A model generated the notes under the pieces. That model did not search any database and had not been told where the DNA came from. It saw nothing but the letters and a program-made list of their open reading frames with translations. This document shows positions 1 through 64,000 of a stretch of DNA of 64,000 nucleotides, piece by piece. Numbering within the stretch: the first letter of the stretch is position 1; each line of letters starts with the position of its first letter. This DNA is from Ascidiella aspersa (lineage: Eukaryota), in contig OZ004610.1 in assembly GCA_963924565.1 (NCBI GenBank), positions 12,772,001 through 12,836,000 of the forward strand, given 5' to 3'. A program made the translations under genes and the position numbers.

Positions 1-500
1 GACATGTTGATTGACCCAAGTGCTCCTAGCGTTCATGTAAACACGTTTGTGAGCACCGCACCCCTTTCATTATTCTTTGTGGTATTTTCACCTATTTTTA
101 GATGTAAGTACGTTCAGGTTACGCCTTTGAAATAGCCACCCAATGTAATCTTTGAGCTTAAACACGTACCGATGTAACCACATTGGTATTCAATATAGCC
201 TACCACACGCTCACCACCAGTGGAATGCAATGGTTTCATAAACTTTTATTGTCTAATTTCGTAGCAACTTAAACCAGGGTTTCCCAAACTGTGGTCCGCG
301 AATTATTGGTGGTCCGCGAGGACTGCACGGGTGGTCCGTGGCGATATTACGAGAAATTAAAATGCCACACAGATACGTTGTCCAGTACGTACCCTTTTAA
401 ATAAATTGACGCAGTTATTCACAACATAACGATTTCGAAAGCTTTTGCTATCCAGTATCGTGAATCTTACTTGTTGCACCTTTGTTGTAGTCAAAAAGTA

Positions 501-611
501 AAATACAGGTCCAGACTTTCCGTGGATTCTAACTTATGAGTTTGCCTTTCATAAATAAATCCTAGAATTTATGATTTATGCAGAAAGAAGCAATCGCACA
601 CGTCTCATTGA
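501..611 (+). pseudogene. Decayed C-terminus of a Charlie/Buster-type hAT transposase
   Basis: Reads KYRSRLSVDSNL*VCLS*INPRIYDLCRKKQSHTSH* with two in-frame stops. It resembles the ...KYRSRL...P....LC..KQAHxSH* end of this transposase family. Confidence 0.75.
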
Positions 612-708
612 TGTTTTCAGTTTGTAATTAAGTAAAATTCGTTTTTTGTTATTTTTTGCTTTGTATTGCGGTCTGCGAAAAAACTGTTTCACAAATAGTG
701 GTCCGCGG

Positions 709-2391
709 CAGGGGCGGATCTAGAGTGGGGGCGATATGGCCATGGCCACCCCCAAACTAAAAAAAAATTAACATTTTTTTAACTTTAAAGCAGCTTTTTT
801 TCGCGCTTCCCTAGGTAGTATGACCTATTTTCGCCAAAATAGGACATATTTTTAAGCTTTGTAGTGTGATGTATGGGCTCATGGCGCCATAGTGAATATT
901 TCAAAAAAAGTGTAAAATTCGTTTCGCGAACTCGCGCAAAGCGGCGTTTTTCAGATTTTGCAGCGACGGCATATGTGGCCGTACGCTGAGACTATATAAT
1001 AAACGAACTTGAATCCAAGTAAAATTGAAAGCTTTTTGGTGTTAATGCAAATCTGTATCAGAACCAGCCCGCCAATATAATTCATCCGGCCTGTCGCCTC
1101 TTTGACAAATTAGACACGAGTCCATTTGAATTACTTTTTTGACTATTTTAAGTGTGTAAATGCAAAAAATGTTCCCGCTTTGCGCGAATCATCTATCTAC
1201 ATCCAGTGTGTTTACATGCTGATGCTCTTTTTGAACTAGATCAGCGCTTCTTTACCGTTGCGCCGTGGAAGACTGCCATGTGCGTCGCGGACAAACGAAA
1301 AACGTATTCAAAAATAATGGACAAATATTTTTTAACCAATTTTTTTTACAACTCGTAAGAAATTTAGAAGAAATACCGGTATACCAAAAAAATCGCGCTC
1401 GCTTCGCTTCCCAGGTGTGCCCGGAATAGTTAACGAACACTAAAATAGATTAACTATTAAACTTATTGCGTTTCCTCAAAGTAGTTTTATTACACTTTTT
1501 TAATAGTAGCATTCTAAACCGTTAACGTTTTTAAAGAACCGTAAACGCCTTTTTTTTTCAAAAATAAACGTTTTTTAAATTTTTTTAAAGTAAAGGCTTT
1601 GTTTAGCGCTTTGCGCCAAGACTTTACTGATTCCTTCAAAGTAATTATAAAAACATTTTTAAAGTGCAAAAAATATCCGCCAACCTGATTCACAATTGTT
1701 TCAAAGTTGTCATAACACAAAATCTCAGTTAACATATGTTGTGCGGCCCGCAGAGACCTTTCTGAGTTAGTTTGGTTTTGGCCTGCCACTACAAAAAGGT
1801 TGCTGACTCCTGTGTAAGGATTTTAATAACCTATCCAATGTTAGGATTAAATGTTAGGATTTTTCTGCATAGAGTTTTGCTCATTTCAGCAACCTTATTT
1901 GACAAAAAACAATTACAGTAACTTAAAAATTGAGAGAAGTGCCATGAAAGAAGCACAGCCGACTGCAGCAGACAACGCTATGGTTTTGTTATGACGTGGC
2001 CTCGGCCCTTTTTCGGGGGGCATGTGAGGTTGCTCTCGCCTTTTCGGGAAAAAGCAAGATGTGTAGACAATAGACATGGTAGCGTCTTTCAGCAATATTC
2101 TCCATACAGGGTCACACTAGGAAACCGGCCAACTGTAGAGGCTAACCTTATTACTTTTTCGTGCTTTCAAAAGGTCGGTTTTTCGCGCTACGCGGAATAA
2201 TTTGTTTAACAACCCGAATAATGTTATTTTGCACGAGTTCGTTTGTTCGGACAGCCGATGTTATTTTTACCTGAATTATGACGTCACGCAATGACATACT
2301 TTTGTGACGTCATATCTGAAAAAAAAAAGTGACGTCATATCATAAAAAAATTCATGGCCCTCCCCAAACTAAAATCCTAGATCCGCGCCTG
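709..2391. mobile_element. Non-autonomous hAT-like element nested in the 275-2423 element
   Basis: TIRs CAGGGGCGGATCTAG and CTAGATCCGCGCCTG (14/15 match). Perfect 8-bp TSD GTCCGCGG at 701-708 and 2392-2399. Confidence 0.92.
1059..1812. mobile_element. hAT MITE, third nesting layer, with a degraded left end
   Basis: Right TIR AAAGGTTGCTGACTCCTG ends at 1812. The body aligns by eye with the reverse complement of 55872-56469. The left boundary is approximate. Confidence 0.75.
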
Positions 2392-3539
2392 GTCCGCGGT
2401 CCAAAAAAGTTTCGGAAACCCTGCCTTAGACCAAAGCTTGTGCTATTTTGTATTATAATTCAACTATTATTGCGTTAAATTTGCTTTCTACGTATAGTGG
2501 ATTGTATGGTCAATAACCAGAAACTCGGCGTTAATACCATGGCATCTATAGTATTCAACTACAGGTTTGCCAAAACAAAACACTTTACTTTGCATATAAA
2601 ATTAAATCTAATCTACTTCTAATTGTTTCAATTTGAGATGGCATTCAAGCATTAGTTCGTCTGGGTGCGGCAGTTGATTGTATTGCACTTTTTAACGGAT
2701 TTTTATTTTTTTTGTATATTGCACTCTGAACTTGAAAAACATAAATCCTAATTCGACATATAGCCAATATAACCATCTAAAGACTTTTTGCATCACTATC
2801 ACGAGTTATCCACTCTATTTATACTTTTCATAACATCCTATTTTACAGTATCATCTTACTTACCCCAGTCAGGATAATTTTCTTTTGAGGAATCATCAGC
2901 AATTTCATCGCTACGAACAGTTAAAATTATAGCTTGAAATACTGCAACAAATATCAGCAAACACCTAAACAGCTGTGCATCGCAGCATAACATGGCTTTT
3001 CTTGTAAAATAGTACAATTTAACTTTGCATCAACTGAGCAGATCACACTGGATTGCAAAGTTGCTGTTTCTAATTCCCCCCTTGCAAAATTGTTTACACC
3101 AGTTTAGTGCGAAGGCATGTATTAGAATACCCCTTCGAGAACTTTCCTTCCGCCGAAAACAAACTGTCGCGTGTTGGCCCGTTGGTTGTTATACTTTCGG
3201 TGGGCGTCGTGATGCTGATTTGGCACGACAAGGACACAATCAGTTAGCTGTAGGCCTATATTTTCAGCAAACTGGGTTGACAGGCAACCTGAATTTCTTG
3301 TAAACTCACCTTAATAAATACAATAGACTTGTACTTTTTATTCCCAAAGCAAAACAGCGCAAATTCTGGCAATAAAGGTATCTGAACCGTTTTGTACTTG
3401 TTTGTATTCATTTTATACGCTGTACAACGTTGTGCGAATTTACCTAAAATTATGAAACGCTTCCAAGCAAAACGCCATGATTCAGCGAGCATCCCAGCGC
3501 AGAAGTGTTATTTCATGTCGAAACTGAGATCTCAGAGCG

Positions 3540-6429
3540 CTAGCTGTGCTTTTCGATCCAGTCCAGGTAGTGATCGACTTGCGTGTAGACTCCGGGCAGC
3601 TTTCCACCCCCGCACTTGTCACCAAAGGACGTGATACCGGCGAGAAACCACCTTCCGTCGTCCGACAAGCACGCCAGTGGCCCACCGCTGTCACCCTGAG
3701 GGCGAGAAAAAAAAAGAAACGAGAGATGTTTATTCAATCTTGTTTATACGATAAAGGCTTTTAAAAATTATAAAACGACTTCACTAACGAAGCAAAACCG
3801 TCTTCGAAAAGTAGGATGTGATATCAAATGTAGCTTGCATTGTTTACCAAACAACTAATGGATATACATTACCTGTATACAGAGGCTATATGATGAAATA
3901 AAAACCTTAATCGTTTTACTTTATTAGCCAATTTTATTTTCCCAAAAAAGTTGTCTACTCCTCCACGAAACGTCAGGCAAAAATTTATAAAAACTGATAC
4001 AAGAAAAAACCTTACTAAAAAAGAAAAACCTAAGCATTTTTTCTCACTGTGCAGCTATATAAAAAGGCATAAGCCTATTATTAGCTCTAACGTGTGTTTT
4101 CACAACAATATTATTCCGTATAATTATTATCCTCCAGGTTGTAGCCTATACAGAACACTTTTAATTTAATACCAATGCTACCCTAAACATGTGCAAAATA
4201 CTCATGATCTACGTTCGCTAGTTTTTCATTTTACCTGACACGTGTCTCCATCTTTTGAGGAGGCACACACCACAGTTCTGGGGATGACCCAGTAGGCTCT
4301 CTCGCACTCTTCATCCTCTACGATCGTGGTGGAAGCTTGCATCAGGTGGTCAGATAAGATGTTCTCCACCCCGTTCGCTATGTTCTTACCTTATCGTGCA
4401 ATTAATTCGTTTATTTTGGGTCGATTTAACTTTTCGTTTTGAAGTAAGCGTTTGCGCATGTGAAAACAATAAACTCGTGGACTACGTTAATAGTCTCGCC
4501 ACCAGTATATATCAAGTAAAGTATAGTCCAACAAAAACTGCTCATTAGAAAAGCAAGTTCAAAAGAGTAAAATATCCCAAGCTTTCTTACGTACGGGTTT
4601 CTCCCCAACCGGTGACGTAACACACGGTTCCCGGCGACAAGTCGGGTCTTTTTCCCGGCAGGCAAATTGGCTGGATTCTTTCACCGAATTCCAGTGGTTT
4701 TTCCAACTGCGTGACACAGCGTTTTATTCATTAAATAGTCTTAAAAAAATTATTTTATTTAATACCTTCTTATGCTGACTCTAATTTTGCAAAAACACAA
4801 AAAAATTACCAAAACAATTATAAGTTTTTGTAGGATTAGGCATTTTTATGTACCGTACAGAATACTTGTAAGGTGTCGCATGAACCCTTGTTAGTTTTAA
4901 ACAAATATAGGAGACACGACACAAAACGAAAATGTGCAATGGCAATAAAAAATTGCTTGAATCTACCTCAACTAGAGCAATATCGTGGTCGCCGTTGAAA
5001 ATAAATTGTGAGTGGACTTTTATTGACTTGACCCTGACTATGACTCCGTCGTCAACGTAAGACATGCGGTGAATTCCAGCCATAACCAATACTCTGCTCG
5101 GCTTTCTAAATAAGTTAACAAACAAGAATAGTTTAATGTAAAAGTTTGTTCAGAACTTTTAATCAGTAAAATTAAATAGCTTCATGTTTAATTATGATTT
5201 AGAAAAATATAAAGTACGCTTTTAAAGAGCATAAAAACATATTTAAAACCCTAATTTTATCATAATATTCCAGAATGTCCTAAATTTTTAAACCGTACTT
5301 TTTAGTTCAGCTAGTTACGCACAAAAACGCCTAAAAGCTGCCCACAAAATGTTAGCAATAAAAAGGTTTTACTATGAAGGTTAGCGGGGTAAGCAACTAG
5401 GACAAACTAAGACACATCTCAGCTCGAACTACAAGGATAGATTTCAATTTAAACCAAATTGATTAAATAAGGCATAAAACAATTAACAAAAAACTTATCA
5501 AACAAAAGCAACGAAAAGTGGCAGAATAAAAAATATGTTACCTGACTCTGAGAAAGCAATGGGCTGCTGTGACGACGAAGTTTTGCGAAATAATGGAACC
5601 TCCGCATTCGTGCAGCTTGTCGATATGAATGGATACCTGAAAAGTGGTTTGTTTAATTAATCATAAACATAACTCATAACCTGACCATAAGACTTTTTTT
5701 AATATATTGTTGTCAAAATCAAGTCAATAACGTTTGCCACTTAAATGTAGTAAACAAGTTGTAATGAATGGTTCAACTTAAGTTAATTTAATCCATTCAT
5801 CAGACAGTAAATCAGCCAGGGATTTAATTCACTACAATCTTGTACAATCATTTATTTTTTATCCAACTTATTTTTTATTTACAGATCCCTTGTTTAGCGA
5901 ACCGCTCTTACCTGCCACGGCCAACTGTAGCGCCTCGCAATTTTCCCGTCCACGATTTTCTTGGCCGACACCGATACTTTGGGAGAGTTGTGGGGTTCAC
6001 CGCACAAAAAATCTCCGCTCCCTGATCCAGACCCTTTACGCAAAGCAATTTTATTACTAGATACACTTTTTTCGTTTGTGCGTCTGAATGTAGCCAAGTG
6101 ATTTTATTCAGTTATGCTATTTCATATAGCAGAGTTCTTTGCATATCGGTAACAAGTTTACCTAATAAATTGATGAGTACAAATGAGTGCGTTGCTTTCA
6201 GGAAAAAATATTTTGTAACCTAAAATCAACCTTGAATCAAATCAAATCATAGCAAATGGCTAACACTCTTACCCTCATCTTGAAAGTCGATTTTCTGCGA
6301 TTCATCAAGGTTGTAGGGTATTAAAAGGGCCTCGTTTAAAAGATCGTCTGTGCTGCTTGGCAAGAACTTCGGTCGACCCATTAATCCACAAGGCAACAGA
6401 AGAAGTACCAGGAAAACAGTTTCAATCAT
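3540..6429 (-). CDS. Secreted trypsin-like serine protease (S1A), 7 exons, about 311 aa
   Basis: Exons 6429-6273, 6033-5912, 5636-5542, 5105-4967, 4706-4595, 4389-4235, 3695-3540; all GT-AG and phase-consistent. Signal peptide [18 protein letters not shown]. Activation site KK|IVDG. Catalytic triad TAAHC, DIAL, GDSGGP. Asp189 (GDTCQ), Gly216 and Gly226 predict trypsin specificity. The exon 2 and exon 6 acceptors are AAG and less certain. Confidence 0.93.
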
Positions 6430-6516
6430 ATTAGCGTAATTTCAACAGATTATGCTTTGCCAAAGGCTTTACTCCAAACTTACTGCTTATCCAGCCAGGT
6501 CTGATCTGAGTCGCAC

Positions 6517-6524
6517 TATTTATA
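6517..6524 (-). promoter_or_regulatory. Candidate TATA box of protease gene 1
   Basis: TATAAATA on the minus strand, about 88 nt upstream of the ATG at 6429. Confidence 0.55.
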
Positions 6525-8210
6525 TTCTATTCTCAGCGATAAAGCAGTGTTTGCTACCGGCTTGTTCAAATTCCTTCGCTGCCGCATTTCGGACCAACTT
6601 AACCTTCTTCTGCCACCGTCACTCAGATTTTATTGATGGCAATTAACTCTACCATCATCTAACGCGATCCAGTCGCTTGCTAAACACCGCTTGCCGGTTG
6701 CCACACTTCGGTGTGATTGGTTTGAATGATGGCTGCCCGACAGGTTACGATCGTGTTCTGCTGGGCTGCAGCTAATTGGGCTGGCACTGTGCAAACATGT
6801 CCTGGGAAGTAGCGCTGACTTTAGATTGGCCACAAATAAAAAATCTTCAGCAGTTTTGTTCTTTCGAGAGCGTACAATTATGCAACGCCACATTAATCAA
6901 CTCTAAAAACAAAAAAACACATAACTTATCAGGCCGTTGAACTTATGTGAATACTTATTAGTTTGAAGAGACAGATTACTGGACAAACTTGAACTTTTAT
7001 AAAAGCTGAATTATTCGTTTCAGTTATTGACTCGTGTTTTAGATTGTTTCAAGTGTTGAATTGGATGCGTTTTCGAAGGCACAGAAGTTCCCTGTGCTGG
7101 CTTTACTCTTTTATCCCTTTTGGCTCGTATTTTAGATTTTGAGCAATAATCTCGAAGTGTGACATCACCTTGACTTCGCCATTGGTGGCTAACTGTATAT
7201 TTCACAAGATTTTCTTTTTCAAACCAGTAAACAACTTTTGTCCGCTTGGCCATCGCCGTCATGCATGGCGTGGCATGACTGCATACCTAATTGCTCGCTT
7301 CGGTGGTATTTTGTACATTGAATTGCTTTCCATTGTGCATGGTACGGTTGCTTCAATTTGAAATTACTTTACAATAAACTGTTATATTGTTTGATATTGA
7401 CGTTTTCGGCAATTTTTTAATTAGTCGCAATGTTTATCATTTGTATATTTTAATAAGAATCCAACGAGGTAAATTCGAAGAAAAATTAAAGCTAAATAAT
7501 TTTGTGTGGTGACCTTACCCTGTCTATATCAATGTCCACACAGAACTATTAGGCACGTGGGTACGGTTGGAAGAGTTTTATTGCATTTGTGTAAAACTTA
7601 AAGTTGAACAAATATAACAAAAGTTTGCTTGCTTCATACCGCCAGAGAGCGCTCATGTGTCACAGTCTAATGGGGATTTTGTGCGATCATGTTAACTGAG
7701 TGTCATCTTTTTAGTCGAGCGGATTTCTGTTTGGGTGCTTTGAGGTCATTTTTCCCATAGTAGTAAAATATTGTCGCTCCTTGAAATGATTTCTTTAAGC
7801 ATTTACAAATCTTGGGAGGTAATCAAAAAGAAGTGGGTATAAAAAATAGTAAATTAATCTAAAGTTAAAATAATTATATGAATCGTTAGAGATAGTTAAT
7901 CACTTCTGAAATGAATTATAAAAAAATACAAAAACAACGATATAAACATGTTTGAAATTACACGGTGTAAACAGAAACGGCAATAAAAGAAAATTAAAAA
8001 CATAACAACACGAATAGGCATTTTGGCACCTCGAAGAAAATTTAAAAGCTATAGATTTGTGGGCGACTAACTGCAAATATACTGAATCAGCGTGGAAAAA
8101 ATCATACAAAGAATCAAATCTTCTACAAACTATCAGAGTAACACCGACAACGCGAAAATAGGAAAAATAATCAAGTTCGTTCGCAATTCGGCGAACATTC
8201 TCGAAGCGCG

Positions 8211-11815
<3,605 letters not shown>

Positions 11816-11887
11816 GTTTAATATCGGACAGTTTCCTGCAGTCTAATTCTTGAGGACAGAAGAGACGACGTTTTCTAATATCTGTTC

Positions 11888-11895
11888 TATTTATG
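11888..11895 (-). promoter_or_regulatory. Candidate TATA-like box of protease gene 2
   Basis: CATAAATA on the minus strand, about 73 nt upstream of the ATG at 11815, a position similar to that in the paralogue. Confidence 0.4.
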
Positions 11896-14800
11896 CACTA
11901 ATTAATAAAGCGCCCTTGGATGTAAAGTGCATGTCAAGTTTAGAGACGAAACATTGAGCACTTTTTATGACTGCCGTTGGCGATACAGTCGAAACTTAAT
12001 GGCTTTACTGCCCCCAGATTTCTAAGTCGATTCTAAACGCCTGCAATGGCTATAGTTATGACAAACATAGCCGCTGAAGCTCGGGGCATAACTTTCCGAC
12101 AGCCGTATCGTATGACGTTCATACAATTCGATGAAGTCTGACGTGAGTTGCAAAAAATTCGTGCTCAAGTAAAATGCAAAGCCGGTCTAAACATAGAGTG
12201 GCGAACAAAATGTGCGGTGCCTGGACCAAATCGGTAACACCGGTAACAAAATTGATTTCTGGGAGTGCCAGTTGTCAAAATAAGCAATTCTAGAAGAGAC
12301 ATTTCAGTGCGCCTTCATTATTTGCACAATATTTGACCGCGGGCGATAAGCAGGAATATTCGACATCACGCCCGAATTCTGCGGTACAAGGGCAGCGCTA
12401 ATTGACACTTAGGATGGGAATAGAATCTACATTTACTGTACAGCGAAGTAGGAATATCTTTAGGTTCATGCTGGCAAAAAAACAGCAAATCTGACAATAC
12501 CTCGGCTTTCCTAAAACGTAACACGTCTTAATTTTGGTTGCTTCAACTATACGACGTCTTCTGTGATCACCGAATATCATTCTAAGAAATCTAAATGCCG
12601 AGCATGATTGTGCTCCAAGTTTTATAGCGCTGATTTTTGACGTAACCTTACTGAAATCGCGTAAACAAAATTTCTCCTGCATGTTTCGCACACCACATGT
12701 TAAATTTGGTGGCAGATAGGGAGTTGACTCATTTTGAAAAACATAACTGCGCGTCTGGGTGCTGACTGGTGTTCAACGGTGGTTTCAGGATGAAACGTTT
12801 AATCTAGATCAAACAGAATGATACTCATTTGTTAAGTATCCTGTTACTGATTCTTTTCCAAATAGAATTGGAATTCTGCTGGCTGTACTGTAATGGCAAA
12901 ACTAAAGACATTTATAATTACAACTGCGTGACCACAAGCACTGATATAAATCAGGAATTGTGTAAAACTAAAAATGACTAACAGTTTTTACATGGCTGAT
13001 CAATTATTGCTTTGTCGGACGCAACAGATTGGCATATAGATGGAACGATCTTACATGTGTTCCTGACTATGAATCATGACAAAGAAATGAGTAATTTCGT
13101 ACAAAATTTTATTGATATAGCGACTGCAATCTGATTTCGATAGGGTCGTAAAATAGGATAACGACGCTAAGCAACAACGAACCGAGAAAAACATTTCGAA
13201 GACAATCACCCGTGACGTAAGTTACGTAAATTTGAGTCGCCGCAAGGATTATTTGGCCACTTTCATCGCCAAAGCACGTCGGATGACGGAAAACTTGGGC
13301 GAGCAACAGAACTAAGATGAAACAAACAACTCTGTGGATAGAGTACGTATGGGCAACGAAGGGGGCATAAAGAGGGGATGTCAGAACGAAATGGCGCGCG
13401 TGCGGGCGCTAAAACATACCACAATTGCATAATGAAGGTGAGAAGAAACAACAAGTGTGTCAAGAACGGGGCCGAAACGAGCAGCGGGCTTGTTTTCTAT
13501 TCGAATCGACGTAGTTGGGACGCGCCGCGCCTGCGACAAACACACAAGCACCCGGAGAAATTGCGGATATTGCACAGTGATCAGCAAAAAGCGCAAAACT
13601 GGCTGGCGGCGACTTTCGGCTGGCAAGCGGACTATTGTACGTTTCAGGACGAACTTGTGTCCTTTTAGTTCATATTCGAGCGGCACTTGTCCTCGCGTTT
13701 CGCCGAAAGGTAAAACGCGAATTTTTAAAACAATAAAATCTCGTTTTCGTGCGTTTTGGTTTACAGCTTGTTTTTGACTTCATAGTTGTCGGTCAGGCTG
13801 ATGCGTCAGCGTGCACATAGAAGACTGAAATTATGTCAGCAACATCTAGTCGCGATAAAAACAGGAAAAATAACCTCAGTAACGTTGGTAATTACGAAGA
13901 TATATCGATTAATAGGTGCTCGATTAATATTGAAAGTACTGCGATTTGCAATAACTACGCCCAATGTGTTTTAAGGTGGAATGTCAGAAAAGTTGGCGAT
14001 TGAAGTGATCTGCGTTTCACAACTATAGATCATAGACGTGGTGGAAGATTTAAAATCTATAAAAGTTGTGTCAAATTCTTGAGTGAGAGTCGAACTTTAA
14101 CAGCATTTTTAAGACTCGTTGATAGATTGCAACAAAACATTTTATTATTGCTTGTTTCAGTAAGTTTGTAAAAATGTTTATAATAATATGTTTTAAGCTC
14201 TATAAATGAGGGGACTCGGCTTGTCGAAATACCAAAATCGCCCTGAGTGTAAAAGAATCAAATAGTAAGCTTATATGGACTTTTTTTGACTATTTTCTCT
14301 CTGTGGAAATACTACTTTTCGGTCCTATATTCTGGTTAAAACAACAGTTGTAATTTAAAGTGGCCAAAAGATCGCAAAGCAACAAAGGTAGGGTTAAAAA
14401 GACCTGGACGCTTTTTAGGTAGACCATAATAAAAAATCGGTCTTGATTGCGTATCGTCCAGCTTTTGTCGTTTAGTAATCGTTTTTTTCCAAGCAACGCC
14501 GGGACAGCAAATACCGTGCGAAAGAGAACACCCGGCCAATAAATAAAAGGAGTGAGCATTAAATAATCGCGAGCAAGCGTGGATGGAATGACAGATCAGG
14601 CGGCGAAAAGAAAAACAGGCAACTATCAGACAAGCTCAAAAAAAAAGCGGCAAACTTTTTCCAGCAGCAACATGGCAAAGCAAATCGTGTCGATTTTTTT
14701 TTTGAAAAATAGTGCGCACGTCTCGCAAAAGGCTAAAATATACGCTCGGATGAATTAAAATAAAAGAAACACCAACCGTCGGAACAAATAAGGACGATCA

Positions 14801-15772
14801 GACGGCGCCATAATTGCACTATTTTCGCAGACGACCCCCTTGTACTAGAAGGCGCACTGCAAAGGCGGGGGATCGTGGGTGATCCAGGGGTAAACAGTGA
14901 ACTGGGGTTCCGGGGTACCCAGATACACAAGAGCAAGCGGCGCAAAAACAAGCAGGTATTTAAGTGCGCGATGGTTGAACGAATTCGGCGAAACCGATGC
15001 CGGAAAAGTTTTGCTTTCTCGCATGGGCTATCATGCGGCCGTTTGCAATTCGCGTTGCACAATTGGGCTGCTCGCGCTAATTTGAAACCAAGTGGTTTGG
15101 CAATACAACTTTCAGGAAATGTCAAAGATTAGCTTAATGGCTTTAGGCGGTTATCCATACTCGAAACTTGCGTTATTTCCATCGGAAATGGTAGTATGTG
15201 GGCATTAATATCTGTACTTTGGTACCCATAATCTAAAATATGCTATTAACACACAATCGATCGGGGTTAAATGGAAAGAAAAACGCAATGTTAAAATAAC
15301 GTGCGAGAGTATTATTGCGATCCTCAACAAATAAGGGTTTAATCACGCCCTAAAGAAAAAGAAGGCGCTCGGAAACACATTATAGGTTCACCAACGTTAA
15401 ACAAAAGCATTTTTAAATGAGGCACAAGCGGTATCGACTATTACGTCATAAATGCACGACTGTCTGCGTCACCAAGTGTTCGACAAGGCGTCAGGCGCAT
15501 CAATCAAAAGCACTCGACAAAACGTGTACGGAAAACTATCAAAGATCCACATAATAAAACCAGAACAGCGCAGATGTCAGAACACGAATAAAGATAATAA
15601 TAATATAAGGAGCTGCGAAACACGTAAGGCTAAGCAAGACACAGTAACTATGTAGAATAGTCGTTGCAATAAATAGATACAGTCAGTAAACAGCGGCAAA
15701 ACGGCATGGTTATTGAAAACAACAAAACAAGTGGAAGTTAAGAAATATAATGCAGTAGAACACAAACCGGGG

Positions 15773-18700
15773 TCACCTTTTCCTGTGGTTAACAAACGAT
15801 CGGTCTGGAGTCCGAATCACGCCCAGCGCGCCCGCGTACACCTGATTGAAAAGCAGATGGCGAAAACCGCCCGACGACGTTGAGTTGCGCAGTGCAACAG
15901 CGTCCCTGGCGGCCGTTTTAAAGTCGTGTAGCTTGCCGCACAGGGGCGCCAAAACGGCGTTGCCGTCTTCGCCCGTGGCGGCATACATGTCCCAGAAGCC
16001 GACTGTCGATTGCACTGTCAAGCTCGACAAACGATCAGAGCCTTTATCGTCCGACAGAGCCAGGTTCGCCGCCGGGAATACGCGAAAGGGCACGGGGTGG
16101 TAAAGCAGGGGTGTCGAGTTCCTTGCCTGGCCCTTACCCCTGTAGTCCAGAAAGTTATAGTTGCTATACGAGTCCGGCACCGGTCCGCCGGTTCGCCGCA
16201 GACACGACACCAACGCGTCGGCGCTCAAACTTACGTTGGGCGACGTCAGTAGTGCGTAAGGCGGCGCGCTTTTGTCGTTGGACGCCAGGTCAAGGGCACG
16301 CACGATGCCGTCGGCGTACGCACCCTGCGTCGAAGCGTCGACGTCGCCTTGCATCGAGCCCCCAGATACGGACACCATGTCGGCGGTGGGATACTTGAGC
16401 TTGTACCACTTGACGATCTCGTCGGCCGACGGGCCCGACGTGTACGATTGCTTGGCGGCGTCGCGGTCGTCGACGGCGACGGCGATCAGCGTAACGCGGT
16501 CGTTTACTTGCGGAGAAAGGAAGGAAGGCTCGTAATGGTTCCGCATGAACGACTCGAAAAGCGACGATTGTGACGTGTGCACCGGCACGATGACGTAGAA
16601 ATGGCCCTGGGGTTTTCGGTCTGCAAGACAATGGAAGGCTTCGTTTTTAGGGGCAAAAAAACGCCCGATTAGGGCTTTCGAACATAATTGTCTGAGCAGT
16701 TTTTGCCTTTTGCAACCCTTTGTAAGACACATTCAAAGTTTATTACATTACGCGTCAAAAATTGTTATTTTGATCACAATAATTTTGTGCGTTGGATTAG
16801 AAAAAATATATTTTTTGCTTAAGCACCCTAAAATTGCCATGCTACAAACTGCGAAGCGCTTCGAATGCAGAGAGAATAATTAACTATCTTTTTTACGGTA
16901 AACTGGAAAAATCCCGGATATAACACAATAGTCTTTTAAATTCGGGTTTGCAAATTCAAAGTAACACCCAATTCCAGCAATAATAGCCCAGCAGTACGGC
17001 TTTGGGTATATAAACACGCCCCTATTATTCTCTTTGTTTGCATTTCTGTATTTGTTTGGAAGAGCGAAGCTCTATGCCGACGGCAATGCACACTAGTCAA
17101 CTATAACACAGACGCCCTTGTCAATCGGAGGTTTGTTTGGCATTCAAATGTGCCCGTGATTTTTTTTGTTATTTTGGCAGAAGCGATAACCGCTCCCTTT
17201 TGTCACACAAAAATTCGCACGCAGCAAATATTTGAAAAGCGACCTGGGAATTTTTATCGGGCTGAAGTGGCCACAAAGCCCCTTGAACGTGACTGTAGGT
17301 TCAAGTGCAGGAATAAAATCTACACCCCGTATAAGTTGGCTCCATTTGCGTTTTGCTATACCATACTAATAGGGTAAAAAAGCGCTTTAGAGATGGGTTT
17401 TTCTAACACAACCTTGAAAGAGAATCTAGCGTATGCAAATCTCTACATCGGTCTCTCCAAACATAGACTATACTTCGAAATTGTAATACGGTAAAGGAGC
17501 TATATAGAAATGTTTCATACATGAAAATGAGCGGTATCTCACGATTTCTTGGACAACCCTTTAGAGCAAAACTAGGGAGACGGGACTCGAGTAAGTACCA
17601 ATTTTCGACAGTTATAATGTCACAATCCGTAAATCGTAAGGGAAGAATTGCGTAAGTTAGATTATTTTTCCCACCATATATTGTGTGTGGATAACTCGTA
17701 TGACACTCCAATGAGTGAATTGCTGTGCACCCATCAATTTTTAGTTAAGTCAAATGGACAGAACACAGGCTGTAGAGTCAGAGCCGGACTCGGGTTTTAA
17801 CCTACTCTGCAGCCTTGGTGGAAATACTTACCAACTTGGAGTGAAGGCAAATCCCGGACTCCAGTCACTTCCAGGTCTCCGGCTGGTCGTAAAAGTCGGA
17901 CTCGGCGAATCTGAGGACAAAACGCGGACCGTTAACTATAACGACTTTGCACTTTTGGTTAACATAATGGACAGCGGTAAGTTAAAAATGAACAACTTTA
18001 TTATAACTCAAACGAGCACAAAAGAAACGCAATCGTTTAGACTAGGCCTTAGGATTGAAAGTATGATAAATTACTGCATTAGAGTCTTTGTTTAATATTT
18101 TAATAATAACGACAAAATTAGGTTAAATGTTAAGCAAAAGACTGCAAATTCAGGTCGACTTAAACCTACAGTTAGGATGTTAAACGAGAGAATCCGCCTA
18201 CTTAAACGATATAAGAACGAATAAAGCTTATAGTTTTCTGAATGTAGACAATTTTTTAGATTGGCAAACAATTTTTAAGTTTTGCAAGAAATAAAAATAC
18301 GACATTTGATACCCTGGTACAGTTGGAGGTAATTTTCAGTTGAATAAAATTAAATTATAGGTCTGACAGACGGAGACGTCAGAATAAAGCTATATAAGTA
18401 GATATGGGACATACGAAACACCAAACAAACAACTGAAAAATTCCCGTGGAATAAAGTTTAAGGCGTACTAAATCATGCGGAAAACAACGACCATTATTAC
18501 CCGTCAAACAGAGAAGAAAAGTTCCACGTTATTGCGCCTTTTCACATTTCGAACGTCATTTATCGCACTACTGCGTATAGTGGGGTTCAAACTCGACTAT
18601 AGCAAAATTGACCGGAAATTGATAACATGGCGGCAGTGAAACGCGTTAACGCTTGCTGGGTCAATTTACTTTGCCCCCTGCATAGCGACATTTCGTTGTC

Positions 18701-21700
18701 AATTAGTCGAGGCCTAAAAAAGCGGTGAAACAACTATTGCAAAATGACGACGAAATGAGGCGCATTCACAAGAAATAGGGGCATCAGAAAAGTAAAAGTT
18801 AATACAGAAAGGATAAGAACAAAATTGCCAGACGGAAAAAGTTGAATTGCCGGCGACTTCCGAACGACAGGCAACAAATGCTGTACTCGCGAATCACACG
18901 TTATTCATTACGTCATCGGTTGAGTTTCCCACATAACTACAAAGGTCGCCCGGATATGGAGTGCTCGCGAAAGCGGTGATTTTAAATCCGTGGAAAGAGT
19001 AGTGATCTATATAAAATTCTAGTGACACCCGCCATTTCCGCGCGAATACCCTTTATCATAAGGTTTTCACACCTTTGAGAAAACGTCGAAATTTCAATGT
19101 TGCTTAAAAGAGCAATCCTCTAAGAGTGTAACCTTAGGGCAGTGTTTCTCAACCTGCAGTGTTTCTCAACCTTTTATGCCTTGTGGCACCCCTCAGAAAT
19201 AATAAATAGATTGCGGTACTCCAAAGATGTTTTTAGATATCTAACTAGAATGTCACAATAAGCGGAACTGGAACAACACACATCAACTCTGCACAACGCA
19301 GGAAGTTTTAATTGGATTTATTCCACTCTAATCTTACACAAAAAATTGTAAGAGTTGAGCATTCTTAAATATTCCTTTCTTAAATACATAGCAAGATTTC
19401 TTTCGTGAATGACAAATTGTTGTTAAAATGGCGTAAGCCACATTTTGCGATTTAAAAAAGAAAGATGACACAAATGGAAACCTTTTGAACACACTAAGCA
19501 GTCATGGGGAGGATAATTTTTTATTAAAAATGTTGACCAAAATTTTATGTAGCACGGTTAAAACTCAATCAAACGTGCTCAGATTTGGTTTGCAAGGTTT
19601 TTAGATACAGCCTAACAATTCCAGGGGGTCCTCACTTAACTCCGACAAAAATTGTTTTTTTGAACAACCCTACTCAGCATACAACAAATAAATAGATCAG
19701 AGAGGCCACTGGAATTCAAATTTATTCCAGAAAAAACAGGAATGCGGAAAAAAGCATAGACAAAATCCCACCTGATCCGGTACGTTGCGCTGCTTGCTGC
19801 TGAAATACACGTCGAGCAGGTAGTCGGTGCCGCGGTGCGGGTCTGACCTCAAGTAACCGTCGCTCACGTGACTGTAGGTGAACTTGGATTGCTGGGGGTG
19901 GCCGATCGACTCGTCAATGCCGGTTTCCCCGACCTGGGGGCAAAGGGTGATTGGTTAAAACGGGGCGATGTCGTTTGAAATGGTAGGTAATGATAATTAT
20001 GCTCGATCCTCACAGTGATAATATTAATGTGACCCTAATAATTTAGACAAAAAGTTATTGCCTTGGTTACGATAGCAATGACCCGAATTGTGTGAACGCA
20101 GTATACCAGGGTTCGCAGCATATCAGGGTTGTTTAGCCAATATTACCTTTTATCGCCAATAATTTTTGTTTTCATTTTGAGGTAAACTAATGTTAACTTA
20201 TCGTTTAGTCAAGCTCAATATCGACATTTGCGGCAACCACGCATCGCAATTTCATTTGATATTCGACACCTTTTATGTAGATAGGGACGAAAACATCCGA
20301 GGAAAATTTGAATTGTAACGGTTCTTTGTCAGTGTTGGTAAGCCGAACTAGATTTTTGTGGACAATTGTTTTATTGGACTGTAATCGACACCGCGTGAGA
20401 GCATTGGTACTAGATCTATCGAGCATCAGATTCAATAGGATATTGCGTAACATTTCTAGTGAAATAGTTGATTAAGTTTGCGAAAATTTGTCCAATGTGT
20501 TTGGTATGAAAAAAAAAATATATATATTTTTTAGGTAAATCGACCGTGTTTAAACAGCAGTGCTTTAAATCGTTCGCGCCCTACGACATTTGTAAAACCT
20601 TGAGCCTGTACACAATATTTTCCACAGGTTGCTGCGATATTTCACGGTTAGTGTGCAACAGAAACGCGGCTTCACCTGTTTTAGATCAGCAAGCATGTCG
20701 TTAGTGATGTCATGTGTGACGTCAGAAGGAGCCAGGTTGTACATGGAGTCGACCTCGAACGACTGCCAGGCGTTGACATGACGCAATCTGCACAAATGAA
20801 ATGAATTTAAAATCAACTTGGGATTTTGTGTTTCTTTGACTACAAATTAATGTAACATGCTATCTTGCTTTGCTTTGTTCAAAAATATAGCAAATTATTT
20901 TAGATACATTTGCAAAAACATAAAAGATTAACTGTTTGATCAATGTAAATTTGAAAAGAATGTGTTCTCCCAAGGAGTGCATTATTGTTGTTATGTATGG
21001 AATACTTTTTTATATACACCATTCGAGGTAGGCTAAATATTCCAATAATGCAAACAGCGTGAAACAGCTATTTCAATCCAAAAACAATATTATCAGAGCG
21101 TTGATGGGGATTTTATATCTAAGACAACAGCGACGGTCGGCCGGAAAAATGAGGTCTTAATGAGCCATACAAAATCGCAAAATTACCAAACACCAAACTC
21201 TAAGCGCCCTCGCGTAATTTGTGAAGTAGAAAATAAAATTAGCCAATTCCATACCATTTGTTTTTCATTTATCCGAGCTGGGACAGATTAAAAAATCATC
21301 AGAAGTGGAAAATTGTTGAAAAAGTTTAAAGGCCAGGTAAGGCGGCATAATTAAGGCGGGGGCGGTACCTTTCATGATTAATACGATTCATATCATGCCA
21401 GCAGCGTCTAAATTGCACAGGGGAGGTGTGTTGGACTTATCCAAACAAACCCAAGCTTGCGAAAACCGCCAGACCAGGGCATGGCACACGTTGTTTGGGG
21501 AGAGCTGATTTTAGCCGCTGTAACAATATAATAAAGCGACACCAACGTGGGCTGTTTAGCGTACGCATAACAATTAGACGACTTTTAAGGAGTAAGGTAG
21601 TAGCTTTTAGGGCATTGTTCTAGACAAAAGCGGTATTGTTCCGTAGTTGGGAGTTTTTTTATTCAGGTAACAGCAGTGGGTTTTTAATTTCGCCTAAAGC

Positions 21701-24700
21701 CGTGGTCCACACATCCTATTGTTACGTTTGAGTGCGAGTTAAACAAAATTATTGTATGTTGAGTCACGACTCTATAATAAGAGGGTGCAAGGTAAACATC
21801 ACAGTATAAGTCAAAGCGCCAGGTCGTACGTTTGTGGCTTATATTCCGGGACTAGAGTCTTCTCCATCGTCAGAAAGCGCTGTTGTTCCAACGGCAAAAC
21901 AACGTTGGTGCGGTCCAGGTCCTTGCCTATGGCGAAAATCTCCTGCAACAAACAACACAAACATTACAATTAGCGTATCTGGAAATAAAAAGGCATATTA
22001 AATAAGGTCGACAGAAATGACAAAAAAAACGCCGCGAGTTTCTATAAGAGGGGGTTTACATGAGCTTTGACTGAGTCAAAAAATAAACAAATATAGAGAA
22101 GGATATTACACATTGTTAGACAATGATACTTTTGAACAACAACAAATGCACCCAAGTACATTCTACAGTAATCATACAAGACTGCAGTTAATCGAAAGAT
22201 AGCATTTGATGCCAAACAAGCTTGTTAAAGGGCGTAATATAAACACAAAGAACATTTCGGTTGTTAAAGTTTACCTCAACAGAATAAAAACCAAGTCTGT
22301 ACGGAGTGAGATTTATTTCAAATTCGATGACACTATTTGCCAAACCACACGTTGAAACTGTATAGCGAAAAATAACTAAAAACGGTATTACTAAAAATGC
22401 GTAATATTTGGTCGATATCTCTACGACAATGACGATACAAGATAAAAACTTAAGAGAAATATTGAAAACATGACCCAGATCAACAAAAATTGAAAGACGG
22501 GTTTTTGGTAGGGCTTTACAAATTTCCCTTCAAAAACAGGTTTTCATGCCGTTGTGATGGCAGTCCTAAGATGTTAAATCAGTGCTTCTCAACCTATGGG
22601 TCGCTGTTTGATTTGGTTGGGTCGCCGACCGCAGTAGCTCACCTGATTGTACTAATTGAGATTGGTTCTGAGAAAGATTTCTCAATTTGGAAAATTAAGG
22701 AAGCAATAAAAATAATGTCTTATAATAATAGTTATAATTCGAAATTCTTTATGCTAATGTCATTTTTTGTTCGCTTACAAAAAAAAAACAATTGGGTCGC
22801 CAAAGCTTAATTGTCATACTTACGCTTAATATTTGGGTCGCCGCGAAAAAGGTTAAGAAGCACTGTGTTAAATGATAGCAGTCTTAAAAGATTAATGCCG
22901 GTCTTAAACGTTGTGATCGTTGCCCTAAAACGTTTATCTTCCAAAAATAACAGTAACATGCCAACAACAATCATTATTGTTAAATTATGGAACCTCTGGC
23001 AGGCGTTCAATTTAACAAACTGAAAGACGTGAAAAACAAATTTCCAAACACGTTTTTCAAGATGTGTTTCTCAATGTGTTACCGAGGTGCTTATAAACCG
23101 TTTGAGGTGGCCTTGCAAATTGGCTTAAAGCCACCCGCAGTTCTATTTGTTTGCACGTGCAGCCATGGGCGGGAAGTTTTGGTCGAAATTGCGCCCCGGG
23201 GCGACTCAAAAGTACGCAGATTTATTTCGTCAGCTAAACTTATGATGTCCGTCGTTAGCTTGCCGCAGCCCACACCGAAAAACAGCATGATCTATATTAG
23301 GGATATACGTGTGCTATATATAATGGACATGCATTTTTAGGTTTAGGCAATAAGCGTTATATATTTGTTACACATTTCAATGTGTTTTTAATAAAGTTAA
23401 GGCAACGGATTTGTAACAGAAATATACTGTTTGTTATGTACTCAAATCTAAGTTATTAAAAAATGAAATAAACATTATTTATAACCAAATTTGCACCCGC
23501 ACCCATAATATTACAAACTTTTGCCAGTACTTCGTCCAAAAGCGAACTTAACCTAATCCTAGAAGAACAAGTAAAACTCGTTTGGATCAAATTCTTTGTT
23601 TGAAAGAAGTGTGTATTTCGCCCCAAGCAGCAGCATCAGTTCCTTTTAGTAGACTTCCTACGGAAGTTAACATTCCCTACTTTGGTTCTTCACCTGCGCT
23701 CTATCAACATCAGAAGGCCGATTTTAGTGAAAAGAGCTTACTTGTGGCGGCTTTCGGCTATTTCCCTTCCCGTGAAACTGACAAACATTGTAAACTTGCG
23801 TCATCGCAGTCGAAAAGTGATAAAATGCGAACACGTCATGCAGACGACGCAGTGAAACCTTGGAACCGCTTAGCAGAAATCGGCGATTTTTACGACGTTC
23901 CAACGTTAACGGAAATGTTAATAGTTGGCAGTAATGGAAACTTTGCTTTATGTGACTTTATATTGCTTCTTAAGGTTACTGTAACCGTTTTATGGAAAAG
24001 TCGTATTAAAACATGGGTGAAGTATTTTTTCGACAACTTCACTTAATCTCTGCCAGACAATGTATAACTTTCTATGTGGAATGACATTTTAACTAACTAG
24101 TTAACTTCTGCATTAAGTGTTATGCGAATAACAAGGCATTGTCGAAAGTATTGTTAACAAAGACTTGTCCTTGCTGCATTCAATGTTATGTTGGAAAACA
24201 GTCGCAATCATGAGTGGAATTTATGCGAGTAAGTTTAAAACATTACATATTTCGTACACACGCTTTGCCTTGGCCATAAACATTCTATTTGAACAAGCTG
24301 AACTCGCAATTCGACTTGTGCCCGCGGATCCGGGTTCATAAAACGCCGGTTCTCATGCGACGATCAAGGTTTATTAGAAAAAGTCAACAAACTGCTCTTG
24401 GCTGCTCCTTGAAACGAAAAGCGAATACAGAACTTGGTAACAGACATTGCTGTGAGTAAAAACTGATTAGGAAAATTGTACAGTCACAAATGGGGTTTAC
24501 TCACATAAGTAAATCCAGAGTATTTAAATAGTTCAAACAAATGGTACCATAAAAAACGGAATTTAAAAAAATTGCGAAAATTGGTAAATAGATGTTATAT
24601 TGTGAACTGCTTTCTTGTTTATTCGGTTCTAAAAAATACAAGATAAAACAAGTTTACAAGTTGGCAGATGTTTGTTTAACTTGGGCGCTATTGTCAACAA

Positions 24701-27700
24701 TGCCTTCTTAGTCGTATAGAAGCCTGACAAAAAATACAACGAAATTCCCGGACAAATTCCTTTTGATAAAAAACAAAATTGTTAAGCCCCGCTAAAACAC
24801 TCTTCTACACAGACTAAGAAAAACATAAATTGCCGAACGTATAATTCCACCAAAGTTAAAAACCCCGATATGGTTTTAGTAGTCGGAAGTCAACAAAAAC
24901 CAAAGCCAAACGTTCCAGCGTCGGAAGCATAGTCAAGGTACCATGTCAATCAAAATGTTAAACAAATGTGAATCGTTTTTCTGAACCATTCGTAGTTTGT
25001 TTTTCTGGTTTTAAGTTTCAAAGTAGTCCCGGAAATCGTTTCAAACACATATATGTGTACGACATAAAACATGACTTTCTACAAGGGCATTTCGGTGATT
25101 GGCATTTTCGGTAACACCCACGCTTCCTGGCGCCTTGATTACGTGCCATATACCAAAGACAATATTGTATGACATCGTTATTCCTTTGAATACACGCCTC
25201 AGACTTAGCCCATAAATCAGGGACACAATGAACTGGTAACAGAGCGTGGTAACTATTTTTATTGTACACAAACTAAGCAAAACGTAGATGAATGGAAACC
25301 GGATAACGGCGACAAGTCGAGCAAATCGTCCACGTGGAAGCAGACGTGAAGGTTTAAGCACCGGCGTATTTCGAATTGTTGGCTGCGAAATAATGAGGGC
25401 ACACGCACGTAGCAACCGCAGGAGCCTTCGCATGGACGTGTTGCCGGGTTGGGGTGGGCGGCTGGTATTTTGAAGCCAATATAAAAAGATTCGAAAAATC
25501 GCGTCTCACCGCAAAGGTTGACCTAGATTTTTTTAAACTCGAACAACGCTGTAAAAACTCGGTCGGGAGGTTCGGTTTAGTTTGTTTAATCCGCCACCCG
25601 GCCCCGGATAAAACTTTGGTTTTTACTAAAGGCAAATACTGTAAAGTTAACTGTATAATGTAAGTCTGTTTGTGCTTTTCACTGCGGAAATGAGAGCGTT
25701 TTAAGGTACGCAGAACGAAATAACGCAACGTTCAAGGTATTTTGGTCGTCACTGCTTTGCGAAAACATGGTCTCTGATTAAGCTTTCTCCAAACAGAAAG
25801 TCACAGATGTTTTTTGTCAGTTTGTATTTGGCCATTCGATTTATGGCGGGTTCGTTAAACTGTCGACGCCCGCGTAATATTATGATTCGGTCGCATCGGA
25901 GCTATAACTTTTTGAACCTATTGTACTGGGTAAATAGAAATCGAGTGCCAAACTCGTATACGTGGAAAAATTTAGATCGTTATGGGCGGCGACAAATTGT
26001 TGATCAAACAAACCTCACAATGAAATAGTTTTAGGCCGGGGCACGAATGGAATCGAATAATCGGGATTTTTATCGCGTCGATATATACGATCAGGCGCTG
26101 TGACATCACGCAACCCGTTAAACTTAAATGCGCATTAACAACAAAGCGGGCATCGCGCAACAACATTTTTAAACTTGATGTGACATTTAAGTGGAGCTTT
26201 AATCCTAAACTTCATTTGGACACGTTCCGAGACTTAATCATTTTCAACGGGATTGAATATACGAATTGCACACTGCAAAGGTATTACGCATTAAGACTAT
26301 AGTCTAACACCGGAAGAAAAGCGCACTGCATCAACACCTGACACTATTTTGCGGGTGTAGGTGAGTCAGTTTCCGCCTAGTAAGAAAAACATTACACAGA
26401 GAACGCGGAAGAGGATATTCTACTGCGCAACCTTTGTACAGGAGGGGTTACTTACGACGTACTCACCGCCTCCCCCTGGTATAGTGTCGGTGCCGTGTTT
26501 AACACAGGTGGAACACAGGTAGCGCGCTGTTAATAAACCGAAAGTGCAAAGATGCCGTTGTTTTTCGCTTTATGCACTGCGTCAAGAATCGGCTTTCCTG
26601 CGAGCGATTACTAAACGCGAAAAGCCTGCTTTACATTTTATTGGCGGCTTGAATCACAAGAATGGAAGACGCCGCGCGTCATCACCAGATAAATAAGTGA
26701 GGTTGCACAAGGGTTCAGACGGGGGGCTGTGACGTGTCACTCGTCGCAACAATGCACCAGGAGCGCAAATCACAATGCAAACCGCTTTTAAACAGTCGGA
26801 AATTTTGCAAAGCCCTTTAGCAAAAATCGGGACCGAGGAAAATATTAGCATTTAAATATTAGCGCCTGGCTGCAAATTAGGGATTTCGCGAAGAATGGCG
26901 CCCTTACACTTCATTTTAGAGATATTCGCAAAGTAAACAATCATTATTATTTTATAATCTACAATCGGTTGAATGTCGTTCGCCCAACTAAAACAATGTG
27001 TCGGCAATTAAATTCTCTTGAATTGCGCTTATAGGGTTAAATAAATATTCTGGATAAAAAGCGACTAATTTCCATTGGCTGTCCTCCGTGGTGACCCTGC
27101 TGACCTTGGGATTTGCCAATGGTAAGAATTAGACTTTAACTAACACGCCAAACCGCCGGCTGCCAGCAGCCTGAATAAACAGAAGCAATCGCTCCCACGT
27201 CTTAAAGCTGAATAAGATAAGCAACCGCGACAGGCCACGGTAGTATGAAGGCGCGGGCTGGAAGACTTTCCACAGTAAAATGTATCTATTGGCAATAAAA
27301 TAAACTGAAATCGATTCCCCGAGTTTAAAAAATACGCCGTTACCATGGACGCTTTGCCGGGAATACGATTGGGCTAAGAATGGCCCAGAAACGGGAGTCC
27401 GAAGCGACGCAGCATGCGAGGCCATGATAAATGGCGTTGTTACAATCGGAGAATATATGGATGCCTTATACGCTTTTTTGTTCTGAGAGCGAATGTTTGG
27501 ACTGCACTCAAGGCGACGAGGGGAGAGTCCTTTGACCAAGCACAACAACGCGAGATGGCCACAAGGGTCAAGTGCCCGTCGGGCGCAGTACTATATGTGA
27601 TTGTAAGGACGGACCTCGCGCGATTAGAAGAGCTTTATAGTAGTGTATCTATTTGGAGTTGGGGAGCGGCTTCACTCCAGGTATAAGTGAATATCGGTGC

Positions 27701-30700
27701 TTCGCAAACAACAGACAACGTTAGCGTATCGGACTTAGCTACAACCAAAGGAAAAGTGCGGTTTCCTTTTTAAAATAAAGAATACTCTGCTGTAAAACGT
27801 GTGGTGGTTAGGCAGTTCAATGCCTGCTGGTTAAAACAAATTACAAATCAACGTGCATATTGAGTTTGCAAAAGTTAATCACCAGCTCTTATGGTTATAT
27901 ATTTGCCTATCTCCGAATAGGTTACATCGCGATTCCTAGGCGCTAATGCTACGCTTTGACAGAGTTTCCCATTGGCATAACTGCTTTTTAGTCAATTAAA
28001 TAACAAAGCCGAAAGTCTAATGTGTAGTTATCAAAAAAGTAACAGCGCCTAATCTATACACAACTTAAGCACAGCCATAAATGATCGCGGGGTAATTTTT
28101 GTTAAAAATTTGCATACAAATTTCGTTCCTAATTTGCATACTTTTAAAGGTAACGCGACAGCCGTCAATGACGAATACGATAATAAAGTATCGAAAAATA
28201 TCTGCCTCAAACGGCAGTAGCAAACATGGCGATACACACTGTATTGCTGAATCAACACAGCAAACACTGCGCGCATGCATTACGCGCTACAAAGACAAAC
28301 ACTCGAGATTCGGGAGGCGTTTTAAGGGCGACGGTATGTTGACCGTTGTTCCTTAAATGTGCTGCCGCTGTGTTGACTTGTGACTAACGAAATCACCTTT
28401 TTTAGCGCTGAAATTTGCACTTGGTGTAAAGAATGTGGATAAGGAGCGATTGTATAGGTGGTGCAAAATAAACAGGGAGGGCACAAATAAAGATAAAGAG
28501 AAAATCCAGTCGGGGACTTTCGAAAAAATATTAGAAGTTTGCGTAACGTCCGATCCTATATGCTTTATTTAAACGCAATGGTGGGAACTTAAGTTTCTTC
28601 GCATGTTTTCCGGTTTGCGTTGTCAAACCAGACGTTGTAGGTGGAAGTTGTGGCAGGACTTAACTTTCTTTCAGTTCAACTCCACGTTTTATGTGTAATG
28701 TGGTTTCCATTTGGTTTTAAAAATATTAGAAGTCGACACAAAAAAAAAAACAACGCAAATCTATTTTTTGGCGATCAAAAGGCGGTACAGTTAATTCTAC
28801 TATACCGCCAAAATCATGAATTCCAATTTGGCAAAATATGGAAAAAACGCACAACCGTGATGATATGAGATGCCACAGACAAATGTGTAAGTTTTAGGCC
28901 AGCCGCAAACATCATCACCGGGCAAGCAAAATGTCCAATTCCACAAACCTGAGTGGTGGAGTTAAGTAGGAGACTCGTGTAGTGGCGATGTACCCGGTAC
29001 ATGATGTAGGGCACCTTGATGTGGTGCAGGGTGAGAGCTCGACTGACGTGGTCGTTCTCGGCAAGGTTGCCCAGAAAGGGCTTCTCTTCGGTGTACTCTT
29101 CTTGGTACGAGTGGTAGAACAGCTTGAGGGTCTGCGGGAAGAGAGGGTTGCTTGACAGATTGGTAAAGCTAACTTGTTTTTTTAGCAAATTTGATCAAAA
29201 TTGATTTTCACAAACTTGCAAGTGCACAATAGGGATGTCTGATATTATCGAGGATCGGCGTCGATAAGTGATAATATCGGTTCTCTTCCGATACCAGGGT
29301 GGCATCAGCTCCGATCCGATATCAAATTAATTTCAACTTCAGCCATGATTTGCAATCTAACGTATAGCAAATCTATCTTGAAGTGTAAATATTTTGGCCA
29401 TATAACCTAAAAAAATACCTTGGACCTTTGAATTTTGCCAATTTTGCCTAGTTGGTATACATAGTAATGAGGTATTTTGGATCGGATCAAATCGCGATAA
29501 TTTTAGTCTAAACTATCGGGTCTCAGTATCGAAATATTTTAAGTATCGCACATCTTTGTGCATCACCCAGAAAGCGTATTTTAATCGATAGACAAAACGT
29601 GTGTTTAAGGGCGTCGAAATTAACTATACTCATTTCGTTTCCCGCAACTTACGGTTGCAAGTTCGTCACGAGATAAAAAAGTAAACGTACCAACTGAATA
29701 AACAAAACAATTAAAACGTGTTAATTGTTTGTTTAGTGTGTGTGTTATGGCAAGTCGGGTCAAATGTTTTGGAAATGCCCACACAGCATGAAAAGCAAAT
29801 GGGTATATTTATTATGGACGTGACGCAATAATGTGATCATCCGATCGTTCCACGCTCAAGCAAGCGATTGGCAAAGGCGGGTGACGCTAATTTTCCAGTA
29901 AATCGAAGGGATGCTGTTGCAAGCGATGACATCACAATTGGTACTGGTTAGAAAAATAACATCCGTTGATTTGTTAGGACCTGCAATGACCAATTTCTGA
30001 CCACGCATTTAGAACGGATTTGTTTGCTGGTTTCTTTTAAACAAGGTAATTAGCGGCGATTATTAATGTTAATCACTGGTTGCGCAAAAACAGAAATAAA
30101 CAAATGATCCATCTTAATCATAAGATGAAATATTTTTGGTTTGATTACTGATAAATACTGTTTGCATTGTACAAAGGTAACTAAGTTCTACGCCTAACCG
30201 AGTTGCTTGTTTAGTAGTTTCGACAAAATTACTACAGTGCAATCAAAGGACAACTGTCTGTCACCTTCTGATGTCCTATACTTACCAAATGTCATAAGTG
30301 TTGCTGTAGGTGAAACAAATTAAAACATCGAATGAATCAGCACGCTAGTTTGCAATCAAATATTACGAAAGATGACCCACAATTACTTGCACGTTAAGCC
30401 TCCGAAAATTTAATGAGTCGGGTTCCGCTATTAATAAGCACAGTATTAAAATGCTTTGTTGTGTTGTGTGTGTTTGTTTGTTTGGCCTGGTCGGTTGCTA
30501 GGTAGCCCTGACGTTCGAATGTAGCCCCAGAAATGTGTAACCAACGACACCTGTTTTTTTTTAACATCATTACTGCATTGGCGCTATGTTAAAAATAAGG
30601 AGTGTCGCCTTATCCCGCCTTAATTTGCACCATAAGGACAGTGAGTGTAACACATATTGATTTTGTTGCCCGCTACTCTCTACGCGACTGTTTGACCAAG

Positions 30701-33700
30701 ATATCTCCCAAGCTGAAAAGTGTATGTCGCTTTGTACAACACACAGTGAATTTTAAACTTTTCATAAAAACATATTTTTTTATTGAACGTTCGAGTAAAC
30801 AGAGTGCTGAACATATCATTTTTAGAGGCATGATACCCAAAAGCTAATCACGTACACAGTTAGGTCGGAACAAAAAATGTCAATTATTCGGCGAAGCCGG
30901 CCAAGTGGCAGTGTGCGTTAACTTTAAGAGGGGCGCTTGGCTGAAACTATTAGCGGCGGGGTCTTAACCAAACATGCCACGCACATCTGACGGGCGACTT
31001 TGTCGAACGGAATCCCGAACGAGCGGAGTGACGCGGATAGGAGAGATAAGGCTTTCCTCTCGAGGCGGGGAAAATAGCGAAACAAAAATGGTTTAGATTT
31101 ATGGGTTTATGAAGTCGGGAACCATATAATTCGTGCCACGGCTGAAAATGTAAATATTGAAACGACGCGCGATGCTACGTTCTGTTAGCTTTTTTGAATA
31201 TTTTTTAAACGGCTAAACTCAATTGTTCAATATAGCAAAAAAAATGACCGAGGCGGGCAAACACTTGACGGATAACACTATCTGGTTATAACGTCATCAC
31301 AGTTAAAACGGTTTTGCAGTTTAACGTTGGTCGGGCACAAACATCCACAACGCACAAAAAACGATAAGACAATGACAAACAGAAGAAATGACTTTTGCCC
31401 ACAATGACCATCGGTCGGTGCCACACCGTTTCCGTCGGCTGAACAAACGAAACGTCATCGCACGCCCGTGAGTGACGCGTTGACGCCGCTGACAAGTGGC
31501 TTGTCTCTGGACTTAGTTCTTGCGCAAGATTTGTGGACTCACTGTGTGTCTATTTTCCATTGGGGTCATAGTTTTACGAGGGATTGCATAATGACTGTCG
31601 ACGGGCTTCGTCAGTAAAGCGACCGCAAATTCGTATCTGGTTGATGTTTGGGAGCCGACCTAATGGCGCACACCTAGGCGCACACCTAGGATTATTTTAA
31701 GCTAGGATTTACCCGGGTAACGGGCACATATCTCTTTGGTTAAGATGTCTTTCACAACATCGGTATCTGGGCGTTTCTCAAAAAGCGTTAAATGTATACA
31801 ATTTCGGCCAAGAACCACAAGGGGTATTGTGTTTAGAAATGCTCAAATATAATATAGCAACTAAAATATAGCTTAACTAAAATAGAGCTCAACTAAAATA
31901 TAGCTCAGCTAAAATAAATAATGCGCATCTATACAAAGTCATTCTCTAGATCAAGGGTCTCAAACACGCGGCCCGCGGGCCGCATGCGGCCCGCGAGAAC
32001 ATTTTGTGCGGCCCGTGTCGAAATTTGAATTTTCAAGTATTGACAATATTTAAGTGCCACATATCTTCTTTTATCAGATTTGAAAGTTAAAATTCACTCT
32101 AAATTTGCTTCAAAAACCTGAAACTACTCACCAAACTTCACTGTCATATCACTTTCAAACGCTACCATTTATGCGGTAAAAGATCTACTATTACGTCACA
32201 TTGCCTATTCAACTCTGTTCATTTGTCACAATAACGCTGGAAAGCGCGCCAGTCAGGTGTTTGTGTAATTGGTCATCTCATAATATATAAATTGATTGTC
32301 GAGTTGTAGGCTAGCGGCTAGCCTAGTATTGAATAAATAGCTATAGTTTAAAAAGCTAAATAACACTTGTCTTTTGCTTCAATAATGAGAAAAATCACAT
32401 ACGAAAGAAAATTTTTTCAAGATAGGTGGGAAGAGTTGTATTTTGTCACCGCGGTCAGAGGTGCTAGTTATTGCCTTATTTGCCGGCAGAAGATCGCTGT
32501 TATGAAGAAGTATAACAAGGGTTTGCACTTCGAAACAATGCACCGCGATAAATAAGATGCTTACCAGGGCAAAGTAAAAAAATAAAAAGTTAAACAACTG
32601 AAACCAGCATTTTGCAAACAAAGAAGTTTCTTTGCCAATATTAGGCAGTCCACATCTGCAGGCAACTCTAAGATTTGTTTCTGCTGACAATTTGAAGCCC
32701 AATATCGAGGTCCTTGTTGATAAACGCTGCCAGTAAAGTAGCCAGAACCAATAACTATAGCCAAAAATCAGCCTACACGTGTTTATATTTTATTGTGTCC
32801 ATTATGGGTTCTTAATGGTTGAAATTTTATTGTGAATTGCGGCCCTTGGGCATTTTACACGTCCTCATTTGGCCCTTAGAGCAATTTGAGTTTGAGACCC
32901 TTGCTCTAGATAAAACAGAGGTCAAATATACTGTAATACCAAATATATTTTCGTTCGCTTTATTTAACTTTTCACTTCGCCTCATTTGGTTTGTTTTGTT
33001 GTCTTTCTACTTTTTTTCACTTATTACCACTAATTGGTTAACGCCTTTGTTTTGTTGCTAAGGGCAATTCCTAAACGAGAGAACTCGGGCAGTCTCGTTT
33101 TGAACGTGTTGTGGTGCACTGTTTTCTTTTTTATTGGCAAGCGAGCTAGCGTACGCGCTAGCCGCTGTGCTACAGTTTGCGCTTAGTGTTGGCGTTCGAG
33201 CCACACGAACATACTGGAGAAATAATAACGTTTAACTTGAGTGCGGCATCCGGTCAGTGACAGGCCGTCAAAGCAGTGAAAAAGAAATGGCGCAACAATA
33301 CTATACAAATTTAAAGCATTGTTTATCAGGACATTAAAAGAAACACGAGTGTTGTAACGTGTTATTTAATTACACGCGTTTTTTATACCAATCGAAATTT
33401 CGCTTCACTCGGGACAAACATCAGGTGAAAAGTTGAAAATGAAAATAGCAAAGTTACGTAACCTATTGAAACACTTGTTAATAGTTAACTGTGCTATTGT
33501 GCCATTTAGTTACTGGTCAATTTTCCACCAACTCGTAAACACGCGGAGGACAAAGGTTGTTCGATCACGGTTGCATTTTTTCGGCATACTTGAGCTATTT
33601 AATGTTAGCGCAAAAAAAAAAGGAGAAAACCTATTTTTAAATCATAAAACTGCGCCTGTTACAGAGTGGTATGCGTGCGGGTGGCTTAAACCTACGGATA

Positions 33701-36700
33701 AAAGTCAGCAAAAAACGGTGATACGACAACCTTTTGAGGACAGGAAAATAGTAGAGGCACCGGGGCGTAAAATTTGGGCAAGTTTTTTTTTTTGTGGTGG
33801 GGTAAGCCCAGCGGCTCTCGAAAATCATTGTGCAACCCTGTAACGAAACTCTCCCACCACTGAACTTCAAAAGGTCTACGTGCCGGCTTTATAACGTGAC
33901 GTATAGCTTCGTTAAAAATAGAAGAAACCTTGGGTTGTTTAGTGTTGCGAAACAACTTCTGGTCACGTTTAAAATTAGTATATACCGAACGCAAAAAAAG
34001 AAGAAATTAGGACCTGCGACTAAAAACACTTTTTGTAATTTAGTGCTACATATGAAAACATCGTATGTTTGTTTTAACAACGCATAGTTTCAATTGTCAA
34101 TTTTGTAATCAATTTTTTTTTTTTAAACACTGCGGCCAAACATTATTATTTGAAACATAAAACGCAACCAAGCATAGCAAATAACCACGCTGTCTTTTTC
34201 CAATGTTATGTTATGTGTGTTGTGGTGTTGCCAAAACACGGCCTTTGTGTCGATAAAAGAATGTCTTGGACAAAGTCGTCGGCCCATTAATAAAAGCTTC
34301 TCGGCCGAGTCGCGCAGGGCCCACCTTGTCTTGAGTCAAATTAATTTAATTCGGCTTGAACGGGTAAAATACTCGTCGGGTTTTGTTACTCAAGACATTG
34401 CAATGGAGTTACAGGGAGATTTCCCAAATTTATCTTTCACAAAAATTGTTCAAAGAGAAATCAGATAGGCACATGTCCAGATTACCTAACCATATTAATA
34501 TTTTAACTTGTTCGCACTTCAAAGCAGATGCAAGAAAAAACATGAAAACTGCAACTTTCTATAACGTACGATTAAACAGACGTCAATGATGATTCATTTT
34601 TTCAGAAAATAAAAAAAAAACGTGACGAAAAAAAGGAGTGGCGGATTAGGCATCTTATGGCGCCCAAACGAAGCAGTCGAGGGGCAAAGGAACGCTGCCG
34701 GTTAAAATTAAAATTTGCTGAAAAGGAAAGCCGGGCTATTTAAAAGAAAAAAAAAGAACCCGAATCTAATTGTACGCTCAAGACAGCCTAGTCAACACCA
34801 CACTTTGGGAAGTAAGGAATCTCCCGCAGACAATAAAATGTAAAAGAACAATTCTTGTTTTCGTATCAGTATGATCTTAAAACTGTTTATAATAACAGGT
34901 AAAATATTAAATCATTTATTAAAATTTTACACAAATATAGAAATCAGAAATTCTAGAATCAGAATTTAATTTAAATAAGAATGCCTTATAGGCGAAATAT
35001 ATATTTTCTGGAAAGAAAAGATTTTTTAGTCTTAAGATCTAGTCAACACTTTTAGGTTCAATTTTTAACCATAAGTCACCTCCCAGGCGTGCGTGCACTC
35101 GATGTGCAGGTGGTTGGTAACGCAACGTCCCAGCTCCACATCTTCCTCCTTTGACACCACCTCCTCCATGCAGTGGTCGATGTGCGGACACATTTCTGAG
35201 AAAAAATAACAATTTTTTCATGGTGTGTCTTTAATATGTATTTAGCTTTTCTAAACCGTGGACAAAATTCACCTTATTTGTTAAAACAAGTTTAAATATC
35301 ATGTTTCAAATGGCTTGTATAGTTACGATTAAACGCTGTATCTCGCCTTGATGCATGATGGTTTTTATGAAAATAAACCAACAAATGCACTTTACAACCT
35401 TATGCAATACTGCCGAGTGCCGATGCCTCCTAAGGAAACAGGGTGACGGCAGAAATATTTTAAGGCAATTCAAACTGTCCCACTCATTTGCATACGAACG
35501 ATCTTAAAATGTCAAAACAATGAAAAATCTTAGGTTAAAAGGTCGTCGTATAATTCGCGTTGAAATTCCGAGAAAAAAAAACTGTAACGGAAAAAAAATT
35601 TCGCAAAAAAATGACGACTAAACATAAGGCTAAACATGAAAACAGTGACGGCGTTACCAAATCGACGTTTTTTTCGGGGAACTGCTGCCATTTAAAGTGT
35701 GCTTCGCGCTGATTACAGTTACGCGACGGTGACGCCATAATGGCTAAACATGTTTTGTTACACCGCTACGAGGCAGGCGACTAACGACGAAAAATTTGTC
35801 CACGCGGCCGACGCGTGGTTAGCAGACCCAGTACAGAGCACGTGTGCTCTCGTTGGTCTGAATGTTTTGGTATTATAGATTATTTTGATTTAGATATTGT
35901 TGCTTTGTAGGTCTTACTGTGTGTTCCCGTAGATTTTACTAGACCAGACCGCTGAGAGCCGTTCACATTACCTATAAACCTATACAATTACAAGGCAATT
36001 AACTGACCTTACTCAAACTTGTGGCCAGTCACGTCTAGGTCCACCAAACACTATTTGCAGTCCACTCGAAAATGTCAGAAAAGATAACACGGCAATTTCA
36101 AAAATATGGTACTGACGGTTTTAAAAATAAACCGTATGTTTGCCAATAACTGTTATCATTGTTTTAACACCTTAATATAACACTTTATACTACTAAAAAA
36201 ACACGTCTTGGAATATGAGTAAATGCCATTTGCTACACTGATTTATGACCGGGCTCGCACTTTAGGCAAACAAGAAAGGGCGTAGAATTACACACAAAGC
36301 ACTGACTTAGACTCAGAGTCAGAGATGTATTGTGTCGACGGTGACAGAAGACAAACAAAGACCAAGGAAAACCCCGACAACGAAAGAAAGCTCTTTTACG
36401 ATTCCCGTGCTTTATGATAAAGTAGAAAACGTATTTGCCACGCGGCGTCTAACCGTTGCATACCACCAAATTCTTTAAGCATTTTTTATGTACACCCGTG
36501 TTTTCTTAAGCCGTTTTCGGTTTAAAGTCTGACTTGACTTGGTAAATGAACGATTTTCGCGTGGGGGCGCGGTGCGATGGGTCAATGATTAACCTTAAAA
36601 CGATATAATACGGAGTGAAACTGATTGCATAGAGACATAGAACACAATGCTGGGTGGATAATTGCTGGTGGATTTACAAAGCAAATTATCCGGAAGCGAT

Positions 36701-39700
36701 TCGGTTAGAAATTTAACACCAGTATCATATGCGTTGTGAGTTGGCGTACAAACAACCACTTTAAACCGCCTTTAGTCAGCCTCAATTCCACGCGAACAAC
36801 GTTAGTATAAAAGCAAGGAGACTCGCTAATGGCTAAATTTTGACTGAAGAATTCCGCTGCTCACCTGATTGGTATGACAACCAGTTTAGGACGTAAGAAA
36901 CACATGTGTACAGTGGAGTTGAAAAATGCACGAAAAAAATGTTTCAGTTTTAAGGTGAGTAAGCCACTATTGGAAATGTGTAAATGCCATTACCCATTGA
37001 CGAGCTAATTATTCCAGAAGCAATTTGCTAATCTCCTACGATAACTGAGTCATATGCGACCTTTTACGGTGGGTTTGATAAATAACATTGATATTTATAG
37101 AACGGCGAAAACAAATATAAGTTTCATCGCTTTGCTGCGGTCGAACATTAAACTCAATCGAACATTAAACACAAGAAGGTGGATTAGTCATTATCACGCA
37201 GTAAATTGGCACGTGCTGTAAATTAAACACTTCTGGTTATTCTAAAATACTTCAGTTTGCCTTTTTTACACACCACTTCTTAATGATTACGATTTAATGG
37301 TACGACAACGAACCTAGCATAGCTCTCCTGTTGAACAGCACCCCGGGACCGCCCATGCAGAAGTTGTGACCGTTCAGACCAAGCTTTTCGCGGACTTCAG
37401 GCACTCCGTGGCCCGGCTGGCCCATGTAGATCTGAAACAAAACAAGTGGAATTTAAAATATGAAGTGCAGTGTGGGAAGCGATCGTTTTAATGTTTTGAG
37501 ATATGACATAAAACGTTTTTTAGTCTCCAGTAACAGAATATAGTTCCTAGCACAATATGGTTGAGCGTTTTTACGAACCCCATATTAATAAACAGGTCGT
37601 GGACAGCACTCAAGTTTGAATCTATTAAACAAACCTTGGCCTAAAACTTTTTCATAAAACAATGCTGTAAATATTTAGCAAAATGTTCAGGCGAAAAAAC
37701 TAGCAAAAAAACCGGGGCATACCATTTGCAACATTTTTTTGCTTTTGTTTTTGTAACCAAAAACCTATAGTATCGCGCAATACATTCAACCCATTTCACG
37801 CAAACTTTGTTTGAAATAACGACGTAAGTACATAATTATAGTTTCTATCGCCGGTAAAATGTTTTCGGTGCGTATTACAAGTCACTAAGGTGATTTCAAC
37901 ATAATTGCTTTCTTTGCCAGAAGTCCGAGACTGACACACTTTGACGCAGTAAACGTAAGGAGAAGGGGACAGAAAATTGGTTTATTGTAATGGCGGAAGA
38001 AATGGAAGAAAAGAACAAACATTCCTGTTTAACAATGGCATAACTTTAAACAAACCGAGCGAACAAAAGAAACATGGTCGTCTATTACATGCTCATGAAA
38101 GCCATTTGAAGTTAATAACGAGTAATTTATTTGACAAGCGATTCGTTCAAAAATGACATTGTTGCTAACTAACAAAAATTATGAAATTTTGCATAGATCA
38201 TGTTTGCGTTCGGTTTTCGGGGTGCTTAGACCGTTCGCATCAAAAAGCAGCGAAGTTTAATTGTTAAAAAAATCTTTTTTACATAAAGTAGCCAGTGTAC
38301 GTTCTTGATTTTACAGAAAACTATCAGGACAAGATCGGACAAGTGTAAATTATTTTTCTGCAGAAAACCTCTTTTTCAAAAGAATGCCAACTTCGCGTAA
38401 AAAAAATATATAATATAATATATAATTAGGTCTCATTGCGATTTGTATGTTTATTTGCAAGGCTGTTTCACAACAAATCTATCCACACAGCGAACCAGCA
38501 AGAAACGAAGAGAAAAGCTAATAGTCGAAATATTGGACGGGATTTTTTTTAAATAGTGGCCCGAACAGTTTTGTTTTGTAATTTAAAGCTTATCCTCAAG
38601 ACCTCAGATTCAATCTGATTTGAATTCCTGTTAATAACACACAAAATACGTTTAGACGGCGTCGATGAATAAAGGGAACAGAGTTTAACAATTGATACCG
38701 CAGGGTACGTTGAAAAACTGACAAAAAATGTTTTTGGGTAAATAATGCTTGCCCCAAAGCTCAACGTGCGCCACCTGCTAAATTATGGAGGCACAAAAGC
38801 GAGCGGCCCAAAATCGATGCGGCGTATTTTGGCACACAAGAAATTATGCGTCAAAGTACGCTAAAAGCACAATGTGCACAAACGGAGGCCTGTTTTCCAG
38901 ATGGCCGATAGGTTTAAAGAACGGGTTTGCCGCTTCACAACGCCCTGACGTATATGTAGCACGATAACAACGGCAGGTAGCCAGGTCACTCGAAACGCAT
39001 GGGCGGTCGTGCGCGACCGATCAACGAGCCACTTTTATTCGATGGCCGGTTTTCGTTTTGTATGAGGTGAGCTAATATTTCGAGGCACAAAAGGCATGAC
39101 GCAATGCACGTTGATTATAACGTAGGTGATTTTATTTCACGCCGCGGCGTCAAATACCACACAAAATATTCTCGCAATGTAAACGATTTTTCCACAAACA
39201 ACTTACAAGCGATTTCAAATGAACGTTCCAGAATCCAGACCTTGTACGAATTTCGTTGTCCAAAAAAAGGGTTAAATTATTATCAATAATTAAGTTGGAA
39301 ATTACTTTGAAAACAAAAGTGTTAAAAATACATTCGACAAATTAGCATACACTTTTTGTTGCCTTTTACTATCACAGAGCTGTGCAATTTCTTAAGGATC
39401 ACAATTCACAGCGCTTTTGAAAATAAATAAGATACACTGGGATTATTTTTAGTCGACCGGTTGAGCCACGTAGCCTATTATAAGGGAAATTCAGCGGGTC
39501 AAACGAAACGTCGTAAAAAAACGTTTTACGACGGCTGAAAAAGCGAAGTTTTTATGGCTTTGAATGATTGGTGAAACGCCCGACTTGCGGTTAGTGTCGA
39601 ACCAACATGGCTGTGTTCACAAGGCATAATGATGTTATTAGTTTCTTTATGGCCAACTTCCGAGCATTGACGATGTTTGTGATTTTTGCCAAGACAACGG

Positions 39701-42700
39701 ACCAGTAAGCGACAAGTTTAGACTTGGATGACACAATAAGCCAGAGCTGCAATTTAGCTACATTGATCTCACGTACAATAAAGGATCAAATTCCTACAGT
39801 CGTTACATGTCTTCACACTGCACATATTCTCGCGTAAAACTTTACAGTTAGAAACAATAGAGAAAGTGTTTGCCCAAGGAAAACAAGAATCGTTGGTACA
39901 AGAGCAGTGATTCTCACACTTTTTGAACAGGTACCCACATCTCTTAAAAAAATGTCAGGTCCAACCAAATGCCAGAACTATATTACACGTAATAAAGCTA
40001 TGTTTACCTCTATAACTACAGAAACATACATGCTTCACCAAATTTAGCAAAGTACCCATCCACTTCGAGAACAGCTATACTAGCGTGTGTGTCGGACAAT
40101 TTAGTGTTCAACAGAGGAAAATATAATCCACAGTGATCAACTCAAATAAAGCGGTAAGGCGCTAACTGTTTTCCCGTTGTACAAAGCGAGGTTTGAATAT
40201 GAAAACCGAAAATTACCGGGTTGTTGTCGGGAAGAAGCACTCCCATCGACAATATGAGAGCAATAAAACGCCAGTCAATAACCGAACAACAAACGCGTAT
40301 CTTGGGTAGTACATACAATAACTTCATAGGAGACCATTTCGTTGTGCGTTTTTGTGTTTTTTGTTCGGGGTAAAAAAAGGAAAAGCAAAGCTATACATGG
40401 CGTGAGTTTATTAACAAAAAAAAATTAAAAATTTAGCTGCGCAAGTGGGGAGCGGGTCGTATAGAGGTGAAACTGACCCTACGAAAGAAATACGCCCGTT
40501 GTGCGCTATTATACCAAGCTCAAGGCTAACTAACTGATTAAAAAATGTCGCAAAGAAGTGTGGCGCAAAACCGGAAAATCAGGCACGATTCGACGAGAAC
40601 CAACTGGTCTGTTGAGTGTTATCGAAGTGTCTAGCGAAACCTAAACAATCGAGACGGGTCCGACCAGATTCTGCCCCTCCCATTGCGTGTAAAGTTGCAT
40701 GATATCGAGTAAATAGAAGGGTGGCCGAGCTGACGATTTGACGCATTTGTAAACAATGGTTCCGTCAGCAGCCGACCTCTCACCGCAAGACGTAAATGTG
40801 CTATCTTCATCAGAAGACGCCGGCCTACGACTTTTTGGATCGATGAGCGATTTTTGCATGCGTGCTACAAATGTTGCTGCAAAAACGCCCAAGGACCGAA
40901 ATAAACGAAGTTAAGTTCGTAAAAAAAAAAAAAACATTAAATTACTGCAAAGATTTACAATATTAACTTATACTAATTTTTTGGGTGTTAATTTGACAAC
41001 ATTGAAAAAATGGTTAAAAGGGATTCAAAACAACCACTAAGGTTAAAAAAAATCTAATACAACTTTATTAAAATACAGAGTACTGCAGTTATGCCAAAAT
41101 CGGCATAATCACTTCTGCTAAATTCTAATATAGTGAAAATAAGGGTATAGAATATTTCGACAAAAAGTATAGAAATTAGTAACAGGCAATCGTCGACAAA
41201 AAATCTCACAAAAATGTAAGGGCGACGTGGTCGTTTGGTGGTTGACAGTGCACAAAAGGCAGACAATTAAGCGGAACTACTACTGGGCACAACCGTCTAG
41301 GTATCGCGATCACGAATGGAGAGAAAATAGTTGGAATTGCGCGGCGGCGCAAAACCAAACAATGGGATGGGCAGTTGGGCACACTGACCGAAAGGACGCG
41401 GCCGGACTGAGTCGTTGATACAACAGTAATCCGAAACCGGTCAGGCCAGAGGCGAAGTTGGGCAAACAACCATGTCTGAATGGAGCGTTGTTTTAAACAT
41501 CTTTGGGGCCCGGGCGCCGTGGCAACAGGCGAAAAAGACTCTGACCTTCTAACTTAAAATACTTAACAGTTCCTAAAAGGCTAAAATTCCGCATTAGAAG
41601 CCAAAAACGAAGCCATATATATCGAACTTTAAATACAATATGATTAGGCTTCGCTACGTATGAAGTTAAATCTGAGCTGTTTTGGGGTTAAATCTGAGCT
41701 GTTTTGCAACCTAAAGCTAATCATTGTTTGTCGCTTTAAAACGTTTTTTCGCGGTAATGCGTTATCTTGTGTCTGTTCATCCACACGTCAAGAAGCAAGA
41801 TTGAAGACCAGAAACAAACATCAAACGTCATAACCGCTTACACTGATATACAGTGCGCCATAGGGTCGGGTTAGTGTTGCCGCCGAAGCAATACCACTGG
41901 CTGGTCGTGGCTGCTGCTACTGTGAACAGAAACAAAAGCGAAGCGCGCATCTCTAACGCCTGGACCGCGGTCTACAGGGGAAGCAACGGCAGCGCCGAAT
42001 TTGACCTCGCTGTTTTGCTGGTGCAGTTAAAAATGCAATACAAACAAGATCACGCGCCGCGGTGGTGGCTGTTCGTGCTGGCGGTGAATGTGGCGGGCAA
42101 AGAGGAACTGTGCATTGACGACCGTTGACGGGGAAATGCTGTCCGAGCTTGTCGCCACGAACCAGGGACACAGGTATTTCGACGTGAACAGAATATAAAT
42201 CACGTTGACCAAGGATCAAGGCTACACGCGACATACGGAAAATAAATTTTGAGGTAATGGTGGGACGCATATGTTGTTTCTACCAGTTGTAGTTTTATCT
42301 ATTAACTGCCACTTTAAACATAAGCAACGTACTCTTTTTTGCGTTGTTTTGGAAAGTGTCTACCTAAATATGTGTGGACAGGTCTTTGTTAAACCAAATA
42401 TTAGCACACACTGGTTCAGTGTTTTATAGCAGATTAATCCAGCTAATATAGTCAAAAAGGAAATTCATCTCTGTTTCACGCCCTTTAAGCCACCTTAAAA
42501 AAAACAGCCAGGCATGTTATTATCACAGGACAGAAAATACACTGAAAATGTAAACACGCGGTGGTAATAAGAAGGCGAATGCCGTTCGTCGCTGCTAAGT
42601 TGGATGGAACACTCGGTATAGCTGAGTGCAGATGGGCATGTGCTCAATGGTTATTACGAGCGGACATAAGCGCTAATACAAGCTCGATGAGGGTTACGGT

Positions 42701-45700
42701 AAAAGCACGTTTTAAGTGCCGGGCGAAAGTCGACAAAACCTCAAAGTGAGCTCCACCAATGTGAAGCGGACTCTGTAGTGCTGTTCAAATAGCATTGCCA
42801 CTGTTGTCTTATGCAACGAAATACCAAGTCATATGAAAGTGCGATGTTAGCAACCTACAGTCCAGCTGACTGCGATCCACCTGTCGTTATATGGCCTACA
42901 AAATAGCGTAACATTTTATTGACTCGTCAGCAAATAAATGGAAACGCAGTAAAATGCACTTGGCTTTCTAAGCGAACCTGATCCTAAATTACGCTTCGAA
43001 TCTGTTTTGCACGCGAGCACAACAGAAACTAGACGCTGTTTTGGGGCAACGCTGTGTAAACAAGATGTTGTATGTGCTGGTAAAATATGGTACAGTGAAC
43101 AACTAAGCGACACTGAATCGGGTTGAAAACCAGCCGAAGGCTAGACAAGTGTACAGCGGAAAGAGACGGAAAATCGATAATTTGGTTTAGATGTGCGACA
43201 TCGCACTTAGAATAAGATCTAACTAAGGGAAATTTCGTTTTGTTTTTCAGGTTGTTTTTCTACGACGTTTAGCACCTTAAATGCTATTGGAGGTCAATGG
43301 GGTGCTGTAAAAGTGCTTTGACCAGCAACCTCAACCCGCGTCAATCAATTTTGCACGGACACGGTGCTGTTAATTGTCTGTAATTAATCGCAATTGTTTG
43401 CCGCGATAGACAAATGGGGTAAAATGACGCGAGCAACGGTTGGCGAATTTTGTGGTCTTTTGAGTCTTAAACTTTACATAGGGAACAAACAAAGCGATGG
43501 CCCGCACCGCTCAGACAACAAAACAGTCAGTCGCTAGTGGGTAAACGGTTAAATCGTGAAATAATTGTTACAGTTTCGGTCGTTTAAAAAACAAACGCAC
43601 GCAAAGGACACCACAGAATACATCAAGTGGGATCTTCTTTCTACGTAGACTTAGCTTTAATGGAAGTTTAAAAACCTGAATAAGAAAACAATAAAACTAA
43701 AAAGTTCGCGATGGTTGACCAAAATCGCACTGAACAGATTCTATGCTTCTTACGCAACAAAGAGTGGGAAGCAGTAAATACCATCCTTATACAAATATAA
43801 CAAAAATGCCGCCGCCTATTGGTAACAGTCTATTGGAAAAACAGGAAAAAAGATTCAGTAAAACATAGAAGCAAGCCAGTATCCAAGGTCACGAAACAAG
43901 GCAAATGAAGTCTTTTCACAAAAACGGCCCCCCAAAAAAACAGTTTAAAATTATCACAATGGTGAGCGAAAAGAACGTACCATCTTGTCGCCATCGATTT
44001 GCGACAGAAATTTGCGAAGTCTTTCCACTCTAATGTAAACGTCGTCGTCGGCCCGGATAAACCACTCGAAGTTATCCAGGTGGTGTTTGCAGATGTGCTG
44101 CAACAAAATGTATGGATTGATGGATTTTGGGCACGCTTCCATATCGTGCAAAAGTATCATATTGGTTTGGGTTGGCGTAACATAAAAACAGACATGCACT
44201 GTTCGAAAGACAGTGATTGATCCAAGGTATCGATAGGCATTTTTTAGATACAGCATCGTTTAGTTACAATGTGTGTAAGATCACGGGCCATGATTATACA
44301 TGCCTAAAACTTCGCATTTTATTCCTGGATGGATACGCGATACTTTACGCAAAAAGTACGGCCGCCTGACGTAATTACTTGAATTGGACGTTAACAAAAA
44401 ATCGAATTCTCCATTTGCTAATAGCATAATACCTTGAGCATGGTAAACATCTTCCTTTGTGGCGGGTATTCCGTGTCACTTACGCCGTCCAGACTGACAA
44501 CTGGAACGTGGTATTTGTCAGGAGATCCGTTGGCCGCGAAAAACTCTAACTTGTCAACCTGCAAGACATGAAAACAAAAAACGAAATAAAAACTTCGCGA
44601 ATCACTAAGGATGCAGCTGTAAGAAACAAATCCAAAAGCATTTTAACTGAAAACTAGAAAGCTAAGTATATTACTTAACTGCGTAAACATAATCGTTATA
44701 TTTAAACCGACGATCAAAAAACAGTTTAAAAAATCGTTTTGTTTGTACATTGGTGAGGTTCTCACAGATTGCTGCTTTCATGAACTTGGAGCGTAAACAT
44801 AATCGTTATATTTAAACCGACGATCAAAAAATAGTTTAAAAAATCGTTTTGTTTGTACATTGGTGAGGTTCTCACAGATTGCTACTTTCATGAACTTGGA
44901 GCATAAATATGTAAGTTCCGAGTACACTACTTAGGTTACGAGTCCTTTGTAAGTTGTAACCCCTTTGTAATAGAAAACATATTTTTTTCTTAGAAGGTGA
45001 AATAGGCAAAGGTGACTTCATAACGCAAAAAGTAAAATGGCTGATCCTCTCGTTGCGTGCGCAGTAAAACGAGGCATGTGCAGCTATAAATTTCGCAAAT
45101 CACACATAACGAAGCCGATAAACGCGTTGACGCCCCACACAATATCTCGAAAAAACGAGAGGCCGGTTTCGCCGCTTACAGCTAAAAGCTTGAAATTGCC
45201 GCTGAGGATATTTCGAAGAAAAAAATCATGTAGCTTTACGAACGACCATGCGGAGGGAATATGTCTCAGTTATCTGCCTGTTAATAATTAATACATAACT
45301 AGCAGGCGCACCCAGGGTCGAGCTACAAAATCTATAAAGCAGCAGGAAAAGGGTAAAACCTGAAAATAACAATAGGGTAAACTCATAATAAAAGGCGATA
45401 GGTATAAGAATAAATAGCGTAAAGGGCCTTAACTATTGCGTTTAACGTAAGTTAACAAATTAAAAACAAAGCTCGGACCTGGGTTCCCCACGTGTTGTTT
45501 ACGGCCACAGACCGACTGGTCAGGAACTTCTCTGCCGTGATGACGCCAACAAATATCCGCGTTTTTAAGCGCACCTGGTTTTCCGCCTGTGAAACAATAA
45601 AGAATTGGTAAATTGTTTTTTGTCCATGACGTATTTTAAAGCTAATAAATTTTTTGTCAAACCTTCAAAATAATAAATAATACTAGAACCCAATATACAT

Positions 45701-46229
45701 GCACAAATTCACAAAAAGTCAATAATCAGTCACCGAACATTAATATTATTTTCCGAAACAACACTTTCTTCCGTTAACATAAGCCTTGTCGTACGTGTAC
45801 AATATGCCTTTTACGAAATGCAAGCACAGTCGCATGCTGGCTACCAAAAGCTTAGCAAGCAAAAAGATCAATAAACAAATGAAAGGATTAGCACAGTCAC
45901 GGGTGATTAAACTACCATTGGTTAAGTACCTCGGCAGAAGAAAAGCTGCTTTTCTCGGGAAATTCTCTGTGGTCTAAGTGCTGGTGAACCGCACGCACTG
46001 AAAGTGCAGTGGACGGCTCTAAAGTGTTAATTGCATCCACGTCGTGCTTGCTATTGTTTTGGGAAAAATCCTTGGCGAGCAGCGACTTGGCGCCTTCGGT
46101 GGGCCAGGGCATCGCGCTGCGGAAAAGTACATGCTGCTGAAACAGGACGGCCGTAATAGTTATCCCCACCAGGATACCCCAGATAAAGGGAATCACGATC
46201 TGGCGCTGGCGGCGGTAAATCTTGCCCAT
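15773..46229 (-). CDS. CHSY1-like: Chondroitin sulfate synthase / chondroitin polymerizing factor family glycosyltransferase (CHSY1-like N-terminal domain, CHPF-like C-terminal half), 12 coding exons, about 793 aa
   Basis: Exons 46229-45930, 45586-45479, 44558-44433, 44097-43981, 37431-37314, 35195-35080, 29131-28949, 21942-21830, 20787-20676, 19933-19772, 17910-17832, 16620-15773; all GT-AG and phase-consistent. Type II anchor RRQRQIVIPFIWGILVGITITAVLF. Motifs IFVGVITAEKFL, YPPQRK, FEWFIRADDDVY, NFCMGGPG, EDVELGRC, ALTLH, GYLRSDPHRGTDYLLD, YKLKYPTADM. The start may lie further upstream (ATG 46676). Confidence 0.92.
19140..19195 (+). mobile_element. hAT MITE left end with a tandemly duplicated TIR
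   Basis: CAGTGTTTCTCAACCT occurs twice (19140 and 19157), followed by ...GTGGCACCCC. I did not find a matching right end. Confidence 0.55.
22580..22865. mobile_element. hAT (Charlie-like) MITE, 286 bp
   Basis: TIRs CAGTGCTTCTCAACCT and AGGTTAAGAAGCACTG. Perfect TSD TGTTAAAT. Internal TGGGTCGC repeats. Confidence 0.93.
29230..29557. mobile_element. hAT-like MITE of the TAGGGATG family, 328 bp
   Basis: TAGGGATGTCTGATA...TATCGCACATCTTT. TSD gtgcacaa/gtgcatca (6/8). Many ATCGG/CCGAT subterminal repeats. A related left end occurs near 51414. Confidence 0.75.
31859..31916. repeat. 16-bp minisatellite, about 3.6 copies
   Basis: Units aactaaaatatagctt, aactaaaatagagctc, aactaaaatatagctc, then partial agctaaaata. 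Confidence 0.85.
31952..32903 (+). mobile_element. Internally deleted SPIN/GTF2IRD2-type hAT transposon, 952 bp
   Basis: Perfect 14-bp TIRs CAAGGGTCTCAAAC and GTTTGAGACCCTTG. Perfect TSD CTCTAGAT. GCGGCCC subterminal repeats. Contains transposase remnants. Confidence 0.95.
32367..32736 (+). pseudogene. Transposase remnant: N-terminal zinc finger joined to the C-terminal tail
   Basis: ERKFFQDRWEELYFVTAVRGASYCLICRQKIAVMKKYNKGLHFETMH resembles the SPIN/GTF2IRD2/EPM2AIP1 C2H2 finger. Stops follow, then HLQATLRFVSADNLKPNIEVLVDKRCQ*, which resembles the family C-terminus. Confidence 0.85.
39905..40077. mobile_element. Old short hAT MITE
   Basis: CAGTGATTCTCACACT...CTTCGAGAACAGCTA, degenerate TSD tacaagag/tactagcg, internal GTACCC repeats. 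Confidence 0.55.
44681..44900. repeat. 110-bp tandem duplication (2 copies) in intron 2 of the glycosyltransferase gene
   Basis: 44681-44790 and 44791-44900 differ at only two positions by eye. Confidence 0.95.
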
Positions 46230-49200
46230 CCAGTTCAAAACGCACTTTTGGTCGGGTTTCGGGCAATTGCTCCGCCCAGCGCTAGTCCGGAAGTTTTCGA
46301 ACGCGCGCGACCCACAAGGCGCCAAGTCGAAAGCTCGCTGAAGCGCGGCGGCGGTGGTGCTGGAAAAACCGTAGTTCGACTTTTGGGCCTCGGCGGTGTC
46401 AAGGTGTTGAGGCGATTTCTCCGATAATTTTACTGGGCGCGGCGCGTTTAGCCCGCAATCGTTGGTTACGCGTATCGACACGTCGAAATTAGGTCTGACC
46501 GGCAGCAGTAATTCCGCGACGTTTCCGTGCGAGTCCAGCTGCGCTCCTGTCGACGGCAAAACGGGTTCGCCGGCCTTGAAATTTTCGTCGGACGTGCCTT
46601 GCCAAAGCGGCTGGCCGTGATTTTCGCGGCTCGAAACATTGCCCGGAGCCACATTGTAACTGGACGGATTGAGCATGCTAAGAAGTGCGCTTGCTAAGCA
46701 CTGTAGGCGGCCTGTGCTGGTCGTCTCTCTCCAGTAGGCATCAAGCCCTCCACACCTTTCCTTGTCCGCTTTCGGCCAGGAAGAGGTCGTTGTGTCACAG
46801 TAACAGGTATTTATCACACAGCGGCTGCTTGTTGTACTTAAACGCGGCTGTGGAGCTGGCGAAACAAGTAAATGTCTTGTAACTATATAAAACGTGTTTT
46901 ATTGACAATTCATCATTAATGGGTTTGAATTGAGTAAAACAAAACAGTATTAAAATCCTCAAGCTACTTGGCACTATTAAATGTAAACAGTTTATCATTT
47001 TACAAGGATGAATGCAAAGCTAAATATTGTCCATAATGCTTATTTCTAAAAATTTATGCCTATAATAAAGGTTGCATAGCAAAACATGGCCAAAATCTCA
47101 TATGATGGTTGAACAAACACATTTTTTAAGGTTATCTAAAAAATAATGAACCTCCGGTCACATGTAGGCCTTCGAGTAGTTTAACAAAAACAACAGAGTC
47201 TTGAAGACATAAAAAGCTCCATTGAAGCACTAAGATGTTCCACTCAACAATAGAGTGTGTGTGGTACTCTCAAGGATTAGGTGCTTATTACTGAGGCAGA
47301 ACAAGTCATCTTGAGTGGCTTTCAAGAACTTTCCATGTAAAGGATTCTAAAACCTTAGAAATGGCTTTTTCGGCTCTTTATGATCTATCGGAGCACAAAC
47401 AATAATACAGCTCAGGTCATCTTTATGTTGATGCTAATGTTATAAAACAAATTTCAATAAGATTTACCATAAAAGAGAACAAATCTAATATTGTTCTTGT
47501 TAAACAACTTGGTGGAAGCATTTTTTTTCATTAATTATAAATACTATTGGCAATACAGGAAGAAGACTGGATTTATTTTATTATGGTGTAGTGCCCTAAT
47601 AACTTAATTTAACAATCACACTACACGCTTTTTTTTCACCAGCTTAGAATATTGGCTTCTCACAACTATTTTATGATACTCTAAATAACATCAAAATAAA
47701 TGATTGTTAGAAAAAATAATACTAACCCAATTTTAAACAGTAAGCTGCTTTAAAATAACATCAGCATGCCATAATATGTTGACAAAATACCTTACTATTA
47801 GATACATAGTAAAACCCTTCAATAGAGAGGATCAAGGTTATCATTTTACCATTTTTTTATGTATATGTACAAAATAGTGGTTGTACTTTGAACGCACAAA
47901 TTCCTGTTTGTCTTATACATTTTTAAAACATATAAGTATTCAAGTTACACTAAAAACAAATAACCTTATGGACAAAACCTCCTAATTTTCTTATACAAAA
48001 TACAAAGGAATCAAATGTTAATTTGCATGCACAAACTATATTATAACGACCAAACAAAAGATATGTGAAGCATTTCTTAAACTTACTAATTCATTACCAG
48101 AAACCTCTCCCTAGTCAAAGTAACACTATGTAGGTTGTTGTATCCCATATACAGTCATGATCTGTCACTGCACCTGCTGCAACCATACCCTGTTTAAAAG
48201 CATGCCAAGCTTGTAATTTATACATCATATAGATACAACAAGATTGTACACAAAGGCTATAACTGTACTTCCAATGTTGGAAAACGTTTATCACCAGCGG
48301 TACGTCACTTATAAACACCAATAACTTTCAATAGGACTGTCCGATTGTTTGTAGCGCAGTTGACTAGGAATTAGACCTACACGTAACAATTGCACGGTAT
48401 TCATGCGTCTTACAATAATCTAAAAATTGGCAATAGCGGCGGAGATTTTAAACAACCGCTTCAAAGTTAATCTAATTCAACGATAAAAACTTACAACCAA
48501 ACTGGACACAACCAGCTGAGCTGACCGGCCTTCTAGCTTAGGAGACAGCTACGCCGCTACGCACAAATGGCCATTATCGATTTGTAGTGAGCCTTTTTCT
48601 CAACATGTGAGTAGCGAGAGAAAGAGAAAAATGCGGTAGACCAACAGCGCTCCCCCAAACAGTGCTTGATCCGAGAGTTTGCGAGCTGTGCTGCGCATAC
48701 CTTACATTACAAATATATTGAATAAAATTATTAAACAAAACATTTTATTAATATTTTCGCTTAAACCAGGCAAAAAGTGAGCGCTGTGAGTATTACGCCC
48801 CTTTCCTAATAGATAGTTATACCGACTAAAAATATACAAACGTAATCATCAGTCACGTATTGTGTAAGCAAATACCCTAGGCAGACAAGAGAAAAAGGAG
48901 CGATTTTTTCGTATTACATTCCTATATCTTGTGATTTTGCGGTTTTGCAGACTTCCTAAGATTTATTAAGCCCGTCGGATTTATTAAGCAAGACCTGAAA
49001 ATAGTACCCCTTGCAATAGCTAATAAGAGAACAGAGGGCTTTGAGTAGCATTTGAAAAATGAAATCTGACATTCCTGCCTTTTCACCTTTTTACTTTTTA
49101 TTTTTCGAAACATCTGCAAAGACTAACTATACAATCACAAAATGACAATAATATATTTAACACTAGAATTAGACATAGCTAGAATCCCCGCTGACGTTCA

Positions 49201-49658
49201 AAATGACTGATTGTCCAATAAAGAAAAAAATACCGTAAGTTTCTTTTTACTATTAAGCGACATAAACCTTTGTAGGTGTGGGTTTGATACGTAGGCTCCA
49301 ATTTAATATCATATTATCTACCAATTGATAGGCCTTCAACCTGATTTTTCGCTGCGTAGAGTATATTTGGTTTTGTTTGTTTGCTTTACAACTAACACGA
49401 ACATTGAAATTGAACAATTAGTTTTTAAATAAGCTAAAACTATTAAACGTCCATTTTTTATTATGCTGATTGTTACATGGACCACAAGTAGCTACCCAAA
49501 GGCATACAAGAACCAACAAATTAACAGCGCTCAGCGCAATCACACATTTAACTTTCAAGTTCCACCCAACCTGTACAACACTTTTAGCAAACTAATCTAC
49601 AGCAACCACAACACAATTTTGCAGTTTTAATTTGTTGACAGTTCACATTAGTTTGGAA

Positions 49659-49907
49659 CAGAGGTGTAGCTATAAGGGGTGCGGTGGGGTACATATTTTC
49701 CCTGGCGCCAAAATAAGGCTTACAAATGCCAAAATACGACTGCTTCTTCTTTAAATGCGATCTTCTATTAAAATTTCAATTGTTTTTTCCGTATAAAGTA
49801 TGATATTGGTATATTGTGTTAATGTAATATAAAATGTGATTAAACATAGGGGAGGGCGCCAATTGTATAGTTTACCCCCGGGGCAAAATACCCTGGCTAC
49901 GTATCTG
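49659..49907. mobile_element. hAT-like MITE, 249 bp
   Basis: Imperfect TIRs CAGAGGTGTAGCT and GGCTACGTATCTG. Perfect TSD GTTTGGAA at 49651-49658 and 49908-49915. Confidence 0.85.
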
Positions 49908-50411
49908 GTTTGGAATTACTTTCGCTTTTTGCTTCCGCCAACCATCGAATTTTTAAAAATTGTTGAAGTAACTAACTGCTACCAGTTACTGCAGCAATAG
50001 TCTCGTGGTTGTTTTAAAATAACAGCACAACGGTAGTTTAAAATAAATCGATTTCTATCTCATACTGTGGTTATTCTAATAAACTAAAAAATTGCATACC
50101 AAAAGGTGACCTAGACTAGGAAAAGTAGAAAGTAGCATAGGTTTTAAAAAATGAAACATTCACACATATGTGTGTTAATAGCTGAGATCTAGCCCTTCGA
50201 AGCTGCTTTTTTTACGATGGCATTGGTGTACTAGGTTTTAAAAAAATTCTAAATATTATGTAAAGTCAATAAAATTATTACCTGCCTTAATGAGGTAAAC
50301 ATTTATCGCGTTTATTCGACTGAATTTTAAAAGTTATTTTGAAAACGCAAGTAACACACCTCCGGAACGTTGCGCCACACCTGACATGGTCTCGCGGCGC
50401 ATTGCTTAGAC

Positions 50412-50774
50412 CAGTGCTCTTCAACCTTTTTTTGGTTTGGTGAACCCTTAAAATTGTTATGACGAACTCATGAACCCTGTTTACTTCAAAGGTAAACTGA
50501 GGTAAAATACGTTATGAAAAATCATTATGCATATCAATATCATCATGTCAATTAATCCGAGCTGAGCTGCCGAAGTTTTATATACTGTCGGTGAGAGTTT
50601 GATTGGGGCTGCAGGCTGCTTGCGAGCACTATTGCATGTCATCAAACAGCCAAATATTAATGGTTCATTAAAAGTTTTTGATGTACCCCTGTATATACCT
50701 TTTCGTACTGGTGCACCCCATACATATTTTGATACACCTTAGGGTGCACCGTGCACATCGGTTAAAGTGCACTG
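50412..50774. mobile_element. hAT (Charlie-like) MITE, 363 bp
   Basis: TIRs CAGTGCTCTTCAACC and GGTTAAAGTGCACTG. Perfect TSD GCTTAGAC. Confidence 0.9.
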
Positions 50775-52419
50775 GCTTAGACGACGACCTGTTAAACTTT
50801 GATTGTCTTTTGCCAAATACGCAGTGGTCGTTACTCGCTAGCCATTGTTATGAAACTTTTGCCAAGACTTTTCATTCATAATTTAGCTTCGTTAAGGATT
50901 CGGAAACAGTTCTTTATTTACTCTTCAGCTTAACTAGACTGGCCCAGTTACCCAGAACCCATAAACTATTTCGCGCTTATAAACTGTAGAAATAATCACA
51001 AAAAATAAAATATTTATAAACCAATCACGGAGCAAAGGCATGAGGCGAAACCCATGTGTCCGTTCGTCCAACAGTCAGCGCAAACAGGTGTATAGTAAAT
51101 CGCGAACTTTAAAAGATAAAACTACTAAATTTAGATTCCGGTGTGATTCTTATTTTTCTCCGCTTGTGATTCTTATTTTTTCTCTCAAAAAACATTATGG
51201 AAGACCTTCGCAGACCTTTCGGCAGTGTCCTCGGTTTTTGAACTTCAATTTGATAAAACAATACTTGAGTAAAGTTTAGACACTCTTTACGACTTCAGAA
51301 AAAAGTTTTTCAAATCATGGAATGCAACAATATAAGCAGTGTTTTAACACAGAGTGTGCGGACTATTTTGAATCCGGGCGGACTATTTGAAATCCGTGTA
51401 GTTTTTGTTTATATAGGGATGTCCGATTTATTCCGACAGCGATATCCGATATTTTGGACAAAAGTTTGGACGCAATCCGATCTATAACAACTATAGGTTT
51501 TAAATATTTAGCGTTAAGACGTTTAGTTACCGCATAGTTAACTTACACTATTTATTGTTTTTTTACCGCTAAAATATCATGGCTAAAATTTGTGTAATAA
51601 TTTAGTAGAGGACTATACCCTATGGCTATAGGATAGCACTAGTACCGATATTATCACTTGGCATACGGTATCAAAACCATTTAATTTCATATTCAATTTT
51701 CGAAAAAAAAATCGGTTTGGGAAAATGATTAAACGGCCGTGTGTTGTCCTTAACTGGCATACATAACAGCCCTGTAAAAAGTTGTCACCAGTACAGAAAA
51801 ACTCAGGGAACAAAACTCTTTGGTAAATATTTATGATATTAGACGGTCAGTTAGAATATTTTATTCCTATTACTAAATATTTATGATATTTTATTCCTAT
51901 TACTAGAGTTCGTTGTATTGAATTTTACCTTTTTATTAAAAAATAGCTCAACTAACCGGGTATTACTCAAACGTTTTCATTTATAAATTAGTATGTATTT
52001 CATAATCAACCTGAAATACTTGGAAAACTTGAAGGTTCCAACAATTAAACGACATAAGTATTATTATGATAGGGCCTTTACCTCTTCATTCATACGATTT
52101 GTAGTTTTAATGACTATATACGTGGACTATCTGAAGAAATTAACCAAATTTCTTAAGGTTGACGTTGAATAGTGTAAGCGGTTAGAATGTTCCGTTGATG
52201 CGTTTCAAGTTACTGTTCTCCCGTCGATCTGTATTTGTAATGTTACTCTAATTTGTTCTTACTGGGTCCAAGTTTACCAAATAACGCTCAAAACTGTTTT
52301 CCAATACCACTACTGCTTTTAGGGATTTCTGGCAACAACTATAGACTTTTAACGTGTTTTAATGTGTAACAAGCGATATCAAGTGTGTGAAACAAAATTC
52401 AAACATACAGAAAGAAGTC

Positions 52420-54525
52420 CTAATGGGATTTACGTTGCTTTTTATGCAGTGCAGTAAAGTTTTGACAGTGTTTGCGATACTTGATCTTGCGCGACACCTT
52501 GCGACATTTTCTAAGCGAGTACTTCTTGACTGGCCTCCACGCACACACGAACGAGTTCGGGTCTTTCATGCAGTCCTTAAATCCGCCTTTCAACAGTTTC
52601 TTTTTGGACTTTCGGTCGCATTTTTTCCAGCTTTTCGGGCAGCCCTTACGCCAGAATTTTTTTATTGCCGCTTTCTTCGCTTTCCTGGACAGTTTTTTCG
52701 ATATTTTGGACAATTTGGGTTTGTCATTTTTGTTAACAATCGTTGCTACGGAAGGAGTGGTGATTGCTTGGGTATTGGCGCTGATTGAACTTCGCAACGC
52801 TGTAAAACATAAAACGCATTACCTAGCTGTACCAGAGACTATAAGTAATACAAATTATAAACACATGTTCTGTTGGCCATTACTTTAGGGAGGTTTTTTT
52901 TATTACTACTTTTGATTAAACGTTGTGTTTTAGAGTTTTAAGAAAGTAACTATCGCTTCTACACTTGCCTCTTGAACAATCTTGCTCATCAGAACCATCC
53001 CGGCAAATTGGGTAACCGTCGCAGATATCGCTGATACCGTAGCAAATGTAAGGCTCGTCTGTACAAGGAGTTTCCCCATTTTTACATTGAGAAGTAAGTT
53101 GCTAGAAGAAAATATGCATAGAGTGTAAATTCGTTATTGATAAGTAAACATACGGACCGTATAAAAAATAAGTGCGATTGACTTACCGGCAAGTTGAAAA
53201 AAGTATTTGTACCGTCGACAGCGTAAATAAAACATACAACAGACTTATTATATGGCCTGCACCTAAATTAGGGTTGCCATATGTGAGGATTTCCCGGACA
53301 TGTCAGGGAATTCAGTGTTAAATCAAATCTGTTTAAATGTCCGGGATTTGACCGTACTGTATGAAGTATATCGACAATACATTCACGATACTGAAAACGA
53401 TAATTGTAACTACTAAATTTAGTTTACCTTTGTTCTGTTTGATAAATAGCTTTGTATTTTCAGGACGCAAGTTTTGCGTGCAATGCCATGTATTGTTACG
53501 TCACAACAGACAATGTTTAACACCTTTTAGGTGTTACCAACTATGGAACTGCATATAAACTCCAATTGGAGCCACGGCTACACCTACTGTTGAAACAAAC
53601 TTGGTTTAAATATGAGGTGTGCGAAACTAATTATGTCTTAGCCCGTTTTACTGAAATTGGATTAGCCCGATAGCGCCGTGTCTCAAGGCACCTTTGAAAA
53701 TGAAATTATGGTCAACATTGTGAAATTATGGTCAAGGTTGTCGATTTTGTTCACACCTGGCAATTTTCTTCGTCCGACTTATCACCGGCGCCACATTCCG
53801 CTACAAAGTTACAAACTTGAATGTGAGCCAGACATTGATCAGAGTACTTGCATCGAAAATCGCACGAAACTACGTCACCTATACGCACACAAGAGATGAA
53901 AAGTTCATGTTAACAATTAACGTATCTCTATAAAATGGACACACAAACTTCAATAGTTACGGGCAATGTGCGCTATAATACTTTACTTAAACTAATCTTA
54001 CATAAACTATAAGCTTTTGAAGGCTGCCGACCTTCTTTATAAATGCTACAACAAACGAATAAAGCCAAGAACACACATGGCTTAAAAAGCCTTCCTGACA
54101 ATTATTGTATTTACAGGTTATGCGATAAAGGCTATTCATGGACTCACCACACATTTCTACACTTTCGTCAGATTGATCGTAGCAGTCAAAGGTACGGTCG
54201 CAAACCTGCTTCATCGCAATCTTGTACGACTGATCCTTGCAAGACCACATCTGCTGCTCCACCAAATGCGGTTCTGCATGATCTACAAAAAAAGAGACTA
54301 GAAAAATAAAAAAACATGTCAGTTGTAGGCAATAACAGAACGCTATTCAGCGTAAAATACAAAAACTTAGCAGAACTTTATAATTGTACAAAAAAAAATT
54401 GGCGGGGCGCTATTAATTAAAAAATTATAATAAAACTTTACAAAAACATTACCATCAGCTTGTACTCCAGTTGTGGTCAGCGTTAACAAAAACAAAACAC
54501 TAAAAGCATAAACGTAAGCGCCCAT
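52420..54525 (-). CDS. Secreted protein with 3 LDL-receptor class A modules and a Lys/Arg-rich six-Cys C-terminal domain, 5 exons, about 280 aa
   Basis: Exons 54525-54453, 54282-54148, 53878-53757, 53101-52969 (GC donor), 52799-52420. Signal peptide MGAYVYAFSVLFLLTLTTTGVQA|D. LDLa cores VCDRTFDCYDQSDE, VCNFVAECGAGDKSDEENC and ICDGYPICRDGSDEQDC. No transmembrane segment. Confidence 0.88.
53269..53350 (+). mobile_element. End fragment of a hAT (Blackjack-like) element
   Basis: TAGGGTTGCCATA followed by CCGGACA/TGTCCGG repeats. Reverse-orientation relatives occur at about 58565-58667 and 59900-60000. Confidence 0.65.
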
Positions 54526-55337
54526 TTCGGCAAAGAAAACAAAAGAAAATTAGCAGTTCGTTTAACTTCCAGTATAGCACACTGTATTCAATGTGAAACC
54601 TGAAACGGACTGTTCGTCTTACATCCCAGAATAGGAATTTCAAGTCGTAAAAAAAGCGCGCGAGGCTTGCAAAATTAGTTAATGAATCCTTGCATTCCTC
54701 AGGCAAGACGGTGCATTTATTACAACGCCTAGGGAAACAACGAGAGCCTATAGCGTTTTGGTAAAGTTGCTGTCAATTATACAATTATCAGGCCTTCGTT
54801 TTTTTTCCAAAAAAACATCATTTATTGCGTGTAGGTTCTTTAAGTGTTCATGTAAACTCCAATTGAAATTTATTGAAAAAAAAGGAAAATTTAATAAAAG
54901 CTTTTCTAAAATAAAAATAAAATATTATATATATTTTGACATATATTTTCATGCTAGAAAACAGTGTAGATTGCTTGTGGAAAGCAACAAACAAAGGAAT
55001 AAAAGTAAACAGTAAATATATTTTATAGGATGATATATTTGGTTTTGGTTCAAAATATTACCGTTAGGTAGGGTTAACATATTTTTGGGCTTACAATCGG
55101 GACGCTTCCAAGCAGTCACAAAATCCATTATTTTTCGTCATCACTTATATATATATAACGTCATATAAAGACGTCGTAGCGTGAACGTTACCAAACATGT
55201 AACTTAAAGAGGCCGTTTGTTGCCAGTTAAATTGTATCAAAATAGAACTAAATGTATAGCCTACACCGAAAGCCATCGCAGACTAACCGAATCTGTCGAT
55301 CAATAATGCAAGCAAGGCAGGCTAAAAGACAAACAAA

Positions 55338-55407
55338 CTGCAGGGAGGTTTGAACTCACGACCTGTCATACCAGGACCGTCGCTCTACCAACTGAGCTAC
55401 ACAGACT
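55338..55407 (-). other. tRNA-derived element (SINE head or tRNA pseudogene)
   Basis: Minus strand reads GTCTGTGTAGCTCAGTTGGTAGAGCG...GGTCGTGAGTTCAAACCTC. It has an intact A box/D arm and B box/T arm and a downstream T-rich run. The acceptor and anticodon stems pair poorly. Confidence 0.75.
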
Positions 55408-55591
55408 CAAGGAGGAGCGAGTCGAGAAACAACCACATTTAATAAACGTGTAGGCTATATCTTATAAAGAGCAATGGACAAGAAGCAATAAAACAATAAT
55501 TGTTTGGTAATGTGCTTATTTTCCACAAAAATGGAAGCAATAATAGCTTTCGGCATTTGGGCTAATCCGATTTTAACAAAACAGACTAAGA

Positions 55592-56576
55592 CAGGGTTTC
55601 CCAAACTTTTTTGGACCACGGACCACTATTTGTAAATCTGTTTTTTCGCGGAGCGCAATACAAAGCAAAAAATAAATACATCCAAATTTTATATATTTAC
55701 AAAACTGAGAACATCAATGGGACGGATGGGATTGCTTCCCTCTGCTTAAATCATAAATTCAAAGCGCAACACGTAAGATTTACGACACTTGACAGCAAAA
55801 GCTTTCGAAATCAATAAGTTGTGAATAACTGCGGCAGTTTAATTATCTTTGAAAGCGTACATACTGTACAACAAGGGTCGGCAACATTTTTTTAGTCGCG
55901 GGCTAAAACCAAACTCAGAAAGGTCTCTACGGGCCGCAAAAAATGTTAACGAAAAATTATGTTATTAAAAAATAGAACAACTGTAAATCAGGCGGGCTTC
56001 GGATACGTTTTTGCACTGAACAACGCTTTTAGTTACTTTTAAGGAGGCAGTAGAGTAAAGTGTGTTGACGCAAAGCGGAAAAAAGGCGTTTGTTTGGTTA
56101 AAAATTCGAGTCCGCACGTCGTTATTCATATTTTTTTGGGGGTATACCGGCATTTCTTGCAAATTTTTATGACATTTTACAAATAAGAATTAAAATGTAT
56201 GTCCAACATTTTTGAATACGTTTTCCGTTTGTACGCGAAGGCACTTGGCAGTCAGTCTTCCACAGCGCAAGAAGCGCTAATCTAGCTCAAATGACAGCCT
56301 CATAACGTAAATATACCTGATGTATAAAGTTAACGCAAAGCGCGAAAATTTTTCGCACTTACGTAGTTAAAATAGTCAAAAAGTATGAGAAATGTACTCG
56401 TGTCTAGTTTGTTAAAGAAGCTGCGGGTCGGATAAATTACATTCGCGGACCGCTGGTTGCCTACCCCTGCTGTACAACGTATATGTGCAACTTTTTAATT
56501 TCTTGTCATATCGCCACGCGGACCACCTATACAGTTGTCGCGGATAACCAATGGTCCGCGGACCACAGAAACCCTG
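55592..56576 (-). mobile_element. Second copy of the Charlie/Buster-type element (family of 275-2423), with a nested MITE
   Basis: CAGGGTTTCCCAAACT...GAAACCCTG with perfect TSD GACTAAGA. Carries the same ...QSHPSH* transposase tail on the minus strand. Confidence 0.92.
55872..56469. mobile_element. hAT MITE nested in 55592-56576, 598 bp
   Basis: TIRs CAAGGGTCGGCAAC and GTTGCCTACCCCTG. Perfect TSD CTGTACAA at 55864-55871 and 56470-56477. Confidence 0.93.
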
Positions 56577-56954
56577 GACTAAGACATACTAAAAACATTT
56601 TGCGCAAGGCAACAAAATTGCATTTCCATTGTATAATTGGCTAAAATTTTAGTTCGTTGGTGGCCATGGCTATACAGCATCAGCAAAGATAACGTACAAC
56701 TCATTGAATAAATAGTTATTGTGGTGCTTAACTGTGTGAAAAGCATGAGGCTCGTCAGCAGTAACGTGTATCGTCTTCCTGTTGTGGCAAAATATTTCGT
56801 CAACTTAGCTGACCCTGAACCAGCTTTTACTGCTTTGCAATGGTTTTCAAAACTAAGATGTTATCATAGGCGTAGCCAGGGGGGGCACAGGGACCATGCT
56901 AAAATTTATAAATATTGTACTCTTAATAATTTGTTATGTAGCATTTATCTATGA

Positions 56955-58758
56955 CAGTGGTTCTCAAACTTTTTCTAAAAAAATACGCAACGGTTCCCTA
57001 GCAATTTTTTCCATTGCTCGCGGTCCCCTTAAAAATACACACAAATAAACATAAAATAACACGTTTCACTTGCCGCCACCCCTGGAATTTCAAAATGCGA
57101 TTATTAGTATTATTGATAAGTGTAATATATATTACGTATAACGGTTAAAAATATTGTACATTATCCATTGCCCCCAGTGGCGTATCCAGGGGGCGGGAGT
57201 TCTTACCCCCTTTTTGTAAGTGATATTATCGTTTTTTGTTCGTTTTGGTCATGGTTTAACAAACTGTTCGAAGCGGCGTACTTTTTAAGTAATTGGGTCA
57301 CGCGTCTTAATTTAATGCGAAACCAAAATCGAGTGCAAAACGCCGTTTTTCGTCTTTCGTTTGGTCGACCGTAAACGCTGGATAGTTTTTCTCTTTCGTT
57401 ATTTTTTTAGGTTTAGGTTGACTGATTAGCAAGTGTGTATTCGACAAATGACAACGCTAAGTCAAACCTTCTTTCTTTTTTTCTCGCTGAAAACGTCGAG
57501 TTATACGGAGTATGTTCCTCGCTGTTCGGTCTCTGTGCTAATATCCGATGTTGGTGTAACATCGCCATTTGTTTAACTGAAACAGATTTTTAAAAGGAGG
57601 TACAATGGTGACTGTCGTGCACGTTTTAATGTCTCCATTTTTAAGTAATGATGATTAACGCAAAATTTTGCTCTTTAAGCATACTCTAAGACCACGTGCT
57701 ATAAGTGTGCAATGGACACAACTTATTTCCCCTCAACCGCAGCTTGTAATTTAGCTGACTTGGCACACAGCTCGGCACAGATGTTGCGCTAATCGCGGCA
57801 TAATAACACCCGGAAAAAACAATCTCCGTTTAGTATTGCAGGTGGTGAACTTGTAATTTAGCGCTCGTTCCGTTCATGGAGCTTGAAATCTGCGCTGCTG
57901 ATAGTCGAATTTTGTGTGATTCTACTACGATTAATCACACATATTTCACGGCCTTGGTTTGTTTTTTTGCCTAAAGTTAACGATTGCACAGTGTGATTTC
58001 GCAGCTGGCGCCTGACAGGATTGTCGACGACGCACGTGGTCGCTTTTGCTGGACGTATTTGGCTGTTTCTGATTAGTATTTTTTTATCACGTCTTGCAAT
58101 CACCATTCTATGACGTTATAGTGTCACTGTTTTATGACGTCATTATTCATTAACGTCATACGGAAAATAGGGGAAAATTCAGGACCCCTCTTTTTGATTT
58201 TCTGGTTACGCCCCTGGTTGCCTCCCCCCTGGAAAATTTTCTGCGGGCGCCCCTGGTTGTAGTACAATACACGAATGCAAGTTCTCATTAAGCATTAAAC
58301 AAAACGGCAATTTCCTTGGTATTCTCATTTGGTCCGCAACAGACTTCTTGTTGCTCTATTTTTCTACTGCTTTATAATTTTTTTCAGCGAACATACGCTC
58401 TTATCGTTTCAGACATGTTCTAAATTTTGCAATATCGACCAAGATATAAGGCCTTCAGCTACTAGTCCAGCTCCAATCGTCCATGTGTCCCAAATAGAGC
58501 GCTGTATTGTCGTTTTTGACGTAACAATGAAATTATTACCCGCAACGCAACAAACAATTTAAAAAAAATCCGGACATTTAAGCATATTTTGGCATTTCCC
58601 CCCAGACACAGTTTGAACACTAAACTTCCGGACATGTCCGGGGAAATCCGGACGTATGGCAACCCTAGTCTAGTTGATTTTTGTTAGGTGCTTCGCGGTC
58701 CCAGAAAATTGTCTCGCGGACCCCAAAAGGACCGCGGACCCCAGTTTGAGAACCACTA
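56955..58758. mobile_element. Charlie-like element hosting further insertions (composite nest)
   Basis: CAGTGGTTCTCAAACT at 56955 and AGTTTGAGAACCACT near 58757, with GCGGTCCC/GGACCGC subterminal repeats at both ends. No clear TSD, so pairing of the two ends is inferred. Confidence 0.55.
57175..58216. mobile_element. hAT-like element nested in the 56.9-58.8 kb cluster
   Basis: TIRs CAGTGGCGTATCCAG and CTGGTTACGCCCCTG. TSD attgcccc/gttgcctc (6/8). TGACGTCA-like motifs near the right end. Confidence 0.7.
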
Positions 58759-59228
58759 AACACTCTTCTTTCAACTCATTTTTGCCATTTTTGAAGCATA
58801 AATAACTTACAATTTCTCTTTGCCAATTTCTGCAGTAAAACAATAACGTAAATATTAGATTTAGATTTTAACACACTCGACTTGAACCTTTAAAATAGAT
58901 AATGTTTATTTTAGCAAATAGCAATTAGTCTAATAAACAGCCATTTTGTCAGGTAAAATTTTGTGTGTTTGCCAAACAATTAGTTTCGGACACCTCTTAC
59001 TCAACGCAAGTATGTTTTAACAGTTGGCGAAGCCGTTGGTCTAATTGGTTTTATCTGCAGTTTCATATTTGGTAAAAAACTATACAATTTGCCATTATTT
59101 AACCTGCAGTTTAAAAATGAATAAATATACTATTTTTCTAAAGCGAAAACAAAACGGTCGCGGGTGACGTAGCAATGAATAGCATTCAACGGACAAGTTA
59201 TTTCCTGTGAATAAATCTATTACTAAAA

Positions 59229-60539
59229 CAGTGGTTCTTATACTTTTTGTCACCGCACCCCCTTTGGTTATTGTCCTGTGCCTTGCGTCCCCCTTAGATA
59301 TTAAAAAAATATTCATACTAAAACAAATTCGGTATTTTTCGATTACATATCAATGAGCAGCATGGGAATAGAAAAGTTATTCCTTTGTCGCGCGCAATGC
59401 GAAAAAAATTGCGTTTATTTGGTTTGTATTAGGTAAATTTTATCTGGGAGGCACACAAAAAAATTTACTCGTGCTCCATATATTGGCTTACATCAAGCTT
59501 TTTTTGACGTAAACCAATTAAACATTGCGTTAATCGTGTTTCAAAAGGTGTGATGACACACAATGCAAAGGCTTTATGCTGCAAATAACATTACAAATTG
59601 GCTAGGGTTCCTCTTTTTCCCGATTTTTTCACTCCCGGGAAACGGGATTGAAAAATAAAAATTCCCGGGAATCCCGGGAATCTTGGCGTAATTTTCGTGT
59701 CCTAATTACGTCATTATGATGTTTAAAATTACTTTATATTAGCTTTAAACATTTAATTAAGCTCATTTATATTCTGTAGTATTGCTTCTGCAATCTTACA
59801 AGACCTTTTCGTATTAAAAGCTGGACCCTTATTTGCTTTTATTTAGAAAACACGCGCATGCAGGGCGCATTTTTATCGGAAAAATAAATTTAATTAGGAT
59901 AATCCCGGACATATAAGCGGATTTTGTAATTTCTTCCTGGCGCAGATTTCAACACTAAATTCCCTGACATGTTAGGGAAAGTCCTGACGTATGGCAACCA
60001 GAAGACCATGACAGGTGTGCCGCGACGTTCTCGGAGGTTTCGGAGTATAAATAAACAGCTATTATTTTCAGACTGCACACCAAAGTGGAAAGGGAGATTA
60101 AACGTATTATTAACATTTCGTGTTTAGTGAAATTAATCTTGTGTGCTGCTCCGAACAAAAAATTATGCAAAAAAGTATACTCAGCACAATTGGCAGGTCA
60201 GTTTTCGAATATGCTAGTAAAAGAATTACAAGGGTGTGAAACTTACAAAAGCAACAAAATAAGCAGCCAAATACGCAGTAATTTCGGTCTTTAGCTAATC
60301 TCTCTTTGGTTGTCTTATTTTCGGAAAGACCGTAAAATTGAAAAATCAAAATATAAAATAATGTAAAACATCAAATTTACGGCGCCTTCAGCGCGTTAAT
60401 CATAATTAAAAACTTTTTCTCCGGACAGCCGAGGATATTTGCGTTTTTGTCTTTTGTCGATAAAATCATTAGTTTCGTAGGTGTGCAGACGTTTTTTAGC
60501 TCTGGTGTGCCGCAAGTGAAAAAAGGTTGCGGAGCACTG
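59229..60539. mobile_element. Cluster of hAT MITE fragments
   Basis: TIR-like ends: CAGTGGTTCTTATACT (59229), TAGGGTT followed by CCCGGGAA repeats (about 59603-59682), TATGGCAACC (about 59990) and AGGTTGCGGAGCACTG (ends 60539). No TSDs resolved. Confidence 0.55.
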
Positions 60540-63216
60540 GGCTGTACGTATGTATGCATGTTTCATTAATCTAAAACTACGAGGCTCGTAATTTCGTCGA
60601 TGTGACAACTTTGTCTTCATGTAGAAGGTTGCTCAACCTATAAATAAGAAGCGAACGGACCTACCCGATTAAGCTTACCATATTTTTACCTTGTCATACT
60701 TATTGCAATTACATAAAAATAACAATGCAGATATAAGCCGCTGCCACAATAAAGACGTTTTTTTTCTAGTTTCAGTTGTAGTTTATTGCTTTTCCACGAA
60801 AGCAAAATCTTCGTAGGCCTACTGAACGCATCTGTGGTTAAGCTATTTCTTCGGTCTTTGATCGAAGTTGTTGGCAAATAACTTGAAATTTCCGAATTCG
60901 TTGTGTGTTGTTAACCGGAGGATGTTAAAAGCGATATAGTTTTTAAACTTAACGGGTTTAGAGTTAAAATGGACAAGGATAAATAAATGTCGATTGTATT
61001 TCTTCCAACGAACTGCCAAGTCGCATCATTTACGTAAACTGTAGTAGACAAGTAACAAACTGCGCATTTCAGCTGCCAACAATTTTATTAATAAAGTATA
61101 TATAGAATATGTCACATTTCCTGATGATGATGGGCGAGGACAGCAGAACGCGCAGGTTGAAAGCACAAACAGTATTTCACACGTGATATTGCGTGTGGCG
61201 TACTAAGGGGAAAGGGTGTAAAGCGAATTTTTACTCACGTGCAATCAAAATATATTCGCTCGAGATATTGGAAGTTAGAACACTGGGCAACAAAAAAGGT
61301 TTAGAATGACACGTTGTCAACCGATTTGGAATCGCTAAATAACAAAAAAGGGCAACTTACAAGTCTCGACGGAAAGATTACCTTTGTTCTATTTGCTGCC
61401 TTATAGTTCATTTTTAGTTAGCCACGCACTGCTTTCGTACCAAGGCAAACACGGCGAAAAATACGGTGGTGGGTATAAACGAACACTCGGGTATGTTAGA
61501 CGGTGCTGAGAGGTCCGGTTCAGCTCAAAGCTTCCGTATTTGCACATGTGTGCAACAAGTTGGGAACGATTTTTTATAATACTGCAGCGTAGGGACAGTC
61601 ACGATTTTCGTGTGAGGCGGAAAATAGAAAACGTTGACTAGTTGGAGAAGCAAATGCAAGATGGCGTTAACACTGCTTGGAGAAGTGTTTCTGAATTGAC
61701 GAGTTCGTTAAGTAAGGAGCCGACAGCAAAAAAAAATCGGAAAAATACTTTTGGGTGGCAGAATCATCACTACATAGCTTTTAAAGCAAACGGAGAATGA
61801 ATTCTCATGTACTTGATCGACTTATTACCGACCAGGGCTGATGAAAGGCTGTACACTTCCACAAACAGAATTCGAAACCCTGCGTTTTGCAACCGCTTTA
61901 CTGCATTAAGAGGGTTTAAATTGTTTGCTTATCCCTAAAACATTAATTTAAAAACACAATAAAATCGATTACATTTCTCATCTTTTTTATTGACCTCCGG
62001 TCACCCCATTCAAGACCTGACACCTTGATAGTTTTGTCATTCGGTTCCGCCTTACATTGCGGTTACGTTTACAATTCATTTACGAAACAAAATAATTGGA
62101 ATAAAATTACTTTCGAAATCTTCATAGGCAAAGCCTGATTATTTTAAATAGGCGTTGTGCAACCAATGGTACAAAACGTGCATGTCTTAAATAGGTCGAA
62201 ATAATTGGCAATTTTGAAATAATTCGCAATTTACAGCCGTGTAGGTATTAGTCAATGTATGGAGTTACTTACATTTTTGTTTGTCTTATATGGAAAGAGT
62301 AGGATACTTTGTTGTCGGGTATCCGAAGCTCTTACTTTTACATTGCGTCGCACATAGGCCTAAGAAGTCACGAGGGATATTTTAAACCAAGCCTAAAATT
62401 AACCTTGTAACCGTAAGGAGAAAAACACCTTTTGAACACGTGGCGCAGGTGGATTGCGACATAAAAATCACATGCGTAGATATGGTGCCAGGTGGGTGGA
62501 GAATATCGATTAGTACAACGTCGAGAAGAACGACTATCGGCAAAAGGTAAAAAGAGATTTTGAAAGAGGGCCGGACATGTTCGCGAATCAATACGCCGCA
62601 AAGCAATCGACAGGGGAAATCGCTTAAAGGCTTCCTTTCTCACACACGAAGAAATATACATTGGATTGCACGTGGGGCGCGTGTATAGCGAGCCGAGGCT
62701 GGCAAGAAAGTTACGTAATACGTTCGGTCAGTCGACCGTGGCTCGGCACATCGGGGAAGCGCTTAATGGGCGACTCGATTCAATAAATAGGATTGCTCTT
62801 TCAACTTTACGAGAACGGCCGACGCGAAAGGCTGCAGAATTCGAAAGCGCTGCTTAAAGTAACAATTCGAGTAACTAGGTTCAATTAGGATCGCTATTAG
62901 GCGTAATCGATTTTTCGCTGGGCGGCGACGTCAAATGTTGACACACAGCCGTGACGTCATATATCGATAGGCATACCACATCGTATATCGATTCAACAGC
63001 GCTATACGGCCGAAAGAGCATTTGTTAATACGGCGGTTCGAGTTTAACTGGTGACATCATACCCATGGGCTGGTAACGCGGTTTTAACTGGCCTCTTTTC
63101 GTCATAGTCGCTGGATTTTGCGATAACACTGTCATTTCACGACATGCACAGTAGCCGTAACTGCAAAGGCGAAGATCCAGCTCCCTCTCCGAGATATAAG
63201 TCCACCACAGAAGCGG

Positions 63217-63729
63217 TCATTTCGCGATCAGGCTCTCCGTCTCCAATTTATTGGGGTGCAAAGACGGTGGCCCGGTGGCGCGTCGCTGCTGGCAGGTGCC
63301 GACCGGCGGTTCGCCAACACCAAGAGCTGGCTCGAACTCGTGATGCTCGAACCTTCCCACAATCGAGGATACGTGACCGGCGGCGGGCAGGCGTTCGTAC
63401 TTGGGCATGCCAACCATGAGCTGGCGGGCGGCCGGGGTGCTGCGGGGCCGCGTCCGGGACCTGGCCGGTGATGACGCGCTTTGTTTTGTAGTTTGGACCT
63501 CGCCGATCAACGTGACGTCAGCGGGCTTCTGAAGCGTGACGGAGGCCAGCGATTGGTGGAGCGTTGTGTCGTAATGCACAGTGGTGCGCATCGTGGCCTC
63601 GTAGCCACTGTCGGTGGGCGAAGGGGCTTGCTGCTGATGTTGTAGGTCGTTGTAGCGGAGTAGGTCTTGTTCTAGAGCCTGCGCTTGGCGGTCGGTCTCG
63701 CGTAGTGCGTCTTCTAGTTCTTTGCTCGC
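63217..63729 (-). CDS. Terminal coding exon of an unidentified protein (coiled coil, then a disordered tail); the rest of the gene lies beyond the window
   Basis: Acceptor cccttactcttaccgcag followed by 170 GC-rich open codons: ASKELEDALRETDRQAQALEQDLLRYNDLQ...PTDSGYEAT...ETESLIAK*. Confidence 0.75.
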   Translation of the reverse strand, partial: ASKELEDALRETDRQAQALEQDLLRYNDLQHQQQAPSPTDSGYEATMRTTVHYDTTLHQSLASVTLQKPADVTLIGEVQTTKQSASSPARSRTRPRSTPAARQLMVGMPKYERLPAAGHVSSIVGRFEHHEFEPALGVGEPPVGTCQQRRATGPPSLHPNKLETESLIAK

Positions 63730-64000
63730 CTGCGGTAAGAGTAAGGGACTTGGTATGACGCGGCGCATGAGTACGGCAATCAATTACAAAAAAAAGTTGG
63801 CTAGATCGACAAAATAATTTTAAAGGTTAAGCACTACCCGAATGACACTATTCAAAAAATTACCTCTTAGGAATTAGATTTTTTTAAGTGCGGGAAACCC
63901 AGTATTTTGAAACAAGTGTCTTACTTCCAATATAAGTGTTATCTTTAAGATTAAAAAACATAAAATTTAAAGACGCGCACTCGTTATCGAAGCCCTTAAT

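Follow-up and report, generated by a model that had tools for sequence, protein, structure and literature searches.

The CHSY/CHPF-family gene encoded on the minus strand of a 64,000 nt stretch of the Ascidiella aspersa genome (GCA_963924565.1, contig OZ004610.1, 12,772,001-12,836,000; hereafter the window, to which all coordinates given below refer) combines motifs reminiscent of CHSY with others reminiscent of CHPF, and so raises the question of how such a combination arose and what the resultant protein might do. An earlier note had proposed a mosaic, in which a CHSY-type catalytic N-terminal domain was joined to a CHPF-type C-terminal half to yield a third kind of subunit. We consider it likely that the gene, of which there is a single copy, instead represents in ascidians a conserved CHSY/CHPF sub-lineage, here named CL, the common pattern of which is retention of all the GT31 residues combined with loss of both the GT7 residues and the C-terminal tail.

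Gene structure and transcription

Deployment of the Phallusia mammillata protein P0028, which shares 62.7% identity with the window protein over its full length, as a tblastn query returned 12 collinear exon matches in the window. The corresponding 12-exon model (CDS 46676..15773) has GT-AG boundaries at 11 of 11 introns and translates without stops into a type-II, Golgi-type membrane protein of 942 aa, confirming a real multi-exon gene of this family where the earlier note had placed one. The start proposed in that note, 46229, is probably an internal ATG: the ORF continues upstream of it, and because the N-terminus encoded from 46676 (MLNPSS...) aligns with that of P0028 (MHNPSS), position 46676 is the more likely start codon, which gives the protein an additional predicted cytoplasmic tail of ~150 aa. 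This long tail is followed by a TM helix and the GT31 domain; a bridging helix separates GT31 from the cystatin-like middle domain, and a GT-A domain occupies the C-terminal end. Pfam matches by exon were to Fringe/GT31 in the N-terminal part and CHGN in the C-terminal part, and PF02434 plus PF05679 are on record for the orthologues of the gene.

Exon 1 (45930..46676, aa 1-249) encodes the cytoplasmic tail, the TM helix IVIPFIWGILVGITITAVLFQQ and the stem, and is followed by a GT donor at 45929. The GT31 domain starts in exon 2 (45479..45586, aa 250-285) with RIFVGVITAEKFLTSRSVAVNNTWGTQ (Pfam Fringe 6-36); the residue equivalent to CHSY3 R187 lies in this exon, as does the motif-I Trp. The domain extends through exon 3 (44433..44558, aa 286-327; SDTEYPPQRK, with the counterparts of CHSY3 D231, Y233 and K238), exon 4 (43981..44097, aa 328-366; Fringe 85-114), in which the DxD motif WFIRADDDVY supplies the counterparts of CHSY3 D261/D262/D263, exon 5 (37314..37431, aa 367-406; GQPGHG...NFCMGGPGVLF) and exon 6 (35080..35195, aa 406-444), which carries motif V, EEDVELGRCV, and the beginning of the CHGN profile (1-36, E 1.6e-9). 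Exon 7 (28949..29131, aa 445-505; CHGN 35-94) contains the end of the GT31 site, LTLHHIK, with the counterparts of CHSY3 H394 and K397, as well as the start of the bridging helix, which together with a linker occupies exon 8 (21830..21942, aa 506-543). The cystatin-like middle domain begins in exon 9 (20676..20787, aa 543-580; VNAWQSFEVDS...ADLKQ), continues in exon 10 (19772..19933, aa 581-634; GYLRSDPHRGTDYLLDVYF, CHGN 199-224) and ends in exon 11 (17832..17910, aa 635-661; IRRVRLLRPAGDLEV), while exon 12 (15773..16620, aa 661-942 plus the stop), present as a single copy in the genome, encodes a degenerate GT7-like GT-A domain (CHGN 260-376, 22.8 bits). The intron before exon 7 is common in position and phase to the A. 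aspersa CHSY and CHPF genes; that after exon 9 (Q|V, phase 0) recurs in the CHSY gene and is absent from the CHPF gene.

Every motif on which the mosaic had been based was located in this model: FVGVITAEKFLTSR in exon 2, YPPQRK in exon 3, WFIRADDDVY in exon 4, NFCMGGPG in exon 5, EDVELGRC in exon 6, LNSTTQ|EI across exons 7/8, ADLKQ|VGETGIDE across exons 9/10, GYLRSDPHRGTDYLLD in exon 10, RRVRLLRP in exon 11, and YKLKYPTADM, RALDLAS and DFKTAAR in exon 12. RNA-seq reads from the same species covered exons 9-12 in an exon-restricted, single-strand manner and at a low depth too shallow for splice junctions, with the highest depth in the stretch examined falling on exon 10. Orthologues derived from transcripts are also available (P0009, P0017, P0027).

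Paralogues and distribution of CL

A canonical two-site CHSY (C1:25.54 Mb) and a CHPF dead at both sites (C5:3.48 Mb; carrying YDWYYLTSDQTY, TPDKWLGKC and LVNGYKRFDPQRGMEYILDL), the presence of which the earlier note had suggested checking, were both found in the A. aspersa genome. Several further two-site CHSY-like paralogues (CHSYL) accompany them, as do CSGALNACT-type genes at C2:38.6, C5:27.5 and C3:23.9 and a dead-site variant at C4:11.7 Mb. The coexistence of a canonical CHSY, CHSY-like paralogues and a double-dead CHPF as separate genes indicates that CL is a separate kind of gene.

Members of CL were recorded from ascidians, amphioxus (lancelets) and hemichordates (acorn worms), the last of which possess a canonical CHSY alongside it, together with two metatranscriptome proteins of unknown source; these three deuterostome groups were the only ones in which the word-limited searches detected the clade. 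Public annotation files the relevant proteins as ordinary synthases ('chondroitin sulfate synthase 1-like/3-like'), and since the literature search found no paper describing it, the clade is apparently undescribed.

Retention of the GT31 site and loss of the GT7 site

Site residues are those of human CHSY3, with roles assigned after PMC12748766; mutagenesis of CHSY3 is reported in PMC12748766 and PMC13389171. The donor- and metal-binding residues of the GT31 GlcA site (R187, D231, Y233, K238, D261-D263, H394, K397) were conserved 9/9 in the window protein, and the 13 further CL sequences that cover these positions likewise keep every one of them. By comparison, only P626 among the nine residues of the GT7 GalNAc site (P626, R630, R697, D718, D720, E806, D807, H831, H834) was retained: the DxD position reads S..N (LLTSPNVSL), the chain ends before H834, and exon 12 encodes neither the FSRG, GWGxED and HxxH motifs nor the two-Cys tail. 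Unlike the canonical CHSYs, no CL member gave a match to PF02709. The invariance of the GT31 site while the adjoining GT7 site decayed indicates strong purifying selection on the former. Nine conserved residues in themselves neither prove GlcA transfer nor fix the acceptor.

The exon 12 product is nevertheless predicted to retain a Rossmann-like alpha/beta/alpha GT-A fold (AlphaFold2 pLDDT 80, pTM 0.81). Foldseek comparison of this model returned first the CHSY3 and CHPF C-terminal chains of 9o4g/9q8z, those of CHSY3 slightly above those of CHPF, and then many GT-A enzymes. Relatives of the exon 12 sequence numbered only 17 among the 1.84 billion representatives searched.

Phylogenetic placement

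CL took the same position, outside both crown CHSY and crown CHPF, whether the tree was built from GT31, from the middle domain or from the whole C-half. The GT31 tree separated CHSY plus CHSYL from CL plus CHPF (98/100) and CHPF from all other sequences (97/96); addition of Fringe and B3GLCT outgroups left CL outside both a CHSY clade (96/85) and a CHPF clade (99/99), with the root falling in an unresolved centre. The middle-domain tree contained a CHSY clade excluding CL (99/99) and a CL clade (99/93), and the C-half tree contained clades of CL (100/99) and of CHPF without CL (100/98), again dividing CHSY(+CHSYL) from CL plus CHPF (95/85); the C-half is fast-evolving, so that artefacts of long branches, or of setting dead against active domains, can enter both of these trees. 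The CSGALNACT-type outgroup sequences deployed were few and fragmentary, and the CHPF sequences other than the A. aspersa copy were metagenome contigs of unknown species.

AU tests rejected neither CHSY nor CHPF as the sister group of CL: a CL plus CHSY clade returned p values of 0.33 for GT31 (dlnL 1.4) and 0.27 for the middle domain (dlnL 1.3), and a CL plus CHPF clade corresponding values of 0.26 and 0.16. For the middle domain the test rejected (p 0.0007) a position of CL nested among the deuterostome CHSYs; for GT31 alone it did not (p 0.25).

Origin and activity

Exons 7-11 contain short stretches resembling human CHPF (LNSTTQEI, RRVRLLRP, GY.R.DP.RG..Y.LD), and exons 2-6 carry catalytic motifs of CHSY type. 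This combination is the basis for supposing that exon shuffling or gene conversion fused the N-half of a CHSY with the C-half of a CHPF, and the human CHPF strings cited in support (LERTYQEI, ADVADVLGTALEE, GYRRFDPARGMEYTLD, RRVQLLRP) do occur in the PDB CHPF chain. Such a recombinant origin is nevertheless highly improbable. The separate domain trees, which the earlier note had itself named as the relevant check, revealed no discordance between the halves, and the fact that all parts of the protein place alike argues that CL is not recombinant. The supposedly CHPF-type C-terminal half proved to be equally far from CHSY and CHPF (20 versus 21% identity in the middle domain; 18 versus 15% in the GT7-like part), the hemichordate CL member matches the GT7 domain of human CHSY3 (30.7 bits) and not that of CHPF, and the C-terminal HxxH/two-Cys tail kept by CHPF is missing from CL. 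An architecture common to hemichordates, amphioxus and tunicates would moreover make any fusion very old, and undetectable as discordance. Features of CHPF appearance (RV.L.RP, GY.R.D..RG.[DE]Y.LD and a middle domain with no long linker behind it) are found in the CSGALNACT-type P0080 and the C4:11.7 Mb gene as well, and thus look like retained ancestral states from which the canonical CHSY form is derived; on the motif comparison, most of the 'CHSY-like' and 'CHPF-like' motifs of CL look to be of this kind. What stands of the 'third kind of subunit' is therefore a reasonable description of a lineage, with GT31 intact, GT7 dead and CHSY and CHPF encoded separately, and what falls is its mosaic reading.

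The similarity data lend themselves to the view that CL goes back to an early duplication of CHSY, or is its old sister, and lost GalNAc-transferase function independently of, and in parallel with, CHPF, an origin to which we would give somewhat less than an even chance. The GT31 domain is much closer to CHSY than to CHPF (44 versus 25% identity), PDB scores favour CHSY3 over CHPF for both P0028 (230 versus 123 bits) and the hemichordate P0033 (270 versus 101 bits), the GT7-domain match is to CHSY3 only, CHSY3 stands first in Foldseek, the Q|V intron is common to the A. aspersa CHSY only, and a CL plus CHSY clade passes the AU test. However, such similarity may reflect only common catalytic constraint; no tree put CL within crown CHSY (support of 96-99% for its exclusion), nesting among the deuterostome CHSYs was rejected on the middle domain, and a distribution known from deuterostomes only fits poorly with a split predating crown bilaterian CHSY. 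Departure of CL from the CHPF line before the latter lost its GT31 site, which would combine a GlcA-transferase and a CHPF-type partner in one protein and was the second option of the earlier note, appears rather unlikely. The division between CHSY(+CHSYL) and CL plus CHPF supported in both halves, the passing of the AU test by a CL plus CHPF clade, the acidic cystatin-like domain of the ascidian proteins of both types, and the lack in both of the GT7 DxD and of CHSY's long post-cystatin linker all speak for it. That division is, however, uninformative without a root, dead domains may attract one another in trees, the common features look ancestral given their occurrence in CSGALNACT-type sequences, the decay of GT7 differs in detail, the CHPF tail is lost from CL, and the Q|V intron is not found in CHPF. 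That the GT31 domain is also inactive, leaving a scaffold or chaperone, has a family precedent in CHPF and CHPF2, which are needed but inactive (PMC12748766, PMC13389171), and one of the two domains (GT7) is already dead; full loss of activity is nonetheless improbable, given that tunicates, amphioxus and hemichordates all keep the nine GT31 residues unchanged next to a freely decaying GT7 site, and that the GT31 branches are short (60% identity between ascidian and hemichordate CL, versus 18% in the GT7-like part).

Proposed function and partner

If the GT31 site of CL is active, as its conservation and the mutagenesis reported for CHSY3 suggest, the protein would transfer GlcA only, by GlcAT-II-type beta-1,3 transfer to GalNAc. 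By analogy with all studied family members, it would probably form one half of a heterodimer via the bridging helix and cystatin-like domain, the interface described in PMC13389171. The net charge of the cystatin-like part is -6 in the window protein, -2 and -7 in ascidian CHPFs and +10 in the A. aspersa CHSY, so that an acidic CL domain resembling that of CHPF, set beside a basic CHSY, points weakly to a CHSY-type partner; in hemichordate CL the equivalent charge is 0 to +7, and hence not acidic. A further reading, which we regard as doubtful, is that CL represents a surviving stage of the change that turned a two-site synthase into the dead CHPF, stabilising a CHSY-type partner through its acidic interface while adding a second GlcA-transferase site. 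Were this so, the polymerase of invertebrate deuterostomes would differ in stoichiometry, with two GlcA sites plus one GalNAc site, or else display a division of labour resembling that of EXT1/EXT2.

Comparison with known systems

CHSY1/CHSY3 are matched by CL in whole architecture, from the type-II TM helix to the C-terminal GT-A domain, in the complete GT31 site and in 44% identity over that domain, and human CHSY3 (9o4g_A, 9q8z_B) is the best PDB match of CL by both sequence and fold. Unlike these enzymes, CL has lost the GT7 site (one of nine residues kept in the window protein), has no HxxH/two-Cys tail or long post-cystatin linker, lies outside crown CHSY and, in the window protein, has an acidic rather than a basic middle domain, with a canonical CHSY elsewhere in the same genome.

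With CHPF/CHPF2 (human CHPF 9o4g_B, 9q8z_A; A. aspersa C5:3.48 Mb), CL has in common a dead GT7-like domain, the RV.L.RP and GY.R.DP.RG motifs, the lack of a long post-cystatin linker, the acidic cystatin-like domain of ascidians and a possible partner role. However, the GT31 site whole in CL is lost in CHPF (DxD, R187, Y233, K238 and mostly H394), the sequences of which read S/Q/Y-D-H/D/Q/N at the DxD, and a degenerate GT31 site is a criterion for CHPF (PMC12748766, PMC8022947). Every CHPF sequence carries the tail ..FRAVEP..C....C..S..LA and no CL sequence does, GT7 being degenerate in both; identity over GT31 reaches only 25%, crown CHPF excludes CL, and the genome encodes a separate CHPF.

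CSGALNACT1/2-type proteins resemble CL in having a cystatin-like middle domain and a GT7-type domain under the CHGN profile, with ancestral middle-domain motifs in common, but differ from it in having no GT31 domain and, in most cases, an active GT7 site (DVD, GWGGEDV, HxxH). In the EXT1-EXT2 heparan sulfate polymerase each subunit pairs an active GT domain with an inactive one, the families concerned (GT47/GT64) being unrelated to GT31/GT7, and as a working analogy only, CL looks like a one-active-domain subunit of this kind. GAG polymerases other than that of chondroitin are heterodimers of multi-domain paralogues with function-lost domains (PMC13389171).

Gene Model and Transcription

The presence of a CHSY/CHPF-family gene in the window, as proposed in the earlier note, was confirmed by a 12-exon GT-AG model, by Pfam and by the match to P0028, the closest public protein (Phallusia mammillata, 919 aa, "Hexosyltransferase / chondroitin..."), and every motif quoted in that note was found in the gene. 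An ORF listing together with a tblastn search deploying P0028 gave 12 collinear exon matches on the minus strand, the junctions of which were set by eye on the DNA and then checked by script: all 11 introns were GT-AG with consistent phases. The exons, all minus strand, lie at 46676-45930 (exon 1), 45586-45479 (exon 2), 44558-44433 (exon 3), 44097-43981 (exon 4), 37431-37314 (exon 5), 35195-35080 (exon 6), 29131-28949 (exon 7), 21942-21830 (exon 8), 20787-20676 (exon 9), 19933-19772 (exon 10), 17910-17832 (exon 11) and 16620-15773 (exon 12), and encode 942 aa without an internal stop; the protein matches P0028 at 62.7% identity along its entire length. As the residues beginning MLNPSS align with the Phallusia N-terminus, translation probably starts at 46676 and not at 46229. 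By Pfam the exons correspond to Fringe/GT31 followed by CHGN, and exon 12 is present as a single copy in the 308-Mb assembly. Searches, folding and complex prediction were conducted with single exons or orthologues, the joined 942-aa model being used for local alignment and trees.

Same-species RNA-seq reads were located on exons 9-12, with hardly any on introns and one mate orientation throughout; at this low depth no splice junction was covered by three reads. The open frame, conserved orthologues and RNA reads led to rejection of an ascidian-specific pseudogene.

Two intronic segments had reads of another kind. At 19100-19500, in the intron separating exons 11 and 10, the word depth of DNA contigs rose from ~100 to 45,000-75,000 and RNA reads with many loose ends lay on both strands; this is a very high-copy repeat within the intron. 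At 18100-18300, between exons 12 and 11, the few RNA reads carried ~5 mismatches each and probably derive from a related repeat or other locus, not from the window gene.

Relatives of the Window Protein

The nearest relatives of the window protein are ascidian (Phallusia, Ciona intestinalis XP_002131640, Clavelina and Styela). Searches with P0017, a full-length metatranscriptome homologue, returned tunicate proteins first, hemichordate (Glandiceps, Ptychodera) and amphioxus proteins of 689-718 aa covering most of the query second, and canonical CHSYs, matched in the N-half only, last. The members of this clade (hereafter CL) bear the NCBI names "chondroitin sulfate synthase 1-like" or "3-like"; canonical CHSYs match PF02709 whereas no CL member does, and hemichordates have canonical CHSYs alongside CL. 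A full-database HMMER search with exon 12 alone yielded just 17 relatives among 1.84 billion representatives, indicating that the C-terminal part evolves fast; no canonical CHSY or CHPF was among the 17, and hence no bridge to the known families. Those checked by name or sequence were ascidian or unnamed homologues, except the repeat-rich protein P0013, which is evidently unrelated. As a protein query, the C-half of P0033, a hemichordate CL member, returned itself, Ptychodera and one weak match, and nothing more.

P0017 and P0027, both JGI marine metatranscriptome proteins of 728-730 aa and full-length CL members, are placed with the ascidians, on long branches, and may be of pelagic tunicate origin.

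It is a solid conclusion that CL dates back at least to the split between tunicates, amphioxus and hemichordates, and equally solid that it is separate from CHSY and CHPF, the two named families. The sole evolutionary study found recognises only those two metazoan groups (PMC8022947), and no description of a third CHSY/CHPF lineage was found in the searchable literature. The half-active sub-lineage appears to be undescribed there; the gene family is known, and orthologues are public under a CHSY-like name.

One Intact and One Decayed Active Site

The GT31 (GlcA) site of the window protein is intact and under strong constraint, and the GT7 (GalNAc) site is dead within a domain that still folds. 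When the CHSY3 site residues defined in PMC12748766 were mapped through PDB alignments onto a 53-row alignment, the GT31 residues R187, D231, Y233, K238, D261-D263, H394 and K397 were kept in every CL row covering the sites, and the full set in no CHPF row. At the GT7 site the window protein keeps P626 alone, with R630, R697, D718, D720, E806, D807 and H831 all replaced, and it stops just past the ...IRTPDRSF strand, without H834 and without the two-Cys tail kept in CHSY, CHPF and CSGALNACT. Identity between ascidian and hemichordate CL is 60% in GT31 and 18% in the GT7-like part. Exon 12 is nevertheless confidently predicted to form a GT-A domain (pLDDT 80, pTM 0.81), the best PDB matches of the model being CHSY3 (E 2e-9, 1.9e-8) and then CHPF (1.4e-7, 1.6e-6), with TM ~0.5 throughout. 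Exon 12 alone gave no match at E<=1 in a PDB sequence search, and its ESM Atlas look-alikes were unnamed bacterial and viral clusters, with nothing usable.

Family Members in the Same Genome

A whole-assembly scan with the CHGN profile gave ~13 loci, sorted by reading into four classes; positions are given by assembly sequence (C1, C2 and so on). Canonical CHSY and CHPF, for which the earlier note had advised a check, were both found, at C1:25.54 Mb and C5:3.478-3.493 Mb; with these separate genes present, the window gene is a further, distinct family member. The canonical CHSY has RADDDIY, HEDVELSRC, RRHAYLQQ, FFCDVDVVF, GWGLEDVDL and HVYHP. The true CHPF (C5:3,475,000-3,493,100; loci L033 and L032), split into at least 14 small exons, is degenerate at both sites (YDWYYLTSDQTY, TPDKWLGKC, LVNGYKRFDPQRGMEYILDL, HRVNLLRP, FMLTSVAANMNLNFLNRC). 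A further class comprises five or six CHSY-like paralogues, located at C2:20.14, C1:40.47, C5:24.79/24.80 (an inverted pair), C4:2.78 and probably C1:30.40 Mb (loci L002, L004-L006, L013, L014, L026, L028, L029 and L003+L084), in which neither site is degenerate: the DDD motif of GT31 and the DVD/GWGLED/HxxH motifs of GT7 are intact. These paralogues make up a separate clade next to canonical CHSY (100/99), suggestive of an expansion of two-site synthases in tunicates. CSGALNACT-type genes make up the fourth class.

Several features of these genes were recorded in passing. The CHPF intron before the region equivalent to the last exon seems to coincide with the start of the last exon in fish-like CHPF contigs. 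In the canonical CHSY (C1:25,544,9xx-25,545,4xx, exons E/F, L021/L001), the canonical ...IIMQ|VMQMMN... needs a GC donor (CAG|GCAGGT), while an alternative GT donor would add AGFSLY; the intron may be GC-AG. A gene at C4:11,687,205-11,692,192 (L007, L008) has CSGALNACT-type architecture, a TM helix leading straight into the middle domain without GT31; its GT7 DxD reads TEDV, its GWGxED is lost, and trees place it with CHPF, at the end of a very long branch. The gene may represent a second, independent case of a protein with a dead GT7 domain.

Test of a Mosaic Origin

No public CHPF was among the protein-search matches listed, and a mixed query (P0033 plus the Ascidiella CHPF exons) returned none, its fragment alignment being poor. 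CHPF rows were obtained from metagenome contigs via a degenerate DNA pattern for NGYxRFDPxRGMEY: a full-length invertebrate transcript (L035), an ascidian transcript (L042), fish-like exons (L036, L044-L046) and the N-part of a second invertebrate gene (L038). The exons L037, L047 and L048, shorter and also from invertebrates, were left out, and five contigs (L039, L041, L043, L049, L050) carrying an ascidian-like genomic exon were kept out of the trees. L040 (metagenome contig Ga0126362_10007248), a CHPF fragment matching the human CHPF chain of the PDB alignments, was taken to be human or mammalian DNA and excluded from every comparison.

The window protein is 44% identical to CHSY and 25% to CHPF in GT31, 20% and 21% in the middle (cystatin-like) domain, and 18% and 15% in the GT7-like part. 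The earlier note had read the gene as a mosaic of a CHSY-type N-terminal domain and a CHPF-type C-terminal half, for which separate trees of the halves were the proposed test. Trees constructed for each part separately (IQ-TREE, LG+C20 PMSF) revealed no discordance between N- and C-halves. The GT31 tree separated CHPF from the rest (97/96), and CHSY plus CHSY-like from CL plus CHPF (98/100), with CL central on very short branches; the middle-domain tree recovered CHSY (99/99) and CL (99/93), and the C-half tree CL (100/99) and CHPF (100/98). All three gave one three-way picture, and their agreement leaves a mosaic or recombinant unsupported; a recent recombinant was also rejected because CL is common to tunicates, amphioxus and hemichordates.

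Nor did the CHPF-type label for the C-half find support. The relevant traits of exons 7-11, RV.L.RP (not RRHAYLQQ), GY.R.D..RG..Y.LD and a middle domain not followed by a long linker, also occur in CSGALNACT-type rows (the protein P0080 and the C4:11.7 gene), and would thus be ancestral states altered in canonical CHSY rather than marks of CHPF ancestry. In the same way, the motifs labelled "CHSY-type" in exons 2-6 are those of catalysis, shared by active GT31 enzymes.

Origin of the Clade

Two origins, on the CHSY side or from the CHPF stem, have to be weighed, and the former is placed slightly ahead of the latter. Approximately unbiased (AU) tests retained both: CL and CHSY as one clade gave p 0.33 for GT31 and p 0.27 for the middle domain, and CL and CHPF as one clade p 0.26 and p 0.16. 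Nesting of CL among deuterostome CHSYs was not rejected by GT31 (p 0.25) but was rejected by the middle domain (p 0.0007). When Fringe and B3GLCT of this genome served as GT31 outgroups, the root fell in the poorly supported centre of the tree, and the CHSY clade (96/85) excluded CL. A PF02434 genome scan for C1GALT1, the nearest GT31 outgroup, gave no clear candidate, Fringe, B3GLCT and many Fringe-like exons being found instead, and the upstream middle-domain exons of the CSGALNACT-like genes were not found by tblastn, leaving a thin outgroup. Intron positions add little to the placement: that before exon 7 is common to the window gene, CHSY and CHPF of this genome, that after exon 9 (Q|V, phase 0) to the window gene and CHSY only, and a third window-gene intron is 2 nt off a CHSY intron.

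The Fringe-like exons (WWCHFDDDNYVNV type) number dozens in tandem arrays (C2:28.69-29.14, C7:11.675-11.707, C2:9.39-9.42, C1:23.53 and C1:1.86 Mb), so that Fringe-like GT31 genes are greatly expanded here; besides these there are one Fringe gene with a single exon (C6:25.245 Mb) and one gene resembling B3GLCT (C5:32.417 Mb).

Proposed Function and Comparison with Known Polymerases

GlcA is transferred by the GT31 domain of CHSY3 and GalNAc by its GT7 domain; CHSY requires a CHPF partner, the dimer being held by bridging helices and cystatin-like domains, with acidic patches on CHPF set against basic ones on CHSY (PMC12748766, PMC13389171). The window protein would serve as a GlcA-only subunit within a heterodimer. 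Its cystatin-like part (net charge -6; ascidian CL -4 to -8) is acidic, as in ascidian CHPF (-2 and -7) and opposite to the basic part of the CHSY from its own genome (+10), which weakly suggests a CHSY-type partner; the suggestion is not a general one, since hemichordate CL is not acidic in this part. A predicted complex of hemichordate CHSY (P0084, 45-460) and CL (P0033, 91-490) scored 0.20 relative to a mark of 0.34, which speaks neither for nor against binding. The "third kind of subunit" suggested earlier stands as a lineage and an architecture, though not yet as a function.

The public name "chondroitin sulfate synthase 1-like/3-like" implies a bifunctional activity that the CL sequence cannot support. 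CL opens to ordinary expression and transferase assay the questions of whether one subunit can combine partner function with catalysis, which interface features decide pairing, and how chondroitin is assembled in invertebrate chordates. In the human chondroitin polymerases, characterised as CHSY-CHPF heterodimers by two structural studies (2025, 2026), both active sites are located on CHSY, and CHPF is a dead stabiliser (PMC12748766, PMC13389171); CL represents, in sea squirts, lancelets and acorn worms, a natural "half-dead" state with one site strongly constrained and the other decayed, coexisting with fully active and fully dead forms in one genome.
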